Shown here piece after piece: positions 1 to 64,000 of a stretch of DNA of 64,000 bases. Source of the DNA: Myxococcota bacterium (GTDB lineage: Bacteria > Myxococcota_A > SURF-8 > G963663525); contig CAXXHC010000001.1 of the NCBI GenBank assembly GCA_963663525.2, forward strand, positions 1,030,572 through 1,094,571, written 5' to 3'. Under the pieces are notes generated by a model. That model did not search any database and had not been told where the DNA came from. It was given only the letters and a program-made list of their open reading frames with translations. Within the stretch, counting starts at the first letter, position 1. Each line of letters begins with the position of its first letter. The position numbers were made by a program, and so were the translations under genes.

Positions 1-1022
1 CCCAGCATCCCGCAGGCGGCATGAATATCCCGCCCCCGCGATTTTCTCAGCCAGGCTCCCACTCCGCCATCGACGAGGATCTGCTGGAATCGCAGCAGGT
101 TCTCCTCGTCGGGGGCGTCGAAGTCGGCGCGCGGATGGGGATTGAAGCGAATCAGGTTGACCTTGGCTCCCGTGCGCCGGGCGATTTTCAAGAGGCGTTT
201 GGCGTCGGCCAGGGTATCGTTGACGCCGCCCAGCATCACGTACTCCAAAAACACCCGTTTTCTCCGTGGTTTGGGGATATTCTGCAACACCTCAACGAGC
301 TGGCCGATGTTCCATTTCCGGTTGATCGGCATGATTTTCGTGCGTTGTTCGTCGGTGGTGGCGTTGAGCGACACCGCGAGACCCACCCGGCTGCGGGCGA
401 TCAGTTCCGGGATTTTCGGAGCCACGCCGCTGGTGCTGACCGTCACCTTACGCGCGCCAAGTCCCAACGCCTTGGTATCCATCAGGATTTCGCAGGCATC
501 CACCACGTTTTCCAGGTTGTACAGCGGTTCGCCCATGCCCATCATCACCACGTTGTCGATCCGTCCCCAGCGCTCGGCGGCGTAGCGGGAGGCGAGCCGG
601 TACTGGCCGACGATCTCCGACACCGCGAGGTTGCGGGAGAATCCCATTCCGGCGGTGTAGCAAAAACGACACCCCACCGCGCAACCCACCTGGGAGGAAA
701 TGCACAACGTGTTGCGTTCTCGTTCGGGAATCAGCACGCATTCCACGGCCTGACCATCCTCCAGCACGATCTGCAACTTCGTCGTGCCGTCTTGCGATTC
801 CTCGACCTCGCCCAGCGTCGGTTCCCGCAACACGTGGTTTTCCTTTAGGTTTTCCCGAAAAGATTTGGGAAGGTCGGTCATCTGGTCCACGTCGAGGACG
901 TCTTTTTGCCAGACCCATTTGTACCATTGTCGGGCGTGGAAAGGCTTCGCACCGATGGAGACGAAATACGCCTCCAGGGCGGGAAGGGGAAGGTCGAGCA
1001 GGTTGATGGTCGTTTGCGGCAT
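1..1022 (-). CDS. rlmN: Radical-SAM rRNA/tRNA adenine-C2 methyltransferase RlmN; 3' end runs off the window
   Basis: Hand-translated reverse strand from the ATG at 1022-1020: MPQTTINLLDL...SSQVGCAVGCRFCYTAG (CX3CX2C radical-SAM cluster)...MGMGEPL...GRDIHAACGML. Open to the window edge, so absent from the ORF track. The + strand ORF 21..848 is its antisense shadow. Confidence 0.85.
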   Translation of the reverse strand, partial: MPQTTINLLDLPLPALEAYFVSIGAKPFHARQWYKWVWQKDVLDVDQMTDLPKSFRENLKENHVLREPTLGEVEESQDGTTKLQIVLEDGQAVECVLIPERERNTLCISSQVGCAVGCRFCYTAGMGFSRNLAVSEIVGQYRLASRYAAERWGRIDNVVMMGMGEPLYNLENVVDACEILMDTKALGLGARKVTVSTSGVAPKIPELIARSRVGLAVSLNATTDEQRTKIMPINRKWNIGQLVEVLQNIPKPRRKRVFLEYVMLGGVNDTLADAKRLLKIARRTGAKVNLIRFNPHPRADFDAPDEENLLRFQQILVDGGVGAWLRKSRGRDIHAACGML

Positions 1023-1197
1023 GGGAGACTTTCATCCTGGGATTGATGTCCGCACGGGAAAAGGAACCGTCCACGAAAAAACGATTCCCCAAGACGTCTA
1101 ACATAGAGTTTTAAAGGAATTTTGCAAGATCATGGAGAGTTTATAAGTTTCGTGGTACAAGAAAGAAACCTGTCGAACCGAGAAGAAGGAGCCTCTA

Positions 1198-2292
1198 ATG
1201 TCGTGGTCGTGGTTGAAACATCCGAAAAGCTGGCTGGCGGTGCTGGTTCTCTGTGCCTTGTGGACCTTCGGTCCTGCGTGCAGCGATTCCGGCGGAACAA
1301 GCTCCAACCTCACGGAGTGCACCAGGGATGCCGACTGCGGACAGGCCTACCGATGCGGTCTCGACGGGCGCTGTGAACCGCGCGTGCCCGTGGGCGACGA
1401 AGACGAGGAAAATGGGACTGATACCGACCTCGACGACGATGGAGCCTCCGATAACGCGGATGTCGAACCGGACACGGACCAGGCCGATACCCAGGATCAG
1501 GATGCGGAAAGCACCGAGGCGGACTGCCGTTACACCTCGCATTTCTCCTGCCGTAACAACACCGTGGATCACGACGTGCTGTATTGCAGCACCGTTTCGG
1601 GTAAGGAAAACCAGTTGTGGGCCTGCAAGATGATCTGCGACACCAACCCGGACTGCGGCTGCATCATCGACGAAAGCTATTTGAAAACCTGCGCCGACGG
1701 CTGCCAGGCCAACGAAGATTCCCAGCAAAACGATTTCTGTGTCGGTGAGGAGCCGGACGGCGACGAGGACGGCGACATGGAAGACATGGATGGCGACGAG
1801 GAAGAGGTCGAGTATCTCAACGCTCACATTGGCGAACCCTGCGGCAGTGACCTGGACTGCCTCAACGGCTCCTGCAACAAGGACTGGGACGGACATGGCA
1901 AATACTGCGTGCCCGATCATGACGACTGTCCGTTTCACGTGGGAGAGGAATTCACTTCCGACACGCTGGCCGAATACTACGATCATAGCTACGTGAAATG
2001 CTACAACAACAGTTGGAAACGCTGCTTTAGCGGGTCATGGAATGACAGCGCCGTGGAATGCCGGGCCACTCCGTTTTGCGCCGACGGCTTTTACTCTCCG
2101 GCCCAGACCTGCGTCAGCGGCGATGTTTCGGGACAGAACCGCTGCCAGCCGAACGTCGATAGCGAACCCTGCGCCGGGAACCTGTTGTGCCATGACAGCA
2201 TGTACTGCAAAAGCTCCTGCGACGAGAACAACGACTGCGCAGCGGGATATATCTGCCCCTCGGAGGGCTCCAATCACTGCGACCCGGAATAA
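1198..2292 (+). CDS. Secreted acidic Cys-rich lipoprotein (function unknown)
   Basis: AAGGAG RBS before the ATG. Signal peptide with lipobox (LWTFGPAC-SDSGG). D/E-rich linkers and many regularly spaced Cys, similar to modules of the downstream giant protein. Confidence 0.7.
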   Translation: MSWSWLKHPKSWLAVLVLCALWTFGPACSDSGGTSSNLTECTRDADCGQAYRCGLDGRCEPRVPVGDEDEENGTDTDLDDDGASDNADVEPDTDQADTQDQDAESTEADCRYTSHFSCRNNTVDHDVLYCSTVSGKENQLWACKMICDTNPDCGCIIDESYLKTCADGCQANEDSQQNDFCVGEEPDGDEDGDMEDMDGDEEEVEYLNAHIGEPCGSDLDCLNGSCNKDWDGHGKYCVPDHDDCPFHVGEEFTSDTLAEYYDHSYVKCYNNSWKRCFSGSWNDSAVECRATPFCADGFYSPAQTCVSGDVSGQNRCQPNVDSEPCAGNLLCHDSMYCKSSCDENNDCAAGYICPSEGSNHCDPE

Positions 2293-2451
2293 CGGTAACG
2301 GAAAAGAATCCGAAATCCGTCTCTCGTAACATGCTGATATTCCACGCCAAATCCCCGCCATCCGGCAGAGATTTGGCGTATTTTCGCCCGTATGACAACA
2401 GATCGACCGGGGTACATCACAGGATATTGTCATTTTACTCAACTTGCATAC

Positions 2452-2534
2452 CGCTCACTCCGAGTGCCGCCCATAGGGCGGTGTGTCGAGGAGTAAATGA
2501 GATGGCTCGATACGATTTGCTTCGCAAATCACTC
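2452..2534 (-). repeat. Intergenic repeat of about 85-95 bp with an internal GC hairpin (ccgccc-atag-ggcgg); inverted copy of 47231..47325
   Basis: The reverse complement of 2452-2491 (cctcgacacaccgccctatgggcggcactcggagtgagcg) matches 47285-47325 (cctcgatacaccgcccttacgggcggcactcggaatgagcg). The adjacent arm 2506-2534 matches 47231-47262. Confidence 0.6.
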
Positions 2535-2764
2535 GCCATGAGCGTTTTACCTTTTGGATGAAAAATTGGGGATGGGTCACCAGATCCACCGTGCAATGTT
2601 GAAAACATTAAATGAAATTCGCGCTATTTCGGTCCAAATAGGTAACGGGAGCGCCGTGCAATGTTGTGAAAACCATTTGGTTCCGTTATGATTTGAAAGG
2701 CGTATTGCGCCGTTGGAATCGTTGGAGGGGGGAGAACGCTTTTTTCGTAAGACAAGGGGAAATC

Positions 2765-5700
2765 ATGTTTTCCACTACCTACAGTTCAAAACCGGTTCGA
2801 ATATCGGTGTTCCATGCCGTTTTCCTTTTGCTGATGGTCGTCTGGCTGGCGACTGGCCCGGCCTGCTCCAAAAAAGGGAAAGGCAACGTGGAGAACATCT
2901 CCGGGGCTCTCAGCGAACGCATGGCCGATTCGCTCAAATTCGATGGCGGCACGCACATCGAGAGCGAGGCTCCCGAAGGCAACGCCGACCCCAACGAAGC
3001 CCCGCAAATCGACAAAATGAAGGCCGATAACGAACTTACGCTGGGACAGACGTTTTCCACGAAGTTGAAACTGGCCCAGTCCAGTCGGAAAAAGACGGTC
3101 GAGACAAAGCGCATCTTGGCGAAAATACTGGAAGAACCTGCTTTCGACGTGGTGGCGGTACTAATCAAGATGGACGGCATGGAAGGCTACATCCGCGTTC
3201 CCGTGACCCTGGCCTTCGACGACGATGGTTTCTGGGCCGAACTGTTCGGCCTGCTCGAAGCCGACGAGACTCTGCGCGGTATGCAGGACTATAATATCTA
3301 CTTCGCGTTCGAGGACTCCGAAGGCAACGTCGGCGCTTTCGTGCCCTGGCAACTCGACGTCGCCGACCGCGATCCCATTCTGGAACTGGGTTCGGAACTG
3401 GCCCAAGGGGTCGAAGGCGGCAAGTTCACCGCCGGAATCAAACCCGCTTCTGATTTCAGCGACGCCGCCCCGCAGATTCTCGACATCGAAGGGCCGGATT
3501 CGCTGTCCCCCGGCGAAGGATTCACCCTGAACATCTATACCGATTTCGTGTTTTCCGACATGCAGGCCAACGTGATTTTCGGCGTTCCCATGCTCGATGG
3601 CTATGTCACTATCGAAGCGGACGCCTTCTCCCATGAAGACGGTTCGATGGTGGTGGTTTCCAGCGTGCTTTCTCCCCAGTTCGAGGCCAACAACCTCGTA
3701 GCGGTGCTGATGATCGCCCTGCAATCCGGCGACGGCGCGCCGGGAGAATACCGGGGCTGGAGTGTGCGCATCGTTTCCGAAACGCCGGACTGCGACGACC
3801 TCAACGCCTGCACCACCGACAAACTGGATGGAAATACATGTACTTACACGACGAAAGACTGCTCCGACGCCTATGATTGCACGCGGGATCTGTGCAACCC
3901 GCTCGACGGCACATGCGTCAACCGGATCGCAGTCGATGCCTGCCTGATCGAGAACACCTGCTACGCCCGCAACGACCACCCCGAAGGCAACGCCTGTCTC
4001 GTGTGCTCTCCCACGCTCGATGCTGAAAACTGGTCCTTCGAGACCTTGACCACCTGCGATGACGGCGACCTGTGCACCGACAACGACCGCTGCAACGAAG
4101 GGGAGTGCAAAGGCGAAGCGATCACCTGCAACGATCACGGTGTCTGTTTGGAAGCAAGCGGCGACTGTGAATGCAACGAAGGCTACGCGGGTCCGAACTG
4201 CGGGCTTTGCGACCTTGGATACTCGGGATATCCGGACTGTATGCCGACTCAGGTCTGCACGCCCGACGACATGCGCTGCCTGCTGACCAAAGTGCAGCGC
4301 TGCAACGAACAGGGCACCGACTGGGAAACCGAAAAAGAATGCGCCGACGAACAGTTGATCTGTCGGGAATCCGAGGGAGAAGCCTACTGCGACACGGTGA
4401 TTCCGGCAGACGGCGACGAAGAGGTCGAAGTCATTTGCGACGCGGGGCAAAGCCGCTGTACGGGCTCGACCATCGAAATCTGCTCCAGCGACGGTTCTGT
4501 ATGGGAAATGACCTACGACTGCGCCGAATTCAGCCGCCCTTGCGTGATGCTCGGTGGCGCAGCGGTTTGTGAAGAACCTTCGGAAACGGACGGCGACGAG
4601 GAAGAATCCGAGGTCTGTACGCCCAACGTGACGGACTGCCAGGACACGAAGATCGTTAAATGCGATTCGACCGGAGGCGCGTGGATCGAAATCCAGGATT
4701 GCGCCGACTTCGGCCAACTGTGCGAAATCCGAGAAGAAACAGCCGTTTGCATCGATGCGACCATCGATGGTGACGACGAAATAGAATTTGAATTGGAGTT
4801 GGAAGAGGAGGAAGAAGCCCCATCCAACAGCGGTTTGTGCCAGGCTCCAGGCGATTGCCCGGAACAGTTCTGCTACTTGGAATGGCTGGTCGAAGGCATG
4901 GGGGTCTGCATCGCCGAACCTTTCCTGGAAGGCGAGACATACTATGAAAACGCCACATACAATGCGGAAACTTTCCAGATGGAAGGTTCGTACAGCCCGG
5001 TTTTGGACGACGAAGAGCAACCCGTGCCGGTGAACGTCGAAGGCGTCGCGCCCCGCCCGTCGGACGATCTCGAAAGCGGACTTTCCGCCACCGCCGCCGC
5101 CCGTCTGTTCGTGATCGGCAACCCCTTGCTGTGCGAGGGTGCCTTCGTGGAGGTGTACGGACAATACGACGAAAACGGCAATGAAAACACGACCTTCGCC
5201 ACGCCTTTGCGCAACGTGATCCGGGTCAACTCTTCGGTGGATGAAAACGGAAGCTGCTCGTTCCTTATCAGCGAGCTTCCCTTGGATCGCTGGCTGGTGT
5301 TCAAAGTGTACAACCTCGATCTGACGATTCGGGAAAGCTACTTTTTCAACACCTATCTTCCCAGCGAACAGTATTCCTCCGCGCCGAGCGTTCCGGTCTT
5401 TATCGGCGCGTTGGCCGAATCGGCCTGGAGCGCGATTCCCACCGGAGCAGGCCTCGAAGGCGGCATCGCCGAAGGTCGCGCCATGGTCCTGGGCGAAGTC
5501 ATGGATTGCAACCGCTACGCCATCCGCCACGCCACGATAGGCGCATCGGTGCGAAGCGAATCGTTCTCCTATTTCAACGGTGATATCAATAACTTGCTGC
5601 CTCTTTCGGACCAGGAGGAAACCAACAAGGACGGTCGTTTCACGATGATCGATCTGCTTCCCGGGTCGCTCGATATCCTCGCCCTGGCCCAGGTCAACAA

Positions 5701-8638
5701 CATGGTTCGACCGGTGGACCTCGTACCGGTCGTGACCATGCCCGACGCTGCGAGCCTCGTGGGCGTCGGCTGGAAATCCTGCATGGACCCGACCGAATGC
5801 ACTCCCGGCGTCATGCGTTGCGCGGACGACGTGGTGGAACTGTGCAACGAAATGGGGTATTGGGATTTCGAGGAAAACTGCGCCGATTCCGACCGGATCT
5901 GCATGGAAGACGAAGGCTACGCCGAGTGCATCGAGATCTTCCCCGACGAGGATTCCGACCTCGACCCGGAATTCGAAATTTTCGAAGAAGAGAGCACTGA
6001 AGAGGAAGTGGATACGTCGTTTTCCTCTTGCGAATCGGATAGAGACTGCCCCGAAGGCCAGTCCTGCGACCCCAACAACTGGTGCGTAGACGACTGCACC
6101 CAACTGGGTTGCGAGTACGACACCTGCAACGAGGCGACCGAACGCTGCGAATACTGCGACCCGCTTTGCAGCGAGGGACAATGCTGCGTGAAAGGAGAGG
6201 AATGGCTCTGCGGCGAATGCTGCGACCCGCCTTGCGAACCGGGCCAGGTCTGCTCGGATGCCAGGTACTGCGTCACGTTGGAATGCCCAGGCTGCCCGGA
6301 TGGCTTCGACTGCGGTCCCCATACCGGATATATGTGTAAAGACATGGACTTATGCGATCCGGACCCCTGTGAAGGAGTGGGAGAATGCGATCCGCTGACC
6401 GGCACCTGCGACTGCTACAACGAAGGAGCGACCGGCGATTATTGCGAATCGTGCCTGGACGGCTACGAGAATCCCCCGGAATGCCTGCGCATCCTTCAGA
6501 CCGGGCAATGTCACGATTTATTCGACTGCTACGACAACACCTTCTGCCACTACATCTTCGGTCCGAACAAGCCGGGACTCTGCGACGACAACTGCCTGCT
6601 TTACGGCTGCCCGGAAGGCTATCTGTGCGAGGATGATTCGGCGAGCCCGAACTATAAAAGCTGTGTATACACGGAGGCTTTGACTTCCTGTGGAAATGAT
6701 GATGATTGCTCCGAAGGCGAGCATTGCGTGATTCCTCCGGTACTCATCGAAGGCGAATGTTACCCGGATTGCGTATACGACAGTGACTGCCCCGGCGTGC
6801 TGATCTGCGGAACGGACGGCCATTGCGGTCCCGAACCGGATTACGAATGCCCGACAAGTTGTCCGCAGGGAATGATCTGCAACGAAGATTTTGGAGAATG
6901 CTTCCTGAACTGCCCGAATTGTCCTTCGAATTCGCCTTGTTGCGACGCCGATTCCGCGCCGAATTGTTACATTTGTGATGAATGCGTCAACCCGGAATAT
7001 TGCGGCTACGGTGTCGGGAACTGCTGCCCCGGCTCGAAGTGTTCGGTATCCGGCACGCAGCCCGGCGCGCTGGGAATCTGCAAACCGGACCCCTGCGACC
7101 CCAATCCCTGCGAGGAAGACAACCGGAATATCTGCGAGGCTTTGAGCGACGACCTCTACCAATGTCTCTGCAACGAGGGGTACGTGGAGTTTGGCGAATT
7201 CTGCATCACCGACCCCTGCGACCCCAACCCCTGCGATGAAACCTACCGGTCCCAATGCATCGTGATCGGCGAGAATCTATACCAATGCCATTGCGATGAG
7301 GGCTACATCGAGTTCGAGGACTACTGCATCGACGATCCCTGCGATCCCAATCCTTGCAACGAAGCGAATCGAACCTGGTGCGAAGTTCAGGGCGAAGGCG
7401 AGTACCAATGCCATTGCAACGACGGCTACATCGATGTCACGGGAACTTGTGAGGAATACTTCGATCCCTGCGACCCCAACCCCTGCACCGATACCTACCG
7501 GTCCCAATGCGAGGTGCTGGACACCAACTCGTATGAATGTTCCTGCGACGACGGCTACATCGACGTTTCGGGAATTTGCGAGGAGTACTTCGACCCCTGC
7601 AATCCCAATCCCTGCACCGAAACCTACCGGACGCAGTGTGAAATCGTGAACGATGTGGCCTTCGAATGCTCCTGCGACGACGGCTACATCGACGTCACGG
7701 GAACCTGCGAGGAATATTTCGATCCCTGCAATCCCAATCCTTGCACCGAACCCAACCGCAGCGTCTGCCAGATCGGTGAACAGGAAGATTACGACTGCTA
7801 TTGCACCGAGGGATACACGGGGGTTGATTGCCTGCCCATCGTCTGCCAGATTTACGACTATCGTTGCTCGGACGACAAAATCGAATACTGCCCGGATCGT
7901 TTGAACTGGACGGTCGTCAGCGATTGCGCCGCCGAGCAAAAGGTGTGCGTCGATGGCAGCAGTATGCCATATTGCGAAACCCCTGTCGTGGACGGGGACG
8001 TGGAAGACGACGAAGCGGGCGAAATCGATTCGGAAATGCCGGTAGACGGCGACTTGGAAGAGGAATTCGAGGACGATGGGGAAGGCTGCAACGAGAACGA
8101 ATACCGCTGCAACGGTACGCGCCTCGAACAATGTTACAGCGGTGAATGGATGTTGTACCGCGATTGCGCGGAAACTCAGCAGGATTGCTATGACCCTTAC
8201 GTGGATGAACCATATTGCGTAACCGTCGATGGCGATTTGGAAGAAGACGGGATGATCGAGACTGAAACGGAAATCACGGAAGACGTCGAAGAAGATTCGG
8301 CAACGGAAACGGAAGACGAATGGGAAACTACTGAGAGCACCGAAACCGAATGCATCTCCGGTGATTCCTATTGCGACGGGGATTTCGTGATGAGTTGTGT
8401 AGAGGGATACTGGGAAGTTTCGGAAGACTGCGGAATGTGGGGAGGCACCTGTGAGCCCGGTCCCCCGGCGGCTTGCAGCAGTATGGGTTGCACGGAAAGC
8501 GAGACTCAATGCAATGGCGACGTGCTTGAGGAATGCATCGGCGGCCAATGGGAAACCTCCCAGGATTGTACTCTTATCGAAGCGTATTGCGAGCCCGGAC
8601 CTCCGGCATTCTGCTTTCCAGGAAGTGTAAGCAAATGA
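2765..8638 (+). CDS. Giant (about 1957 aa) Cys-rich repeat lipoprotein with EGF-like modules
   Basis: The track ORF 2666..8638 starts at a GTG. I prefer the in-frame ATG at 2765, which has an AGGGGA RBS and is followed by a TM/lipobox (VVWLATGPAC-SKKG). Content: laminin/EGF-like Cys patterns (CECNEGYAGPNCGLC), six tandem DPC(D/N)PNPC units, about 10 copies of a C..RC....V..C...G.W.....C......C module separated by DGDEE-type acidic linkers, and a central Cys-poor beta-rich region. Confidence 0.8.
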   Translation: MFSTTYSSKPVRISVFHAVFLLLMVVWLATGPACSKKGKGNVENISGALSERMADSLKFDGGTHIESEAPEGNADPNEAPQIDKMKADNELTLGQTFSTKLKLAQSSRKKTVETKRILAKILEEPAFDVVAVLIKMDGMEGYIRVPVTLAFDDDGFWAELFGLLEADETLRGMQDYNIYFAFEDSEGNVGAFVPWQLDVADRDPILELGSELAQGVEGGKFTAGIKPASDFSDAAPQILDIEGPDSLSPGEGFTLNIYTDFVFSDMQANVIFGVPMLDGYVTIEADAFSHEDGSMVVVSSVLSPQFEANNLVAVLMIALQSGDGAPGEYRGWSVRIVSETPDCDDLNACTTDKLDGNTCTYTTKDCSDAYDCTRDLCNPLDGTCVNRIAVDACLIENTCYARNDHPEGNACLVCSPTLDAENWSFETLTTCDDGDLCTDNDRCNEGECKGEAITCNDHGVCLEASGDCECNEGYAGPNCGLCDLGYSGYPDCMPTQVCTPDDMRCLLTKVQRCNEQGTDWETEKECADEQLICRESEGEAYCDTVIPADGDEEVEVICDAGQSRCTGSTIEICSSDGSVWEMTYDCAEFSRPCVMLGGAAVCEEPSETDGDEEESEVCTPNVTDCQDTKIVKCDSTGGAWIEIQDCADFGQLCEIREETAVCIDATIDGDDEIEFELELEEEEEAPSNSGLCQAPGDCPEQFCYLEWLVEGMGVCIAEPFLEGETYYENATYNAETFQMEGSYSPVLDDEEQPVPVNVEGVAPRPSDDLESGLSATAAARLFVIGNPLLCEGAFVEVYGQYDENGNENTTFATPLRNVIRVNSSVDENGSCSFLISELPLDRWLVFKVYNLDLTIRESYFFNTYLPSEQYSSAPSVPVFIGALAESAWSAIPTGAGLEGGIAEGRAMVLGEVMDCNRYAIRHATIGASVRSESFSYFNGDINNLLPLSDQEETNKDGRFTMIDLLPGSLDILALAQVNNMVRPVDLVPVVTMPDAASLVGVGWKSCMDPTECTPGVMRCADDVVELCNEMGYWDFEENCADSDRICMEDEGYAECIEIFPDEDSDLDPEFEIFEEESTEEEVDTSFSSCESDRDCPEGQSCDPNNWCVDDCTQLGCEYDTCNEATERCEYCDPLCSEGQCCVKGEEWLCGECCDPPCEPGQVCSDARYCVTLECPGCPDGFDCGPHTGYMCKDMDLCDPDPCEGVGECDPLTGTCDCYNEGATGDYCESCLDGYENPPECLRILQTGQCHDLFDCYDNTFCHYIFGPNKPGLCDDNCLLYGCPEGYLCEDDSASPNYKSCVYTEALTSCGNDDDCSEGEHCVIPPVLIEGECYPDCVYDSDCPGVLICGTDGHCGPEPDYECPTSCPQGMICNEDFGECFLNCPNCPSNSPCCDADSAPNCYICDECVNPEYCGYGVGNCCPGSKCSVSGTQPGALGICKPDPCDPNPCEEDNRNICEALSDDLYQCLCNEGYVEFGEFCITDPCDPNPCDETYRSQCIVIGENLYQCHCDEGYIEFEDYCIDDPCDPNPCNEANRTWCEVQGEGEYQCHCNDGYIDVTGTCEEYFDPCDPNPCTDTYRSQCEVLDTNSYECSCDDGYIDVSGICEEYFDPCNPNPCTETYRTQCEIVNDVAFECSCDDGYIDVTGTCEEYFDPCNPNPCTEPNRSVCQIGEQEDYDCYCTEGYTGVDCLPIVCQIYDYRCSDDKIEYCPDRLNWTVVSDCAAEQKVCVDGSSMPYCETPVVDGDVEDDEAGEIDSEMPVDGDLEEEFEDDGEGCNENEYRCNGTRLEQCYSGEWMLYRDCAETQQDCYDPYVDEPYCVTVDGDLEEDGMIETETEITEDVEEDSATETEDEWETTESTETECISGDSYCDGDFVMSCVEGYWEVSEDCGMWGGTCEPGPPAACSSMGCTESETQCNGDVLEECIGGQWETSQDCTLIEAYCEPGPPAFCFPGSVSK
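7088..7831 (+). repeat. Six tandem coding repeats (41-43 aa each) of an EGF-like unit inside the giant gene
   Basis: Unit pattern: DPCDPNPC-x8-C-x9-Y(Q/E/D)C-x-C-xxGY(V/I)(E/D)-x5-C-(EEYF). Read directly from the translation between 7088 and 7831. Confidence 0.85.
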
Positions 8639-9201
8639 TCTCCGCAACAGAGAACCGGCAAGTCGTCGAATTCTCTCCGGAAAACCGCGAAGACTTTTTC
8701 GAATTGCATAGCGCGAAAAACGACGCGGGATGGTGCTTTTGCTCCGCATGGTGGGTCGAAAGCTGGGACGGTTTCGGGGGCCGCAGCGCCGAACAAAACT
8801 GCCGCCTGCGGGAAAATCTGCTGGATCGCGGCGAATACGACGGCTACCTACTCTACGTAAATGACCGGCCCGTCGGATGGTGCCAGGTCGGATTACGCGA
8901 CCGGCTGACCAAACTGGTTCGCCAGTTCAAACGTCCTCCCGATCCGCAAGTCTATGCTATTACCTGCTTTTTCGTCGCTCCCGATTTTCGTCGCCAAGGC
9001 TGCGCTGAAACGTTGCTCGTCGGTGTGATCGACCGTTTGAAACGGCGCGGTGTCAAAACCGTCGAAGCCTATCCGCACCGGGGAGAACATGACGCGGAAG
9101 ATCTCTGGACGGGGCCGGAAAGCCTGTTCGCCCGATACGGGTTTCGCGTGCTCGACGACGACCCCCGTCGTCCGGTGATGGTGTTGGAAATCAGAAAATA
9201 G
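8635..9201 (+). CDS. GNAT-family N-acetyltransferase
   Basis: The ATG at 8635 overlaps the giant gene's TGA (ATGA, 8635-8638). The acetyl-CoA-binding-like segment AITCFFVAPDFRRQGCAETLL and the C-terminal FARYGF are typical of GNATs. Confidence 0.75.
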   Translation: MISATENRQVVEFSPENREDFFELHSAKNDAGWCFCSAWWVESWDGFGGRSAEQNCRLRENLLDRGEYDGYLLYVNDRPVGWCQVGLRDRLTKLVRQFKRPPDPQVYAITCFFVAPDFRRQGCAETLLVGVIDRLKRRGVKTVEAYPHRGEHDAEDLWTGPESLFARYGFRVLDDDPRRPVMVLEIRK

Positions 9202-9217
9202 ATATTATTTCAAGAAG

Positions 9218-9811
9218 TTACACAGCCAATCCAACTTGCGACAATTCATCTCGCAGCTTCTTGCGGGAGCGGAACAGGCGCGACTTGATGGCCGAGACGC
9301 TCAACTCGAAACGCTCGGCGAGACTTTCCAGAGACAAGCCCTCTCCCTGGTGCAGCAGCAGCATTTCGCGGTCTTCCTCCGAAAGCGCGTACAGCGCCTC
9401 GGTCAGTTTTTCGAATTTCTCCCGGACCAGCAAACTCGTTTCAGCCTCTTCGGTTTCTTGTTGTTCCGATTTAAGCAGTGCGGGATCGAATTCCACGTGC
9501 AGGTTCGGAGAGTTTTTCAATCCGCGTCGCTTCTTGGTGCAGGCCGAGGCGGCAAGCTTGAAAAGCCAGGTCTTCAGCGTCGAATCTCCCCGGAATCCTT
9601 CGAGATAACGATACGCCGCCACGAGCGTATCCTGCACGACGTCCTCCGCGTCGGCGGCGTTCGAACAGCGGTGCATGGCGAAACGTTGAAGATCGCTGCC
9701 GAAACAGTTGACGATCTGACCGAACAATTCGTCTTCGTCTTCCATGCCGATCCGATCGATAATGCCCAAACAGGTGTCGCGGTCCAGATTTTTTGGGTTG
9801 GGGGCTGTCAT
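9218..9811 (-). CDS. ECF-type RNA polymerase sigma-70 family factor
   Basis: Region 2 (DAEDVVQDTLVAAYRYLEGFRGDSTLKTWLFKLA) and region 4 HTH (GLSLESLAERFELSVSAIKSRLFRSRKKL). No adjacent anti-sigma gene recognised. Confidence 0.85.
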   Translation of the reverse strand: MTAPNPKNLDRDTCLGIIDRIGMEDEDELFGQIVNCFGSDLQRFAMHRCSNAADAEDVVQDTLVAAYRYLEGFRGDSTLKTWLFKLAASACTKKRRGLKNSPNLHVEFDPALLKSEQQETEEAETSLLVREKFEKLTEALYALSEEDREMLLLHQGEGLSLESLAERFELSVSAIKSRLFRSRKKLRDELSQVGLAV

Positions 9812-10069
9812 CGTGTTTCCTTACAACAACAGGGTTTCAAGTTCGAAGCGCCTCACTTTATAGCGCAATGGATCGAGAATCTCAAGCCCCTGAGCAAGAT
9901 CGGTGAAAGATAGGAAGCATCGTGGAAAAATGCAAGGTCGAGATTTTCTCAGTACCCTATTGGAATTTTTTACGAAAGCGTGAAATCCATAGTATTTTAA
10001 GTGAGTTATGGATGATCGCTACGTGGGCGTGCCGAGGTTTCTTCGCATTCTTTAAATTCTCTATAGTGA

Positions 10070-10227
10070 TCTTACCGTTCCAAATCAATCGCACTTTCTT
10101 CCCTCAGGGTGATTCAATTCTTGATTCTGCACGAGTCTAACTCGGTGAATCGAGGAATGGGTGCCCGGGTCTTCGATCCGGAACGGATCGATGGCCCGGG
10201 TTGCTTGTGTTTTCACGGCCATTCGCC
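10070..10227 (+). repeat. Degenerate copy (C0) of the small-ORF repeat family also present at 33291..33474 and 58985..59173
   Basis: 10146-10227 encodes ..RGMGARVFDPERIDGPGCLCFHGHSP, nearly identical to the 59173-side ORF (EGMGARVFDPERIDGPDSLCFHGHSP). Upstream, a 17-nt deletion relative to the 59-kb copy breaks the frame and there is no ATG. Contains the hairpin cgatccg-gaa-cggatcg. Confidence 0.55.
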
Positions 10228-11516
10228 TTCCGGCGAAAGACCGTGATTCCATAAGAGAGGGCTTTCCCCCGGCAGGGTCGATGGTATCATCGCCCTATTT
10301 TGATAACGGGATCGCTTGAGCGTCCCAAGCAGGAGGAAAGCCCATGATTTGTATTGGAATGGATGTGCATCAGAAGTCAACCACCATTTGCATTCAGGAC
10401 GATACGGGAAAGCAGGTTTTTCTCGGATCCTGTCCGACCACCTTTTCCGGATTCTCCGAAACGCTCCGGCCCTGGCTCGAAAAGCATCCCGGTGCGCCGG
10501 GGATGGAAGCCTGTTCGAAGGCGTATTCCACAAGCGGAATCGTCGCCGTATTGGGAGGATGCCCGCAGGTGTACCCGGCGGATGAAGTGGCGAAGAAAAC
10601 CCGCAGCCGGAAGAAAAAGACCGACACCCGCGACGCCCAGGATCTCTGTACCAACCTGCGCACGGGAGCCTTGGTTCGCGAGGTGGTTCTGCCGCCGGAG
10701 CCGATGCGCAAGCTTCGTTCGGTGCTCAAGGCGCGGGCGCTGAACGTGAAGATCCAGACGCAGGCGATCAACGCCGCCAAGGCGCTGCTGAGGGAGTACG
10801 GCCTGGATGGCGCCTCGGGAAGCATGAACACCCAAGCGGCCTGGAAAAAGCGGCTCGACGCCAAGATGCCCGAGATGGTGAGACAGCTGTTGGAAACGCA
10901 TTTCGCCAGCTTCCTTTTGGCCTCGAATCAGATCGAAGGGTTGACGACGATGGCCGAGGATCTTGGCCGTGAAAACCACGCGTTCGATGGGGTGCAGACG
11001 ATTCCGGGAGTGGGCCCGATCACGCGGCTGGCGCTTGCGGCGCATCTGTTCGACATCGGTCGTTTCCGTTCGGGAAAGCAGGTGACGGCCTACGTGGGTC
11101 TGTGCCCGTCGAGCTACGATTCGGGGGATCGCGAGCGCAAGGGACGCATCACGCGGGAGGGGCCGGGGTTGTTGCGGGCGTTGCTTGTGGAGTGCGCGCA
11201 GCACGCCCGGAAGCGAAAGAAGCCGCTGAACCCGTATTATCGCCGCTGGTTGGAGAAGCACGGTGCCAACAAGGCGAAGGTGGCGGTGGCGGCGAAACTG
11301 TGCCGGATCGTGCATGCTCTTTTGAAACGTTCCGAGGGCTTTTCGCCCGAGGCTTTGGGGGTGGTGCCGGACGGTTATGGGGGTTGGGAGTTTGCAGGCC
11401 GTGCGTCTGGTGGCGACGGACGGGGAGGCCTTCGGCGAAGGCTCCGGCCAAGGAGGTATCGACAAGCCACGAGATCAAGAGGTAGACGCAATGCGACAGA
11501 CGAAGATAGACGCTTA
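10228..11516 (+). mobile_element. IS110-family element; both boundaries uncertain and the 3' end is disrupted by an IS5-type insertion
   Basis: The transposase ORF is read into the inverted repeat of the next IS (last residues LESIPVG come from gagtctatccc...). The left limit is set only where similarity to the 59-kb C copy ends. IS110 elements lack terminal inverted repeats, so the ends cannot be fixed by eye. Confidence 0.4.
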
Positions 11517-11537
11517 GAGTCTATCCCAGTAGGGTGA
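10344..11537 (+). CDS. IS110-family (DEDD) transposase; C-terminus replaced by read-through into the neighbouring IS
   Basis: N-terminal MICIGMDVHQKST (DEDD_Tnp_IS110-like) and C-terminal domain IPGVGPITRLALAAHLFDIGRFRSGKQVTAYVGLCPSSYDSGDRERKGRITREG. AGGAGGA RBS. Confidence 0.9.
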   Translation: MICIGMDVHQKSTTICIQDDTGKQVFLGSCPTTFSGFSETLRPWLEKHPGAPGMEACSKAYSTSGIVAVLGGCPQVYPADEVAKKTRSRKKKTDTRDAQDLCTNLRTGALVREVVLPPEPMRKLRSVLKARALNVKIQTQAINAAKALLREYGLDGASGSMNTQAAWKKRLDAKMPEMVRQLLETHFASFLLASNQIEGLTTMAEDLGRENHAFDGVQTIPGVGPITRLALAAHLFDIGRFRSGKQVTAYVGLCPSSYDSGDRERKGRITREGPGLLRALLVECAQHARKRKKPLNPYYRRWLEKHGANKAKVAVAAKLCRIVHALLKRSEGFSPEALGVVPDGYGGWEFAGRASGGDGRGGLRRRLRPRRYRQATRSRGRRNATDEDRRLESIPVG

Positions 11538-12419
11538 ATTGTGCTATAGTCCTGTGAATATAGTATATTTACAGGAGATAAATATGGGATTGGCAACCCA
11601 AGATGATGGATGGAGAATCCCGGACGAATTGTGGGAAAAGATGGAGCCGCTCTTGCCTGCGCGAAAACCTCATCCCTTGGGTTGCCATAACCCGCCGGTT
11701 CCGCCGCGCCACGCGATGAACGCCATTCTATTCGTTTTGCGCACCGGCTGTCAGTGGAACGCGCTTAACGCGACGGGCATCTGCTCGTCCAGTGCGGCGC
11801 ACCGCTGGTTTATGGAGTGGACCAAGGCCGGGGTGTTCGAGGCGTTTTGGCGACAGGGCCTTTTGGAGTACGACAAGCTCAAGGGTGTCGACTGGGTTTG
11901 GTGTTCGATGGACGGCGCGATGACCAAAGCTCCGTTGGGCGGGGAAAAAAACGGGCCGAAACCCTACCGACCGCGGCAAAAGCGGCGTCAAGCGTAGCCT
12001 GCTGGTGGAAGCCGAGGGGATTCCGCTGTCCGTGGCGGTGGACGGGGCGAACCGGCATGACATGAAACTGGTGAAGGCGACTTTGGAAGGCATCGAGATC
12101 AAACGTCCCAAGCCGACGAAACGCAAGCCGCAAGGCTTGTGCCTGGACAAAGGGTACGACTACGATGAGGTGAGAGACTTGGTGGAGGAATTCAAGTTCA
12201 CGGCGCACGTTCGTTCGCGGGGCGAGGAGGCAAAGGCGATCAAGCAGGAAGCCGGTTTCAAGGCTCGTCGCTGGGTGGTGGAACGCACGCATAGTTGGAT
12301 GAACCGTTTCCGGAGAATACTAATCCGCTGGGAGAAACGCGCCGATTGCTCTCTAGCCATGCTACATTTCGCCCTCGGAATTATTACTTGGCGCGCTTCC
12401 GGCCTACTGGGATAGACTC
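11517..12419 (+). mobile_element. IS5-family (IS427/IS1031-like) element, copy 1, 903 bp
   Basis: Left inverted repeat gagtctatcccagtagg, right inverted repeat cctactgggatagactc. Direct 3-bp TSD TTA (11514-16 and 12420-22). Confidence 0.9.
11584..12415 (+). CDS. IS5-type transposase, two overlapping frames (orfA 11584..11997; orfB to 12415, +1 frame) joined at an A7 run
   Basis: orfA: MGLATQDDGWRIPDELWEKMEPLLP...GCQWNAL (DUF4096-like HTH). The orfB frame carries the DDE part (..AVDGANRHDMKL..LDKGYD..ERTHSWMNRFRRILIRWEK). The gggGAAAAAAAcggg run is conserved in all three copies. Confidence 0.85.
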
Positions 12420-12422
12420 TTA

Positions 12423-13724
12423 GGCTGGACAAAGACGTGGACATGGGGCGAGCTTCGAGTTGTAGGGACTTGAAGCGAAAAAGGAGCCACCATGTCCACG
12501 AGCTTATTGTATCATGGGTTCGGTCTGAGAGGATACCGATATACGAATGCGATCTATGAAAAGGGATGTGTCACGTTCGAAATCGAACCTCTCCGTCTGC
12601 GTTGTCCCTGTTGCCATTATCGCGATGTCATCCGACGCGGGAACCACCGGAGAGTCTGGCAGAGCGTTCCCATCGGCGATCATCCCGTTTTCTTCGCCAT
12701 GGAATGTCCCCGCATCGAGTGCCGTGCCTGTGGGGCGCTGCAGCAAATCAAACTCGGCTTTGCCGATCCGTATGTCGGCTACACTCGTGCCTTTGCCCGG
12801 TATGTGCTTGGCCTGTGCCGCTGCATGACGATGCAGGATGCGGCCCGGCATCTGAGCGTGGGCTGGGGAGTGGTCAAACAAATCGTCAAACGGGATCTTC
12901 AAAAGCGTTTTGCCAAGCCTGGACTCAAAGACACCAAGCGACTCGCCATCGACGAAATCGCCGTGAAAAAGGGGCACAAATATTTGACCGTGGTGCTGGA
13001 TCTGGACACGGGAGCCGTCGTTTTCGTCGGCAACGGCAAAGGTGCGGATGCCTTGCGGCCTTTCTGGAAGCGGCTGAAGCGTTCGAAGGCAACCATTCGT
13101 GCCGTGGCCTGCGACTTGTCGCCTGCCTACACCGCCGCCGTAATGGGGCATCTTCCCCGTGCGAAACTCGTCTTCGATCGTTTCCACGTCGTGAAGCTGA
13201 TGAACGACAAGCTTTCCAAACTGCGACGGGACTTGCAACGGGAGGCGGACACCTTGGGCAAAAAACTGTTGAAAGGAACCCGCTGGTTGTTGTTGAAGAA
13301 TCCGGAGAATCTGGATGACGCCAGACACGAGAGATCCCGTTTGGAGGAGGTTTTGAAATTCAACCGTCCCCTTGCCGAAGCTTACTGGATGAAAGAACAG
13401 TTGCGCCAGTTTTGGAACCAGCCGAGTCGAAAGGCGGCTCAAGGCTTCTTGGAACGCTGGTGTGATTGGGCTTGGGATTCGGGAATCAAAGTGTTGATTC
13501 AGATGGCAACAACGCTGGCAACGCACAAGACGGGTCTGCTCAACTGGTACAGCGAACCGATTTCAACGGGTCCGTTGGAAGGAGTCAACAACAAAATCAA
13601 AACCATGAAACGCCAGGCGTATGGCTACCGTGACAGGGAGTTCTTCAAACTCAAAATCATGGCTTTACACGAAACCAAGTTCAAACTCGTTGGGTAGAAA
13701 AAGGATGCAGATTCTTCATGAACC
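12423..13724 (+). mobile_element. ISL3-family element type 1, copy 1 (1302 bp)
   Basis: 1302 bp shared with the inverted copy 17713..19014; identity spot-checked at both ends and the 401-aa ORFs are identical. No 8-bp TSD: flanks are gactctta and acaaatgt. Confidence 0.8.
12492..13697 (+). CDS. ISL3-family transposase (401 aa)
   Basis: N-terminal zinc-finger-like CPCCHYRDVIRRG...CRACG. DDE_Tnp_ISL3 hallmarks (LAIDEIAVKKGHKYLTVV.D...., DRFHVVKLMN, GPLEGVNNKIKTMKRQAYGYRD). AAGGAG RBS. Confidence 0.9.
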   Translation: MSTSLLYHGFGLRGYRYTNAIYEKGCVTFEIEPLRLRCPCCHYRDVIRRGNHRRVWQSVPIGDHPVFFAMECPRIECRACGALQQIKLGFADPYVGYTRAFARYVLGLCRCMTMQDAARHLSVGWGVVKQIVKRDLQKRFAKPGLKDTKRLAIDEIAVKKGHKYLTVVLDLDTGAVVFVGNGKGADALRPFWKRLKRSKATIRAVACDLSPAYTAAVMGHLPRAKLVFDRFHVVKLMNDKLSKLRRDLQREADTLGKKLLKGTRWLLLKNPENLDDARHERSRLEEVLKFNRPLAEAYWMKEQLRQFWNQPSRKAAQGFLERWCDWAWDSGIKVLIQMATTLATHKTGLLNWYSEPISTGPLEGVNNKIKTMKRQAYGYRDREFFKLKIMALHETKFKLVG

Positions 13725-13821
13725 ACAAATGTCAAATCGGCGTCGACTGGCGTTTCACAACCGAAGATGCTCGTATCAAACTCAAATCTCTATACCCCGC
13801 TTTTCTATCCGAATGATCCAC
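13725..13821 (+). mobile_element. 3'-terminal remnant (97 bp) of an IS630-type element, truncated by ISL3 copy 1
   Basis: Matches the reverse complement of 27335-27431 (..CQIGVDWRFTTEDARIKLKSLYPAFLSE* then ccgaatgatccac + TA). It starts exactly at the ISL3 right end. Confidence 0.8.
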
Positions 13822-14008
13822 TAGTGCTTTGCTGAGAGTTTAACCTGGGAATTGGCTAACAGTACATGTGCTTTGCAAAAGCTTGGATAATATGATAAAT
13901 GGAGCTTATTGACAAAGTTAACCAATACGAACAAATTGCAGATCATTTTTATAGCCTTCTTATTCACAAGTACTTGCCGTTATTTCTCTCGCGGAAGGGA
14001 GTGTACAG

Positions 14009-17000
14009 ATGAATCGCGTTGCATTATTCATGACAGGTATTGTTTTGTTTGTATGCCTCGCTTGCAATTCAGGCGATGACTCTGGAAACCAAGACAGGAA
14101 TGATTCCGATAACGAATCGGGAATCACGGATGGAGATAATGATGATGCCGTAAACGGAGATACTGATCTTCCACCAGGCGTTGTACAATTGAATGGGTCT
14201 GTGGAAAAAGGCCCGTTCGTTTTAGGCTCCAGCATCACGATTTCGCCTGTAGATCCGGATGGAAATCCAACAGGACAGCAATTTACGACCCAGACCTTCA
14301 ATGACATGGGGGAATTCAGTGTCAATTTCGAGGCCAGCGGTTTCGTTTCCCTCGAAGGAACCGGATTCTACTACAACGAGGTGACAGGTGATTTGTCCGG
14401 TGCAAATCTAACGTTGCGAGCATTCTATGAAATCGTCAATGATGGCGTTCAAAACGCTCACTTAAATCTCTTGACCCACTTGACCTACAACCGTGTCAAA
14501 AATCTGGTTCAGATGGGAACTCCGATCGCCGATGCCATCGAGCAGGCGGAGGGTGAACTTGTATCGGCTTTACCCATCGGTTCCGAGAATTTCACCCTGG
14601 ACAATCCCGCCATCGAGCTGACCTTGCAAGGTGGCGATACCTTGCAAAACGCCTATTTGTTCGCGGTTTCTTCCGTATTGTCCCATGCGGCACGACTGAG
14701 AAGCCCGGCATCGCCGGATGCGGCATTGCAGGAATTGATAAACGGCATTTCCGCAGATTTGGCAGTCGACGGGGTGATTAGTCAGACCACGGTACAAACC
14801 CTGGTAGAAGCTCAGACACTTCCTATGGAACTCGATGGAAATTCTTCCGGACAATATTTGATCCCGGCGACGGTCATGGCGGACCTTGAAGCACGTTTCG
14901 AAGAGCTGGGTTCAACGGCAGAGATTCCGAATCTGAATCGAGTTCTGGATTCTGATTTCGATTCGGTCCCCAATGACGATGACAATTGTTGGTGGATCGC
15001 AAACACGAATCAGACCGACGACAACGGCAATCAAATCGGCGATGCCTGTGACATTGTTTTCAAAGACTCCAATACCGGTCTTTCGTGGCAAAATATCAGT
15101 ACGTACCATATGGATACGTTTTACACATTCGACGGGGAGTGGGAGGATGCCGTAAACTACTGCGAGAATCTCGATTTTGGTGGATTCGATGACTGGCGTA
15201 TGCCTTCGATCGATGAACTGCGCTCCCTCGTGGCCGGATGTCCCAACAAGCAGTCCGATGGGATTTGCGGACTGCATAACAATTGTGCGTTGAACGATGC
15301 CGCGTGCATCAAAGACTGCAATGCCTGTGAAGAAACGGAAACACCTTACTGGAAAGAGGGGGTATTAGGAACTCCTATTGTGTGGAGCAAGCAGATTTCC
15401 CCCCATCGCGGATCAAGTGTGAATTACTGGTGGTTTGATTTCGATATCGCTAAATTCCAAGATGGTCCAATCGCATTGGAATCGGATTCCCCGAATATGT
15501 TCGTGCGTTGTGTCCGTGGTTATTCGGTCCACCAAGAATTTGTTTGCAATGACGGTGTGGATGACGACGGAGACGGCAAGAAGGACTGTGAGGATTCCGA
15601 TTGCTTCGCCATACCAGAGGACATTGGCTTATGCGGTAATATGTTCGATTTGACGGGACTCAACTCAGCGGAATTTTCTCAGTGTCGGGAATGGATTGAT
15701 TGCCCCGTTATCAGCTATCCGTGCGGTGAATGTCTTGGTGTATGGATCTATGAGAACTGCAACGAGGTGTGCGAAGAAGGTCACGGTGATTCGGCAGCGT
15801 GCCGTGAATGTATGCTGGGATCTTTCGACACCTGCCTGGGTTCTTTTGTTTGCGATATTGAGACAATTTGTATGGATGGTGTGGACAACGATTCCGATTC
15901 ATTAACGGATATGCAAGACCCAGACTGCGAGATTCTGACAGATGGCTTGCCGGATGGCGATGTAGACGGCGATTTCGACGGGGACGAGGATGCAGATGAG
16001 GAAGGAAATCTCCCCACGGTTTCACCTGTCGTCGAAGGAAATTCTGCCACGTTCTTTTACGTTTCCACCGAGACAGTGCCGAACAGAATCAAAGTCGTGG
16101 GTAGTTTTCTGCATAGCCCCTGGAATCCTTCCATGGGGATTGTAATGACCCAGATCGCTGCCAATGTCTGGACCGCCACGGCAGACGATCTCGGCGTAGG
16201 AGAACATCACTACAAGTTCTGGTATCCCGAAAACACATGGCTGGCCGATCCTTTGAATCCCAACGAAGACGGTTCGCAAGATCACAATTCAGTATTCTGG
16301 ATTACCGAAGGCTGCGAGAGCGAATGTTCGGATGTTTTAGGTGATTATTGTTTCGATACGGCCCTTTTAGGACAAGGCAACCATGAGATTTGCGATATCT
16401 TCTTTTCGTTTTCCAACTGGACATGGACTATCGACAACCCGGATTACGACGACTGCTCTTTCGACATCCTGACATCGTCGGAAAACGATTCGGCTCCACC
16501 GGAAAAACGGGCGGAAATGCGTTTCTGTTCCTTCGATAACATCTCGATCGACCTCGAAGATCCTGCATGGATTTTAACGGACGACGACCAAGGCAACCTT
16601 ATTTTGAGTCAACCCAATTATTCGGGGCAAGTCATTTGCAGCGCCAGGCTCACGAAAGAAGCCTGTCATGACGTTCCTGTCGATGGAGATATCGACGAAG
16701 TGGACCAGATGGACTCGTTCGATGAGGAGCCGGAATCCAATGAAGAAGACATCGAGCCGGATGGAAATTCGGAAACTGAAGCAGAAGCTGATGAGGTTCA
16801 CTGTACCTGGGATTGCAGCCAGTTCGACCGCTTGTTCTGTCCGGTTTCCTTCGATGGTACAGGTTGCGAAGCACTCCAACGACACTTTTTGTTGATAGAA
16901 CCCGATCCAGAGAATCCCTGTGGATTTAAAGTGTATATGACTATGGATGAAGGAATCACCAAACGATGGCTGATTGATGTTCCCGATTGTGTGGTATCAG

Positions 17001-17137
17001 GCGTTGAACTTCCAGGTTATGCCGAAGAAAATTGCACTTTTACCTACGGTTCTATGCCAATCAATGGAATCGACGTCCAATGTGGCGAGGAAGAACTCGC
17101 TTGCTCGGTTCGAATGGAACCGGAAGCTTGTCATTAA
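14009..17137 (+). CDS. Large secreted lipoprotein (1042 aa) with a TSP3-like Ca-binding repeat, a DUF1566-like domain and a CBM48/E-set-like domain
   Basis: Lipobox LFVCLAC-NSGDD. DSDFDSVPNDDDNCWWIANTNQTDDNGNQIGDACD (thrombospondin-type-3-like). GEWEDAVNYCENLDFGGFDDWRMPSIDELRSL (DUF1566-like). SATFFYVS...IKVVGSF...W...HHYKFWY (AMPK-beta/CBM48-like). Visibly AT-richer than the flanks. Confidence 0.75.
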   Translation: MNRVALFMTGIVLFVCLACNSGDDSGNQDRNDSDNESGITDGDNDDAVNGDTDLPPGVVQLNGSVEKGPFVLGSSITISPVDPDGNPTGQQFTTQTFNDMGEFSVNFEASGFVSLEGTGFYYNEVTGDLSGANLTLRAFYEIVNDGVQNAHLNLLTHLTYNRVKNLVQMGTPIADAIEQAEGELVSALPIGSENFTLDNPAIELTLQGGDTLQNAYLFAVSSVLSHAARLRSPASPDAALQELINGISADLAVDGVISQTTVQTLVEAQTLPMELDGNSSGQYLIPATVMADLEARFEELGSTAEIPNLNRVLDSDFDSVPNDDDNCWWIANTNQTDDNGNQIGDACDIVFKDSNTGLSWQNISTYHMDTFYTFDGEWEDAVNYCENLDFGGFDDWRMPSIDELRSLVAGCPNKQSDGICGLHNNCALNDAACIKDCNACEETETPYWKEGVLGTPIVWSKQISPHRGSSVNYWWFDFDIAKFQDGPIALESDSPNMFVRCVRGYSVHQEFVCNDGVDDDGDGKKDCEDSDCFAIPEDIGLCGNMFDLTGLNSAEFSQCREWIDCPVISYPCGECLGVWIYENCNEVCEEGHGDSAACRECMLGSFDTCLGSFVCDIETICMDGVDNDSDSLTDMQDPDCEILTDGLPDGDVDGDFDGDEDADEEGNLPTVSPVVEGNSATFFYVSTETVPNRIKVVGSFLHSPWNPSMGIVMTQIAANVWTATADDLGVGEHHYKFWYPENTWLADPLNPNEDGSQDHNSVFWITEGCESECSDVLGDYCFDTALLGQGNHEICDIFFSFSNWTWTIDNPDYDDCSFDILTSSENDSAPPEKRAEMRFCSFDNISIDLEDPAWILTDDDQGNLILSQPNYSGQVICSARLTKEACHDVPVDGDIDEVDQMDSFDEEPESNEEDIEPDGNSETEAEADEVHCTWDCSQFDRLFCPVSFDGTGCEALQRHFLLIEPDPENPCGFKVYMTMDEGITKRWLIDVPDCVVSGVELPGYAEENCTFTYGSMPINGIDVQCGEEELACSVRMEPEACH

Positions 17138-17204
17138 CGATTTCCGTGGGGTAATAACGATACGTCACGTCTATTGGTAACCGATTAGTATCGTCCCCCT
17201 TGTG

Positions 17205-17540
17205 TCATTCCACAATCTCGATTTCCGTGGGCACCTCGGCGTGTTGTTCGTTGCTGTCATAAGCTCGTAGCCAAATGCGGTGGGTGCCGACGGGAAAAAC
17301 GCTTTTCTTCAAGGTCGCACCGGTACCGTAGCTTGTCGTACAGTCTTCGTCCCGTGCCGGGACAGTCAACGCCATCGTCCGGCTGCGACTGGCCGGAACG
17401 TTTTGGTTCAGCTCGACGAAATCAACTTCCAGTGCTACCGTGTCGAGCACGATCGACAGCGAATACACCGGCGACTCGAAAACCGACCTGATGGGTAGTA
17501 GAGGGAGACCCCTTTTCAAGACCGAAACGAAAATCTCCAT
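17205..17540 (-). CDS. Possible small Ig/HYR-like domain protein, or the 3' remnant of a gene cut by ISL3 copy 2
   Basis: The track ORF 17205..17816 begins inside the ISL3 end, so its N-terminus is spurious. The C-terminal part ..ALTVPARDEDCTTSYGTGATLKKSVFPVGTHRIWLRAYDSNEQHAEVPTEIEIVE resembles HYR/Ig-like domains. There is an internal ATG at 17540 with a weak RBS. Confidence 0.3.
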   Translation of the reverse strand: MEIFVSVLKRGLPLLPIRSVFESPVYSLSIVLDTVALEVDFVELNQNVPASRSRTMALTVPARDEDCTTSYGTGATLKKSVFPVGTHRIWLRAYDSNEQHAEVPTEIEIVE

Positions 17541-17712
17541 AGCTCTCAGCGTATACGAGGAACCGGTTCGTATCTTACCTCGGAAAACGTTTGCCGATTT
17601 GTTCTGCCAATAGCCGTGTAAAGAAGAAGGCTGAAACCTTCTTCCGCCGCAGGAAGGTGGCGGCTGGTAGGATTGGTGATGGGAAAATGGGGTGGGAATC
17701 GGATTCATTTCA

Positions 17713-19014
17713 GGTTCATGAAGAATCTGCATCCTTTTTCTACCCAACGAGTTTGAACTTGGTTTCGTGTAAAGCCATGATTTTGAGTTTGAAGAACTCC
17801 CTGTCACGGTAGCCATATGCCTGGCGTTTCATGGTTTTGATTTTGTTGTTGACTCCTTCCAACGGACCCGTTGAAATCGGTTCGCTGTACCAGTTGAGCA
17901 GACCCGTCTTGTGCGTTGCCAGCGTTGTTGCCATCTGAATCAACACTTTGATTCCCGAATCCCAAGCCCAATCACACCAGCGTTCCAAGAAGCCTTGAGC
18001 CGCCTTTCGACTCGGCTGGTTCCAAAACTGGCGCAACTGTTCTTTCATCCAGTAAGCTTCGGCAAGGGGACGGTTGAATTTCAAAACCTCCTCCAAACGG
18101 GATCTCTCGTGTCTGGCGTCATCCAGATTCTCCGGATTCTTCAACAACAACCAGCGGGTTCCTTTCAACAGTTTTTTGCCCAAGGTGTCCGCCTCCCGTT
18201 GCAAGTCCCGTCGCAGTTTGGAAAGCTTGTCGTTCATCAGCTTCACGACGTGGAAACGATCGAAGACGAGTTTCGCACGGGGAAGATGCCCCATTACGGC
18301 GGCGGTGTAGGCAGGCGACAAGTCGCAGGCCACGGCACGAATGGTTGCCTTCGAACGCTTCAGCCGCTTCCAGAAAGGCCGCAAGGCATCCGCACCTTTG
18401 CCGTTGCCGACGAAAACGACGGCTCCCGTGTCCAGATCCAGCACCACGGTCAAATATTTGTGCCCCTTTTTCACGGCGATTTCGTCGATGGCGAGTCGCT
18501 TGGTGTCTTTGAGTCCAGGCTTGGCAAAACGCTTTTGAAGATCCCGTTTGACGATTTGTTTGACCACTCCCCAGCCCACGCTCAGATGCCGGGCCGCATC
18601 CTGCATCGTCATGCAGCGGCACAGGCCAAGCACATACCGGGCAAAGGCACGAGTGTAGCCGACATACGGATCGGCAAAGCCGAGTTTGATTTGCTGCAGC
18701 GCCCCACAGGCACGGCACTCGATGCGGGGACATTCCATGGCGAAGAAAACGGGATGATCGCCGATGGGAACGCTCTGCCAGACTCTCCGGTGGTTCCCGC
18801 GTCGGATGACATCGCGATAATGGCAACAGGGACAACGCAGACGGAGAGGTTCGATTTCGAACGTGACACATCCCTTTTCATAGATCGCATTCGTATATCG
18901 GTATCCTCTCAGACCGAACCCATGATACAATAAGCTCGTGGACATGGTGGCTCCTTTTTCGCTTCAAGTCCCTACAACTCGAAGCTCGCCCCATGTCCAC
19001 GTCTTTGTCCAGCC
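17713..19014 (-). mobile_element. ISL3-family element type 1, copy 2 (inverted relative to copy 1)
   Basis: Same ends and same 401-aa ORF as 12423..13724. Its left-end junction to an IS5-type copy (gtccagcc-TAA-gagtc) is the reverse complement of the junction at 12415-12430. Confidence 0.8.
17740..18945 (-). CDS. ISL3-family transposase (identical 401 aa)
   Basis: Track protein identical to 12492..13697. Confidence 0.9.
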   Translation of the reverse strand: MSTSLLYHGFGLRGYRYTNAIYEKGCVTFEIEPLRLRCPCCHYRDVIRRGNHRRVWQSVPIGDHPVFFAMECPRIECRACGALQQIKLGFADPYVGYTRAFARYVLGLCRCMTMQDAARHLSVGWGVVKQIVKRDLQKRFAKPGLKDTKRLAIDEIAVKKGHKYLTVVLDLDTGAVVFVGNGKGADALRPFWKRLKRSKATIRAVACDLSPAYTAAVMGHLPRAKLVFDRFHVVKLMNDKLSKLRRDLQREADTLGKKLLKGTRWLLLKNPENLDDARHERSRLEEVLKFNRPLAEAYWMKEQLRQFWNQPSRKAAQGFLERWCDWAWDSGIKVLIQMATTLATHKTGLLNWYSEPISTGPLEGVNNKIKTMKRQAYGYRDREFFKLKIMALHETKFKLVG

Positions 19015-19017
19015 TAA

Positions 19018-19920
19018 GAGTCTATCCCAGTAGGCCGGAAGCGCGCCAAGTAATAATTCCGAGGGCGAAATGTAGCATGGCTAGATAGCAATCGGCGCGT
19101 TTCTCCCAGCGGATTAGTATTCGCCGGAAACGGTTCAACCAACTGTGCGTCCGCTCCACCACCCAACGTCGCGCCTTGAAACCAGCCTCATCCTTGATCG
19201 CCTTCGCCTCCTCGCCCCGCGAACGAATGTGAGCCGTGAACCCGAATGCCTTCACCAATTCCCGAACCTCGTCGAAGTCGTAGCCCTTGTCCAAGCACAA
19301 CCCTTGCGGTTTCTTTCGCGTAGGCCTCGGACGTTTCGTTTCGATGCTTTCCAGCGTCGCCTTCACCAGCTTCATGTCATGCCGGTTCGCCCCGTCCACG
19401 GCCACGGCCAACGGGATTCCCTTCGCCTCCACCAACAGACTTCGCTTGACCCCTTGTTTTCCGCGGTCGGTAGGGTTTCGGCCCGTTTTTTTCCCCACCC
19501 AGCGGAGCTTTGGTCATCGCGCCGTCCATCGAACACCAAACCCAGTCGACACCCTTGAGCTTGTCGTACTCCAAAAGGCCCTGTCGCCAAAACGCCTCGA
19601 ACACCCCGGCCTTGGTCCACTCCATAAACCAGCGGTGCGCCGCACTGGACGAGCAGATGCCCGTCGCGTTAAGCGCGTTCCACTGACAGCCGGTGCGCAA
19701 AACGAATAGAATGGCGTTCATCGCGTGGCGCGGCGGAACCGGCGGGTTATGGCAACCCAAGGGATGAGGTTTTCGCGCAGGCAAGAGCGGCTCCATCTTT
19801 TCCCACAATTCGTCCGGGATTCTCCATCCATCATCTTGGGTTGCCAATCCCATATTTATCTCCTGTAAATATACTATATTCACAGGACTATAGCACAATT
19901 CACCCTACTGGGATAGGCTC
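19018..19920 (-). mobile_element. IS5-family (IS427/IS1031-like) element, copy 2, mosaic
   Basis: Ends gagtctatcccagtagg / cctactgggataggctc. Flanks on the + strand are TAA (19015-17) and TTA (19921-23), which is not a direct repeat. Confidence 0.85.
19022..19853 (-). CDS. IS5-type transposase (orfA/orfB, +1 frame at the A7 run)
   Basis: orfA is identical to copy 1. Most of orfB is identical to copy 3 (..ESIETKRPRPTRKKPQGLCLDKGYDFDEVRELVKAFGFTAH..), but the last ~30 aa are copy-1-like. Confidence 0.85.
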
Positions 19921-20018
19921 TTAATGGCAAATCAGTGCTCATGTATCCGTGGAGGCCATTTAGAAGCGACCGGCGGAGAGTTTCCCCTCCGCCGGTCTAG
20001 TCCCGACCTCCTTTCCGG

Positions 20019-20288
20019 CTACTGGTTGACCGCCACGCCGCCGTCGACCTTGGGGGTCAGCGCGAGGATGGCGCCATCGTCGGGCCGCTCGTGCAGCTGG
20101 CAGTGGACGCCGTTCAGCGTGAGCGCGTAGCCCTGGCTGTCGAAGCCCGCCGAGGTGAGGGCGTCGGCGCAGGTGGAACCCGCCGGGACGGTAACCTGGC
20201 GCTGCCTGCCGATCGAGACGACGGTGACGCGGATGCCGTGGTTGCGGTTCTGGGACTGCTGGTCGTGGTTCTGATTCTGATCGTTCAT
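20019..20288 (-). CDS. ThiS/MoaD-like beta-grasp (ubiquitin-like) small protein with an N/Q/H-rich leader and a Gly-Gly 5 residues before the stop
   Basis: Preferred start is the ATG at 20288 (GGAGGA RBS 7 nt upstream); the track ORF extends to 20333. MNDQNQNHDQQSQNRNHG-IRVTVVSIGRQRQVTVPAGSTCADALTSAGFDSQGYALTLNGVHCQLHERPDDGAILALTPKVDGG-VAVNQ. The pattern parallels ThiS (xVNGxxxxVxxGxTvxdLLxxlg.....vAvxvNGxxv......l.DGDxvxixxxvxGG). Confidence 0.6.
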   Translation of the reverse strand: MNDQNQNHDQQSQNRNHGIRVTVVSIGRQRQVTVPAGSTCADALTSAGFDSQGYALTLNGVHCQLHERPDDGAILALTPKVDGGVAVNQ

Positions 20289-20427
20289 GGGATTCCTCCA
20301 ATGGTTGGGATGATGGGCGCGCTGCCCGGACACAAAGACGCCGCCTCGCAGGCGGCTGTGGTGATGATGGAGTGATGTGCGTACAGACTGGTATTGTCTG
20401 TACGTACGTACAAAGGGAGTAGGCCAA

Positions 20428-21201
20428 TTACCTGGCGTTGTCTACGGTGTCGGCATCGCTGTTGTCGTCGTCGCCGTTGGGCTGGATGACGCCGCGCAGG
20501 TTCTCGAAGATGGCCTTGAACTGACGGATCTCCTGCTCGTTGCAGTCTTCTTCTTTGTCGAGTTGCAACACCGCATACGTGCCGGTCGGCATGGTGAGCG
20601 AGAGCCGGGTCTTGCAGGTGAACAGCGGCAGGTCGGCGCGCTGTCCATCAGGGAGTTGGAGTTTGCCGAGAAAGTAGCGTGCAAGATAGCGCTGGACCGG
20701 CTTGCGGCTCGTGGCTTTTGCGCGAATGATGAACGGGTTGCCGTCGTCCGTGTCGAGTCCGAGCATCGTGTATACGATGTCGCAGTCGGGAATCGCTTCA
20801 TGGCCATTGCCACGACCCCAGAGACGATGAGGGCAGGTGGCGCAGTCGACAACCTCACCATCGGCGCGGATGCCTTCCAGTCCGTCATCCGAACGACAAT
20901 GTTCGGTCATGCCGGAGTTCTCCGAGTACGTCGCCCATCGGCGGGATTTCTTGATGTGAAGCAGGACACAGTGGATCTCGTTTTTGGCTTCTCCGGTCAG
21001 CGTGTTGACAAACACGTCCTTCGGAGCCCAGGAGCCGTCCGGCAGGCGGCGTTTTGTGTTGTAGACAAAGGCGGGGAGCGGCCGATCTTCATTGTCCAGA
21101 TGGGACAGGGCCTGAAGACCGGCCAGCTCATGGATGAGGGATTGGGGGATGGGAAGTTGATGGTGGGTATCGGTCGCCGTGCTGACCACGTTTGTTGACA
21201 T
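20428..21201 (-). CDS. Hypothetical 257-aa protein with a Cys/His cluster; function unknown
   Basis: GGAGG RBS. Cys/His cluster: HCRSDDG..VDCATCPHRLWG..IPDCD. Acidic tail. Co-directional and 139 bp upstream of the beta-grasp gene. I recognise no family. Confidence 0.6.
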   Translation of the reverse strand: MSTNVVSTATDTHHQLPIPQSLIHELAGLQALSHLDNEDRPLPAFVYNTKRRLPDGSWAPKDVFVNTLTGEAKNEIHCVLLHIKKSRRWATYSENSGMTEHCRSDDGLEGIRADGEVVDCATCPHRLWGRGNGHEAIPDCDIVYTMLGLDTDDGNPFIIRAKATSRKPVQRYLARYFLGKLQLPDGQRADLPLFTCKTRLSLTMPTGTYAVLQLDKEEDCNEQEIRQFKAIFENLRGVIQPNGDDDNSDADTVDNAR

Positions 21202-21275
21202 GGGAAACCTCCGGTTTGGGTGGTGATTGTGTGCGCGTACGCGAAACGATGGGCACGGGCCTTGATGGCAGCTAC

Positions 21276-22874
21276 CCTGAATAATTCACAATGTCGGGAA
21301 TAACGAAAGGGCGTTTTCTGTTTTATCGAGTGAGATCAAGCACTTGTAGTGATAAAACAGAGGAAACGCCCATGACGCAGTGTAGCGGAAAACTTGAGCT
21401 TGGCGCAATCGGAAAACGCACAATATCGGTCGATTTCAATGGTGGAGCCATCGCTTCCGACGGAGGAATCCTGCTGTTGCGGGAGGTGGAACGCCGGGTT
21501 GGCCTGATCCATCGCCTGTCCGGTTGTCTTGAAGATCGCCGTGACCCGAACCGCATTCGCCACACGGTGGAGGATCTCCTGCGCCAGCGGGTGTTCCAGA
21601 TCTGCTGCGGCTACGAAGACGCCAACGACGCCGACAGGCTCCGCTCGGATCCTGCCTTGAAAACCGCTTGTGACCGCGAACTCGATCCCGACGATGACCT
21701 GGGAAGCCAGCCCACGCTGACTCGCCTGGAAAACGCGGCGGACAACGACACGATCCAGCGTCTGTTGCAATCCCTGGTGGATCACTGGCTGGAGCATCGC
21801 CAACGACCCGCCGATGGCAGGATCATCCTCGACGTGGATTCCACCGACGACGAGACCCACGGGCAACAGGAGTTTGCCGAATTCCACGGCTATTATCGGC
21901 ATTACTGCTATCAGCCGGTGCTGATTCACGATGGCGAAACCGGCGATCTGATCCTGCCTTTTCTGCGTCCCGGGCGGGTTTCGGCCAGGCTGGGCGCGGA
22001 CGGGCTGTTGATCTACCTGGCCGACCGCGTTCGTGAGAAATGGCCCGGCGTGCAGGTGATCGTGCGCGGCGACTCCGGTTATTGCGGCGAGGATTTCTAC
22101 CTCGAACTCGAAACGCATGGCATCGACTACGTGCTTGGCATCGCGAAAAACGCCAACCTCAACAAGCTTGCGGAGACGGCGATGAAGGCGGCGCGGCTGT
22201 TTTCGGCCATGACCGGCCGCAAGACGACGATCTACGCCGAAGGCCGGTACCGGGCCGGATCGTGGACGACCTCCCGGCGGGTGATTGCCAAGGCCGAACG
22301 CCTGAAAGACAAGGACAATCAACGGTTTGTGGTGACGACGCTCGACGAGCCGCCGGCGTGGATCTACCGGGAGTTCTACGTCAAGCGCGGCGAGGCGAGC
22401 GAAAACCGGATCAAGGATCTCAAGCTGGATTGCTCCGGAGACCGCTTGAGCTGCCATCGTTTCATCACCAACTTCTTCCGGCTGATTCTGCATATGGCAG
22501 CCTACGCCCTGATGCACGAGTTACGCAAAGCGTGCAAAAGCACCAAGTTCGGCACGGCGAGAATCGAAACGCTGAGATTGAGGCTGCTCAAGATCGGCGT
22601 TCGAATCCGACAGACGACGCGCAGAATCTGGTTCCATCTGTCCGAATCCACCCCGGAGAAAGAACTCTGGACGGAGATCATGAGAAAACTTGTGGCGGCG
22701 TAACGAAAACCCCGGTCGGCCCGATCCGGGCGAAAAGGAGGCGCGATGACAACCGATAGATCCAAGGGGGACGAAACCAGAGGATAGGTTTGTCCGATCC
22801 TCGAAAATCGTTTCAAATTCGATCGGACATCTCTCGCCCAAAAGTCCTCGACGAAACGTCATGAATTTTCCAGG
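21276..22874 (+). mobile_element. IS1380-like (IS4-superfamily) element, about 1.6 kb
   Basis: Imperfect terminal inverted repeats cctgaataattcacaatgtcgg / reverse complement of cgaaacgtcatgaattttccagg (about 15 of 21 match). Possible TSD (G)CTA on both sides; ends are accurate to +/- 2 bp. Confidence 0.6.
21372..22703 (+). CDS. IS1380-family-like DDE transposase
   Basis: ASDGGILLLREVERRVGL, GSQPTLTRLEN, ILDVDSTDDETHGQQEFAEFHGYYRHYCYQPVL and IVRGDSGYCGEDF match the motif layout I associate with IS1380/DDE_Tnp_1-type enzymes. Preferred start is the ATG at 21372. Confidence 0.8.
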   Translation: MTQCSGKLELGAIGKRTISVDFNGGAIASDGGILLLREVERRVGLIHRLSGCLEDRRDPNRIRHTVEDLLRQRVFQICCGYEDANDADRLRSDPALKTACDRELDPDDDLGSQPTLTRLENAADNDTIQRLLQSLVDHWLEHRQRPADGRIILDVDSTDDETHGQQEFAEFHGYYRHYCYQPVLIHDGETGDLILPFLRPGRVSARLGADGLLIYLADRVREKWPGVQVIVRGDSGYCGEDFYLELETHGIDYVLGIAKNANLNKLAETAMKAARLFSAMTGRKTTIYAEGRYRAGSWTTSRRVIAKAERLKDKDNQRFVVTTLDEPPAWIYREFYVKRGEASENRIKDLKLDCSGDRLSCHRFITNFFRLILHMAAYALMHELRKACKSTKFGTARIETLRLRLLKIGVRIRQTTRRIWFHLSESTPEKELWTEIMRKLVAA

Positions 22875-23214
22875 CTAAAGTGCCCTCGTTGGTGAGATGA
22901 AGGACTGGATGACCTGTAGATCAACCAGTTCTCTCTATTGACTTATGTCCAGGAACTGTGCGGATTTACGCTTGTTCGCCGTGTACGTACGGCAAGAAAA
23001 GCCGGGCCAAAAAAAAACCTGGCCAGTTATACTGGGACTCCAGTAAGTCTTTTTCCGATCGAGATTCTATTTTGTTATAGCGCTAAGTCAGGGCGAAGAT
23101 GATGGTGTGGTTCGGAAGTAAAATTTCGAGATTTCTCAATCCCAGTCATTTGATCGAGTTGCGGATTGAGTACAAGCGGCCGATGATGGCGGTGCAGACC
23201 TATCTTCACCATGC

Positions 23215-23242
23215 TTGACAATCGGGAAATACCGTGTACGAT
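23215..23242 (+). promoter_or_regulatory. Candidate sigma-70 promoter (TTGACA-16 nt-TACGAT)
   Basis: TTGACA at 23215-20 and TACGAT at 23237-42, located 22 nt upstream of the small ORF at 23264. A direct repeat gattcataat x2 follows. Confidence 0.3.
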
Positions 23243-23263
23243 TCATAATATACGAGATTCATA

Positions 23264-23428
23264 ATGAACAAGAAACAACACTTCTTTAGGGAAGCACCTC
23301 AATTTTACCGAATCGAGAGTTGGTTCGAATTAGGTACGGAAGCCTGGGGCAGGTGCTCTCTCGTGGTGACAGAGTGGCGGTCCCGGGCAGGCTTGATCTT
23401 TCTTACGGATGAATTAATCGAGTATTAA
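23264..23428 (+). CDS. Possible 54-aa ORF preceding the membrane protein gene
   Basis: Hand-translated: MNKKQHFFREAPQFYRIESWFELGTEAWGRCSLVVTEWRSRAGLIFLTDELIEY*. The stop is 11 nt before the next ATG. Below the track's size cutoff, no family recognised. Confidence 0.25.
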   Translation: MNKKQHFFREAPQFYRIESWFELGTEAWGRCSLVVTEWRSRAGLIFLTDELIEY

Positions 23429-23439
23429 ACAGGGAAAAC

Positions 23440-24018
23440 ATGCAGAGCGGCTCAATGAAAGAAAAAGAATTCAGAAAGCTTGACGTAACTATTCCGACCA
23501 AGCTCAAACGTAACGCCACAGTTTCGATCTTAATAATCCTTGTCATTGTCTTTGCATGTTTCGCTCTCCTGACTGGGGTAGTAAAAGTCGAGTCCGGAAG
23601 GCTTGCAAACTCTGTGTTTTTCTCCATACTTGCGATCGGCGTCGTTCTCGTTGCGATGTTTTCCCGGTTCCTGGACATCCTGGCCATTTGGCTGATGCGC
23701 ATCTCCTTTTCAGCGGAGGGTAAGATCTTGCTCAAGCCCTGCTTCGGCATTTTTTCTTCCGGCACGATCCCATCCTTTGAATGGGAGGGAAAGATTGGCG
23801 ACATCCTGGGCGTGGATGTGGTCGTCGAACAAGAGCATGACTCACTTTCCGGAACCATGATAGGAGGGATGGCCGCGTTGCTGCCCAGCCCCAAGTCGAT
23901 CCTCGTCCAAATGAAAGACGGCAGCGATGTACGCGTAGCGGTGATCCATAACGAAAAAGCGGCTTTTGAGATTGTCGACGAACTCCTCGCGGCTTTCGAC
24001 CGACTGAAATCCAGTTAA
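23440..24018 (+). CDS. Hypothetical two-TM membrane protein with a soluble C-terminal (PH-like?) domain
   Basis: Two hydrophobic helices (VSILIILVIVFACFALLTGVV; SVFFSILAIGVVLVAMF). AT-rich region. The antisense ORF 23403..23894 is judged a shadow. Confidence 0.55.
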   Translation: MQSGSMKEKEFRKLDVTIPTKLKRNATVSILIILVIVFACFALLTGVVKVESGRLANSVFFSILAIGVVLVAMFSRFLDILAIWLMRISFSAEGKILLKPCFGIFSSGTIPSFEWEGKIGDILGVDVVVEQEHDSLSGTMIGGMAALLPSPKSILVQMKDGSDVRVAVIHNEKAAFEIVDELLAAFDRLKSS

Positions 24019-24056
24019 GACACTGTATGGTGCGGACATCTATTGGAAAAGACTTA

Positions 24057-24923
24057 GATAGTGTCGTCACGAGAAGTCGAATATTCTAGACATGATCATT
24101 GTCTTTTTGATATATTTCTTTTGAATAGAATATATCAAAGGGAACTGCTATGGAAGCCGCCTATCATCGTCATGACATTTCCGATCATGCATGGGAACTC
24201 TTGGAACCTCATTTACCGGGACGCAAAGGTTCTTGGGGTGGTGTTGCCGAAGACAATCGACGCTTCATCAATGCTGTTTTCTGGATTCTTCGCACCGGTG
24301 CTCCGTGGCGTGATCTGCCGCCGGATTATGGCGACTGGAACAACACCAACCGTCGCTTTTGCCGGTGGCGCGATAAAGGAATCTGGGAGGGATTGCTCGA
24401 AATCCTCATCGACGATCCCGATTACGAATGGTTGATGATCGACGCCAGCCACGTCAAAGTTCACCCGCACGCGGCAGGAGCGAAAGGCGGCAACCAGGCG
24501 ATGGGCCGCACAAAAGGGGGCTCAACACTAAAATACACCTGGCCGTGGATGCGCATGGTAATCCGGTCCGAGCGATTGTTACGGAGGGTCCACGAGCAGA
24601 TTGCAAGGAGGCTTGCGCACTGATCGAAGGGATCGATGCCGAGTATCTGCTGGCCGATCGTGGCTACGATACGGACAAGATTATCGAAGAAGCCGAAAAT
24701 GCGGAGATGGAGGTGGTCATCCCGCCGAAGAAGAATCGGAAGGTCCAACGACCCTACGACAAAGAGCTTTACCGTGCGCGGCATCTGGTCGAAAATGCCT
24801 TTTTGAAGCTGAAACGCTGGAGGGGAATTGCTACGAGATACGCAAAAAATGCCGCATCTTTCCTCGCCGCCGTTCATATTCGATGCCTCTTTCTTTGGCT
24901 GGATATCTCGTGACGACACTATC
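24057..24923 (+). mobile_element. Second IS5-family (IS427-group-like) element, 867 bp
   Basis: Perfect 17-bp terminal inverted repeats gatagtgtcgtcacgag / ctcgtgacgacactatc. Flanked by TA on both sides (24055-56 and 24924-25). Confidence 0.85.
24150..24913 (+). CDS. IS5/IS427-type transposase, orfA (24150..) and orfB (-1 frame) overlapping at an AAAAGGGGG run
   Basis: orfA: HRHDISDHAWELLEPHLPGRKG..RRFINAVFWILRTGAPWRDLP. Fusing ..GRTKGG (frame 0) to LNTKIHLAVDAHGNP.. (-1 frame) recreates the usual GRSRGG-L.TKIH motif. DDE part: ADRGYD...ENAFLKLKRWRGIATRYAK. Confidence 0.85.
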
Positions 24924-24925
24924 TA

Positions 24926-25831
24926 GAGCCTATTTCAGTAGGCAGTGAGGTTGTGGTATAATTTTGTAAATATACTATATTTACAGGAGATCAGGATGGG
25001 CTTGGCAGTGAAGGACGATGGCTGGCGCATTTCGGACGAGTTGTGGGAAAAGATGGAGAAATCTCTTCCCGAACGCAAACCTCATCCATTGGGATGCCAC
25101 AATCCTCGCGTTCCCGACCGGGATGCGATGAACGGTATTCTGTTCGTGTTGCGGACGGGCTGTCAGTGGAATGCGCTGAATGCCACGAGGATCTGTTCGT
25201 GCAGTTCCAGCTATCGCCGATTCAGGGAATGGACCGAAGCCGGGGTGTTCGAAGAATTCTGGCGGCAAGGCTTGTTGGAGTACGACAAGCTTGAAGGCAT
25301 CGACTGGTTGTGGCTTTCTCTGGATGGCGCGATGACGAAAGCTCCGCTGGGTGGGGAAAAAAACGGGCCGAAACCCTACCGACCGCGGAAAACAAGGGGT
25401 CAAGCGAAGTCTGTTGGTGGAGGCGAAGGGAATCCCGTTGGCCGTGGCCGTGGACGGGGCGAACCGGCATGACATGAAGCTGGTGAAGGCGACGCTGGAA
25501 AGCATCGAAACGAAACGTCCGAGGCCTACGCGAAAGAAACCGCAAGGGTTGTGCTTGGACAAGGGCTACGACTTCGACGAGGTTCGGGAATTGGTGAAGG
25601 CATTCGGGTTCACGGCTCACATTCGTTCGCGGGGCGAGGAGGCGAAGGCGATCAAGGATGAGGCTGGTTTCAAGGCGCGACGTTGGGTGGTGGAGCGGAC
25701 GCACAGTTGGTTGAACCGTTTCCGGCGAATTCTCATCCGCTGGGAAAAGCGAACGGACACCTATATCGCCATGTTGCATTTCGCCTTGGGGATTGTCACA
25801 TGGAGAGCAACCGGCCTACTGAAATAGGCTC
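24926..25831 (+). mobile_element. IS5-family (IS427/IS1031-like) element, copy 3, 906 bp
   Basis: Ends gagcctatttcagtagg / cctactgaaataggctc. Right flank is TTA. The left flank becomes TTA once the adjacent IS (24057..24923) and one of its TA duplications are removed. Confidence 0.85.
24996..25827 (+). CDS. IS5-type transposase (orfA/orfB, +1 frame at the A7 run)
   Basis: MGLAVKDDGWRISDELWEKMEKSLPERKPHPLG... in the orfA frame, then GKKTGRNPTDRGKQGVKRSLLVEAKGIPLAVAVDGANRHD... The same A7 run (ggggAAAAAAAcggg) is present. Confidence 0.85.
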
Positions 25832-25853
25832 TTAAATGAAGAGACAGGATAGC

Positions 25854-25915
25854 ATGATGAAAAAATCAAGAATCTTCATTATTCTTGCACTGATATCTGT
25901 TTTGTTGGGTGTTCT
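25854..25915 (+). pseudogene. 5' part of a small (68-aa) membrane protein gene split by nested IS4 and IS630 insertions
   Basis: atgatgaaaaaatca... = MMKKSRIFIILALISVLLGV(L). It continues in frame at 28556 after removing both IS elements and one copy of each duplication. Confidence 0.65.
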
Positions 25916-27324
25916 CATTCTTGTCCAAAACAAGAATTTGTGATGAGTTGAAAATTGTCCTTTCCGTGGATCGTGTAGAATCGGATTGAACAAAAACGAT
26001 TTACCCTCCCCGCGGAAAGGACTCGACGATGGTACGTGTAGCCAGCCTTTTCAGTCAACTGCTTTCTCATTTTCCCCGCAACGATTTTCAGCTTCTGGTT
26101 TCCAACCATAACGCCGAATTCCGATCCAAAGGCTTCAGTTGCTGGTCGCAGTTCGTGGCCATGCTGTTTTGTCAAATGGCCCATGCAGACAGCCTGCGCG
26201 AGATTTCCAACGGCCTCAAATGCTGTCTGGGCAAACTCCGGCACCTGGGATTGACCAAGGCACCACCGCGTTCCACCCTGTCCTATGCCAATGCCCATCG
26301 ACCCGCCGAGCTCTTCCGCGACCTGTTCTACAAAAGCTACGAACGCTTCCAGGCCCACGGCGGACTGGGACATCGAAAAGCCAAATTCCGCTTCAAAAAC
26401 AAGCTGTTGTCGCTGGATGCCACCACCATTTCCCTGTGCCTCAAGCTGTTCGACTGGGCGTCCTATCGACGCGCCAAAGGCGGCGTCAAGGTCCACACGC
26501 TGCTCGACCACGACACGTACATGCCCGTCTTCGTGCAGATCACCCCGGCCAGACTCCACGACGTCCGCATCGCCCAGACGCTCGAACTCAATCCCGGCTC
26601 CATCGTCGCCATGGACATGGCCTATATCGACTTCGATCTCTTCGCACGCTGGAGCGAAAAGGGCATTTTCTTCGTCACGCGGCAAAAGAAGAACGCCGCG
26701 TACGAGGTCGTCGAGACACGGCCCCTGCCGAAGCACCGCAACATTCTCTCGGACGAGATCGTCCGCTTCACCGGAACGCTCACGAAGAAAAAATGCCCGC
26801 ACCTTTTGCGGCGGATCGTGGTTCGGGATCGTGAACGCGACCGGGACATCGTGCTGTTGACCAATCACCTCGACTTCGGTTCCACCACGATTTCGGCCAT
26901 TTACAAGGATCGGTGGGAAATCGAACTCTTTTTCAAAGCCTTGAAACAGAACCTCAAAGTCAAAACGTTCGTCGGAACCAGCGAAAACGCCTTGGAGATA
27001 CAGATTTGGACAGCCTTGATCGCGTTGCTGGTTATCAAATGGCTGTACCATCTCTCCAAGGCAGGATGGCCCCTTTCGGTCCTGGCGTCCATGCTGCGGA
27101 TGAATCTCTTTACCTACCGCAATCTGATCGCCTGGCTTCACGATCCGTGGAACGTGGAACCGGTCGTGCCCCTACCGGAACAACTCGACCTGCCTCTACG
27201 GCTTTTCGGACAGCCGAAACCCGTCCAAAACACAACCTGAACCCGAAAAAAGCGGGTTTAGACGAAATTGTTCAATGATTTTAAAAGGGGGAATTCGCAG
27301 ACACCGTTGTTTTGGACAGCAGTG
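25916..27324 (+). mobile_element. IS4-family element (DUF4372-type transposase), 1409 bp
   Basis: Terminal inverted repeat core tgtccaaaacaa / ttgttttggaca. Direct 9-bp TSD GGGTGTTCT (25907-15 and 27325-33). Confidence 0.8.
26029..27240 (+). CDS. IS4-family DDE transposase with an N-terminal DUF4372-like region
   Basis: LFSQLLSHFPRNDFQLLVSNHNAEFRSKGFSCWSQFVAMLFCQMAHADSLREI (DUF4372-like), VAMDMAYIDFDLF, YKDRWEIELFFKALKQNLKVKTFVGTSENA. The antisense ORF 25915..27141 is a shadow. Confidence 0.85.
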   Translation: MVRVASLFSQLLSHFPRNDFQLLVSNHNAEFRSKGFSCWSQFVAMLFCQMAHADSLREISNGLKCCLGKLRHLGLTKAPPRSTLSYANAHRPAELFRDLFYKSYERFQAHGGLGHRKAKFRFKNKLLSLDATTISLCLKLFDWASYRRAKGGVKVHTLLDHDTYMPVFVQITPARLHDVRIAQTLELNPGSIVAMDMAYIDFDLFARWSEKGIFFVTRQKKNAAYEVVETRPLPKHRNILSDEIVRFTGTLTKKKCPHLLRRIVVRDRERDRDIVLLTNHLDFGSTTISAIYKDRWEIELFFKALKQNLKVKTFVGTSENALEIQIWTALIALLVIKWLYHLSKAGWPLSVLASMLRMNLFTYRNLIAWLHDPWNVEPVVPLPEQLDLPLRLFGQPKPVQNTT

Positions 27325-27334
27325 GGGTGTTCTA

Positions 27335-28555
27335 GTGGATCATTCGGATAGAAAAGCGGGGTATAGAGATTTGAGTTTGATACGAGCATCTTCGGTTGTG
27401 AAACGCCAGTCGACGCCGATTTGACATTTGTTTCGGTTTCGTTCCCATGCCTTGATTTCTTTGCGCATGTTGTTGATCTCACCGATCCGTCGCGACAAGC
27501 ACTGCCGTGTCATGGCCGACAATTCGCACTCGGCGATATTCAACCAGCTTCCATGTTTCGGCGTGTGATGGATCTCCAATCTGCGTGCCAGCCGCCGCGC
27601 CTCTTCCGGTTCGAACGCTTCGTACAACGAACCGACGCTGTGTGTGTTCAGATTATCCATGACCAGCACGACCTTTTCGGCGTCCGGATAATCCACTTCC
27701 AGCAAGGTTTTGACTTCCTGTGCCCAATCCTTCTTCGTCCTGCGCTCGCGTGCTTCCACCCGCCGCCACGATCCCAAAGGCTCCGTAAACAGGAAGATCG
27801 CCGCCGTCCCGTTTCGTTCGTATTCGGAATCGAACCGAGCCGGATGACCGGGGGCGACGGGGACCGGAACCCGTGTTTCTCGGATCAACTGCACCGGTTG
27901 CTCGTCCATGCACACCAGGGGCATGGATGGATCGTAAGGGCGTTTGTACACATCCAGCACGTCTTCCATGCGTGCTACGAATTCGGCATTCGCTTTCGGA
28001 GGAATGCACCACATCCGTTTCAGGTGAGGCTTACATTCATTTTTTTACGTGTCTCCATCACCGTTTGAGGCGAGATGGAATCCACGACATTCAACTCCAC
28101 AAGGCGGTCGGCCAACAATTTCAAACTCCAGCGCGAGCGACCCTCGGGTGGCGGCGAGCAGGCCTGAGCGATCAGAACGGCCTCTCCCTCGCCGTCTAGT
28201 TTGCGTTTTCTGGAAGGACGCTCCTGCTTCTTTCGATTCAACGCGCCTTCAAGTCCGCGTTCGACGAAGCGTTGCCGAATCTGGGCCACCGTCGAGGCAT
28301 GGCATCCGTAGGCTTCGGCGGCTTTTTCGTCAATCCAGCCCGGACCGTCAGCATCCACCGCCAGCAATACGTGAGCATGACGGATCTTGTAAGCCGCCGT
28401 GCGCCCTTTTTTCACCAGAGCCTCAAGGTACTCCCTTTCCTTATCCGTGAGACGAACGATATAATATTTGGCCATTATCTTCTCCATTCAATATTCTACA
28501 GTAAATGGAGATATTGTACTCGAAAATACTCATCGATTCAATACGAATGATGCAC
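27335..28555 (-). mobile_element. IS630-family element, 1221 bp, TA target duplication
   Basis: Ends gtggatcattcgg... / ...cgaatgatgcac. TA at 27333-34 and 28556-57. Confidence 0.85.
27340..28475 (-). CDS. IS630-family transposase, two frames joined by a -1 slip on A AAA AAA
   Basis: HTH part: MAKYYIVRLTDKEREYLEALVKKGRTAAYKIRHAHVLL... It ends ..ETRKK then stops. Re-reading one A on cgtAAAAAAAtg gives ..RKKNECKPHLKRMWCIPPKANAEFVARMEDVLDVY.. (the usual KK..LKP..KK.WCIP junction). DDE part: VCMDE...VLVMDNLNTH...HHTPKHGSWLNIAE. Confidence 0.85.
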
Positions 28556-28701
28556 TAGCACCAGTTGGGCAAATATTGAAAGCGATCATGTTTTTTGTTG
28601 GTGCTGGCCTTTTTCTGCTGGCGCGTATTTTCATGCATAACGAAAAGAAAGCCGATAGTTTAATGGATGATTCAACGACAACAAGTTCGGAACCAGAGTA
28701 A
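28556..28701 (+). pseudogene. 3' part of the split small membrane protein gene
   Basis: (c)TA gca cca gtt... = (L)APVGQILKAIMFFVGAGLFLLARIFMHNEKKADSLMDDSTTTSSEPE*. In frame with 25854..25915 after IS removal. Confidence 0.65.
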
Positions 28702-28848
28702 TCTTTCTTCCATACAATATTCAATGTAAACACTTACGAAAGTAGAACCCGCAAGAACGGTAAAGTTCATCCCTATTCCTCCGCTCAGTTTATCTCCCGC
28801 GAGTGATAGAAAACCAATGCAGCCGAACGCATCCCAGATTTTTTATTT

Positions 28849-29355
28849 CTACTTGGCCCATTTGCCTTTGGCGAACCATTCCTCGGGCGGCTCGATAGTC
28901 TCCGAAGTCCAGGTGAGGTAACTTCTCGGCCAAGTCGATTTGACCGTGACTCCGTCAAGTTTCAAATGATACTTTTCTTTGATCTGCTTCAGCAACTCTT
29001 CACCGGAGGTATAGAGCGGAGTGAGATTCCACGTGCGATGTTTTTCATATTTTGCGCCTGAAATCAGTTTCGTATTGTCCAGGCTGAAAGCAATATGTTC
29101 GATTTCTGGTTCATTGCCCTTAAGTTCAGCCAACATCTCTCCGGAAGAAACATTCCATAATCGAATGTTATTATCCGCCTCAGTTGTAGCCACCATTTTA
29201 TTGTCTGAAGAAAACGCAATGGCTTTTTTTCCTCCGACATTCGCATCGAGCCGTTTTTGTTCTCTCAATGTCTCCCCATCCCAGAGCCAAATGGCGAGAT
29301 CCCGACTCCCGGAAGCCAACTTTGAACCATCTGGGGAAAAAACCAAGCTACTCAC
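28849..29355 (-). pseudogene. WD40-repeat protein fragment (C-terminal part only)
   Basis: Opens directly in a WD repeat (LVFSPDGSKLASGSRDLAIWLWD; NNIRLWNVSSGE) at a GTG with no N-terminal domain or RBS. AT-rich. Probably a remnant. Confidence 0.45.
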
Positions 29356-29436
29356 GGGAAATTCATGCGCCTTAACCTTGTCTATAATACTTGTGCTATG
29401 ATGACGACTTCTTCAGGCATACTTGGGAGTCCAGCA

Positions 29437-31215
29437 ATGAAAAACACCACAGCTCTGTCTTGTTTTGGGACGGCTTTATTCGCCTGCATCGCGATCGCTT
29501 GCACCGACGAAGGACGCCCATCTACCAACCACGGCGATGAGGAATCCGAAGCGGTGGAAAACGAAATTCCGCAAACGGTTTCCGATTCTTTCAAGGTCCG
29601 AGCTACAGTCAACCAGATCTACATTTGGATGGCCGAAGCCGAAACCAACTTCGAAGTGTTGGATTCTACTGGAGAAATCGTTTTTACCGACGCTACCGAT
29701 TACCAAGGTTCTCTCGTTGTTCGCGAGTTGGCAGACGGAACCGGATACACCGTCCGTCTCGCCGACGACCCGGACGATCTCACCGACCAACTCCACGTCA
29801 TGTCGGTTGAAAACTCGCTGCCGGACGTGTCTTTTTACGAAGAACAGGTCATCGAGCCGGGATACGGTTACATCACGATGCGCGACGGTACCAAGCTCTC
29901 GATTTTCGTCTCCCTTCCCGGACCGGTGGAAGAAGGCCCTTATCCAACCGTCGTCAATTATTCGGGATACAGTCCCAGTCGTCCGGGCCGCTCGCTGGGT
30001 GAAGATGCCGAGATTTTCTGCGGAACCTATCCCATTTTATGCGACGCGCCCTCTCATCCTTCGGGATTGATTGCAGGCGTCATGGGTTATGCTTCCGTTG
30101 GAGTGAACCTTCGTGGCACGGGCTGTTCGGGTGGAGCGTACGACTATTTCGAACCCCTCCAGTTGCTCGACGGCTACGACGTGATCGAAATCATCGCCAG
30201 GCAGAAATGGGTCAAGCACCACAAAGTCGGCATGGTGGGATTGTCTTATCCCGGCATTACACAACTTTTTGTCGCCTCGACTCAACCCCCTTCTCTCGCG
30301 GCGATTTCGCCGTTTTCCGTGATTGCCGACACCGCAACCTCAACGCTCGTTCCCGGCGGCATCTACAACAACGGATTCGCACTGGAATGGATCGAAATGG
30401 TGCTGAACAAGGCCGAACCGTACGCCCACGGCTGGATTACCGAACTCGTAGAACAGGGGGATACGATTTGCGAAGAGCATCAACTCCTTCATAGCCAAAA
30501 GCTGGATGCAATCCAAAAAGCCCTGGATAATCCATACTATACGGAAGAAGTCGCCGGGCAATACGACCCCACCCGCTTCGTCGATAAAATCGACGTTCCC
30601 GTGTTCTTGACCGGGCAGAGCCAGGACGAGCAAACCGGCCCTCATTTCCCGATCCTGTTCGGCAAGTTCGACCAGGCCCCGGTGAAACGTTTCACCATGA
30701 CCAACGGCGTGCATCCGGACGGTTTCGCACCTCAGAACCTGATCGAATGGGCGCATTTTCTCGCGTTTTACGTGGATCAGGAAATTCCACAGTTGGATCC
30801 CCTGCTTTACACCATGGTGCCGATTTTCATCGAAGATGTGTTTCATTCTTCAGGTTTGGAGTTGCCCACCAATCGATTCGAGGGATACACGGATTTCGAG
30901 CAAGCGCTCGCCGATTACGAAGCCGAGCTGGATATCCGCGTGATTTTCGAGTCCGGGGCGCATGAAGATGTCGATCCTGGAGCGCCACGAGGACGTTTCG
31001 ACGTCAAATTCTCTGAATGGCCGATTCCGGAAACTCAGGTGTTGCGGCTATATTTCCGACCCGATGGCGGCCTGAGCGAAGACCTGCCATCGGAGGACAG
31101 TGGCGCCAGCCAATTCGAGCACGATCCCGACGCAGGCAGTCGCGTTACGCTGGTAGATGGCTATATCGACATTCCGCAGCCGAATTACGACTACGTTCAA
31201 CTGGTGGAAGGAAAA
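29437..31215 (+). pseudogene. CocE/NonD-family (S15 X-Pro dipeptidyl-peptidase-like) serine hydrolase lipoprotein, N-terminal part, interrupted by ISL3 type 2
   Basis: ATG at 29437 with a GGGAG RBS. Lipobox LFACIAIAC-TDEG. Nucleophile motif GLSYPG. The frame is broken at 31216 by the IS. The track ORF 29365..31332 reads into the IS. Confidence 0.8.
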
Positions 31216-32727
31216 GGCTCTTCGCTGTTTAGTGTGGGTAACGGCAGCTTATGCATCGGCTTCGCCGATCCGGGGACCCGTCCCCGCACCCCTGGGATTT
31301 ATCGCTTTGAAGTCCAAACCTGGTTGTTGTAATAAGGGATAAAGAGAAAAGGAGAGGTTTCCCCCTCCTTTCCAGGTTCGGACCTTCGACGGCGCTCGGG
31401 TCGCGTCCCCGCGTTGCCTTATCCTCCGCCGAAGTTCTGCCAGTGTAACCTTTGCACACTGAAGGAGCAAGAGATGGACGAGCGCGGACTTTTCACGATG
31501 GCTCTTGGATTGACCCCTCCCTGGGAGGTGGTGGATATTGACTTTGACGCCGAGCGCCACCGGTTGGATCTGTACCTGGATTTTCCCGCCGGGAGCCGGT
31601 TTGCGTGCCCGCAATGCGAGGTGGCTTGCGGGGTTCACGATACGAACGAGAGGAGTTGGCGACATCTGAACTTTTTTCAGCACGAGGCGTATCTTCACGC
31701 ACGCCTACCCCGGATCAAATGCCCTGAACACGGAGTAAAAACGGTGGAGGTACCTTGGGCGCGTCCTGGTGCGGGGTTCACGCTGCTTTTTGAGGCGCTG
31801 GTACTGCTTATGGCCAGAAAGGGCATGACGCCCAAGGGGATCGGCGAAATACTTGGTGAGCACGACACGCGGATCTGGCGGGTGCTGGAATACTATGTGG
31901 ACTCGAGTCTGGCGAAGCAGGACTGGTCCGAGGTCGAAGCGGTGGGCGTGGATGAAACCAGCCGTTCCCGTGGGCACGACTACGTGACGGTGTTCGTGGA
32001 CATGGACGAGGCGAAGGTTCTGCACGTGGAGCCCGGCAAAGACCACCGGACGGTGGCGGGCTTCGAGGCTGAGCTTCACGCTCACGGCGGTAAACCCGAA
32101 CAGGTGAAAGAGTTCAGCATGGACATGTCAGCGGCGTTCATCAAGGGGGTTGGGAAACAGTTTCCCGATGCGGCGATGACCTTCGACCGCTTCCACGTGA
32201 TGAAGCTTGTCAACAAGGCCGTGGACGAGGTGCGGCGTGAGGAGCGCCAAGACAGGACTGAGTTGGAAAAGACGAGATGGGTCTGGTTGAAAAACGAGCA
32301 AAACCTTACGGACAAAGAGCGAGAGAAGTTCGATGAGTTGAAAGACAGCACGCTGAAAACGGCCAGGGGCTATCGGCTCAAAGAGACGCTTCAGTCGGTA
32401 TATGCCGACTACGCAGGCCATCCAGATGACGGTGAGAAGCAGTTGCAGTACTGGTATTTCTGGGCCACGCACAGCCAACTGCCGCCGATGATCAAGGTAG
32501 CCAAAACGATCAAGACCCACTGGGATGGGGTATTGCGGTGGTTTCAGTCAGGTTTGACACAAGGGCTGGTGGAAGGCATCAACGGTATAATTCAGGCGGC
32601 CAAGCGCAAGGCCAGAGGGTTCAGGTCGTTTAGGAAGCTTCGAACCATGATCTTCCTCGTCGCTGGAAAGCTAGACTTCGACCTGCCGCAGATGAAACTG
32701 CTTACCCACAGTAAATAGCGAGGAGGC
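31216..32727 (+). mobile_element. ISL3-family element type 2, copy 1 (1512 bp)
   Basis: Classic ISL3 ends ggctcttcgctgtttagtgtgg / ccacagtaaatagcgaggaggc. Direct 8-bp TSD AAGGAAAA (31208-15 and 32728-35). Offset from copy 2 is exactly 11190 bp at both ends. Confidence 0.9.
31474..32718 (+). CDS. ISL3-family transposase (414 aa from the ATG at 31474)
   Basis: GAAGGAG RBS. MDERGLFTMALGLTPPWEV, zinc-finger-like CPQCEVACGVHD, VGVDETSRSRGHDYVTVFVD, DRFHVMKLVN, GLVEGINGIIQAAKRKARGFRS. Confidence 0.9.
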   Translation: MDERGLFTMALGLTPPWEVVDIDFDAERHRLDLYLDFPAGSRFACPQCEVACGVHDTNERSWRHLNFFQHEAYLHARLPRIKCPEHGVKTVEVPWARPGAGFTLLFEALVLLMARKGMTPKGIGEILGEHDTRIWRVLEYYVDSSLAKQDWSEVEAVGVDETSRSRGHDYVTVFVDMDEAKVLHVEPGKDHRTVAGFEAELHAHGGKPEQVKEFSMDMSAAFIKGVGKQFPDAAMTFDRFHVMKLVNKAVDEVRREERQDRTELEKTRWVWLKNEQNLTDKEREKFDELKDSTLKTARGYRLKETLQSVYADYAGHPDDGEKQLQYWYFWATHSQLPPMIKVAKTIKTHWDGVLRWFQSGLTQGLVEGINGIIQAAKRKARGFRSFRKLRTMIFLVAGKLDFDLPQMKLLTHSK

Positions 32728-32735
32728 AAGGAAAA

Positions 32736-33290
32736 GCCCTGAGTTTTATCACCGAAGCATTGGATGAGGATCTGGTGATGGTGGGTTCGGGAAGTGTGGA
32801 TCTCTGGTTGAAAAGCACAGCCGACGACGCCGACCTGGAAGTGAATCTTACCGAAGTCCGCCCCGATGGTCGGGAATCCTATATCCAGAGTGGGTGGTTG
32901 CGCGCCTCACACCGCAATCTTCTGCCTGAAACCACGGAACTTCGCCCCGTATCCTCCCATTACGAGGAAGATATCGAACCCCTCCAGGCAGACGTATGGA
33001 ATGAAGTACGAGTGGAAATCATGCCCTTTTCGCACATTTTCCGCGCAGGTTCACGCATACGCCTCAGCGTAGACACTCCCGGCGACAGCCGGGCACGGTG
33101 GCGCTTTTTGCTACTCGAATCGGACACCCCTCCGGTCCATACGATCGCGCACATGAAGGATTTCGCATCGAGTGTGGTGCTGCCCGTGATTCCGGATATC
33201 GATGTTCCTACAGAAATTCCCCCTTGTGAAGCATTGCGGGGCCAGCCTTGCCGGGATTATGTCGAATTCGAAAACCAGACAGCTCGGTAA
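32736..33290 (+). pseudogene. C-terminal (PepX_C-like) part of the interrupted CocE/NonD hydrolase
   Basis: gcc ctg agt ttt atc acc gaa... is in frame with codon ..gga aaa ending at 31215. ..GSGSVDLWLKSTADDADLEVNLTEVRPDGRESYIQSGWLRASHR.. is typical of the beta-sandwich C-domain. Confidence 0.8.
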
Positions 33291-33474
33291 ATGGAAAAAA
33301 TCTGTCAATACGACGAGTTACGGCTCCAACACGAAGTTTTAACGCTCTGGTTTTTTACCTCTTCGCGAGTCCAGGGAATCCGACGATACACCCTGTCCCT
33401 GTTACGCCTGAATGGGACACAATCGTTCTTTGATATTGCCGATGGCCAGTCCTGGTATTTTGGCTGGCTGACTA
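33291..33474 (+). CDS. Small ORF C1 (62 aa when restored), member of the C repeat family; last codons separated by an IS5 insertion
   Basis: MEKICQYDELRLQHEVLTLWFFTSSRVQGIRRYTLSLLRLNGTQSFFDIADGQSWYFGWLT. After removing 33475..35150 plus one CTA, it ends ..act aag tga (TK*), the same terminal AAG TGA as the 59-kb copy. No clear RBS. Coding status unproven. Confidence 0.35.
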
Positions 33475-33510
33475 GATCAGTCGTCCCTGAAAAAGTCCTC
33501 CGAAGAGATT

Positions 33511-34881
33511 TCAAGCGACTTCGGAATGGATGAGAACTCCCTGTTGGCAGTTTTCCTGTATCGACGGGGGGAAAATCTCTCCGAAAAGCACTCCTGGAAG
33601 GAGGCGCAAAAGAAGCCTCAGCAGCTTCCTCAGGTTGTATCCGCAGGCCGCCAGGATCGCGTTCATTCGGTCTCCGTCCCGATCCAGCAGGTAGTTGCGA
33701 TCCATCCGGTTGTCGTGTTTCACGTGTCCGATCAAAGGCTCCACCGCCGAACGACGACGCTGCCACTTCCTCTCCGAACGCGTCTGTCTGCGTTTCCCGT
33801 GTCCCTTGCCCGGAAGGTGAATCTGCGTTTTGCCCTCGTAGCCGTGACCGCGATAGCCTTTGTCCACGTGTGCGTGACGGGCGCGCAGACCCGTGAGGCG
33901 CTCCATCGTATCCAGCGCCTCGCTCAGCGTGTGGCCGTCGTAGGGATTGCCGTGATGCGCACGAACCCCCACGATCCAGTTGTCGCGGCTCGTGCTCACC
34001 ACGCTAACCTTGCAGCCGAACTCGTAGCGCTTGTGCGCCTTGCCTTTCGAGATGCACTCCACCTCCGGCGCGTGCAGGCTGTACAGCTTGTTCTTCGTGT
34101 GACGTTCCTGCGCGTGCAGACGCCGCGTCATCGCCAGCAGATCCTTCAGGTCCGCGTCCGGCTTCGGACGTTTGCGCTCGATGTCCCGGATCACCCGCCC
34201 CAGCCAGGTCTTGAGCTTCTTCAACTCCCGCTTCGCCCGGCGATGCTGGCGGGCGTGCCGGTAGCGGTTCTGCATCACCAGCGCACGCTTCGACACCCGC
34301 TTGTAGCTTTGCCTCAACTCGATACCCCGCAACCGCGCCGCATCCGCCAGTTTCGCCAGCATCGTGAACATCAGCTTCGCGTCCGTGGGATACGCAATGG
34401 CCTTTTCCTGCACCGTCGTGTCCACGTTGACGTGCGCCATCTCCCGCGAATTCAAGTCCCCACGACTTTTGGCCGTTTCCAGCAGCTGCGACAACAGCAG
34501 TTCCATGCGCCCTTCGCCGATACGTTTGCGCCATTTGGGCAGCAGGGACGAATCGCAGGGAAAGGTGTGCTGGAAATACGCGCAGCCGCAGAAGTACTGC
34601 CAGTACGGGTTTTCCACCCACCGGGCCACAACGGACTCGTCGGATTCGTCGAAGGCGTGCTTGAGATAGTGGATGCCGATCATCAGCCGCAAGTCCTTGC
34701 CGGGCCTGCCCATGGTTTCGCTGTACAGGCTGCCGAGTTCGGCGTCGAAGACCGGCCAATCGATCTCTCCGGCCAGTTTGCACAGCGGGTGGCGCAGGTC
34801 CAGGATGTTCTTCAGGCGAGAACGGAACAGATCGCCCGGCGACGGTTGACGTTTCGGCTTCATGTTTTGCAACCTTTTCAA
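33511..34881 (-). CDS. IS5-family DDE transposase (456 aa, DUF772-type N-terminus)
   Basis: DLFRSRLKNILDLRHPLCKLAGEIDWPVFD, GRPGKDLRLMIGIHYLKHAFDESDESVV, VDTTVQEKAIAYPTDAKL, VDKGYRGH, IGHVKHDNRMDRNYL. Confidence 0.9.
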   Translation of the reverse strand: MKRLQNMKPKRQPSPGDLFRSRLKNILDLRHPLCKLAGEIDWPVFDAELGSLYSETMGRPGKDLRLMIGIHYLKHAFDESDESVVARWVENPYWQYFCGCAYFQHTFPCDSSLLPKWRKRIGEGRMELLLSQLLETAKSRGDLNSREMAHVNVDTTVQEKAIAYPTDAKLMFTMLAKLADAARLRGIELRQSYKRVSKRALVMQNRYRHARQHRRAKRELKKLKTWLGRVIRDIERKRPKPDADLKDLLAMTRRLHAQERHTKNKLYSLHAPEVECISKGKAHKRYEFGCKVSVVSTSRDNWIVGVRAHHGNPYDGHTLSEALDTMERLTGLRARHAHVDKGYRGHGYEGKTQIHLPGKGHGKRRQTRSERKWQRRRSAVEPLIGHVKHDNRMDRNYLLDRDGDRMNAILAACGYNLRKLLRLLLRLLPGVLFGEIFPPSIQENCQQGVLIHSEVA

Positions 34882-34921
34882 GGGGATTCAAGCATTATCT
34901 TGCAATTTCTACTCCCCTTAG

Positions 34922-35095
34922 CCCGCATTATTCATGAGGATCGTAGCGAGACGCCGAAAACCGAAGATCTTTCATGAAGTTGGACCGATTTTCACCCGCA
35001 GGTATACTTTACAGTCTGTCGAGGATGAAAATCGGGAAACAAGTGAAAGATCGAGGATTTTCAAGTCGCAGCAGATTCTTCATGAATTATGCGGG
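34922..35095 (+). mobile_element. MITE-like element A, copy 1 (174 bp), nested in the 5' leader of the IS5 element
   Basis: Terminal inverted repeats cccgcattattcatga / tcatgaattatgcggg. Direct TTAG on both sides (34918-21 and 35096-99). 96% identical (7 mismatches) to 58827..59000. Confidence 0.75.
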
Positions 35096-35150
35096 TTAGA
35101 CTGCCAAAACTCCCTTTGTATTCAATAGATTATGTGTTTTTCAGGGACGA

Positions 35151-35402
35151 CTAAGTGACAGAAGCAACGTGAAGAGATTTCGATGTTCCATACGTTCTTT
35201 CGAATCACCGTTTCGTCCGACCCCGCGGGTGCCAGTGCTCCGACGAGAGCTTGACCGTGAATGGGGCGGACGATTCTTGCACGGAATCATGGCGCGTGAA
35301 ATACGACGCCGAATAGATGGATGAACGAAGGACGGCTTGACATCGATGAAAAAAAATGGGGGAATCTGCTTGACAAACAGGTCTCTCTTATAGATGGCAC
35401 CC
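35151..35402 (+). repeat. Repeat B, copy 1 (252 bp), non-coding segment that follows the small ORF family
   Basis: Aligned by hand block by block with the reverse complement of 58576..58826. The only differences are A8 versus A7 and one C/T substitution. Confidence 0.9.
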
Positions 35403-35482
35403 TTCCAAACAAACGTCCTTCCATGGAAATCATGGCAAGAAGTAGAACGGAATTGCCGCAGGGAGGGGAAGAAAACCGCCGA

Positions 35483-36232
35483 TTAAAAACTCAGATCGGC
35501 GGTTTCGACGGCTTTCATCAGGTTGGATTCGTTGTCGTCGGAGACGAGGGTGTAGACCAGTTTGCGATCGCGCCAGGCCACCACGTTGAAGCCGCGCCGC
35601 TGGTCGAGATAGACTTCGCGGTTTCCGGCGCGTCGCATGGTTCCGGCGAGCGGGTGGTTGTCACCGTCACTGGCCACCACCAGCGAATATCGCCGCCCCT
35701 CCCGCTGAAATCCGTAGTAGGCGGCGGAATGGTTGTACACGCGGTCCACGCGCCCGCCGACGAGTTCCATACGAGCCCCGGTGAATTTCACCGAGGGGAC
35801 GGCGAAGCCCGTCTTTTTGCGCAGGTAGCTGCGTACCGTCAGGTAGTCGGGTGACTGCACGTCGTAGGGTAGTTCCTTGGCGTGAACGTCCACCGCCGCT
35901 TCGACGACGGGGGAGATTTCGATGCGTGGTTGGAAGAGAATCACCGCGAACACGAGCGCCATGGCCATCGCCGGGGCGAGTTTCCAGGCCAGCGGCACGC
36001 TGTTTTTCCGCTGTTCTCTCAGCAAAAGCGTGATCTGAGCGCGGAGCGCGCGCGGGGCTTCCTCTCCGGCCAGCGCCTGGCGCATCCCACGTTTGAACCA
36101 CTGTTCGAACGCGACTTTCTGCTGGCAGACCGGACAGTATTTGAAATGGGATTCGATTTCCCGTTCTTCCCCTTCGGTGAATTCTCCGTCGAGGTACGGC
36201 TGAAGATATTGTTCGAAGTCTTTGCAATCCAT
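35483..36232 (-). CDS. Anti-sigma factor (zf-HC2 type, single TM)
   Basis: MDCKDFEQYLQPYLDGEFTEGEEREIESHFKYCPVCQQK (H-x3-C-x2-C). TM segment LAPAMAMALVFAVILF. Lies directly downstream of an ECF sigma gene. Confidence 0.85.
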   Translation of the reverse strand: MDCKDFEQYLQPYLDGEFTEGEEREIESHFKYCPVCQQKVAFEQWFKRGMRQALAGEEAPRALRAQITLLLREQRKNSVPLAWKLAPAMAMALVFAVILFQPRIEISPVVEAAVDVHAKELPYDVQSPDYLTVRSYLRKKTGFAVPSVKFTGARMELVGGRVDRVYNHSAAYYGFQREGRRYSLVVASDGDNHPLAGTMRRAGNREVYLDQRRGFNVVAWRDRKLVYTLVSDDNESNLMKAVETADLSF

Positions 36233-36245
36233 GAGTACTTCCCCC

Positions 36246-36905
36246 TCAGTGTTTCTCGCGCGATCCGTTGACCGCTTTGAGCGAGGTCACGGTTGCCTCT
36301 TTGCCCTCTTTATCGGCGTCATTCGACGCCACTTTCACGATTCCCTCGCGAACCGCGTACTCTTCCAGCACTTTTTTCAAGGCCCGGCGTCCCCGGTTGA
36401 GACGGGACATGATGGTGCCGATGGGGATGTCGAGCGCCTGGGCCGCTTCGGCATAAGAAAATTCCTGCAAATCCACCAGATCCACCACGATGCGGAAGTT
36501 TTCGGGCAGATCCCGAAACGCTTTCTGCACCTCGTCGCTCATCGAGTCGCCCATGGGAACGTCGTGACGCGCGAACTCCGTCTGCGTCCAGCTATCGATG
36601 AAGCGGCCTTCGATTTCGCCGAAATCGAAATCCCGCGCGACGTGTTCTTTTTCCCGGCGGTTTTTGCGGTACTGGTTGATGAAAGTGTTTGTAAGGATTT
36701 TGAACATCCAGGCCTTCAGATTGGTACCTTCTTGGAAACCATCCTTGAAACGGTAGGCGCGCAGGTAGGTTTCCTGCACGAGATCTTCGGCGTCTTTCTG
36801 ATTGCGAGTCATGCGCAAGGCGCTGGAGTAGAGACTGTCCATCATGGCGAGTGTTTGCTCGGTGAATTCGTTGTCTTTTTTGCGTGTCGAAAGCCAGCCG
36901 AACAT
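36246..36905 (-). CDS. ECF-type sigma-70 family factor
   Basis: [43 protein letters not shown] (region 2). [31 protein letters not shown] (region 4). Confidence 0.9.
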
Positions 36906-37034
36906 GCTGTCGTTCTCCTTGCGTTCCGGGTTCCCGAAAAACCCGGTGTTCCCTTCGTCGGGAGTGTCAACAACCTCTACCCGGCGATTATTCCCGACCC
37001 CGCTTTTTTTGCCGGGCGGGGGCGCAGATTTCGA

Positions 37035-38477
37035 TCATTCGAAGCGCAACAGCGCCTTTGATTCCGTGCCGACGACCGGCAGGCGGGGATCGAACCTCGG
37101 CAAGGCCGCATCGACCGTTCCCCCCGGTTGCCATCCGATACGGATACGCACCACCTGTCCGCCGGAAAAAACTCCCGGTTTCCCTTCCTCGAAGCACGCG
37201 CCGGGTTGTTCTATGTCCCCGTTTTCGTAGAAGAAACGGGGAAAGGCTTCATCCTGCCTTCGTTGCTTGCGATAGGGCCACAAGGCCGTAAAGGTTGCCG
37301 AGGGCACACCGTGTTCGACGAGGCAGCGCCCCAGTGTCTCCAGTCCCGTGACGGCTTCATCCAGTGCATCGGGTTGCAGCGCTTCCGGGTCGCTTCCGGG
37401 AAACGAAAGACTCATGCCGCCCAGCATCCGACCCTCGGAGTCGTCCTTGGAACGGTTGGAGAACAGGGCCGTTTCTACGGGCAACCCGTATGCGTCCCGC
37501 CACACCCAAAGTCCGGTGGGCAAGAGACCGGGACTGTATATTTTTCGAACATGCCGCGCGTCGTCGTCGTCCCAAAGCACGATCTCCACCGGCATTCCAT
37601 TTTCGTAGCGTCGGAATTCGCGCAGGCTTTTGTGGTCATCTAAGCAGGTCCACTCTCCGACCGGCTTCCCCCAGCCATCCCAGGTCATTTCGCAGGCCGG
37701 TTTGCGGGCGTCTTCGTCGTAGGCGTAGCGGGTCCACAGGTCGGCCTGTCCGAAGTTGTAGGCCACCTTCTGCTCTACCCGTCCCCGCCGATCCAGCGCC
37801 ACCCATTCCCCGTGGGGACGACCGAAGGCATCGACCGGGCGGATTTGCTCGCGGCCATCGTCCAGGCGACGCACCGGCACTTCCAGCTTCAGACGGCGGG
37901 AAATTTCGCCTGCGGCCATGTCGATTAACACGGCGTCGCCGTCGCAGGTGACGATCTGCAACTGCTTGAAATCAGGATCGAATCCGATGCTGTCCACCGG
38001 TTTCTGCGCACAGTGGGGAGAGCTTCGGGGCCGTGCGGGGGCGAGATCACCCAAGCGAAACCGGCGGAACAATCGCCCGTCGCGATACAGCCGCAGCACG
38101 GTGCGCGCATCCGGCTCCGGGCAACTTCCCAACGGGGAGTCGCAGTGGTTCGGACCGAGATAATCGGCGATCACGTGGCCCGTCGCCTCGATGAATGGCC
38201 GATACGGCTTCCAGGAAAATCCGTACAACGCCCGGCATCGACCGTCGGAACGCTCCCAGACGCGCCCTTGGGGCAGAGCATCGGAACCATAGGTAATTTC
38301 AAGAGATTTTCTTCCATCCACCACGAAGGTTTCCACGGCTAAGGTCACACCTTCTTTCTCGTCGGGAAAGCGGCAGGGCTCCTCGGATTCGCAAAATGCC
38401 GAGCCGGGAAAAAGCACCAGCAGCGCTCCGAGCAGCCACCCCAGAAACGTGGTGTGTGTTAACGGCATTGCGCCCAT
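37035..38477 (-). CDS. Secreted hypothetical protein with MORN/YwqK-like repeats (tentative)
   Basis: Signal peptide LGWLLGALLVLFPGSAFC. Repeated G.P.GEW motifs (GRPHGEWVALD; GKPVGEWTCLD). Overlaps the upstream M23 gene end by 19 nt. Confidence 0.6.
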   Translation of the reverse strand: MGAMPLTHTTFLGWLLGALLVLFPGSAFCESEEPCRFPDEKEGVTLAVETFVVDGRKSLEITYGSDALPQGRVWERSDGRCRALYGFSWKPYRPFIEATGHVIADYLGPNHCDSPLGSCPEPDARTVLRLYRDGRLFRRFRLGDLAPARPRSSPHCAQKPVDSIGFDPDFKQLQIVTCDGDAVLIDMAAGEISRRLKLEVPVRRLDDGREQIRPVDAFGRPHGEWVALDRRGRVEQKVAYNFGQADLWTRYAYDEDARKPACEMTWDGWGKPVGEWTCLDDHKSLREFRRYENGMPVEIVLWDDDDARHVRKIYSPGLLPTGLWVWRDAYGLPVETALFSNRSKDDSEGRMLGGMSLSFPGSDPEALQPDALDEAVTGLETLGRCLVEHGVPSATFTALWPYRKQRRQDEAFPRFFYENGDIEQPGACFEEGKPGVFSGGQVVRIRIGWQPGGTVDAALPRFDPRLPVVGTESKALLRFE

Positions 38478-39547
38478 TCTTCCGGGTCTTGCGGGCGGCC
38501 TTTCTTGCGGATTTCAAAATACAGGCCCGGCGCGTCGAGGCTGCCCGTCGAACCCACGTAGCCTAGGACGTCCCCCGCTTCGACTTCCACGCCCTGGGGT
38601 TGGGCGATGGATTGCAAGTTGGCGAAAAGAGTATGGTATCCGGCTCCGTGGTCGAGGATAATCAGGTTGCCGTAGCCTTTGAAACGTCCCGCGAAGCGCA
38701 CCACGCCCTTGGAAATGGCCCGCACGGGACGGCCTTCCGGGGCTTGGATCTTGATACCCCGATGATAGACGTTGCCGATGTCGGTTTCCTCGTTTCCGAA
38801 ATTGGCCACGATGCGCCCCTTGACCGGGCAGGGAAGCTCACCCTTACTCTCGGAAAACGAGAGATTTCCCTTTTGCTTCGGCATCTTGCGGATTTTCCGG
38901 GCCAGATCTTGGCTGGCCTGTTTCTTTTCCTTTTCGAAGCGCTTGCGCAGTTTCGAGGAGCCCCGGATTTCCTTCAACATAGCCTTGCGAGTGGCCACGC
39001 CCTGGCGCATCACGGCCAGTTTTTCTTCCAGTTTTTGGGCGATTTCTTCGGCCTGGCGCTTGGCCTCGATGGATTTCTCGCGGGCCTCGCGGGTTTCGCC
39101 CACGGAGTCGAAATAGGCGTGGAAGGTTTTTTCGTCCTGCTTCATCAGGCAATCGAGGTAATGGTTGCGCAGGCTGAAATCCGCCACTCCTTCGGAGGCG
39201 AAAAGAAACTCCGCCTCGGCGACCCGCCCCATCATGTATGCCGCGCGCAGGCGCGTGGCCACGAGTTTTTTCTGATGCTCCATCCGTTTGAGGCTGGCGC
39301 TGTACTTTTTTTCGGCCTTTTCGCTTTCGTTTCGAAGTTCCTCGGCACGTTTGCGGGCCTGACGGGCTTCCGCGTCGGCCTTCTCCAGCCAGCGCTCCCA
39401 TTTGTCCAGCTCTTCGAGCAACGACGTTTCTTTTTGCGTCAGATCCGCCGCTTCGGGCAAGTTTTCTCCAAACGCCGACGCATTCCCGCCGATCGATGAG
39501 AAACCGTAAAATACAATAAAAATCAAGATGTTGCGTAGAAAACCCAC
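38459..39547 (-). CDS. envC: Murein hydrolase activator EnvC-like (coiled coil plus M23/LytM domain)
   Basis: Long coiled-coil N-terminus. C-terminal GRPVRAISKGVVRFAGRFKGYGNLIILDHGAGYHTLFANL...GDVLGYVGSTG. Positioned after ftsE-ftsX. Confidence 0.8.
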   Translation of the reverse strand: MGFLRNILIFIVFYGFSSIGGNASAFGENLPEAADLTQKETSLLEELDKWERWLEKADAEARQARKRAEELRNESEKAEKKYSASLKRMEHQKKLVATRLRAAYMMGRVAEAEFLFASEGVADFSLRNHYLDCLMKQDEKTFHAYFDSVGETREAREKSIEAKRQAEEIAQKLEEKLAVMRQGVATRKAMLKEIRGSSKLRKRFEKEKKQASQDLARKIRKMPKQKGNLSFSESKGELPCPVKGRIVANFGNEETDIGNVYHRGIKIQAPEGRPVRAISKGVVRFAGRFKGYGNLIILDHGAGYHTLFANLQSIAQPQGVEVEAGDVLGYVGSTGSLDAPGLYFEIRKKGRPQDPEEWAQCR

Positions 39548-39600
39548 GAGCCACCCGAGAAGAAAAACGTACCATCACGAAATTGAATCGAGCTTTCGTT

Positions 39601-39781
39601 GGTTCAGGTCTCCCGACCTGAACCATTCGTTTCTCGTCGGGTTTCCAACCCGACGGCATGAACCTGTGGAGCAAGTCGGGAGACTTGCTCCAACGAAGTT
39701 TCAAGCGGCATTTCGAGTAGGTAGGGCTAATTTCCAGCCCGACACCTTGGAATTGTCGGGTAAAACAATTCTCCGACCTAC
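39601..39781. repeat. Array of 3-4 GC-rich hairpins (REP-like) between envC and ftsX
   Basis: ggttcaggtc-tccc-gacctgaacc (39601-24). cgtcgggtt-tcc-aacccgacg (39634-55). tggagcaagtc-ggga-gacttgctcca (39667-92, core shared with 47157-47185). gtcgggtaaaacaattctccgacctac (39755-81, related to 47391-47417). Confidence 0.7.
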
Positions 39782-40677
39782 GCCGCCCGCTGGAGGAAGC
39801 GCGACACCGCCGCCGCCGCCGAAAGCGCACCCAGCACCACGCCCAGCAGAATCACCGACACGCACCAGGACAAGGGAAGAAATCCGGGTTCGAAGCCGGT
39901 GAACACCGTGCGCAACGCCTCCCCGGCGGAGTCGTGAACCGCCAGATGCAACACACCGAGCAATCCCAGCGCCATGAGCGATCCGAGAAGGCCCTGAATC
40001 GCCCCTTCGAAAATGTAGGGCGCGCCGATAAATCCGCCTGTTGCGCCGACAAGCCGAAGGATTTCCACCTCTTCCAGGCGTGCGTACAGGCGCATACGTA
40101 CCATGCTGGACACCAGAAAGGCCAGCGCGGCGGATACGCCCAAACCTACCAGCAATCCCGCCAGCTTGAACAGCGCGAGAAAGGCGTTGAGTTTTTGGAA
40201 AACCTCGCGCCCGAACAACACCTCGTCCACGCCATCCAGACCGGAGAGTCGCTGCGTGAAGCCGTCGAGTTCCACCGTTTCGTCCACCCAGGGTTTCAGC
40301 ACGATCTCGAAACTTCGCGGAAAAGGGTTCTCCGCGATGCCGTCGAGAATGAAGGCGCGTCCCGGAAATTTCAGTAAAAACAACTCCTTGGCCTTTTCGG
40401 CATCGACGAACTTCCACTCGGCGGCCTCGTCCATGCCTTTCAAGCTCTCTTTGAGCGCTTCCACCCCGGCTTCGTCCGCATCCGGCGACAAAAAGGCGTG
40501 CACCCGGATCGAGCGAGTCCAACTGCGGCTGGCGTCGTCGAGGTTGTAGGCCGCCAGAAGAAACGATTGCAGTAGCAGCAGGCAGACGGCGATCACCGAA
40601 AGGCTCATCATGGTGGGCCAGGGTTCCCGCACGAGCGATTTCACGGCCCGCCGGAGATGCTGAGTCAGCGTTTTCAC
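39778..40677 (-). CDS. ftsX: Cell-division ABC transporter permease FtsX
   Basis: Four-TM FtsX layout with a periplasmic loop. ..LVGATGGFIGAPYIFEGAIQGLLGSL.. Lies downstream of ftsE. Confidence 0.85.
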   Translation of the reverse strand: MKTLTQHLRRAVKSLVREPWPTMMSLSVIAVCLLLLQSFLLAAYNLDDASRSWTRSIRVHAFLSPDADEAGVEALKESLKGMDEAAEWKFVDAEKAKELFLLKFPGRAFILDGIAENPFPRSFEIVLKPWVDETVELDGFTQRLSGLDGVDEVLFGREVFQKLNAFLALFKLAGLLVGLGVSAALAFLVSSMVRMRLYARLEEVEILRLVGATGGFIGAPYIFEGAIQGLLGSLMALGLLGVLHLAVHDSAGEALRTVFTGFEPGFLPLSWCVSVILLGVVLGALSAAAAVSRFLQRAA

Positions 40678-40682
40678 GGCGG

Positions 40683-41363
40683 TTATTCGTCCTCCATCGG
40701 TACGGGCCGCGAGTCGGCGGCGATGCTCCCCCGGCTGAGCTTGATGACCCGTTGGTAACTTTCGGAATACAGAGAGGAATCGTGGGTCGCGACAACCACC
40801 GTCGCGCCTTTGCGGTGGGCGTCGTGGAGCAGGTCCATCACGCCTCGGGCGGATTCGTCGTCCAGGTTGCCGGTGGGCTCGTCCGCCAGCAGGATTTTGG
40901 GCTGGCCGATGATCGCCCGCGCCACCGACACCCGTTGCTGCTCCCCACCGCTGAGTTGCGGAGGATAGCTAAGTTGCCGATTTTCCAGGCCTACCGAGCG
41001 CAGGACGTGCTCGACCCGTTTGCGGATCTCCTTGGCTCCGACGCCCTGCACTTCCAGCGTGACCGCCACGTTTTCAAAGACGTTGCGGTTGGAAATGAGC
41101 TTGAAATCCTGAAACACCACGCCGATTTCCCGCCGCAGAAGGGGCAGTTTCCGACCGATGCGTCCCAGGTGTCGGCCCTGGATCAGCACCTGCCCGCCGG
41201 TGACGCGCTCGGCCCCGAAAAGCAGTTTCAACAGCGTGGATTTTCCCGCGCCGCTGACGCCGGTGAGAAAGGTGAACTCCCCTTCACGGATGCGCAACGT
41301 AAGATCCTCCAGGGTGTTTTTCCCCGGCTGGTAGGCTTTGGAGACTGAATAAAGACGAATCAT
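40683..41363 (-). CDS. ftsE: Cell-division ABC transporter ATP-binding protein FtsE
   Basis: Start chosen at the ATG at 41363 ([11 protein letters not shown]...). Walker [10 protein letters not shown], signature LSGGEQQR, Walker [13 protein letters not shown]. The track ORF extends 46 codons further upstream without support. Confidence 0.9.
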
Positions 41364-41643
41364 GGATGCTTCACGGGTTCCGTTTGAAAGGGAAAGCTTT
41401 TCTCGATTGTCGTGAGATTTCGCGGAAATGCAAGCTTTTCCGTGAGGATTTCGTGGAAAGGGGGCGGGGATTTTCCCGTCGTTGGACGTTTTTCGTTTCA
41501 AAGGTAGGTCGGATAGCTTTGCTATCCGACATCTTCGGGATGTGCAGGGAATGTGCCGGGGAACAAGATTTTGGACAAACTCTTTTGTTCCTCTGATAAT
41601 TCTAATAAGTTCGCCAAAGAGGATTTATACGATAGAATAGCTA

Positions 41644-42144
41644 CTACCCATACAATTTCTCACCGCAATTTCCACAAAACTTCATGCTTGGTGACGCTAT
41701 TTTCGTTCCGCAATACGGACAAAACGTCAACGTTTTTCTTTGATCCGGTTGCGAATCGTTTTGCGGTGGAGAAGAAGTTGGAACAATAGTGGCCGTCTTC
41801 AGGTGTTTTTCTTCTTCTGTTTCAATCTGAATCGGATTGATCTTTGGATTTGAAGAGGTTTCGGTGAGTAAAGGGCGCTCTTTGGGCTCTTCTCCCGAAT
41901 ATGAATTTTCATTACCCGTTACAGAAACTGCACCCGCAATAATCAACCCTCCACCAATTATCGTTACAACGATGCCAAGTCCCATCAGGACTTCATAAGT
42001 AGGTTTTTTAATATACTTTGCTCTCCCCGAGAACATCATATTCCATGCTTCCCCTATCCCCTCAGGAGGACGCATGGAATATACAATAATGCAACTCAAT
42101 ACACCGATTATAATTACTATTATCCCTCCCCAGATCTTTTCCAT
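41644..42144 (-). CDS. Zinc-ribbon domain membrane protein (hypothetical)
   Basis: Two TM helices, then C-terminal FCPYCGTKIASPSMKFCGNCGEKL. AT-rich. Start ambiguous (42144 or 42276). Confidence 0.5.
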   Translation of the reverse strand: MEKIWGGIIVIIIGVLSCIIVYSMRPPEGIGEAWNMMFSGRAKYIKKPTYEVLMGLGIVVTIIGGGLIIAGAVSVTGNENSYSGEEPKERPLLTETSSNPKINPIQIETEEEKHLKTATIVPTSSPPQNDSQPDQRKTLTFCPYCGTKIASPSMKFCGNCGEKLYG

Positions 42145-42304
42145 GTTGATCCTCGTTATATTGAAGGAATTATTATTTGCATATAGAAAGAATCTACTGC
42201 ATTTCATGAAGAATGTCAATTGCAGTATTTCACTTTGGAATTTTTCCCAAGGCTTTCCGTTGCTCCAGGTTTCCAACCTGAACCGAAACGTTTCGGAGTT
42301 TGTA

Positions 42305-42397
42305 TCAGCCTAAAAAACTCCATTCCTTTTTAGCAAAATCATAGAAATGCCGTCCGAACGGTGGGATCTCTACCCAATGAAACATTGGGTTTTCTGA
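42305..42397 (-). pseudogene. 3' part of a membrane protein gene split by ISL3 type 2, copy 2
   Basis: After removing 42406..43917 plus one TSD copy, the frame continues ..WPHNK-ISENPMFHWVEIPPFGRHFYDFAKKEWSFLG* (stop at 42307-05). Confidence 0.6.
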
Positions 42398-42405
42398 AAT
42401 TTTAT

Positions 42406-43917
42406 GGCTCTTCGCTGTTTAGTGTGGGTAACGGCAGCTTATGCATCGGCTTCGCCGATCCGGGGACCCGTCCCCGCACCCCTGGGATTTATCGCTTTGA
42501 AGTCCAAACCTGGTTGTTGTAATAAGGGATAAAGAGAAAAGGAGAGGTTTCCCCCTCCTTTCCAGGTTCGGACCTTCGACGGCGCTCGGGTCGCGTCCCC
42601 GCGTTGCCTTATCCTCCGCCGAAGTTCTGCCAGTGTAACCTTTGCACACTGAAGGAGCAAGAGATGGACGAGCGCGGACTTTTCACGATGGCTCTTGGAT
42701 TGACCCCTCCCTGGGAGGTGGTGGATATTGACTTTGACGCCGAGCGCCACCGGTTGGATCTGTACCTGGATTTTCCCGCCGGGAGCCGGTTTGCGTGCCC
42801 GCAATGCGAGGTGGCTTGCGGGGTTCACGATACGAACGAGAGGAGTTGGCGACATCTGAACTTTTTTCAGCACGAGGCGTATCTTCACGCACGCCTACCC
42901 CGGATCAAATGCCCTGAACACGGAGTAAAAACGGTGGAGGTACCTTGGGCGCGTCCTGGTGCGGGGTTCACGCTGCTTTTTGAGGCGCTGGTACTGCTTA
43001 TGGCCAGAAAGGGCATGACGCCCAAGGGGATCGGCGAAATACTTGGTGAGCACGACACGCGGATCTGGCGGGTGCTGGAATACTATGTGGACTCGAGTCT
43101 GGCGAAGCAGGACTGGTCCGAGGTCGAAGCGGTGGGCGTGGATGAAACCAGCCGTTCCCGTGGGCACGACTACGTGACGGTGTTCGTGGACATGGACGAG
43201 GCGAAGGTTCTGCACGTGGAGCCCGGCAAAGACCACCGGACGGTGGCGGGCTTCGAGGCTGAGCTTCACGCTCACGGCGGTAAACCCGAACAGGTGAAAG
43301 AGTTCAGCATGGACATGTCAGCGGCGTTCATCAAGGGGGTTGGGAAACAGTTTCCCGATGCGGCGATGACCTTCGACCGCTTCCACGTGATGAAGCTTGT
43401 CAACAAGGCCGTGGACGAGGTGCGGCGTGAGGAGCGCCAAGACAGGACTGAGTTGGAAAAGACGAGATGGGTCTGGTTGAAAAACGAGCAAAACCTTACG
43501 GACAAAGAGCGAGAGAAGTTCGATGAGTTGAAAGACAGCACGCTGAAAACGGCCAGGGGCTATCGGCTCAAAGAGACGCTTCAGTCGGTATATGCCGACT
43601 ACGCAGGCCATCCAGATGACGGTGAGAAGCAGTTGCAGTACTGGTATTTCTGGGCCACGCACAGCCAACTGCCGCCGATGATCAAGGTAGCCAAAACGAT
43701 CAAGACCCACTGGGATGGGGTATTGCGGTGGTTTCAGTCAGGTTTGACACAAGGGCTGGTGGAAGGCATCAACGGTATAATTCAGGCGGCCAAGCGCAAG
43801 GCCAGAGGGTTCAGGTCGTTTAGGAAGCTTCGAACCATGATCTTCCTCGTCGCTGGAAAGCTAGACTTCGACCTGCCGCAGATGAAACTGCTTACCCACA
43901 GTAAATAGCGAGGAGGC
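42406..43917 (+). mobile_element. ISL3-family element type 2, copy 2 (1512 bp)
   Basis: Same ends as copy 1, and all track ORFs are identical to copy 1. Direct 8-bp TSD AATTTTAT (42398-405 and 43918-25). Confidence 0.9.
42664..43908 (+). CDS. ISL3-family transposase (identical to 31474..32718)
   Basis: Track protein identical to copy 1. Confidence 0.9.
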   Translation: MDERGLFTMALGLTPPWEVVDIDFDAERHRLDLYLDFPAGSRFACPQCEVACGVHDTNERSWRHLNFFQHEAYLHARLPRIKCPEHGVKTVEVPWARPGAGFTLLFEALVLLMARKGMTPKGIGEILGEHDTRIWRVLEYYVDSSLAKQDWSEVEAVGVDETSRSRGHDYVTVFVDMDEAKVLHVEPGKDHRTVAGFEAELHAHGGKPEQVKEFSMDMSAAFIKGVGKQFPDAAMTFDRFHVMKLVNKAVDEVRREERQDRTELEKTRWVWLKNEQNLTDKEREKFDELKDSTLKTARGYRLKETLQSVYADYAGHPDDGEKQLQYWYFWATHSQLPPMIKVAKTIKTHWDGVLRWFQSGLTQGLVEGINGIIQAAKRKARGFRSFRKLRTMIFLVAGKLDFDLPQMKLLTHSK

Positions 43918-43925
43918 AATTTTAT

Positions 43926-44379
43926 TATGTGGCCACAGCATAAATTCGCCTAAAAGGTAACGTGTATATCTGGCTCTTGGAATGAACGTGAAATAGACTG
44001 GCGTCAGCTTTTCCAGAGAAGCGGGATAATGGCCCGTATCCAATTTATATTCTTCAATCGCAAGAACGACCTCGGTAGCCCTGTCCTGGGCGGTCAGCAT
44101 ATCTGCGATGGTCGCACCGGAAATCAGAAACCAGAGTATGGAGGAAACCACCAGATATTTGACGGGCACAAGTTCTTTTCGTGCAGGACGGTTAATGGCG
44201 TTTCTCATGAATCTTGCGGCCAATTGAAAAAGTGCCGAAACGCAGGCAATAAAAAACGGGATGCCAAATCCCAGGAAAATTTCGTTTAAAATCACAAGAA
44301 TCGCGATGTTTTTGATTCGTTTTAAAACCAATGATCGGCGTGTGAATGAATTGGTTTGAGCCGCCATCATTTGCTCCAT
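43926..44379 (-). pseudogene. 5' part of a hypothetical membrane protein gene interrupted near its 3' end by ISL3
   Basis: MEQMMAAQTNSF...two or three TM helices...AIEEYKLDTGHYPASLEKL.. The track ORF 43861..44379 ends inside the IS (..ASSLFTVGKQFHLRQVEV). Confidence 0.6.
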
Positions 44380-44716
44380 TCATTCATGAAATCCACTAAG
44401 CAAAATCGCTTGAATAGAATAACATGTTGTGCATTTTCATGCAATCGTGCGTCGTCTTGATTCGATACCGCAAAACTCGTGCAAACTCACGCCAAACCGT
44501 GCTAAAACGCCATCGGTTTCCACCCAAAGAAGCGACTGAAGATCGGTAAAAGTGTCAAGTAAACTTGACAAAAACGGCGTTTTTCGGCCCAAACCCAGAC
44601 CGAAGTCTGGTTTTCACTTCCTTCGCTCGTTGTTCCTAATCTGCGTAATTTTTTACCAATTTGCACGTTTCGCGAAAGGGACATCTTGCCCCTTTCGCGG
44701 AAGGAACGGCCCGGCT

Positions 44717-46285
44717 TTAAAGCGTCGTGGTGCCGTCCGGATTGCTGTGGGTGAACAGCTTGCGGAAGACCACCAGCCCGATCGGCGTGAAGATCGCCAT
44801 GCCGCCGATCCAGATCCAGACCATGTTGTGGTCGGCGTAAGGCGCCATGGATTTGCCGGCTTCATCGATGGGAGTGTAGTACTTCAGCAGCAGGCCGGAC
44901 ATCGGCCCGACGACGAATTTCGCGAAGAACCAGGGTAGCACGGACAGCGCGATGTAGGTGCCTTCCTTGCCCTCGGGCGCGATTTCCGCCGTGAACTGCA
45001 TCAGGCGCGGCGACCAGATGGCTTCGCCCACCGTGAACACGGTAATGAACACGATCAGCGGCCAGTACTCGGGCACCGGCGGATTTTGCAGGAGCGCTTC
45101 CATGGTGCCGGCCATCCCCAGCCACTTGATGAAAATCAACTCGCCCAGCACGGAATCGGTCATGTGCACGAAGTAGTGCGAGGGAATCGCGGCGATGAAA
45201 CACGAGCCTGCGGAGACGATCGAGCCGACGATCATCATCTTATAAGAGCTGACTTTTTTGGTGAACGACGCCACCAGCGGCACGAGGAAGACGATCAGCA
45301 CGGGGTTGAGCACGCCGTAGATCGAGCCGATTTTCGCGCCTTCGCCCAACACGCGGATGCCGTATTTGGGGAAGGTGTAGTGGAAGTGGAAGAAGATGAA
45401 GCGGACGAACAGCGTCATCGCCAGCATCCCGAGGAAGATCCAGAAATACTTTTCCGTAATGACGGATTTAATCATCTCGGCGGTTTTGATGGAGGCGTTG
45501 CGAATCGCTTTCAGGCCGTTGCCGTATTCGGTGGAAGGATGAACCACCACGCCGTCGTCGGTCATTTCCACGCCGTCGCGGATGAAGATGGCGATGAACA
45601 GGCTGCCCAGAGTGAACAGGAAGCCCATCACGAAAAAGAGCTGGTAGGTGCTGAAATGGATTCCCATCAGAGTCGTGCCGAAGTTCTCGTTGATGATCGT
45701 GCCCACGGCGTCGCGTTCGGCGTAGGTGTCGCGGAGCCAGTCGAACAGCCAGCCGCCGACGGCGTAGGCGATGTTCATCACGACGTAAAACAGGCCGAAG
45801 CCCATCGCGGCACCTTCTTTGGTGGTGAAGCGCTTGATCGCCACCGACACCAGCGGACCGACGATGGCGAAGCCAATGGCCAGCGGTACGAAACCGAAGA
45901 TGAAAATCAGGATCGGATTGGTCATCCAGGCCATGAAAAAGCGGGAGATCAGCAGGAATACGATGCTGATAATCAGCGTGCGCCGGATGCCGATGGTATC
46001 GACCAGCGCCCCGGCGATCATCGCCATCACCGAAAGCATCATCGACCATGCGGCAATGTAGCTTCCCGCCATCACATCACCCATGCCGCAATCCTTGGAA
46101 AGCCAGAGGATGATGGCCATATTCATCGCGCCGTAGGCGGAATACTCGATGAACTTATAGCCGAACAGGAACCACATGTCGCGCGGAGAATTCCGAAGTC
46201 CCTTGAGATAGCTCCAAACGATGACGGCAAACGCGATGATCGCGCCGGTAACGAGCGAATAGGTAATGAAGTCGGCAGTGGACAT
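44717..46285 (-). CDS. MFS transporter (possibly POT/peptide-transporter-like), 522 aa
   Basis: About 14 hydrophobic segments. The N-terminal FGYKFIEYSAYGAMNMAI loosely resembles the POT ExxERFxYYG motif. The antisense ORF 45086..46303 is a shadow. Confidence 0.75.
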   Translation of the reverse strand: MSTADFITYSLVTGAIIAFAVIVWSYLKGLRNSPRDMWFLFGYKFIEYSAYGAMNMAIILWLSKDCGMGDVMAGSYIAAWSMMLSVMAMIAGALVDTIGIRRTLIISIVFLLISRFFMAWMTNPILIFIFGFVPLAIGFAIVGPLVSVAIKRFTTKEGAAMGFGLFYVVMNIAYAVGGWLFDWLRDTYAERDAVGTIINENFGTTLMGIHFSTYQLFFVMGFLFTLGSLFIAIFIRDGVEMTDDGVVVHPSTEYGNGLKAIRNASIKTAEMIKSVITEKYFWIFLGMLAMTLFVRFIFFHFHYTFPKYGIRVLGEGAKIGSIYGVLNPVLIVFLVPLVASFTKKVSSYKMMIVGSIVSAGSCFIAAIPSHYFVHMTDSVLGELIFIKWLGMAGTMEALLQNPPVPEYWPLIVFITVFTVGEAIWSPRLMQFTAEIAPEGKEGTYIALSVLPWFFAKFVVGPMSGLLLKYYTPIDEAGKSMAPYADHNMVWIWIGGMAIFTPIGLVVFRKLFTHSNPDGTTTL

Positions 46286-46595
46286 GGCAATCCCCGAATG
46301 TGAAAACGTCGAAATGAAATTCTTTTATTGTACAAACCCGGCGCGATCATTAAGTTCAACGACCTTCAATGCATCGATATCATCGCCGGAACTCTACGAA
46401 AATCTTCCGGAATCAAGGATACGAACCTACCCGCTGACTGGGAATTTCGCAAGAAAAACCGGTGTACTCAAAACGTTCCTCAGAGCGGATAAAAAGAAAT
46501 TCTTTCTCTTTTTCCCGTCACTTGGACTATTCTTGGATGTCAAGACGACACCCCAACGTTTCACAATCGAGTTTATTTCACGGCGAGGAGGCCCC

Positions 46596-47117
46596 ATGCA
46601 ATTCGAAGTCATCGACCAGGTACCGTATTCCCTCGAAGACGTCTTCAGCACCATGCGCGACAAGCTGCCGGATCTTATCGAGTATCTGCCGGACGTCAAA
46701 TCCATCACCTGCGACGTGCGCGAGGAATTGCCCGGCAACAAGCTGAAGCTGGTCAACAAGTGGATGCTCGAAAACCGGATTCCCAAGGCGTTGGCAAAGT
46801 TTATCAAACCCGAACAGCTCGGGTACATCGATCATGCCGAGTGGGACAACGACGGCCACTTCGTGGATTATCGCCTGGAAATGATCTTTTTGAGCGAGTA
46901 CATCGACGTGCACGGGCGCAACTACTTCACCGCCGAGGGCGACGGCACCAAGGTGCGGCTGACGGGCGAACTCAACCTCGACCTCGCACGCCACCCGATG
47001 TTGCCGAAATTCCTGGCGAAATCCATTACCGGGCAGGTCGAGAAACTCGTGCTCGCGCTGGTCAAGCCAAACCTCGTCAAGGTCAATCGAGGCGTGGAAA
47101 AACACCTCGCGAAATAG
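46596..47117 (+). CDS. SRPBCC/START-like (polyketide cyclase-fold) protein, 173 aa
   Basis: ATG at 46596 with a GAGGAG RBS. MQFEVIDQVPYSLEDVFSTMRDKLPDLIEYLPDVKSI... has the length and pattern typical of SRPBCC/DUF2505-type proteins (tentative). Confidence 0.55.
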   Translation: MQFEVIDQVPYSLEDVFSTMRDKLPDLIEYLPDVKSITCDVREELPGNKLKLVNKWMLENRIPKALAKFIKPEQLGYIDHAEWDNDGHFVDYRLEMIFLSEYIDVHGRNYFTAEGDGTKVRLTGELNLDLARHPMLPKFLAKSITGQVEKLVLALVKPNLVKVNRGVEKHLAK

Positions 47118-47150
47118 CGAATTTAGGAAATAATTCAAGAAAAAACAGTC

Positions 47151-47200
47151 GCTTACGTTGGAGCAAGTCGGGAGACTTGCTCCAACGTAAGCTTGTTTTT
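47151..47200 (+). terminator. Rho-independent terminator (also a member of the REP-like family)
   Basis: gcttacgttggagcaagtc-ggga-gacttgctccaacgtaagc followed by ttgttttt, starting 34 nt after the stop of 46596..47117. Confidence 0.75.
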
Positions 47201-47230
47201 CTCAACGGGTCTGCATCACCCACTCACCCT

Positions 47231-47325
47231 GAGTGATTTCGCGAAGCGAAATCGTATCGAAGGGGTGCGGATGTCACGGGGATTCCTCGATACACCGCCC
47301 TTACGGGCGGCACTCGGAATGAGCG
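47231..47325 (+). repeat. Intergenic repeat of about 95 bp; inverted copy of 2452..2534
   Basis: See 2452..2534. Contains caccgccc-ttac-gggcgg hairpin. Confidence 0.6.
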
Positions 47326-47390
47326 CTTGTCAAAGACTTCCCGTTCGTTCCTGAAAACTGCCGAGCTTTGCGGGACACGAACTCGGAAAT

Positions 47391-47417
47391 GTCGGGTAAA
47401 ACAATTACCCGACCTAC
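47391..47417. repeat. Hairpin repeat gtcgggtaa-aacaa-ttacccgac + ctac, downstream of the activase gene stop (minus strand)
   Basis: Perfect 9-bp stem. A related copy at 39755-39781 overlaps the ftsX stop. May act as a minus-strand terminator. Confidence 0.5.
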
Positions 47418-47451
47418 ACTGTTATAAAAAATTCTCAGGAAATTCAAACAC

Positions 47452-48216
47452 TTACAGAACCGCCAGCGCCGCTCCCAGTGCGCCGACGAGTTGCGGTTGC
47501 GGCAGCACGTGGACCTCGGCGCCGAGTTGATGCTTCAACTCGCCCACCATCGCCGCGTTGAGCGCCACGCCCCCGCTCATCATGACTTTCGTTCCGGGCG
47601 TGACATTCCCCGCCAGCGCGCCGACCCGCGAGGAAAGCGAACGGTGCAGGCCCTTGAGGATGTCGTTTACGTCCTCGCCCTGGGCCACCAGAGAGACGAC
47701 CTCGCTTTCGGCGAATACGGTGCAAGTGCTTGAAATCGGGATGGCTTTTTCCGCTTTTTCGACGCGCTTGGAAACCTCCACGATGGGTACGTGAAGGCGT
47801 TCGATGATGACTTCCAGAAAGCGGCCCGTTCCGGCGGCGCATTTGTCGTTCATCGCGAAATCCGAGACGCTGCCGTCGGCGTCGATGTGAATGACCTTGG
47901 TGTCCTGCCCGCCGATGTCGATCAGAATGCCCGGTCCGTGCATGTGGTGAAAAGCCCCTTTGGCATGGCAGGTGATTTCCGTGAGAATCCGGGCGTTTTC
48001 GACGCGCTTGCGTCCGTAGCCCGTCGCCGCGATGGGCAGATCTCCCTCGATGCCCGCCTCCCGCTTGAGCTCTTCCAGCGCCCGTCGGGTCTGGATGTCG
48101 ATCAGCGGGTCCGTGGGTTCCACGTGGGAATGCAGCACGGCTCCATCCTGGTCGACCACGACCGCTTTCCAGGTGGTCGATCCGATATCGATTCCGATGG
48201 CGGCGGGGCTACTCAC
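47452..48216 (-). CDS. 2-hydroxyacyl-CoA dehydratase / benzoyl-CoA reductase-type activase (BcrAD_BadFG ATPase)
   Basis: IGIDIGSTTWKAVV, DIGGQDTKVI, NDKCAAGTGRFLE, SGGVALN. The start overlaps the upstream gene by 8 nt. Confidence 0.85.
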   Translation of the reverse strand: MSSPAAIGIDIGSTTWKAVVVDQDGAVLHSHVEPTDPLIDIQTRRALEELKREAGIEGDLPIAATGYGRKRVENARILTEITCHAKGAFHHMHGPGILIDIGGQDTKVIHIDADGSVSDFAMNDKCAAGTGRFLEVIIERLHVPIVEVSKRVEKAEKAIPISSTCTVFAESEVVSLVAQGEDVNDILKGLHRSLSSRVGALAGNVTPGTKVMMSGGVALNAAMVGELKHQLGAEVHVLPQPQLVGALGAALAVL

Positions 48217-49528
48217 CGAAACTCTCCATGAAGGCTTGCAGGCGCGTTTCGCCCTGCTCGCTGGAATACAGACGCTGGTCGGAGTGGTCCGCTTCGAGCA
48301 CGATGGCCTTGATGCCCGCCTCCTCGGCCAGGCGGCGCTTGACGTCGATCTGACCCACCGAATACGGTTTGCAGGAGCGGTCCGAATGCAGCACCGCGCC
48401 CTGGGCGCTGTATTCCTCTGCCAACTGTTTCATGGTTTCGAGCCGGTTTCCCAGATCCCGGTTGAGATACACCATCGTATAAGCTTTGGCAGCGGATAGG
48501 ATGGGATCGTTCGGTTCGATCATCCGTCCCGCTTCGGCCCAAGCGTTGGAGTAGGTGGCAGTGACGAAGTTGAAACCTCTTTCCGCAAACAAGGTCGCCA
48601 ACTCCCGCACGTTGAACCAGATCGGCAGGTTGTCCCACAGCAGGCGGACTTTTTCGTTTTTGATGCCGCCGATGCCGCGCTGCACCCGGTCGTCGAGTTC
48701 ATCCTTCAACTGCCGGTAGTAGGCGTTGCACTCCTTCGTGCCGCGAATGCTGACGATGGGGGCGATGTGGAAAAAGGTGTCGAAGCCGGTCCAGGGCGCT
48801 GGTTTGGCGCGGGCGGTTTCGAGGCACTGGCCCCAGAGGTCCGAGCCTTCGAGCGCCACGTGCATGATTTCCACGAGCTTTTCGTGCTCCACGCGGCGAC
48901 CGCTGATCCGGCTGCCCACCTCCATCAGTTCTTCCAACTGGTCTTTTACGTAATCGACGTGGTGTTCGCTCATGCCGCCGTAGGCGAAGGGCGTGTCGAT
49001 CACCACCAGCGGCACCTGGAAATATTCCGCCAACGAGCGATACCAGTAGAGCACGGTCTGGCAGATGTTCGTGCAGCAGGCCAGAAGGTCGGGTTTGGGA
49101 AGACGTCCCACAGGGGTGTTCGTTTTCAATACATTGCCGATGTCGGTACGGGCGTAGCTGCACAGGTCGAGCTTGTATCCCTCCTGCTCGGCGGCGGCGG
49201 AAATATCCGGCACCATGTGCCGCGCCCCGCAGAGCGCGGCGTGGTTTTCCGGGTAAATCACGTAATAGCCCAGCAGTTTGAGCACTTCGGACGGAAAGCC
49301 GCTCGTGACCCAGGCCACCGGCACCGCCCCATCGGCGTAGCGCCCCTGAAAGTAGTGCAACATCATGATTTCCTTGAGCTTTTGCACACTTTCAAGGGGC
49401 GGTCCGAAGGGGTTTTCCCTCGGTTTGCGTCTTGCGGCCTTGCGCTTGGATTGCCAGCGGTCGAGCGCCATCAGGAAAGGGCCCACGGCCCGTCCGGCCA
49501 GTTCGAATTGCAGTCGTCGGGAAATCAT
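48209..49528 (-). CDS. 2-hydroxyacyl-CoA dehydratase family subunit (HgdA/BcrB-like), 440 aa
   Basis: Start set at the ATG at 49528 (MISRRLQFELAGR...). ..VAWVTSGFPSEVLKLLGYYVIYPENHAALCGA.. and ..DLLACCTNICQTVLYW.. are typical of PF06050-type proteins. The track's 616-aa version overlaps the upstream gene and is rejected. Confidence 0.75.
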   Translation of the reverse strand: MISRRLQFELAGRAVGPFLMALDRWQSKRKAARRKPRENPFGPPLESVQKLKEIMMLHYFQGRYADGAVPVAWVTSGFPSEVLKLLGYYVIYPENHAALCGARHMVPDISAAAEQEGYKLDLCSYARTDIGNVLKTNTPVGRLPKPDLLACCTNICQTVLYWYRSLAEYFQVPLVVIDTPFAYGGMSEHHVDYVKDQLEELMEVGSRISGRRVEHEKLVEIMHVALEGSDLWGQCLETARAKPAPWTGFDTFFHIAPIVSIRGTKECNAYYRQLKDELDDRVQRGIGGIKNEKVRLLWDNLPIWFNVRELATLFAERGFNFVTATYSNAWAEAGRMIEPNDPILSAAKAYTMVYLNRDLGNRLETMKQLAEEYSAQGAVLHSDRSCKPYSVGQIDVKRRLAEEAGIKAIVLEADHSDQRLYSSEQGETRLQAFMESFGE

Positions 49529-49536
49529 GAATGCTC

Positions 49537-50628
49537 CTACTTTCCGCTTTGCGCCATTTCCACGAAGGCCTCCAGCCGGGTGACGGTCTGGCCGCTCAGT
49601 TCCGCTTCGAGTTCGCTTTCCATATACAGCACCGGGATTTTTTCCGCCGCGAAACGTTTTTTCAGGTGCGGCAGGTCGAACATCTCCGGCTCGCAGAATT
49701 TCACGTTGTGGAAAACCACCCCGCGCGCCCCGCTTTTTCGGTACATGTTCATGAGGTAATTTCGGCGGTGATCCACCAGCGCAGCCCTCGTGGAGCAGGG
49801 CGGAAGGCTGAAATAGAGATCCACCAGCGTATCGAAGGGATCGTCCGCCACGTCTTCCGGTTGCAACCGGGAGATACGACGACGCAGCACGGCGTAATCG
49901 TCGGCCACCACGAAGGCTCCGGCCTCGGCGAGGTTGTCGAAAATCGACATCGGCTCGGGCACGATGCCCGTTATCATCAGCGGCACGCCCTCCTGCACCG
50001 GTTCCTCGGCGATTTTCTCCTCCAGCTCTTCGAGGACGGCAAGGAAATCTTCCGGCCACAGGTATTCACCCTGGCGCAGCAGTCCGTAAAACTCCCGGTC
50101 GTCGAGCTTGATGTACGGACGTTTGTCGAGCAGATTCAACAACTTGGCGTCGATCCGACGATGAAGCCGGATCGCGTCGGCCAGTTTCTCATTGTCCAGC
50201 TTCGCTCCGGCGAATTCTTCCAGACGCGTGCAAAGCGCCTGCAATTCCCGCTTGACGTACTTGCGTGAGCTGGCGCGTTCGTCGCCTTTGGGATGAATGA
50301 AATGAAACACCGGCTTTTCGTACCCGGCGAGGTCGGGAAGCAGGGTAGCCAGCCCCTGGATGGAATCGCAAGTGTGCGGAAACAGTAGGGCATCCAGCGC
50401 TTCCCCGCCCTTGTCGGCCAGAAATCCCATGGCGTTGCGCACGACCGGGCAGACGTAGGTCTGAATCCTCCCCGCTTCCACGCTTTTCGGCGGGCCGGGC
50501 GGCCCCCAGATTTCCACGCTGTACAGCCCCAGGGCCGTCAGCAGTTCCTTGGGAAACCAGATCGGCAACACGCCGACGACTTTGCGCCGGTGCTCGTCTC
50601 GCTGCTTGGCGATGTAGGATTTGCGCAT
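49537..50628 (-). CDS. 2-hydroxyacyl-CoA dehydratase family subunit (HgdB/BcrC-like), 363 aa
   Basis: ..VVGVLPIWFPKELLTALGLYSVEIWGPPG...YVCPVVRNAMGFL...FPHTCDSIQGLA.. The conserved Cys pattern is as in D-component subunits. Confidence 0.75.
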   Translation of the reverse strand: MRKSYIAKQRDEHRRKVVGVLPIWFPKELLTALGLYSVEIWGPPGPPKSVEAGRIQTYVCPVVRNAMGFLADKGGEALDALLFPHTCDSIQGLATLLPDLAGYEKPVFHFIHPKGDERASSRKYVKRELQALCTRLEEFAGAKLDNEKLADAIRLHRRIDAKLLNLLDKRPYIKLDDREFYGLLRQGEYLWPEDFLAVLEELEEKIAEEPVQEGVPLMITGIVPEPMSIFDNLAEAGAFVVADDYAVLRRRISRLQPEDVADDPFDTLVDLYFSLPPCSTRAALVDHRRNYLMNMYRKSGARGVVFHNVKFCEPEMFDLPHLKKRFAAEKIPVLYMESELEAELSGQTVTRLEAFVEMAQSGK

Positions 50629-50897
50629 CGTTCTCCTCGGTGCGACGAAAAATGTTTTTCGGGAACCCTGGTGGTCTCGTGCTTCCAGGGAATGGAGGCG
50701 CGAGCGCGTCTTCTACCGGAAGTCAGTCTATCGTCAAAAGACCCGACCGGCCAATGAAATTTCCATGAATCTCCTGAAAAAATGTGGAAAAAAACGATTT
50801 CTTGCAACACCTTGATTCGCCTGCATTCGGGCGTTTTCTTTGGTTTTCTGTTTCACGTCGTTGGAAAGCTTTTCGAGCGTGTGATTTGCGACTCGGT

Positions 50898-53405
50898 TCA
50901 CCGGGTACGGGCGAGAAGGGTGGTGTCCAACTCGGGATGCATATGCGTCAATGCCTTGAACAACCATCGCTCGTCGGCATGGAGTTCGAGAATGGACGGG
51001 TAGCGATAGTCGCTGATTTCTCGGTGCTTCCGGCCTTTGGCCTGGCCGATGACCATTCGTCCGGTTCGGTCCGTGGTGGTTTTCACGTACAGCACGCTTG
51101 CGGGTAAGGAGCCTAAGTTGGAAGCTCCTTCCAGGTCGGTGACGAGCCGCCAGTATTTTTCATGGTCGATGGCGACAAACATGCGACGCAGCGACTGGAC
51201 GGGGGTTTTCAGAAACAACGCAACGTGTCTGTTCCGGCAGTCGTTTTTCATTTTTTCATACAATTGCCCGGAAAGATGCAAAATGGAGTGGTCGATGGGC
51301 CGGACGTAGGAAGTGGGCTTTTTATTCCAGTCTTCGTAAGGGTGCGCCACGAATCGGTTCGTCCGCCATGCGTTGCACGTCGTGTCGTTCATGTCGGCCT
51401 GAACGGTGTATTCGATCCGGCTGCGATCGATCCAGCTATCGATCGATCTCAACACGGCGACGTACTCGCCTTCGAGATCCAGGATGCGATAGGCCGAGGA
51501 CAGCTTCTTTTTCGGCAGGTCTTCACGCAGAATTTTCACGATCAACAGCGTTTTCTTTTTGGGATCGAGGGCGCGTTCGTCCGTCAGTTCCGAAAAGGAA
51601 AGAAACACCGGAACCGTTTGCATAAACTCTGTCAAATCATGGGTTTGCACGCGAAAGCGAATGTCCGGGTAGCTGTAGCCCCGTGCGGTCAGCTCTTTCG
51701 TGACGGTCTCCACGTCCGTCATCGTCCAGCAGGCTTCGGTGGTATCGGAGCCGTACACATCGTTCGAGCCAAGGCGTTGCAAATACGAATAGGTCCAAAG
51801 CAGGATATTGAGAAATACGAGAAATCGCAGAATGGGTTTGGTCTGAGAGGCGCCGATCCACTCGGAAAGCTTCTCCAGCAAACGCACGACCAGCACCGGA
51901 AGCAGCATGGCAGCGAATGGAAAGACGATTTGGAAGTAATGGTTCCACCAGTAAACGGCTCCGCGCATTCCAAATCCTTGCAGGAAATGCCAGACATCCC
52001 CGATCTTCACGGCGGATGCGATCCAGATCACCAGAAACAGGAAGAGGCCGCTGGAAAGGAAGGCGCTCTGGATCACCCAGCGATCCCGGCGCGTATGATA
52101 GAAGCGCCGAAGACCGGCAGCGAAAGGCACCCAGATGATGATTCCGAACAGCGACAAGCCCAGCAGCGTGGGAAACGCCGCCTCCAGGTATACGAGGTTC
52201 ATGACGTTGATGTAATAGCCTTCGTGGCTGTACACGGACACCAGAAGCGCAAGGACGCAAAGGGGCACGAAAATCGCCCGAAAGGGTCTGCGGGCGTAAA
52301 CGGCGACATAGGTGGCGTAAATCACCACGAGAAAATAGTTGAGGATGTGCCCCTCTCCGGCCAGGAAAAGCGCCAGCAGAGCCAACCACCGATAACGCGC
52401 GGATTTTCGGTGTACGTAAAGCGACAGCGAAGCCATGAACGCCAGAATGAAAAACGAGTTGAGCGAGTCGTTGTAGAGATTGGGAAACAGCGACCAGCCC
52501 AGGACGAGATACAGCGAAAACAGCGCCGTGGCCAGCGCGAAACGGCGTCCGATCATCCGGATGGTGAACAGGTAGACCAGTCCGGTCTGGATACCCAGAA
52601 AACCGACCATCATCAGGTGCATCTGCCGGATCGACACACCAAGCCACTGCAACGAAGCGAAAATGTGGATCGGTAACGCGCCCATCAGCCATCGCCTGCG
52701 CAATCCGCCGCTGATGGATAAGCTATCGAAATCATTGCCCGAAAAATGGCAGCGGATACCTTCGACGCAATCCTTGGCCCACATCTGGTGCTGCACCACG
52801 TCGTCCAGAATCGGTACGCCATGAATTTTGTAGAGCAACGCCAGCACGGTTCCGACACTCAGAGCCAGCGCGATGACACAATGTCTTTTCGTGACAACGA
52901 AAGAGGTGGGAACTTCGTTGTGAGGACCGAGCACATGGGATAATATCGCCTGCATCGAGCGCCGTTCCCCCAGGCGACGAATGCTTTCGGGAATCGGCAG
53001 TGGTCCCGAATACCAGCAGCGTATCGCTTTGGACAAGCGACCGGGGAGCGGAACCGCTAGGAGCCATCCGGCAAGTATCCGGCACAGCAATACCAACAAA
53101 GCCAGACAAATATTGTAGGACAGCATCGAAGTGAGGGAGACGGAGCGGAAAAGATGCTGAATCCACGGAGTTTTCGCCCGGACCAATTCGGACGAATGCG
53201 ACTTATGGTGATTAGAAGAGGAAAACGTCGTGATTTCAGAGGTTTCGAGGTGTCGAGAGGAAAAAGAGGCAGGAAGTTCCGAAAGAGATTCCGAGGCGTG
53301 AGCGGAGGGAATAAAACGCGCTGTTCCCCCTGGGTCGGTAAAAAATATTATCGCGACGAGCGCTGCAAAACACCATCGCCGGGTCTGTAAACACCACCTC
53401 GGCAT
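50898..53405 (-). CDS. Large polytopic membrane protein (835 aa), possibly a GT-C-type glycosyltransferase; function uncertain
   Basis: More than 12 hydrophobic segments in the first ~520 aa, followed by a soluble ~300-aa domain. No motif recognised with confidence. The antisense ORFs are shadows. Confidence 0.6.
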   Translation of the reverse strand: MPRWCLQTRRWCFAALVAIIFFTDPGGTARFIPSAHASESLSELPASFSSRHLETSEITTFSSSNHHKSHSSELVRAKTPWIQHLFRSVSLTSMLSYNICLALLVLLCRILAGWLLAVPLPGRLSKAIRCWYSGPLPIPESIRRLGERRSMQAILSHVLGPHNEVPTSFVVTKRHCVIALALSVGTVLALLYKIHGVPILDDVVQHQMWAKDCVEGIRCHFSGNDFDSLSISGGLRRRWLMGALPIHIFASLQWLGVSIRQMHLMMVGFLGIQTGLVYLFTIRMIGRRFALATALFSLYLVLGWSLFPNLYNDSLNSFFILAFMASLSLYVHRKSARYRWLALLALFLAGEGHILNYFLVVIYATYVAVYARRPFRAIFVPLCVLALLVSVYSHEGYYINVMNLVYLEAAFPTLLGLSLFGIIIWVPFAAGLRRFYHTRRDRWVIQSAFLSSGLFLFLVIWIASAVKIGDVWHFLQGFGMRGAVYWWNHYFQIVFPFAAMLLPVLVVRLLEKLSEWIGASQTKPILRFLVFLNILLWTYSYLQRLGSNDVYGSDTTEACWTMTDVETVTKELTARGYSYPDIRFRVQTHDLTEFMQTVPVFLSFSELTDERALDPKKKTLLIVKILREDLPKKKLSSAYRILDLEGEYVAVLRSIDSWIDRSRIEYTVQADMNDTTCNAWRTNRFVAHPYEDWNKKPTSYVRPIDHSILHLSGQLYEKMKNDCRNRHVALFLKTPVQSLRRMFVAIDHEKYWRLVTDLEGASNLGSLPASVLYVKTTTDRTGRMVIGQAKGRKHREISDYRYPSILELHADERWLFKALTHMHPELDTTLLARTR

Positions 53406-53846
53406 ACCGTTTATGTTCCGCCCCCCTCGACGGATACAAGCCTTTTCAAAGCCCCGATAGTGCCAAACCTTCCGGGACTTTTCGCTGGATGTAAAAGAAA
53501 ATCAATGGATTGGACTGTAACGTGGGGCCGGAACAAAGTAAAGGCATCGTCGTGAGTTTGTTTCTTGGGAATGCTTTTCCGAGCACCGAACGGTGCGCAT
53601 AGAAGACGATTCCGGCCTGCCTGCACGTTTCAAGGATGCGAAAAAGACTCTAACCGACCGCTTTTTTCCTTCCCGGCATCCTATCAATTAAGTATTGGCC
53701 GAATTTCGGATCGAGCCGCGACGAGACGCAGGCCCGAACGATCCCAATCCTATACTTTATACAATTTCCCGACGTTTTCGAGACGGTGTTTCGAAAACGC
53801 CGGTCAAGGTATCGAACCGGTTTCTGTTTGCGAAAGAAGGGCGATC

Positions 53847-55457
53847 ATGGCGAATTCGCTGGTGATAAACTGTACCCCGCAGGAAACCCGCGTCGCACTG
53901 GTCGAGAACAACGCCACTGTGGAATTGTTCATCGAGCGTACCAAGGACAGGGGTTATGTAGGAAACATTTACAAGGGTCGCGTCAGCCGCGTGCTGCCGG
54001 GGATGCAGGCCGCATTCGTGGATATCGGCCTGGAAAAAGCGGCGTTTTTGTACGTTTCGGACGTGTTTTCCCCCGATTACGACTATTCCAGCTTCGTCAA
54101 TCGGAATGGCGAAGAATACGAAAATGGCGATGGCGAGGACGACAAGGACGTGCAGAACCGTCCCCAGGGAAGACAGAATCCCCGTGTAGAGGGAGATTCC
54201 TCGCCCGTGCCCGTGCGTGTGATGCACATCGAAGACCTGCTCAAAGAAGGGCAGGAAATCATGGTCCAGGTGGCCAAAGACCCCATCGGCACCAAGGGTT
54301 GCCGGGTCACCACCAACATCAGCCTGCCGGGTCGTCACCTGGTCTACATGCCCTACATCGACCACATCGGCATTTCCCGGCGCATCACCGAGGAATCCGA
54401 GCGCGCCCGGCTGCGCGATCTGATGGACAAAATCCGCCCGACGGGCAGCGGTTTCATCGTCCGTACGGTCGCCGAAGGCATGAACGAAAAGAAGCTCCGC
54501 GCCGACGTGACGCTGCTCGTCAATCTCTGGAAGAAAATCCAGGTCGATCACGACAAATCACCCGCCCCGGTGATTCTTCACTACGATATGAACCTGATAT
54601 TCCGTGCCGTGCGCGACCTGTTCACCAGCGACATCGACCGGCTGATCGTGGACGACCGGGACCAGTTCAACGAAATCACCCGCTTCATCAAAACCTACAT
54701 TCCGAATTTCAAGTACAGTCTCGAATTGTACGAAGGCAGCGAACCGATTTTCGACCACTTCAGCGTGGAGGTGGACATCAACCGGGCCTTGGGCCGGAAA
54801 GTCTGGCTGAAATCGGGAGGTTATATTATCATCGACCAGGCCGAGGCACTCACCGCGATCGACGTCAACACCGGGCGGTTCGTCGGCAAGCGCAACCTTG
54901 AGGACACGATCCTCAAGACAAACCTCGAAGCCATCAAGGAAATCGTCTATCAACTGCGCCTGCGCAACATCGGCGGCATCATCATCATCGACTTCATCGA
55001 CATGGAGCGCGAAGCGCACCGCGAGAAAGTCTACAGCGATCTGGAAGAGTCGCTCAAAGCGGACAAGGCCAAAACCCACGTGCTGAAAATCTCGGAATTG
55101 GGCCTTGTGGAAATGACGCGCAAGCGCATCCGCGAAAGCCTGGGCCGAACCCTGTGCGAACCCTGTTTCTACTGCGACGGCAAGGGTTATCTGAAGAGCA
55201 AGACGACGATCTGCTACGAAATCTACCGGGAGGTCAAGCGCGAAATCGGCAACGTGCAGGGCAGCGTCGTGACCATCAACGCCCACCCGGAAATCGCCGA
55301 CATGCTAATCGACGACGAAGCCGAGATGATCGCCTTTTTGGAGCGCAGGTATAAAAAGAAAATCCACGTACGGGCGCTCAACTTCTTCCACCTCGAACAA
55401 TACGAGGTCATCGAGCGCTCTTCCATTGCCGGGCCTCGCGGTCGAGGGCACCGCTGA
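53847..55457 (+). CDS. rng: Ribonuclease G/E family endoribonuclease (Rng/CafA-like), 536 aa
   Basis: ATG at 53847. S1 domain VGNIYKGRVSRVLPGMQAAFVDIGLEKAAFL. ..GSGFIVRTVAEG.., ..GGYIIIDQAEALTAIDVNTGRF.., ..NIGGIIIIDFIDM.., ..CEPCFYCDGKGY. Confidence 0.9.
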   Translation: MANSLVINCTPQETRVALVENNATVELFIERTKDRGYVGNIYKGRVSRVLPGMQAAFVDIGLEKAAFLYVSDVFSPDYDYSSFVNRNGEEYENGDGEDDKDVQNRPQGRQNPRVEGDSSPVPVRVMHIEDLLKEGQEIMVQVAKDPIGTKGCRVTTNISLPGRHLVYMPYIDHIGISRRITEESERARLRDLMDKIRPTGSGFIVRTVAEGMNEKKLRADVTLLVNLWKKIQVDHDKSPAPVILHYDMNLIFRAVRDLFTSDIDRLIVDDRDQFNEITRFIKTYIPNFKYSLELYEGSEPIFDHFSVEVDINRALGRKVWLKSGGYIIIDQAEALTAIDVNTGRFVGKRNLEDTILKTNLEAIKEIVYQLRLRNIGGIIIIDFIDMEREAHREKVYSDLEESLKADKAKTHVLKISELGLVEMTRKRIRESLGRTLCEPCFYCDGKGYLKSKTTICYEIYREVKREIGNVQGSVVTINAHPEIADMLIDDEAEMIAFLERRYKKKIHVRALNFFHLEQYEVIERSSIAGPRGRGHR

Positions 55458-55463
55458 GTCGCA

Positions 55464-56588
55464 TTATCCTTCGATGACTTCGACGTTGGCGCGGGGCACG
55501 ATGGCGCGTTCGCCTTCCTGAAAAACCACTTCCAGAACACGAACCTTGGTTTCGCTTTCCAGCGTGGCCAACTCGGCGGGAAGTTTGCCCACCTTGCCGA
55601 TACGCCCGAAATACGGCGTGCGAATGCAGCGTACCGGCATCCCCGCCTCGAGAATCGCCCCCTCGTCCTTGCGGTGTTCCTCGCGTTTTTCCACGTCCAG
55701 CGGAATGATGACTTCGGGCCGGATCACCCCGGCGCGGATCTGTGTGGCTCCGTTGATCGACACCGGGCGTCCTTCGTGTTTTTTCAACAGGTTCCAGGTC
55801 GCCTCGGCCATGGCGATATCTCCGAAACCTTCCGTGACCAGCAACGTGACGCCGAGCTTTTCCTGCCCGGTGATCGCGACCCCGAGATCGTAGCCTAAAA
55901 AATCCCGCAGGTCGCGGTCGTCCAGGCCACCGGTGACGATTCCTGCCACACCCATTTCCACGGCGCGGCGGACGGCTCCGGCGGTGGTCATTCGTCCGGC
56001 GACGATCACTTTTTTTCGAAAATTTTCGGAAATCCGTGCTTTATCAAGCACTTCGTTCGGTCCTTCGACCGCCAGCGCCAGTTCGCCGCCGGTTTCCCCG
56101 CCGACACCGAAAATTCCCTGAATGAAGCCCACGGATGATTCGATAACGACGCCCTCGCCTTCCTCGACCTCGACGACCTGCCCCGGAATGTAGGCGTTCA
56201 CCTCGACCGGCAGCGGACGGCCCCGTAAAATCACCTGTCCGGTGACGGTGGAGATGTTTTCCACCGTGCCATCGATGGGCGAGGTCGCCTCGGAGCGAAA
56301 CAGGCCAAAAAAGCTTTTGGATTCGGCGATTTTCTCCCCGGCGGAAACGGCGTCTCCGTTTTTCTTGAGCATCGCCAAGCCGATTTCGCGAGGTTCCAGA
56401 CCAAGTTGGTTGGCGATGTTGACCGGGAAGACGTCGCCGGGCAACTCGGTGCGCGCCACCACGTCGTCCGGTTGCACGAAGGCTCCCGATTTCACAACAA
56501 CTTCGCCCTGGATGGGCAATCTTCGGCGTTTGCGGATGGTGGTGCGCGCGGTGACTTTCAATCCCGGCGTGTAGGCATGACCCATCAT
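55464..56588 (-). CDS. Conserved hypothetical protein (374 aa) co-transcribed with the GlmL-like ATPase
   Basis: The start overlaps the upstream stop by 4 nt (56585-88). The N-terminal half looks like a barrel-sandwich hybrid-type fold and the C-terminal half is Gly-rich and Rossmann-like (tentative, pattern only). Confidence 0.6.
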   Translation of the reverse strand: MMGHAYTPGLKVTARTTIRKRRRLPIQGEVVVKSGAFVQPDDVVARTELPGDVFPVNIANQLGLEPREIGLAMLKKNGDAVSAGEKIAESKSFFGLFRSEATSPIDGTVENISTVTGQVILRGRPLPVEVNAYIPGQVVEVEEGEGVVIESSVGFIQGIFGVGGETGGELALAVEGPNEVLDKARISENFRKKVIVAGRMTTAGAVRRAVEMGVAGIVTGGLDDRDLRDFLGYDLGVAITGQEKLGVTLLVTEGFGDIAMAEATWNLLKKHEGRPVSINGATQIRAGVIRPEVIIPLDVEKREEHRKDEGAILEAGMPVRCIRTPYFGRIGKVGKLPAELATLESETKVRVLEVVFQEGERAIVPRANVEVIEG

Positions 56589-58450
56589 TCGCCTCCTTGA
56601 CCAAGAAATTCATGGGGATAGACGTCCAGGTCATCGAACCAGCGGGCCAACAAAGCCTGGCGCTTGGCGTCGTTTTCCGGCAGTTCCAGCGGTCGTCCTC
56701 TCAGGTCGAACAGCAGCCCGACCACGCCGCCGTGCACGGTGGTTTCGAGGGGTTTTCCGGCTCCCGCACCCACATCGATTCCGCGCATCGGTTCGGCCAC
56801 GAGCCGCGCCTCTTCGCCATCTCCCAACGGGTAAAGTTTCAGATCCCCATGAGCCAGCGTTTCCGTCACGGCCCCGGAAGGAAGTTCCAAGGTGATTTTC
56901 ATCGCGGGTTTGCCCGGTTTTCCGCGCCCGCGCGGGGCGATGCAGTCGCCCAGGTGAATCATGCAGTCTTTTTCGAAAATTTCGGCGGCGGCCTGGGGAT
57001 GCAGTTCGGAAAGCACGCCCAGATGAGGCATCATAAAAATCGAATCCACCGCCAGCATGGTCACGCCTTCGGGCAGGAAGGCGTCGAGCAGCATCATCGC
57101 GGTCTGTACCCGGCGCGGAGCGTGGGACAGCACCCCGCCGGAACCCACGAGGAGGTTCAGCGCCATCATGTTGACGATGGTCATGCCTCCCTCGGACTGG
57201 TCGAAGGCGTCGGAAATCGTCCGGGCGGTCTGCACGCCCTTGAGGCTGGTGGCGAATTCCTTGTGCTGGACAAAGGCCAGCCGCAGCGCTTCTTTTGCCA
57301 CCGCCTGTTCGATGGCGAGATCGTGCAAAGTCTGGGGAACGGTGGTCGGGCGAATCATTTTGTTCTTGATCGCGTTGCGCAGGGCGCGCTCGTCGGTGTC
57401 GAAAGGCACCCAGCGCATGATTTTGTCCAACCCCGCCGAAGCCAGCACGTTGGCGATGGAATAGCTCATGCCGAGGTTCGCCGATACGGTTCGGTTGAAT
57501 TTCGGACGTTTTTTGCCGTTTTCGACGATGGGAAAGACGCTGAACACGTCGGTGGTCGCCCCGCCGATGTCCACGCCGACCACGTTGACCGATTCGATCT
57601 GCGAAATCCGCTCGATGATTGCGCCTACCGCACCCGGCGTGGGAACGATGGGGGTGTCGGTCCAACTCATCAGTTTTTTGTAACCCGGCGCCTGCTGCAT
57701 GACGTGCTCCATGAAAAGATCGTGGATGGCGTCGCGAGCGGGGTCGAGGTTTTCGCGTTCCAGGGAAGGCCGCAGGTTTTCGGTGATGGTCAGATCGGTC
57801 TTTTTCTCAAGAATTTCGGTGATTTCCTTGCGTGCGTTTTGCGTGCCGGAGTAAATCACAGGAAGATTGTAGCTCTGTCCCAGACGCGGGCGCGGATTGG
57901 CGGCGCGAATCAATTCCGCCAGGGAAACCACGTGATCGATGCGCCGGGAGTCGTCGGTCAGGCCGGCCAGCAGGATCATGTCGGGTCGAAGCTGGCGGAT
58001 GCGCTCGATCTGCTCGTGGGGCATACGCTTGTCGTTGACGCTGATCGTGTCCATCACGATCGCCCCCGCCGACAGCGAGGCCCGTTCCGCGCTTTCCGCC
58101 GTCATTTTACGCACCACGCCGCTGACGAGCATCTGCAAGCCGCCGCCCGCCGAAGAGGTGGAAATGTAGATGTCCACACCCACGGGTTTGCCATCTTCGA
58201 ACCGTGCGGGCTTGATGAAGCTGCCGTCCTCGTCGAGCATGGACCGTCCAGAGAGTTCCTCGACTTCCTGGATGGCGTTGAGCACGCCCCGCGTGACGTC
58301 CTCGAACGGCGCTTCCACAGTAGTGGGCGCTTCGCCACGGTAGGTCTGGCGGTATTCGTCCCCCACTTTTTCGAAAAGAATGGCCTTGGTGGTGGTACTG
58401 CCGCAGTCCGTGGCGATAATCACCTTGATGTCTTCCGGTCGTCGCGTCAT
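56585..58450 (-). CDS. Glutamate mutase L (GlmL/MutL)-family ASKHA ATPase-like protein, 621 aa
   Basis: IIATDCGSTTTKAILF, YISTSSAGGGLQM, VVGVDIGGATTDVFSV: duplicated actin-fold phosphate loops as in GlmL-type reactivase-like proteins. The antisense 697-aa ORF is a shadow. Confidence 0.7.
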   Translation of the reverse strand: MTRRPEDIKVIIATDCGSTTTKAILFEKVGDEYRQTYRGEAPTTVEAPFEDVTRGVLNAIQEVEELSGRSMLDEDGSFIKPARFEDGKPVGVDIYISTSSAGGGLQMLVSGVVRKMTAESAERASLSAGAIVMDTISVNDKRMPHEQIERIRQLRPDMILLAGLTDDSRRIDHVVSLAELIRAANPRPRLGQSYNLPVIYSGTQNARKEITEILEKKTDLTITENLRPSLERENLDPARDAIHDLFMEHVMQQAPGYKKLMSWTDTPIVPTPGAVGAIIERISQIESVNVVGVDIGGATTDVFSVFPIVENGKKRPKFNRTVSANLGMSYSIANVLASAGLDKIMRWVPFDTDERALRNAIKNKMIRPTTVPQTLHDLAIEQAVAKEALRLAFVQHKEFATSLKGVQTARTISDAFDQSEGGMTIVNMMALNLLVGSGGVLSHAPRRVQTAMMLLDAFLPEGVTMLAVDSIFMMPHLGVLSELHPQAAAEIFEKDCMIHLGDCIAPRGRGKPGKPAMKITLELPSGAVTETLAHGDLKLYPLGDGEEARLVAEPMRGIDVGAGAGKPLETTVHGGVVGLLFDLRGRPLELPENDAKRQALLARWFDDLDVYPHEFLGQGGE

Positions 58451-58575
58451 ATCGTCTCGCTTCCCGATGGATTTTTTCGTGTTTCTAGCATAGTTTGCGT
58501 CGGACTACAAACGACGGGCGGGAAGAAGGTGGGCGATTCAATTCTTGAAGGATTACCCCCTCCAAGCACCTTCGC

Positions 58576-58826
58576 GGGTGCCATCTATAAGAGAAACCTG
58601 TTTGTCAAGCAGATTCCCCCATTTTTTTCATCGATGTCAAGCCGTCCTTCGTTCATCCATCTATTCGGCGTCGTATTTCACGCGCCATGATTCCGTGCAA
58701 GAATCGTCCGCCCCATTCACGGTCAAGCTCTCGTCGGAGCACTGGCACCCGCGGGGTCGGACGAAACGGTGATTCGAAAGAACGTATGGAACATCGAAAT
58801 CTCTTCACGTTGCTTCTGTCACTTAG
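58576..58826 (-). repeat. Repeat B, copy 2 (251 bp), inverted relative to copy 1
   Basis: See 35151..35402. Ends 125 bp upstream of the GlmL-like gene start and points toward it. Confidence 0.9.
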
Positions 58827-59000
58827 CCCGCATTATTCATGAGGATCGTAGCGAGACGCCGAAAACCGATGATATTTCATGAAGTTGGAGCGATTTTCAC
58901 CCGCAGGCATACTTTACAGTCTGTCGAGGATGAAAATCGGGAAACGAGTGAAAGATCGAGGATTTTCAAGTCGCAGTAGATTCTTTATGAATTATGCGGG
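58827..59000 (+). mobile_element. MITE-like element A, copy 2 (174 bp)
   Basis: Same terminal inverted repeats as copy 1. Direct TTAG at 58823-26 and 59001-04. Inserted in the stop region of small ORF C2. Confidence 0.75.
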
Positions 59001-59173
59001 TTAGGCGAATGGCCGTGAAAACACAAAGAATCCGGGCCATCGATCCGTTCCGGATCGAAGACCCGGGCACCCATTCCTTCATCCACCGAATCAAGTTTGT
59101 GCCAAATCCAGAATGGAATCGTCCTGTCTTCTTCCCTTCCCTGCGGCTTGACAATTTCCCTGCCTCGTGCCAT
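58985..59173 (-). CDS. Small ORF C2 (as annotated 62 aa; 58 aa ending ..HSPK* once the MITE is removed)
   Basis: Strong RBS (caGGAGatattcATG). MARGREIVKPQGREEDRTIPFWIWHKLDSVDEGMGARVFDPERIDGPDSLCFHGHSP then NPHNS* read from the MITE. Paralogous to C0 and C1. Confidence 0.45.
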   Translation of the reverse strand: MARGREIVKPQGREEDRTIPFWIWHKLDSVDEGMGARVFDPERIDGPDSLCFHGHSPNPHNS

Positions 59174-59256
59174 GAATATCTCCTGTTATTTCCTATAGAT
59201 TCGCGCCGTTTTATCATCCGGCGCGGTTGATGGTAACGTGCAGACAGGAGGACGCC

Positions 59257-60588
59257 ATGGGACGGATTCGTCGGTTTAGTGGGTGGTGGCTGGTTGTGGC
59301 CGCGTGCCTGTGGCTGGTCGGATGTGGAGACGACGAGGAACAAACCCCCATCGACGGCGGTGATACCGACGTTGACGAAATCTCTGAAGTGGAAGAAGTG
59401 GCCAAGGCGCCGCTGGATTTCGATCCCGCCGGACCCGATGCCGCCCCCGACCCCTACGAGGCCGGACCTTTCCCAGTAGGCGTGATGACTTTCGACTTCT
59501 ACGACGACAGCCGTCCCGACGAGTTGCGCGACAACCAGGGACGCTGGCTGCGGGTGGACGTCTGGTATCCCGCGACGCAGGACTACAAAGACGGACCTTT
59601 CGAGAAGATGGACCTGAAGAAACAGGCCGAAGATATCGACCTGGGCGACAAGCAGGAAATCATCGCCAACGCCGATTTGCCCCTGATTCAGACGGTTTCC
59701 GCCCGTGATGCCGAGATCGAACCGACGCACGGACCCTATCCGGTGATTCTTTTCAGCCACGGGGCCAACGGCATCCGCTGGCAGTCCGTGTTCTACACCC
59801 AGCACCTCGCCTCTCACGGCTACATCGTGATTTCCCCCGACCACGACCACAACACCATCTGGGACATCATCCGCGACGGGTTCCAGGGCGACAGTCTGTT
59901 GAGTTCGTTGACCAAGCGCCCCGACGACATGAGCTTCCTGCTCGATCGCGCCGTGGAATGGAACCGGGATGAAACGAGCGTATTTTATGGCCTGATCGAC
60001 GAGGAAAACGTGGGTGTGACCGGACATTCGCTGGGCGGCATCACCTCCACGATCATGCCCTGCAAAGACCCACGTTTCAAAGCCGCCGTGCTGCATTCAC
60101 CCAGCATCGCCGCCGGATATCTATACGGAGTTTGCGACATCGAAGACTATCCCGTTCCGACGCTGACCATGGGCGGCACGCTGGACGACACCCTGCCTTA
60201 TTGCGGAATGTACTGTGATTACAAGAACATGCTGCTCTCCACGCAGCCGAAATACCTGTACGAACTCGAAGCGGGCGGACACTTTACCTTCTCTGACATC
60301 TGCCGCCTGGATCTGATCGCGGTCAGCCAGGAACTGGATATGGGCAACGACGCCAAAAACGCGCTTTCGGACGGTTGCGCCGACTTCAACGCCCCGTTCG
60401 AGGACGCGCAAAAGACGATCAACTACTATGCGACCGCCTTTTTCAACCTCTACCTGCGCGACTCGGAAGGCTCGGATCAGTACCTTGAAGACCGGGACGA
60501 CGCGCCTTTCGACGTGGTGAACTTTTTTACCGGCGACGTGCCGGACTACTGGGGTGAAGGCGGCTGTGAAGCCTGCGAGGGAATTTAG
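59257..60588 (+). CDS. Alpha/beta-hydrolase lipoprotein (PAF-acetylhydrolase / lipase-like)
   Basis: ATG at 59257 with an AGGAGG RBS. Lipobox LWLVGC-GDDEE. Nucleophile elbow GVTGHSLGG. Confidence 0.75.
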   Translation: MGRIRRFSGWWLVVAACLWLVGCGDDEEQTPIDGGDTDVDEISEVEEVAKAPLDFDPAGPDAAPDPYEAGPFPVGVMTFDFYDDSRPDELRDNQGRWLRVDVWYPATQDYKDGPFEKMDLKKQAEDIDLGDKQEIIANADLPLIQTVSARDAEIEPTHGPYPVILFSHGANGIRWQSVFYTQHLASHGYIVISPDHDHNTIWDIIRDGFQGDSLLSSLTKRPDDMSFLLDRAVEWNRDETSVFYGLIDEENVGVTGHSLGGITSTIMPCKDPRFKAAVLHSPSIAAGYLYGVCDIEDYPVPTLTMGGTLDDTLPYCGMYCDYKNMLLSTQPKYLYELEAGGHFTFSDICRLDLIAVSQELDMGNDAKNALSDGCADFNAPFEDAQKTINYYATAFFNLYLRDSEGSDQYLEDRDDAPFDVVNFFTGDVPDYWGEGGCEACEGI

Positions 60589-60639
60589 CCTTCGGAAAAG
60601 ACAAAAACCGATAACCATTTGATATTTAAAGGAAAAACC

Positions 60640-61881
60640 ATGAGCAAGCTGGCTATAAATGGTGGAACTCCCATCCGCAACACGTCGTTCAAAGCGTGGC
60701 CGACCTACGACGAAAAAGAGAAAAAGCAGCTTCTCGAAGTGCTGGAAAGCCACAACTGGGGAGGCTATCCCTATCCCAACACCAAAGCGCTGGAATTGGC
60801 CCGGAAATTCGCGGCGGCCCACGACGCAACCCACGGCGTGACCTGCGCCAACGGTACGGTTTCATTGGAGATTTCGCTCAAGGCGGCGGGGATCGAAGCC
60901 GGGCAGGAAGTCATCGTGCCGACCTACACCTGGCTGGCGACCGCCGGATGCGCGGTGGAGGTCAACGCGGTGCCGATCTTCGCCGACGTGCGCGCCGACA
61001 ACTACACCCTCGACCCGGCGAAGGTCGAGGCGCTGATTACCGACCGGACTTTCGCCGTGATTCCCGTGCACCTGGGGTCGTCCATCGCCGATCTCGATCG
61101 CCTCAAAGAGATCTGTGACAAGCACGGACTCATCCTGATCGAGGACTGCGCCCACATGCACGGCGGAAAATGGCGCGACAAGGGCGTCGGAAGCTGGGGA
61201 GATTTCGGCTCGTTCTCCTTCCAGTCGTCGAAGCTGATGACGGCGGGCGAGGGCGGCATGGTCACCACCTCGAACGACGAATTCTTTCAGCGGGCGTCGA
61301 GCATCACCAACTGCGGACGCAAGGAATGGGGCTACGACGATTTCGAAGGCGAAGAGTTCGGCGGCAACTTCCGCATGACCGAATTCCAGTGTGGCGTGCT
61401 GCTCACCCAACTCGAAAAACTGGGTGCTTTCACCGAGTTGCGCGCCGCCCGCGCCGGATTGCTCAGCAACCTGCTCGACGACATCGACGGCATCACGCCC
61501 ATCCGACCGGACGAGCGCGTCACCCGCTCGGCGCATTACCAGTACATTTTCAAGTACGATCCCAATGGTTTCAAGGGCTTGCACCGGGATCGCTTTTTAG
61601 AGGCGATGGCCGCCGAAGGCATCGAGATCGACGGCGATTTCTACGAGCCGATCCAGGCCCGACCGATCTTCAGCCCCTCGATCAAGCGCTATCCGATGCT
61701 CAAGGAACGCTATCCGCAGGGAATCGTCGCCGAAAGCGCCGAAACTCCGATCGCCCACAAAGCCGCCTACGAAGAAGCCTGCTGGCTGCACTACCCGGCC
61801 CTGATGGGCAGTGAAGACGACGTGCGCTCCGTGGCCGAAGCCATCGTGAAAATTCAAGAAAACGTGGATGAGTTGCTGTAA
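60640..61881 (+). CDS. DegT/DnrJ/EryC1/StrS-family PLP-dependent aminotransferase
   Basis: ATG at 60640. ..CANGTVSLEISLKAAGI..VIVPTYTWLATA.., PLP-Lys motif FSFQSSKLMTAGEGGMV. Confidence 0.85.
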   Translation: MSKLAINGGTPIRNTSFKAWPTYDEKEKKQLLEVLESHNWGGYPYPNTKALELARKFAAAHDATHGVTCANGTVSLEISLKAAGIEAGQEVIVPTYTWLATAGCAVEVNAVPIFADVRADNYTLDPAKVEALITDRTFAVIPVHLGSSIADLDRLKEICDKHGLILIEDCAHMHGGKWRDKGVGSWGDFGSFSFQSSKLMTAGEGGMVTTSNDEFFQRASSITNCGRKEWGYDDFEGEEFGGNFRMTEFQCGVLLTQLEKLGAFTELRAARAGLLSNLLDDIDGITPIRPDERVTRSAHYQYIFKYDPNGFKGLHRDRFLEAMAAEGIEIDGDFYEPIQARPIFSPSIKRYPMLKERYPQGIVAESAETPIAHKAAYEEACWLHYPALMGSEDDVRSVAEAIVKIQENVDELL

Positions 61882-61903
61882 TTCACCCGCTTGTCCGAAC
61901 TCG

Positions 61904-61942
61904 AACGCCCTCCGGTCTAAACCGACCGGAGGGCGTTTTTTT
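61904..61942 (+). terminator. Rho-independent terminator
   Basis: aacgccctccggtc-taaacc-gaccggagggcgtt followed by a T-run, 22 nt after the stop. Confidence 0.85.
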
Positions 61943-61998
61943 ATGCTAAATCCAATATTTATGGAAGTTGGGCAAATTTCTAGCCCGGTTTTTCAAAG

Positions 61999-62526
61999 TT
62001 ATTTCCCGTATTTGTACAATTTGTAGCTACTCACTTTCTCAATACAGGCTGAATCCCATCGTTGACCGGAAACTTCCTCCATAAGCTGTGCGTAGCAACC
62101 GTAATTCAACACGTGGTATTGTGCCACATCGGTGGGAAGCTGGTGGACGTTCATGCTGTTGAGTGCCGGAGAGTGTGCGTAAATCAACAGTTTTTCCGCC
62201 GCTGAGATTTGCAAAGCCCACTCCGAATCGGACAGTTTTTCGTCGCCGCTTACCAACATCCTACCGAGATAGATTTCCAAATTTCCCCGGTCTGAGGTCC
62301 AGTCCGCAAGTCCGTGTTGGTTTAAACGAGTTCCGAAATTCTGTTCCCATGCCTTGCCGATGTACAGTAAAACCTTCGGCCCGTAAACCGGGTGCGAACC
62401 GTAAATCTGATAAACTCCCCACGCTGTGGCGGAATTCGTGAATTCATCCCGATCCGGTACTTCTCCACAGTCCAACTTGAAAGGACCGATCCAATCCAAA
62501 TAAATTGGAGTCATCGTGCTTGACAT
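61999..62526 (-). CDS. Hypothetical protein with a GIY-YIG-like N-terminal motif
   Basis: ..AWGVYQIYGSHPVYGPKVLLYIGKAWEQNFGTRLNQH.. resembles GIY-(x9-11)-YIG plus a downstream R. AT-richer patch. Confidence 0.45.
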   Translation of the reverse strand: MSSTMTPIYLDWIGPFKLDCGEVPDRDEFTNSATAWGVYQIYGSHPVYGPKVLLYIGKAWEQNFGTRLNQHGLADWTSDRGNLEIYLGRMLVSGDEKLSDSEWALQISAAEKLLIYAHSPALNSMNVHQLPTDVAQYHVLNYGCYAQLMEEVSGQRWDSACIEKVSSYKLYKYGK

Positions 62527-62591
62527 AACCCCTCCTAATTACAGGTTTATTCGATTTTCATCTATCTCGGATTTTCAATTCGATTTCCACA

Positions 62592-63356
62592 TCACTTTCC
62601 CGAACCTCTTCCTCCAGCCGGGCAACGACGCGCCGCCTGAATGAAATCATCGATCAGCGCCCGTGACAGCGGATGGTCGGGGGAGCGCTCTGGGTGCCAT
62701 TGCACGCCCACGAGATAATCTCCCCGGTTGACGCGCTCCATCGCTTCGACCACGCCGTCCAGCGTTTTCGCACAGGCCGAAAACCCTGGCGGCAGGGTGC
62801 GGATGAGCTGGTGATGCGAAGAATTGGCCCGGTAGCGCTCGCGTCCGGCGAAACGCGCCAGGTGGGAAGAGGGATCGACTTCCACATCGTGCAGGCGCGG
62901 GCGACCGTCTGCATGGCTACGGTGGTTTTTCGTCGGATATCGCTCGGCGCGCAGGCTCTGGTCCTGCCAGATATCGCCTCCGAAAGCTACGGCCATCATT
63001 TGCATCCCCCTACAGACGCCCAGCACCGGCAGACGTCGTTCCCGCGCCCGACGCAAAAGGTAGATTTCGGCGTCGTCGCGCTCGGGCTGCACCGTGATCG
63101 TCGGGTGCGGCTCCTCGCCGATCCACTGGGCCGCCGGGTCCACGCCGCCCGTCAATACGAGTCCCTGAAGCAGGTCCAACAGGGTTTCCAACGCCACGTA
63201 ATCTCCGAGATTGGGAAGCACCACCGGAGCGCCGCCTGCGTCCAGCACCCAGGAAATGTAGCGCCGGTACAGATATTCATATGGCTCCGCATCGGATGCC
63301 GGGCCGCTCGCCTCCCCGTTTCCGATGGCGCAAGTCAGTCCGATCACTGGTTTCAT
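62592..63356 (-). CDS. Class-I glutamine amidotransferase / gamma-glutamyl-GABA hydrolase-like (peptidase C26)
   Basis: LPVLGVCRGMQMM (nucleophile Cys), ..SSHHQ.., ..VGVQWHPE. Confidence 0.85.
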   Translation of the reverse strand: MKPVIGLTCAIGNGEASGPASDAEPYEYLYRRYISWVLDAGGAPVVLPNLGDYVALETLLDLLQGLVLTGGVDPAAQWIGEEPHPTITVQPERDDAEIYLLRRARERRLPVLGVCRGMQMMAVAFGGDIWQDQSLRAERYPTKNHRSHADGRPRLHDVEVDPSSHLARFAGRERYRANSSHHQLIRTLPPGFSACAKTLDGVVEAMERVNRGDYLVGVQWHPERSPDHPLSRALIDDFIQAARRCPAGGRGSGK

Positions 63357-63433
63357 GGCGATTCTCCACGATTTTTTAACGATTCTTTCATTTTAATCTT
63401 GACGATACCCCTGACTATTGATACCACTGCTCC

Positions 63434-63509
63434 GGGCTCGTAGCTCAATCGGCAGAGCAGCGGACTCTTAATCCGAAGGTTGAGGGTTCGATTCCCTCCG
63501 GGCCCACCA
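63434..63509 (+). tRNA. tRNA-Lys (anticodon CTT), CCA encoded
   Basis: GGGCTCG acceptor pairs with CGGGCCC (one G-U). D-arm agctcaatcggcagagc. Anticodon loop ctCTTaa. T-arm gagggTTCGATTccctc. Discriminator A followed by CCA. Confidence 0.9.
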
Positions 63510-63515
63510 TGAACA

Positions 63516-63550
63516 AACCGGCTTTTCTCGGAAAGCCGGTTTTTCTTTTT
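63516..63550 (+). terminator. Rho-independent terminator after tRNA-Lys
   Basis: aaaccggctttc-tcg-gaaagccggttt followed by ttcttttt. Confidence 0.8.
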
Positions 63551-63595
63551 AGACCATTCCTGAAGGGCGGAAATTAAAAAGCGCAAACGTGGAAT

Positions 63596-63702
63596 GGACC
63601 CGAAGGGTCCGATTGCCTCTCCCATTGGGAGAGGCCGGTGCTTCAGCACCGGGTGAGGGAAATTCACGTCCCCTCACCCTAACCCTCTCCCAAAGGGAGA
63701 GG
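63596..63702. repeat. Array of five consecutive short GC hairpins (REP-like)
   Basis: ggaccc-gaa-gggtcc; cctctccca-t-tgggagagg; ccggtgc-ttca-gcaccgg; gtgaggg-aaattcacgtc-ccctcac; ccctctccc-aaa-gggagaggg. Confidence 0.7.
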
Positions 63703-63804
63703 GGATAAAAGATCTATGTTTTCAACGGGTTGAAAATGTTTGAGTAGGATTTTGCACGATTTGATTTCCAGCCATTCCTGAACTCGCAAATTCTATCACA
63801 AGAG

Positions 63805-64000
63805 TTACGGAAACGGCGTAAGTTCCCCGCTTCCCCTGCGTTTTACGTATTCACTCCAGACGCCCGGACATTCTCCCGCCAATCGACAACGGCCACAAGG
63901 CTCCTTCGGCTTGATTTTTCTTCCGGCCTTTTCCGTCCAGCCTTCTCGCCAGCCTTCCTCCCCGGTGGAACTCAGCAGCATTTTCCTCGTTCTTCCGCGT
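63805..64000 (-). CDS. Possible 3' end of a minus-strand gene entering from the right edge (unknown function)
   Basis: Hand translation ..GWREGWTEKAGRKIKPKEPCGRCRLAGECPGVWSEYVKRRGSGELTPFP*, stop at 63807-05. Open to the window edge. No other support. Confidence 0.25.
   Translation of the reverse strand, partial: RGRTRKMLLSSTGEEGWREGWTEKAGRKIKPKEPCGRCRLAGECPGVWSEYVKRRGSGELTPFP

Follow-up and report, generated by a model that had tools for sequence, protein, structure and literature searches.

The window (the whole 64-kb stretch of DNA analysed here) carries two neighbouring minus-strand genes, which are present as the first-pass annotation had described and were both found intact. The first encodes a 257-aa phage-type protein (20428..21201, minus strand; ORF list, PHROG, Pfam, BFVD, Foldseek and dN/dS) and the second an 89-aa precursor of a ubiquitin-like protein (pro-Ubl; 20019..20288, minus strand; ORF list, 35-sequence alignment, AF2, Foldseek and dN/dS). 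A Shine-Dalgarno (SD) start context (GGAGG-N5-6-ATG) lies ahead of both ORFs, and comparison with the copy in a related locus (L003), which is 89% identical to that of the window, showed the 257-aa gene to have a dN/dS of 0.116 and the Ubl gene one of 0.10, with dS at 0.36-0.48. Furthermore, the motifs are conserved in homologues of both proteins, of which 18 close ones were obtained for the 257-aa protein and 35 for the Ubl. Evidently, both genes are real and evolved under purifying selection. The surroundings could also be taken to suggest that the two reading frames arose by chance or are decayed leftovers among IS elements and encode nothing, as 10.3 to 25.8 kb of the window are packed with IS110, IS5, ISL3 and IS1380 elements and many long spurious ORFs occur on both strands of this GC-rich DNA. 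This explanation is refuted by the 18 and 35 homologues with their conserved motifs, the dN/dS of about 0.1, the SD sites and the confident beta-grasp model of the Ubl described below, and retains practically no probability.

The 89-aa protein starts with a low-complexity N/Q/H leader, whose length varies among the homologues, and ends in a Gly-Gly pair (G83-G84) followed by five residues, VAVNQ. In the alignment of the 35 homologues G84 is present in all of them and G83 in 34, and since 1-5 variable residues come after this GG the protein is best understood as a precursor. Hence the leader and the GG-x5 layout pointed out on first inspection were borne out, and the same is true for the beta-grasp fold that had been proposed. 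The AF2 model has the topology b-b-a-b-b (strands 18-25, 28-35, 54-58 and 73-79, helix 40-47; core pLDDT 84-91), and the top Foldseek matches in the PDB were the ThiS-like Mth1743, MoaD, SUMO, ubiquitin, SAMP1, TtuB, the bacterial Ubl 8tyx and the Caldiarchaeum ubiquitin 6fj7. In a profile search against the PDB the Ubl matched PF1061/SAMP2 end to end (E 0.006-0.03) with the terminal GGs aligned, and the ThiS model NF006231 scored E 0.032 with 14.6 bits, which is below its cut-off of 80. Judged from the model, the 89-aa protein is a predicted beta-grasp Ubl with a ThiS/SAMP2-like core and a disordered leader.

For the 257-aa protein the motifs HCRSDDG, CATCPH and IPDCD were present as described, and the accompanying statement that the protein matches no family had to be given up. 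It belongs to a large phage family of 425 clusters, as indicated by a match to PHROG 23155 (function not assigned; E 3.6e-6), by 32 phage entries in BFVD at E<1e-3 and by Pfam Pam3_Gp34, which is matched by 8 of 64 relatives (distant members). C102, C123 and C140 are the same in every one of 64 family sequences, whose identity to the window protein is 21-45%, and C120 is kept in at least 90% of them. In about 33 of 63 relatives an acidic stretch at the C-terminus is closed by an aromatic residue (F, W or Y; ..PF in 10), an arrangement that resembles bacterial SSB and T7 gp2.5; the window protein likewise has an acidic tail, with seven D/E among its 30 final residues, but its terminus reads ..DNAR. 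Genes for an exonuclease, a PDDEXK nuclease or PolA were found next to the relatives. Owing to the four near-invariant Cys residues, the SSB-like acidic tail and the setting in replication/recombination modules, the 257-aa protein is probably a Zn-containing ssDNA-binding protein of such a module.

Structural comparison gave a similar hint. The top Foldseek match in the PDB was the phiC31 integrase-RDF(gp3) fusion 9teh chain I (E 0.011, TM about 0.3, obtained with an AF2 model of mean pLDDT 60), followed for the same model by PrgE and, at E>0.2, by the OB folds of RPA and RMI. As the profile-profile comparison with the phiC31 gp3 RDF/SSB family was not significant (Prob 1.7-6.7%) and this structural match is weak, homology to gp3 is unproven and the connection is treated as a structural hint only. 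A PDB sequence-profile search with the 257-aa family yielded no match, tblastn of the protein gave no match in the plasmid collection and one weak match in the phage collection, no phage record was found for the distant family member P0072, and a scan of viral contigs with alignment A1 returned no match.

The two genes are part of a cassette that recurs in related loci (referred to by L numbers), so that the limits of the preserved sequence could be mapped by comparison. According to blastn, window positions 21274-19921 correspond to 9924-11283 of L003, whereas the homology to L002 stops at 19966. The last 47 nt of cassette-derived sequence (19921..19967, minus strand) are common to the L003 subtype only, and all homology ends at 19921; the window is thus collinear with L003 up to this point and again upstream of the IS1380-family element. 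The junction reads ...TTA|GAGCC... and coincides with the outer edge of the right arm of an inverted repeat (17706..19921, minus strand, 2216 nt; repeat scan and Pfam). This arm consists of an IS5-type element (ORFs 19022-19898; Pfam DUF4096 and DDE_Tnp_1) and an ISL3 element (transposase 17740-18945; DDE_Tnp_ISL3), and the left arm (11516..13731, plus strand) is 97% complementary to it. The earlier view of a fragment flanked by two IS elements was therefore correct as regards the presence of IS1380 and IS5-type sequences, both confirmed with Pfam, but the downstream break is the edge of the 2216-nt IS5+ISL3 arm and not a lone IS5 copy. Since the left arm abuts an IS110-family transposase gene (10344-11537), no cassette sequence resumes beyond it. 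A single insertion of an IS5+ISL3 composite, beyond which the rest of the cassette would follow, was considered; the 3-bp TTA flanks are compatible with it, but it was discarded as the far flank is IS110 and contains no cassette sequence.

On the upstream side, the IS1380-family element (21275..22873, plus strand) encodes a transposase (21291-22703; Pfam DDE_Tnp_1_4, E 5e-145; uninterrupted homologues) and is bordered by a target-site duplication of 3-4 bp (GCTA/CTA). It is a simple insertion into the conserved upstream region of the cassette. The native 5' leader of the 257-aa gene remains on the gene side (21202..21274, minus strand, 73 nt) and aligns with the upstream regions of L001, L002 and L003, while the displaced part of the conserved non-coding upstream region lies beyond the element (22874..23123, minus strand; blastn and alignment), with 86.5% identity to L003 9677-9927 and with L001 and L002 matching over 22874-22970. 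Consequently, IS1380 did insert just upstream of the genes as had been noted, but it does not bound the fragment, as the cassette resumes at 22874-23123. The locus L001 is cut at the same place as the window copy, and its Ubl gene is frameshifted.

About 22 nt past the Ubl stop codon a GC-rich stem-loop of 13 bp with a T-rich tail was located (19968..19997, minus strand). It is conserved in 12 out of 12 loci compared, with compensatory changes at four pairs and a consensus energy of -26.6 kcal/mol, and we read it as a putative intra-operon terminator or attenuator that separates the Ubl gene from the E2-like gene in the intact loci. A further terminator-like hairpin in the 139-nt spacer between the 257-aa and Ubl genes (20340..20356, minus strand) was picked up by the consensus scan only. 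Rfam and tRNA scans gave no feature near the locus.

Inspection of homologous loci without the IS break, which had been proposed as a check for conserved neighbours, revealed E2-like and JAB genes and sometimes ThiF. An E2-like gene followed by a JAB-motif gene is located downstream of the Ubl gene in ten independent loci, and in L010 the E2-like gene lies at the contig end. The order 257aa-Ubl-E2like-JAB was found in L002, L003, L004/L008, L005, L009 and L013, Ubl-E2like-JAB in L015, L017 and the distant L019, and Ubl-E2like-JAB-DUF2958-ThiF in L006. DUF2958 (E 2e-15) and ThiF are added in two loci; a ThiF gene in cis occurs in L003 and L006 only, that is in 2 of about 11 loci, and a 41-codon stub of it in L004/L008. 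Some loci carry cargo between the Ubl and E2-like genes, namely a radical-SAM gene in the subtype that L003 and the window copy represent, and about 8.7 kb in L010, with the 257-aa/Ubl pair kept in both. The 257-aa gene is missing from L017 and L019 and reduced to a fragment in L015 and to 71 codons in L006; conversely, no Ubl accompanies the 257-aa protein in L014 or its homologues in phages. Its assignment as the partner of the Ubl therefore holds insofar as it adjoins the Ubl gene in the window and in many loci, but not in all of them: judged from gene order, the core of the cassette is Ubl-E2-JAB and the 257-aa protein an optional neighbour.

The wider neighbourhood contains replication and recombination genes, with an integrase, a repressor and RecT upstream in L015, PolA upstream in L008 and an AEP-DnaB-PolA fusion in L009, as well as neighbours of the defence-island type (type I RM, AbiEii, Card1, NADase, CHAT and caspase-like peptidases). 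There are several copies of the cassette per genome, and several share one sample or contig. A 1990-aa ORF of the window (2666-8638) was compared with the replicative megaprotein of L009 and with a 2019-aa protein of L001; it was not accepted as a counterpart of either, with only weak repeat similarity. For the window itself, the reported absence of E1, E2 and JAB partner genes was confirmed at the level of this cassette family: profiles built from its E2-like, JAB and ThiF genes gave no match in the 64 kb even at E<=10, and tblastn gave none either.

The E2-like protein of the relatives comprises about 500 aa, with an N-terminal region without known fold, a UBC core with the motif HPH...C and a C-terminal domain with 16 Cys residues. 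Fourteen family members, with identities as low as 27%, all preserve its signature Y/F-HPH-x4-G-x-PCLGNIG...SYNPxxPY. Comparison of the family with five classical E2s by hhalign (manually entered reference sequences) gave Prob 95.5% and E 1.6e-8 over 116 columns and paired HPH with HPN, C325 with the catalytic Cys and SYNPxDPY with PNPDDP, so that the catalytic Cys is positioned 7 residues past the HPN-type motif. No match to Pfam UQ_con and no PDB sequence-profile match were obtained for this family. The signature and the profile alignment identify the approximately 500-aa partner as a putative E2-like protein of the UBC type. It is rare: among 5.8 billion proteins searched, only 14 clusters were obtained, and nearly all of these come from metagenome-assembled genomes of Myxococcota.

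The gene following the E2-like gene encodes a protein with the motif GEFSCFG...WAHSHADxxxFWSxED, which is invariant in five loci and also present in L015 and L019, and the residues E21, H82, H84, S92 and D95 of the E...HSHx7SxxD motif are invariant. The best PDB profile match was the Caldiarchaeum Rpn11-like protein 6fjv/6fju, aligned on the motif with a weak E of 0.37-0.74, and hhalign against AfJAMM, Rpn11 and CSN5 (manually entered reference sequences) gave Prob 61% and E 7.9e-5. On the basis of the motif and these weak profile scores it is assigned as a candidate JAMM/JAB peptidase. The ThiF protein of L003 and L006 has 235 aa and a single adenylation domain (Pfam PF00899, E 7.1e-14, 52 bits against a gathering score of 28.1). 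The Ubl, E2-like and JAB components had no significant match in Pfam, NCBIfam, PADLOC and PHROGs, and in the first three of these libraries the E2-like and JAB proteins gave no match at all. For the two window proteins, the four libraries returned nothing beyond the ThiS model and PHROG 23155 mentioned above.

With respect to function, the Ubl could be a sulfur carrier of the ThiS/MoaD/CysO/QbsE type, which would be trimmed by the JAB peptidase and then adenylated and thiocarboxylated at the GG by ThiF in order to pass sulfur to a small molecule. Sulfur carriers trimmed by JAB peptidases are established (CysO/Mec+ and QbsE/QbsD). The nearest sequence matches of the Ubl, ThiS (NF006231, E 0.032) and PF1061/SAMP2, its fold matches to ThiS-like proteins, MoaD and TtuB, and the radical-SAM gene after the Ubl gene in the subtype of the window copy agree with such a role. 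However, the intact loci all carry a gene for an E2-like protein with the invariant HPH...C, which a sulfur relay does not need, and genes for ThiG, MoaE, cysteine synthase, rhodanese or another sulfur acceptor were present in no locus examined. Moreover, most loci have no ThiF, the context is that of a prophage or defence island and the radical-SAM gene is restricted to one subtype. Likewise, the Ubl homologues are neither solitary nor accompanied by thiamine or molybdopterin genes, none of which occur in the window region or any related locus; instead, E2-like and JAB-motif genes adjoin them in the ten independent loci. We therefore consider a sulfur carrier quite improbable.

Taking these results together, window positions 19921-21274 and 22874-23123 are very probably what remains of the 5' part of a ubiquitin-like conjugation cassette that is mobile, associated with prophages and found in Myxococcota. 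The first-pass annotation had suggested the remnant of a mobile Ubl system, and this proposal stands because neither the fold, nor the GG conservation, nor the neighbouring genes spoke against it: the intact relatives carry Ubl-E2like-JAB, of which the window retains the stub. An intact copy comprises the upstream region, the 257-aa protein, the pro-Ubl, the hairpin, the E2-like protein of about 500 aa and the JAMM/JAB peptidase, in some cases extended by DUF2958 and the 235-aa ThiF as E1.

The gene content, homology and breakpoints, the beta-grasp fold, the conserved GG and the E2 and JAMM signatures of the relatives are results of the analysis; the conjugation chemistry, its targets and the biological role are inferred. 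Initially, the JAB peptidase would remove the 1-5 residues after Gly-Gly. The bared glycine would then be adenylated by an E1, which may be the cis-encoded ThiF where present and presumably MoeB/ThiF of the host elsewhere. Finally, the Ubl would be passed to the cysteine of the E2-like protein and on to lysines of the target, a modification that the JAB peptidase could reverse. The hairpin past the Ubl gene would hold the Ubl in excess of the enzymes. Only 2 of about 11 loci encode an E1 of their own, which would mean that the Ubl is activated in another way than proposed here or that many of the copies are defective. Leading candidates for the role are anti-phage defence and control of the element's own replication.

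In the window, the IS5+ISL3 block has replaced everything beyond the hairpin and IS1380 has split off the upstream region, leaving a Ubl precursor without maturation or conjugation in cis. The locus would thus be a decaying copy that could act only with enzymes provided in trans by further copies of the same genome, a supply made plausible by the co-occurrence of several cassette copies. This loss of function is deduced from the context and not directly, since both genes are intact and under purifying selection. The same facts (intact ORFs, SD sites, dN/dS of about 0.1) would also fit a self-sufficient two-gene unit of 257-aa protein and Ubl that still functions in the window, with the Ubl acting non-covalently on the ssDNA-binding protein or using enzymes from other copies. 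In every locus the conserved terminator-like hairpin stands between the Ubl and E2-like genes, so that the pair could form a transcription unit of its own; in L003 and L010 cargo was accommodated between Ubl and E2-like genes without loss of the pair, and further copies are at hand in the same sample or contig. Against this, the Ubl travels with E2-like and JAB genes and not with the 257-aa gene (L017, L019, L015, L006), and the 257-aa homologues of L014 and of phages manage without a Ubl. IS1380 has furthermore taken the conserved upstream region from the pair, and in L001, cut at the same place, the Ubl is frameshifted. On balance, a functional two-gene unit appears unlikely, and we prefer to regard the window copy as a decaying stub.

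A more far-reaching proposal is offered tentatively, as a possibility to which we give less than even weight. [quoted passage not shown] Because the cassette usually lacks its own E1, it would depend on MoeB/ThiF of the host. It would reside in the replication/recombination region of Myxococcota prophage-like elements beside ssDNA-binding or annealing proteins (257-aa protein or RecT), and these or replication proteins of an invader would be the targets; the window would hold a decayed copy of it.

Only recently were the bacterial ubiquitin-like conjugation systems type II CBASS, Bil and Bub demonstrated to be functional and to protect against phages, and each new family has so far brought unexpected chemistry. 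The active-site region of the cassette E2 is unusually near to that of classical eukaryotic E2s, which bears on the origin of the eukaryotic cascade, and a mostly E1-less module beside ssDNA-binding and recombination genes raises the testable questions of who activates the Ubl and what the Ubl marks. The window stub itself is of minor weight; it illustrates the erosion of such cassettes by IS elements and served as a lead to the intact loci.

In the literature on DUF2958+ThiF and on Myxococcota Ubl systems no description of the cassette was found, so that the Ubl/E2/JAB cassette is apparently rare and so far undescribed. Of the known systems suggested at first, PRTRC shares with it the mobility and a small ThiF-family protein (about 240 aa). 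By its models the cassette is not a PRTRC system, as PRTRC_ThiF TIGR03736 scored the L003 ThiF at E 1.7e-10 with 40.7 bits, far below the cut-off of 144.75, none of the PRTRC A-F and ParB models matched the Ubl, 257-aa, E2-like or JAB protein, and no ParB gene was present. For the 257-aa protein, the recombination directionality factors phiC31 gp3 and TG1 gp25, which are Zn-containing OB-fold SSB proteins (PMC11795197), offer a parallel in size (about 250 aa), in the motif order HC..D, C.(.)CP, F.F.T.S and in the adjoining exonuclease or polymerase genes (VWB gp8-gp9; Tunturi_4; L014), although no serine integrase is linked to the cassette.

The Bil system consists of the Ubl BilA, the E2 BilB, the JAB BilC and the E1 BilD (PMC11601596). 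In common with it, the cassette lies on mobile DNA and has individual genes for Ubl, E2-like and JAB/JAMM proteins, a Ubl with conserved C-terminal glycine, neighbours as in defence islands and, as expected, JAB-dependent maturation or deconjugation and an E1-to-E2 relay. However, BilD is a tandem IAD-AAD-CYS protein, whereas most loci of the cassette have no E1 and the others encode a single-domain ThiF of 235 aa; the E2-like protein, about 500 aa long, differs by its N-terminal region without known fold, the HPN-like HPH and the 16-Cys C-terminal domain, and the Ubl is a single ThiS/SAMP2-like beta-grasp domain, the only one of these components left in the window. PADLOC 2.0.0, a release that may not contain Bil models, gave no match to Ubl, E2-like and JAB proteins. 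Membership in Bil was thus not supported, on the basis of the single-domain E1 and, more weakly, of this search.

[quoted passage not shown] The cassette resembles it in the stand-alone Ubl, JAB and E2-like genes, the occasional E1-like gene and the mobile DNA. Type 6d E2-like proteins lack the conserved histidine of classical E2s (PMC1779556), whereas the cassette E2-like protein has the invariant HPH, and no counterpart of the 6d alpha-helical protein was found; this distinction is drawn by description only. A further parallel is the archaeal operon of Caldiarchaeum subterraneum with Ub, E1, E2, a small RING E3 and an Rpn11-like JAMM protein (PMC5654768, PMC3082918), whose E2 shares the classical HPN-type motif and whose Rpn11-like protein is the best JAB profile match. 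In contrast, the cassette is bacterial (Myxococcota) and located on prophage-like elements, its Ubl is nearer to ThiS/SAMP2 than to ubiquitin, its E1 is small and usually absent, and its Cys-rich domain is only putatively a RING. By analogy, this domain, fused to the cassette E2, could act in place of the Caldiarchaeum RING.

Both minus-strand open reading frames of the first-pass annotation were recovered by an ORF scan, the gene of the 89-aa ubiquitin-like protein (Ubl) at 20019-20288 and the upstream 257-aa gene at 20428-21201, each with a GGAGG box 5-6 nt ahead of its ATG. Database searches yielded 35 homologues of the Ubl and 18 close homologues of the 257-aa protein (best 95% identity). 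Relative to an 89%-identical copy of the block on another contig (L003), dN/dS amounted to 0.10 for the Ubl gene and 0.116 for the 257-aa gene (dS 0.36-0.48). Evidently, both are real genes.

Alignment of the 35 Ubl homologues unveiled a variable N/Q/H low-complexity leader followed by a well-conserved core of 65 residues. In the Gly-Gly motif, whose conservation had been proposed as a check, G84 is invariant and G83 is present in 34 of 35 sequences, followed by 1-5 variable residues. Over its whole length the Ubl profile aligns with Pyrococcus PF1061/SAMP2, the GG falling on the terminal GG (E 0.006-0.03), and the NCBIfam ThiS profile gives a weak match (E 0.032). The AlphaFold2 model shows a beta-beta-alpha-beta-beta topology (core pLDDT 84-91), and a Foldseek search against the PDB returned ThiS-like Mth1743, MoaD, SUMO, Caldiarchaeum ubiquitin, TtuB, SAMP1 and one bacterial Ubl. 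The ThiS/MoaD-like beta-grasp assignment is thereby confirmed, and the original description of the Ubl is correct; none of the outcomes that it named as fatal to the idea was observed.

Homologue-bearing contigs were scanned with tblastn and with HMMs built in this analysis. The order conserved upstream region, 257-aa gene, Ubl, ~500-aa gene, ~270-aa gene was found in L002, L003, L004/L008, L005, L009 and L013, while L006 reads Ubl, 500-aa gene, 270-aa gene, DUF2958, ThiF. DUF2958 and ThiF lie further downstream in L003, and L004/L008 carry a ThiF stub of 41 codons; both families exceed the Pfam thresholds in the related loci. For the ~500-aa protein no match was obtained in Pfam, NCBIfam, PADLOC or a PDB profile search. 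Its signature Y/F-HPH-x4-G-x-PCLGNIG...SYNPxxPY is invariant in 14/14 family members down to 27% identity, and hhalign against manually entered sequences of five classical E2s placed residues 238-364 on UBC 2-121 (95.5% probability, E 1.6e-8), matching HPH to HPN, C325 to the catalytic Cys and NPxDP to PNPDDP. The C-terminal 100 residues contain 16 invariant cysteines, enough for about four putative Zn sites, and could form a RING/E3-like or substrate-binding module. This domain, seen in L002-L006 and in the family members P0204-P0217 (e.g. L003 12738-14264, residues 370-480), shows repeated CxxC and Cx4-9C spacing and is fused to the UBC core. In the ~270-aa protein the JAMM motif E...HSH-x7-S-xx-D is invariant; its best PDB profile matches are Rpn11-like proteins aligned on this motif, yet at E 0.37, and hhalign against three JAMM domains gave E 7.9e-5 at 61% probability.

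The Ubl-E2-JAB trio persists in more distant loci that lack the 257-aa gene or keep a vestige of it, namely L015/L016 and L017/L018 (E2 identity 62-63% in both) and L019 (E2 identity 27-31%; Ubl of 70 aa ending GGSHQ). Judged by gene content, the core module is therefore Ubl-E2-JAB, and the 257-aa protein, initially taken for a dedicated partner of the Ubl, is an optional neighbour. In L019, the most distant cassette, the Ubl and E2-like genes are separated by a gene (937-1422) for a 161-aa protein that combines an N-terminal membrane segment with a C-terminal DnaJ (J) domain.

As expected from the first reading, the window lacks such partners: profiles built from the E2-like, JAB and ThiF genes of the cassette itself match nothing in the 64 kb. 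Pfam confirmed the flanking IS1380-type transposase (21291-22703) and the IS5-type pair DUF4096 + DDE_Tnp_1 (19022-19898), but the upstream region of the cassette continues past the former. Window 21274-19921 aligns with L003 9924-11283, and window 23123-22874 with L003 9677-9927. Since L003 aligns on both sides, the IS1380 element (21275-22873), flanked by a GCTA/CTA duplication, represents a simple insertion into a conserved upstream region, and the uninterrupted sequence at this site is present in L001-L003. Downstream, homology to the cassette ends at 19921, where the 2216-nt arm 17706-19921 of an inverted repeat has its outer end; the other arm is 11516-13731, and the two are 97% complementary. 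Each arm consists of an IS5-type and an ISL3 element (ISL3 transposase, likewise confirmed by Pfam, at 17740-18945). On its far side the repeat abuts an IS110-family transposase gene (10344-11537), over the 3' end of which the left arm extends, so the cassette sequence does not resume there. The final ~45 nt ahead of the break are common to the window and L003 only, so that the window copy belongs to the L003 subtype, which carries a radical-SAM gene between Ubl and E2-like gene; the window copy has lost this gene together with E2, JAB and the rest. By its layout, 11516-19921 resembles a composite transposon or an invertible structure. TTA stands on both outer flanks of the repeat. The region is crowded with further IS elements, among them two more IS5-type copies (24150-25834) that are only ~80-88% identical to the copy adjoining the Ubl gene.

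The 3974-nt segment between the arms, IS-bounded and adjoining the Ubl stub, carries a plus-strand gene for a 1042-aa Lcl_C-domain lipoprotein (14009-17137). Surface proteins with Lcl_C and/or FGE-sulfatase domains recur just downstream of the cassette in independent loci (L002 14318-16243; L003 16486-17244; L006 ~9910-10161; L010 3674-10808). An apparent diversity-generating retroelement occupies L003 16486-18600. Its Lcl_C protein has 252 aa, and the C-terminal sequence of this protein (..SSSPVEDYGDVAWFVLFDNGGVDSDSVSSDYVVRCVR) has a counterpart in an Asn-rich, template-like ORF (..SSSPVEDNDNNAWNVNFNNGNVNNNNVNNNNNVRCVR); the element also includes a bAvd-like gene (17360-17731) and, at 18008-18424, a truncated ORF resembling a reverse transcriptase.

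In 12/12 loci compared, the Ubl gene is followed by a conserved stem-loop of 13 bp and a T-rich tail, with compensatory changes at four pairs; the window still has it (19968-19997). It resembles an internal attenuator, which would keep Ubl levels above those of the enzymes. Between the Ubl stop codon and this hairpin, immediately behind the former, lies a strong Shine-Dalgarno-like stretch that no start codon follows (19998-20018, minus strand), found at the same position in L001-L006, L009 and L010. Several loci have the complete complement of the 16S rRNA 3' tail here (AAGGAGGTGATCC), and the window reads CCGGAAAGGAGGTCGGG; the stretch might cause ribosome pausing or act as a standby site. 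The sole Rfam or ARAGORN match in the window is a tRNA-Lys (CTT) at 63434-63509.

The 257-aa protein, at first matched to no recognised family, does belong to one: a profile search of 1.84 billion representatives returned 425 clusters, the window protein matches PHROG 23155, and eight distant members match Pfam Pam3_Gp34. Four residues (C102, S104, C123 and C140) never vary in a 64-member sample, and conservation of C120 reaches at least 90%. An acidic tail capped by an aromatic residue closes about half of the relatives, and ten finish in ..PF like the bacterial SSB tip; the window protein shares the acidic tail and lacks the aromatic cap. AF2 gave a poor model of it (pLDDT 60); the beta-rich core of this model matches 32 uncharacterised phage proteins in BFVD and, in the PDB, best a phiC31 integrase-RDF(gp3) fusion (E 0.011), then SSB-like PrgE, with RPA and RMI OB folds lower in the list (E>0.2). 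The gp3/TG1 RDF family is a functional Zn-containing OB-fold SSB (PMC11795197). Profile-profile alignment of the 257-aa family with gp3 was not significant, so this homology is unproven. The neighbourhoods agree with a role in DNA metabolism: an exonuclease lies upstream in phage Tunturi_4, a PDDEXK nuclease in L014, PolA in L008 and an AEP-DnaB-PolA fusion in L009, and in L015 RecT and an MBL-fold nuclease hold the position of the gene, of which a fragment remains. We lean slightly towards an ssDNA-binding protein of the element's replication/recombination module. The L009 fusion is a single 1515-aa ORF (1238-5785) with AEP-type primase (AEP-TOTE), DnaB_C helicase, PolA 3'-5' exonuclease and PolA polymerase domains, separated from the cassette copy by an IS481-type element.

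The prophage-like element of L015 (2103-14739), beside infC-rpmI-rplT-IHF-MerR, encodes in order a tyrosine integrase, an HTH repressor, a Phage_CP76-like gene, an AAA_15/23 ATPase, RecT, the MBL-fold nuclease, the 257-aa vestige, Ubl, E2-like and JAB, then a NADase_transloc protein, a radical-SAM gene and a CHAT protease. Cassettes occur in several copies per genome or sample, and their neighbours include type I restriction-modification, SLFN/AlbA, AbiEii, Card1, NADase, CHAT and caspase-like peptidases and RtcR-CARF. The integrase/repressor/RecT context and the defence-type neighbours thus place the cassette on prophage-like elements in defence-island-like settings; a role in defence is possible, though slightly less likely than not. 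Protein conjugation is the chemistry that we consider probable for the intact system. By analogy to Bil (bacterial ISG15-like) and type II CBASS (PMC11601596), its mechanism would most likely comprise three steps, in which JAB would trim the tail after GG, E1 would activate the Ubl and the E2 cysteine would hand it to target lysines. As an E1 is encoded in cis in just 2 of ~11 loci, either host MoeB/ThiF activates the ThiS/SAMP2-like Ubl or many copies are defective.

The initial proposal of a remnant of a mobile Ubl system is supported, since the same block recurs with E2-like and JAB genes in related loci and homology is cut at 19921; we consider it likely that the window locus is an IS-truncated stub of the cassette. 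The suggested PRTRC-like or Bil-like origin fared less well. PRTRC membership was rejected, as the one match, to ThiF, lies below threshold and no ParB was found, and the comparison gave no support for Bil membership: the Ubl, E2-like and JAB proteins have no PADLOC matches, the E1 of the cassette is small and single-domain, and its E2 architecture differs from that of Bil. Type 6d has a similar gene set, but its E2s are described as being without the classical histidine (Iyer et al., PMC1779556), which is invariant in the cassette E2-like proteins. Although a dead end itself, the window copy points to a rare, apparently undescribed Ubl-E2-JAB family. The JAMM and HPN-type E2 of the Caldiarchaeum operon resemble those of the cassette, and the intact family is filed among the bacterial ubiquitination-like operons.

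What the first reader, a model, noticed from the sequence alone, without database searches (positions are those of the whole stretch)
35151..58826. Near-identical 251/252-bp inverted repeats (B) bracket a 23.2-kb block of housekeeping-type genes
35151-35402 and the reverse complement of 58576-58826 were aligned by hand in 10-nt blocks. They differ only by one A in a homopolymer (A8 versus A7) and one C/T substitution. The small ORFs immediately outside them (C1 and C2) are only about 55-60% identical.

The non-coding segment has therefore either been homogenised (gene conversion) or duplicated very recently. As long inverted repeats, the two copies are a substrate for inversion of the 23.2 kb between them, which holds the sigma/anti-sigma pair, envC-ftsXE, the dehydratase cluster, rng and the GlmL operon.

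B is GC-rich with many short stems (for example ccgtg...cacgg, ggcg...cgcc and the cccgcggg palindrome). In the 58-kb copy it sits 125 bp upstream of, and points toward, the GlmL-like operon. It could be a structured RNA or leader rather than junk.
Basis: seen in the sequence. Interest (0 to 1): 0.7.

Follow-up and report, generated by a model that had tools for sequence, protein, structure and literature searches.

The report
Insertion-sequence guide-RNA ends flank inversion
The two near-identical 252-bp inverted repeats are the guide-RNA-carrying right ends of two copies of an IS1111/IS110-type insertion sequence that landed in two paralogous target sites, and a sister genome shows that the 23-kb block between them really has been flipped, so this is a well-documented mobile-element scar and not a new regulatory RNA.

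Summary
The repeat is real: 35151-35402 matches the reverse complement of 58576-58826 at 99.2% (one indel, one substitution).

B is not a leader of the GlmL operon and not a homogenised spacer. It is the 3' non-coding right end (RE) of an IS1111-type member of the IS110 family.
- It aligns with the RE of complete elements from other metagenomes. Their DEDD transposases are 61-70% identical to the IS110-family transposase at 10344-11537.
- It ends exactly where those elements end.
- It carries a seekRNA/bridge-RNA-like fold with four helices (7 covarying pairs).
- CGCGGGTGCCA is complementary to the right flank, and GACCGTG is identical to the left flank. These guides co-vary with the flanks in relatives.

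A conspecific contig (98-99% identical) has both insertion sites empty and the 23.2-kb block in the opposite orientation, joining window ~10.2 kb directly to ~58.6 kb. The most likely history has three steps:
1. Two IS copies inserted into inverted paralogous targets (R1, R2).
2. Recombination between them flipped the block.
3. Other mobile elements (MITE A, an IS5-family element, a 22-kb IS nest) then cut both copies at the same CTAA site.

This is a new member of a known kind, of modest interest.

The parts
10105..10245 (+). R1, left part of the ~140-nt repeated target element (long hairpin), ending in the left target half GACCG plus core TG (10244-10245).
   Evidence: Continuous with the empty site in L001. 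It is 83-85% identical to R2.
10246..11515 (+). Left end (98 nt, subterminal IR ATAAGAGAG at 10251-10259), DEDD transposase gene (10344-) and first part of the 3' non-coding region of the IS1111-type element. It is cut at TTAG 11514-11517 by an IS427-like/ISL3 composite.
   Evidence: Pfam PF01548 + PF02371. The left end aligns with the left ends of L002-L008. Homologues at 61-73%. 11412-11444 aligns just after the transposase stop of L002.
11516..33480 (.). 22-kb nest of insertion sequences (IS427-like, ISL3, IS4-type, IS630-type) with a few cargo or broken genes. It separates the left IS half from B copy 1 and is absent from the relative.
   Evidence: Pfam; self-blast; absent in L001/L007.
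33481..35150 (-). IS5-family element (transposase 33511-34863; terminal IRs TCGTCCCTGAAAAA) carrying MITE A (34921-35095, TTAG duplications). Its right IR abuts B copy 1 at CTAA. It has no target duplication, so it is recombinant.
   Evidence: Pfam DUF772/DDE_Tnp_1; sequence; A repeat.
35151..35396 (+). B copy 1: the 3' non-coding region and right end (RE2) of the IS1111-type element. Features:
- seekRNA/bridge-like core 35189-35331
- top-strand-complement guide CGCGGGTGCCA 35224-35234
- hairpin 35235-35250
- bottom-strand-match guide GACCGTG 35253-35259
- donor-type matches GGAATCA 35283-35289 and ATAGATG(G) 35313-35320 around hairpin 35290-35310
- -35 TTGACA 35370-35375
- subterminal IR 35383-35391
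- core TG 35395-35396
   Evidence: Alignment to complete elements; structure; guides; coordinates.
35397..35402 (+). gcaccc, the right half of target R2. It is flanking DNA, not IS.
   Evidence: Present in the empty site of L007...gaccaTGgcaccctttc.
35403..58575 (.). 23.2-kb native block (anti-sigma/ECF sigma, M23 peptidase, FtsX/FtsE, one ISL3 insertion, MFS, HGD-D/BcrAD, RNase G, GlmL/MutL). It is inverted relative to the conspecific contig.
   Evidence: L001 9867-21070 = window 58583-47381; L007 6662-10839 = window 39571-35394. The flanks X and W are colinear.
58576..58581 (-). gcaccc (read on the minus strand), the right half of target R1. It starts the native GlmL upstream region.
   Evidence: Empty site in L001: gaccgTG|gcacccgcgaaag.
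58582..58826 (-). B copy 2: the same 3' non-coding region and right end (RE1), with seekRNA-like core 58646-58788. It is cut at the same CTAA by MITE A.
58827..59000 (+). MITE A (about 20-bp terminal IRs, TTAG on both sides at 58823-58826 and 59001-59004). It sits at a deletion junction that removed the left end, the transposase and 12 nt of R2 (left half and core).
   Evidence: The intact R2 in L007 has the TTAG with no A.
59001..59126 (-). R2, left part of the paralogous target repeat, truncated at its TTAG.
   Evidence: 85% identical to 10105-10228. L007 10851-13803 = window 59000-61952.

Best explanation
B is the right end of an IS1111-type insertion sequence of the IS110 family (DEDD transposase).

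As in that family, the long non-coding region downstream of the transposase gene encodes a seekRNA/bridge RNA. In it, one single-stranded segment is complementary to the top strand of the target (TG+GCACCCGCG). A second segment, after a short hairpin, matches the top strand of the other target half (GACCG+TG). A second loop carries matches to the element's own ends.

Inferred history:
1. Guided by this RNA, copies of the element inserted into two paralogous copies of a ~140-nt hairpin repeat. R1 lies upstream of GlmL and R2 downstream of the anti-sigma gene. In the ancestral chromosome these flank a 23-kb block in inverted orientation, so both right ends faced the block.
2. Recombination between the two inverted IS copies flipped the block. 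This most simply was RecA-dependent. It left LE1+transposase at ~10.2 kb, RE2 (B copy 1) next to the anti-sigma end, and RE1 (B copy 2) next to GlmL.
3. YTAR-targeting elements hit the same CTAA site just upstream of the RNA gene in both copies: an IS5-family element at site 1 and MITE A at site 2. Recombination among their many copies then deleted the left end and transposase of the right-hand copy. It also inserted or accreted a 22-kb IS nest in the left-hand one.

Shown: the identity of B, the guide/target matches, the empty sites and the inverted orientation.
Inferred: the order of events, the recombination mechanism, and whether the solo RNA genes are still expressed.
For: Repeat confirmed.

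The IS110-family transposase at 10344-11537 has PF01548 + PF02371.

Complete relatives were compared:
- L002/L003: two copies of one 1559-bp IS in different contexts.
- L004.
- L005/L008: two copies of a 1.42-kb IS.
- In all of them B aligns at 71-85% to the region after the transposase gene and ends at their right boundary. The window's left end aligns to their left ends.

Four helices are 96.5% paired with 7 pairs changed on both sides. Slid controls give 36-50% paired.

Guides:
- The 11-nt antisense match to the empty target was reached by 3 of 5000 shuffles. The antisense match plus the 7-nt sense match together were reached by 0 of 5000.
- Across seven insertions the guides track three target classes. 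These include a G-to-C change in the flank mirrored in the guide, and wholly different left guides (GACCGTG, GCCYATG, ATCAGTG) matching their own left flanks at 5-7 of 7.

The order (top-strand complement first), the overlap at the insertion point, the subterminal IRs with 7-nt left and 3-nt right extensions, and the downstream non-coding region all match the published IS1111 description (PMC11187229).

The circle junction would create TTGACA-17-GATGAT in all relatives.

Empty sites and the opposite block orientation are seen in one 607-kb conspecific contig.
Against: - No intact copy of exactly this IS (transposase followed by B) could be retrieved. The 372-aa copies in the source genome are not available as DNA, and their C-terminal tails differ from the window copy after nt 11420.
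- Only four independent RNA sequences support the structure.
- Single-sequence folding energy is not exceptional (z = -1.3).
- No Rfam family matches.
- Expression is untested, and no convincing promoter was found in the linear context.
- Site 1 matches the guides less well than site 2 (6/7 and 8/11).
- The order of events and the recombination mechanism cannot be read from the end product.
Confidence: 0.87

Rival explanations
1. B is a cis-regulatory leader or structured RNA of the GlmL operon that has been duplicated elsewhere.
For: B copy 2 lies 125 nt upstream of GlmL and points toward it. B contains conserved helices.
Against: The conspecific contig has an identical GlmL protein with no B upstream. 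B homologues always follow an IS110-family transposase gene and end at the IS boundary. Copy 1 points into the 3' end of a convergent gene.
Confidence: 0.02
2. One IS copy plus a recombinase-catalysed inversion. The transposase and seekRNA recombined the RE1/flank junction with the inverted paralogous target R2 and flipped the block directly. A further copy later inserted into the new hybrid target, giving the second B.
For: R2 is a cognate target (6/7 and 8/11 guide matches). The hybrid target R2-left/R1-right would match 6/7 and 11/11. The DNA invertase Piv is a relative of these transposases (PMC11187229). Copy-out-paste-in and alternative RNA-guided pathways are described for IS110 elements.
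Against: It needs one more step than homologous recombination between two inverted copies, and it gives the same end product. No natural case is known to me. Nothing in the sequence discriminates between the two routes.
Confidence: 0.08
3. B is an autonomous 'selfish' RNA module that moves without the transposase gene, as described for ssr9 of ISPpu9. The two copies would be solo insertions, not remnants of full elements.
For: Solo copies of an RNA module downstream of an IS110-family transposase gene exist in Pseudomonas putida (PMC12288879). Both B copies lack an adjacent transposase gene and share the same left boundary.
Against: The left boundary is CTAA abutting other mobile elements (an IS5-family IR at site 1, MITE A at site 2), not the left target half required by the guide. 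The matching left end plus transposase sits on the other half of target R1 at 10246, so site 2 was a full-length insertion. 12 nt of R2's left half and core are deleted at site 2.
Confidence: 0.04
4. The pattern is an assembly artefact (a mis-joined or duplicated repeat), or a recent segmental duplication homogenised by gene conversion.
For: The window is extremely repeat-rich, with 100% identical 1.5-kb ISL3 copies. Only one assembly of this arrangement was seen.
Against: Each B copy joins a different, independently verified native flank exactly at the guide-specified position. The copies differ at two positions. Proteins of this window are recorded on a 3.3-Mb contig, which suggests a long-read assembly. 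A 252-bp repeat is far shorter than long reads.
Confidence: 0.03

Closest known systems
IS1111-family insertion sequences with a seekRNA (ISEc11, ISPa11, ISKpn4, ISPst6; Siddiquee et al. 2024, PMC11187229)
   Same: - DEDD transposase and a long non-coding region downstream of the gene.
- Subterminal inverted repeats with a 7-nt left and 3-nt right extension.
- An RNA with a top-strand complement 5' of a bottom-strand match, overlapping at the insertion point.
- Natural reprogramming of guides among relatives.
- A -35 in the right end that completes a promoter at the circle junction.
- Insertion into repeated palindromic elements.
   Different: - This is a different, uncharacterised element from an uncultured bacterium.
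- Transposase membership of the IS1111 clade was not tested by phylogeny.
- The subterminal IR is 9-12 bp (the published range is usually 11-13).
- Here the element survives only as separated halves.
- RNA expression and binding are untested.
IS110/IS621 bridge RNA (two internal loops binding target and donor; my recollection of Durrant et al. 2024, and the abstract of bioRxiv 10.1101/2025.10.25.684509)
   Same: Two loops each hold an antisense segment and a sense segment around a hairpin. The first loop matches the target halves. The second matches core+left end (GGAATCA = reverse complement of TGATTCC) and right end+core (ATAGATG). A 2-nt core (TG) is shared by donor and target.
   Different: The RNA lies 3' of the transposase gene and the guide order is reversed relative to IS110-type elements. 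The donor-loop matches are imperfect in relatives (5-6 of 7 for the left-end match). The role of subterminal IRs in end recognition may replace part of the donor pairing.
ISPpu9 and its ssr9 module in Pseudomonas putida KT2440 (PMC12288879)
   Same: An IS110-family element inserted in repetitive extragenic palindromes, with an RNA gene downstream of the transposase gene and solo copies of that RNA gene elsewhere in the chromosome.
   Different: There the solo copies arise from modular circles made by the transposase. Here the solo copies are explained by truncation at a CTAA site by other mobile elements plus an inversion.
Chromosomal inversions between inverted copies of an insertion sequence (general bacterial genome biology, my knowledge)
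   Same: Two inverted IS copies bracket a segment that is found in the opposite orientation in a close relative lacking the copies.
   Different: Both copies are now reduced to 246-bp ends, so the present substrate for re-inversion is short.

Membership tests
IS110 family (DEDD transposase insertion sequences) | Transposase with an N-terminal DEDD/RuvC-like domain (PF01548) and a C-terminal Transposase_20 domain (PF02371) | tested here: met
   Window 10344-11537: PF01548 E=3.7e-13, PF02371 E=2.7e-22. All homologues carry both domains.
IS110 family (DEDD transposase insertion sequences) | Site-specific insertion without a long target duplication; boundaries defined against an empty site | tested here: met
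   Empty sites gaccgTG|gcaccc (L001) and gaccaTG|gcaccc (L007). Only the TG core appears at both junctions. L002 against L003 and L005 against L008 give the same boundaries.
IS1111 subgroup | Subterminal inverted repeats (usually 11-13 bp) with about 7-nt left and 3-nt right terminal extensions | tested here: met
   The left end is TGATTCC+ATAAGAGAG(GGC). The right end is (GCC)CTCTCTTAT+AGA. The IR is 9 bp in the window and 12 bp in L002, and the extensions are 7 and 3 (against PMC11187229).
IS1111 subgroup | Long non-coding region downstream, not upstream, of the transposase gene | tested here: met
   In L002-L008 there are about 280 nt after the stop and about 100 nt before the start. In the window the upstream region is 98 nt and B is the detached downstream region.
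IS1111 subgroup | Transposase falls in the IS1111 clade in a phylogeny of the family | not tested
seekRNA / bridge RNA | [quoted passage not shown] | tested here: met
   CGCGGGTGCCA (35224-35234) then GACCGTG (35253-35259). They match 11/11 and 7/7 to the R1 empty site and overlap at TG.
seekRNA / bridge RNA | Guides change together with targets among relatives (natural reprogramming) | tested here: met
   Three guide/target classes across seven insertions. Own-flank scores are highest within each class.
seekRNA / bridge RNA | Conserved secondary structure presenting the guides in loops | tested here: met
   Four helices, 35 pairs, 96.5% paired, 7 pairs with changes on both sides. The evidence is limited to four independent sequences.
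seekRNA / bridge RNA | RNA is transcribed, binds the transposase and is required for transposition | not testable with these tools
   This needs RNA sequencing, pull-down and transposition assays.
Rfam-curated RNA family | Match to a covariance model at the gathering score | tested here: not met
   No hit on B at the gathering threshold. The best hit at E<=10 is OrzO-P, 16.9 bits against a gathering score of 60.

The most novel reading that the evidence does not exclude
The 23-kb inversion was not made by homologous recombination. It was made by the IS1111-type recombinase itself, guided by the RNA encoded in B, acting between its own right-end junction and the inverted paralogous target R2. 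This would be a natural RNA-guided chromosomal inversion. The two surviving solo RNA genes, supplied with transposase from intact copies elsewhere in the genome, could still direct recombination at these sites.
Probability: 0.08. Interest if true: 0.65.

Novelty: new member of a known kind. Interest (0 to 1): 0.3.

Why it matters
The finding turns an apparently mysterious conserved non-coding inverted repeat into a fully explained object.

- It adds an uncharacterised IS1111-type element from an uncultured bacterium, with its guide RNA, target repeat and both empty sites.
- It gives a small natural series of reprogrammed guides: three target classes.
- It documents a concrete case in which such elements, by choosing paralogous repeats in inverted orientation, set up a 23-kb chromosomal inversion. 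That inversion detached the GlmL operon from its native upstream region.

None of this is surprising to a specialist in IS110/IS1111 elements. Its value is as a clean annotation, and as a caution that GC-rich, stem-rich repeats next to operons can be guide-RNA genes of insertion sequences.

Tried and rejected
- Rfam at gathering score on the whole window, and at E<=10 on B and on the intact target repeat R, gave nothing meaningful.
- Single-sequence folding of B on both strands gave z = -1.3 and -0.1, uninformative on its own.
- An exact-pattern scan of genome contigs with the B end gave 0 hits. A scan for relatives of transposase P0001 confirmed none.
- A scan of metagenome contigs with the invariant block GCCGAATAGATGNATGAACGAA gave 0 hits, although L005 (JGI) contains it. 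That collection therefore does not hold these contigs.
- Look-ups of the intact 372/376/402-aa transposase variants P0001-P0003, of the window's anti-sigma gene and of its sigma gene all failed.
- tblastn of the C-terminal tails of P0001 and P0003 against the window showed that they are not encoded in B or next to it.
- L006, a different species at 80% nucleotide identity, has other genes beyond the anti-sigma gene and was no use as an empty site.
- My first guess that the 51 nt between A and B at site 1 belonged to the IS non-coding region was wrong. It is the right terminal IR of an IS5-family element.
- My first guess at that element's end (GGGGAGTAGAAATTGCAAG) was also wrong.
- The sigma-70 promoter scan found nothing in B in its present context.
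- RNAalifold's pairing of the two target guides with each other, and of CCGUUU with the ATAGAT segment, was dropped. These pairs show no covariation, and one is broken where the guide tracks the flank.
Full report
**1. The observation**

Reading both sites and running repeat finder and blastn of the window against itself confirm the repeat. Region 35151-35402 (+) and region 58576-58826 (-) align over 252 positions at 99.2%. There is one indel (A8/A7) and one C/T difference. No third copy is in the window.

Immediately outside both copies lies a second repeat, A (34917-35099 and 58822-59004). It is 96% identical but in direct orientation, so it is flipped relative to B at one of the sites. A has about 20-bp terminal inverted repeats and TTAG on both sides at both sites. 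It recurs in related contigs. A is therefore a MITE.

**2. Context**

The window is an insertion-sequence graveyard. It holds:
- An IS110-family DEDD transposase gene at 10344-11537.
- ISL3 copies, two of which (31216-32729 and 42406-43919) are 100% identical.
- IS427-like, IS4-type and IS630-type elements.
- An IS5-family element at 33481-35150.

**3. The key comparison**

The GlmL/MutL protein of the window is encoded identically on a 607-kb metagenomic contig (ENA ERZ21831104 ctg97262l; L001).
- L001 is 98.3% identical to window 379-10245. It then continues, at 99.0%, straight into the reverse complement of window 58583-47381.
- The junction reads ...cgaaagaccgTG|gcacccgcgaaag....
- In that genome there is no IS110 element at 10246, no B and no A. 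The GlmL block also runs the other way.

A second locus from the same contig (L007) shows the other end.
- The anti-sigma gene (window 35483-36232) is followed by ...gtttgaaagggtgcCAtggtctttcaccgTTAGgcgaatggccgtg...
- This runs on into window 59000-61952.
- Read on the other strand, that junction is ...gaccaTG|gcaccctttc...

The relative therefore has the order X (window 1-10245), then the block in opposite orientation, then W (window 59001 onward). Both junctions are intact copies, in inverted orientation, of a ~140-nt hairpin-rich repeat. I call these R1 and R2; they are 83-85% identical.

**4. What B is**

The window's IS110-family transposase has homologues at 61-73% identity. I fetched four of their contigs:
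- L002 and L003 carry two copies of one element in different surroundings.
- L004 carries one element.
- L005 and L008 carry two copies of another element.

Comparing copies fixes the element boundaries. The lengths are 1559, 1551 and about 1420 bp. In every case the transposase gene is followed by about 280 nt of non-coding DNA.

B aligns to that DNA at 71-85% identity, and its end coincides with the right boundary of the elements. The 98 nt upstream of the window's transposase gene align with their left ends.
- Left ends start TG-AT(T/G/C)CC-ATAAGAGAGGGC.
- Right ends finish (G)CCTCTCTTAT-AGA-TG.
- These are subterminal inverted repeats with a 7-nt left and a 3-nt right extension.

This layout, and the downstream position of the long non-coding region, are the published hallmarks of IS1111-type elements as opposed to IS110-type ones (PMC11187229).

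B is therefore the detached right end of such an element. The last six bases of the 'repeat' (gcaccc) are not IS at all. They are the right half of the target, present in both empty sites.

**5. The RNA**

Between 35189 and 35331 the five available sequences share four helices.
- A closing stem (CAUACGUUC with GAACGAAGG).
- A stem that closes an internal loop.
- The hairpin inside that loop.
- A second hairpin.

On my alignment, 96.5% of cells are paired and 7 pairs change on both sides. When the partners are slid by 1-3 columns, only 36-50% are paired.

The single-stranded segments are the informative part.
- CGCGGGTGCCA (35224-35234) is the exact reverse complement of TG+GCACCCGCG, the core plus right flank of the R1 empty site.
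- Eighteen nucleotides later, after the hairpin, GACCGTG (35253-35259) equals the left flank plus core.
- An antisense match of this length occurs in 3 of 5000 shuffles of B. Both matches together occur in none.

Across the seven insertions the same alignment columns track three target classes.

| Insertions | Left guide | Left flank | Right guide (as reverse complement) | Right flank starts |
|---|---|---|---|---|
| Window sites | GACCGTG | GACC(G/A)TG | TGGCACCCGCG | TGGCACCC |
| L002-L004 | GCC(C/T)ATG | GCCCGTG (L002), CCACATG (L003), GCCCATG (L004) | TGGCACCC(G/A)CG | TGGCACCC |
| L005/L008 | ATCAGTG | ATCAGTG | TGCCACCCACG | TGCCACCC |

In L005/L008 a G-to-C change in the flank is mirrored in the guide.

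The order (top-strand complement first) and the overlap of the two matches at the insertion point are as described for IS1111 seekRNAs.

A second loop carries two further matches around the second hairpin.
- GGAATCA is the reverse complement of TG+ATTCC, the core plus the left end.
- ATAGATG is the right end plus the core.

This mirrors the donor loop of bridge RNAs. In relatives the left-end match is only 5-6 of 7, so I treat that part as suggestive.

Joining right and left ends as in a circular intermediate creates TTGACA-17 nt-GATGAT in every relative. This is the junction promoter known for these families. In the present linear context the -10 is GATGGC, and the generic promoter scan finds nothing. 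No Rfam family covers the RNA.

**6. History**

Each B copy abuts its own native flank at the position the guides specify.
- Copy 2 abuts the R1 right half, which begins the GlmL upstream region.
- Copy 1 abuts the R2 right half, next to the anti-sigma gene.

The matching left end and transposase gene sit on the R1 left half at 10246. This is the arrangement expected from three steps.
1. Two copies inserted in R1 and R2, and were therefore inverted with both right ends facing the block. Copy-out-paste-in, which keeps the donor copy, has been reported for an IS110 element.
2. A crossover between the copies inverted everything between them.
3. The product is X-LE1-transposase...RE2-block(inverted)-RE1...-R2-W, which is what the window shows.

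Later or interleaved events account for the rest.
- Both copies are cut at the same CTAA just upstream of the RNA gene. CTAA is a YTAR site of the kind A uses; A has TTAG on both sides.
- At site 2, MITE A sits between B and R2's own TTAG. The left end, the transposase gene and 12 nt of R2's left half and core are gone. This is as expected from recombination between two direct A copies.
- At site 1 the right terminal IR of an IS5-family element abuts the CTAA. That element has no target duplication (tcag against ctaa), so it too is a recombination product.
- The transposase-bearing half is cut at TTAG 11514-11517 by an IS427-like/ISL3 composite.
- Some 22 kb of IS-rich DNA now lies between the two halves.

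An alternative route cannot be excluded. It runs: one insertion, a recombinase-made inversion against R2, then a second insertion into the hybrid target. It gives the same product with one more step.

**7.

- A structured RNA: yes, but it is the guide RNA of an insertion sequence, not a leader of GlmL.
- Gene conversion or local duplication: unnecessary, because these are two young copies of one mobile element.
- Substrate for inversion: the inversion has happened at least once in this lineage. The remaining 246-bp ends could in principle mediate it again. Only long reads can say whether they do.
- Assembly artefact: unlikely, because each junction is corroborated base-for-base by the independent relative.

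**8. What remains open**

- I could not obtain DNA of an intact copy of exactly this element.
- The 372-aa transposase variants recorded on the 1.85-Mb and 3.3-Mb contigs differ from the window copy after ...GRASGGDG (nt 11420). The reverse complement of 11414-11431 encodes part of their tail. A small hairpin region may be flipped between copies.
- Expression of the solo RNA genes is untested.
- The source of GlmL transcription after loss of its native upstream region is untested.
- The function, if any, of the R repeat is untested.

Noticed in passing
window 34921-35095 and 58827-59000; L006 1557-1727 and 5944-6123; L007 16279-16459: A 174-175-bp MITE ('A') with about 20-bp terminal inverted repeats (CCCGCATTATTCATGAGGA) and TTAG on both sides. 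It is multi-copy in this lineage and in a species only 80% identical. No parent transposase was identified.
   Followed up: partly
L001 9728-9880 and L007 10826-10977 (intact); window 10105-10245 and 59001-59126 (interrupted): The IS target is itself a ~140-nt repeated element. It has a perfect 17-bp hairpin (cccgggccatcgatccg-gaa-cggatcgatggcccggg), further small hairpins and an outer GGGTGCC...GGCACCC pairing. Left flanks of the related ISs in L002-L004 also start with GGGTGCC about 95 nt upstream. There is no Rfam match. It may be a REP-like element or a small structured RNA.
   Followed up: partly
window 31216-32729 and 42406-43919: Two 1514-bp ISL3 copies are 100% identical in direct orientation and span B copy 1 and the start of the block. 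They are a ready substrate for an 11-kb deletion. The first copy splits an X-Pro dipeptidyl-peptidase gene (29365-31332 plus 32760-33290).
   Followed up: partly
window 11516-13731 and 17706-19921: 2216-bp inverted repeats (97%) are made of an IS427-like element interrupted by an ISL3 element. They flank a 4-kb segment with a 1042-aa Lcl_C-domain protein gene (14009-17137). This looks like a composite-transposon-like or invertible unit.
   Followed up: no
window 33481-35150: An IS5-family element (DUF772 + DDE_Tnp_1 transposase, terminal IRs TCGTCCCTGAAAAA) has MITE A inserted in it. It has different 4-nt flanks (tcag and ctaa), which marks it as the product of recombination between two copies.
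   Followed up: partly
window 11408-11445: The window's IS110-family copy diverges from the 372-aa variants of the same genome right after ...GRASGGDG. The reverse complement of 11414-11431 encodes the RPPRPS of their tail, so a palindromic GGAGGCCTTCGGCGAAGGCTCC region seems inverted or rearranged between copies.
   Followed up: partly
window 13725-13824 and 27332-27431: A 100-nt perfect inverted repeat joins the end of the ISL3 composite to the end of an IS630-type element (DDE_3/HTH genes 27340-28487).
   Followed up: no
window 7077-7758: Five to six tandem 123-129-bp repeats (68-76% identical) lie inside the 1990-aa ORF 2666-8638. They are also present in the relative L001.
   Followed up: no
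window 35455-35485, 59140-59170 and 10085-10105: A short purine/pyrimidine-rich motif (ttcttccc(t/c)tccctgcgg) recurs next to R1, next to R2 and after the anti-sigma gene, in differing orientations relative to the repeats. The significance is unknown.
   Followed up: no
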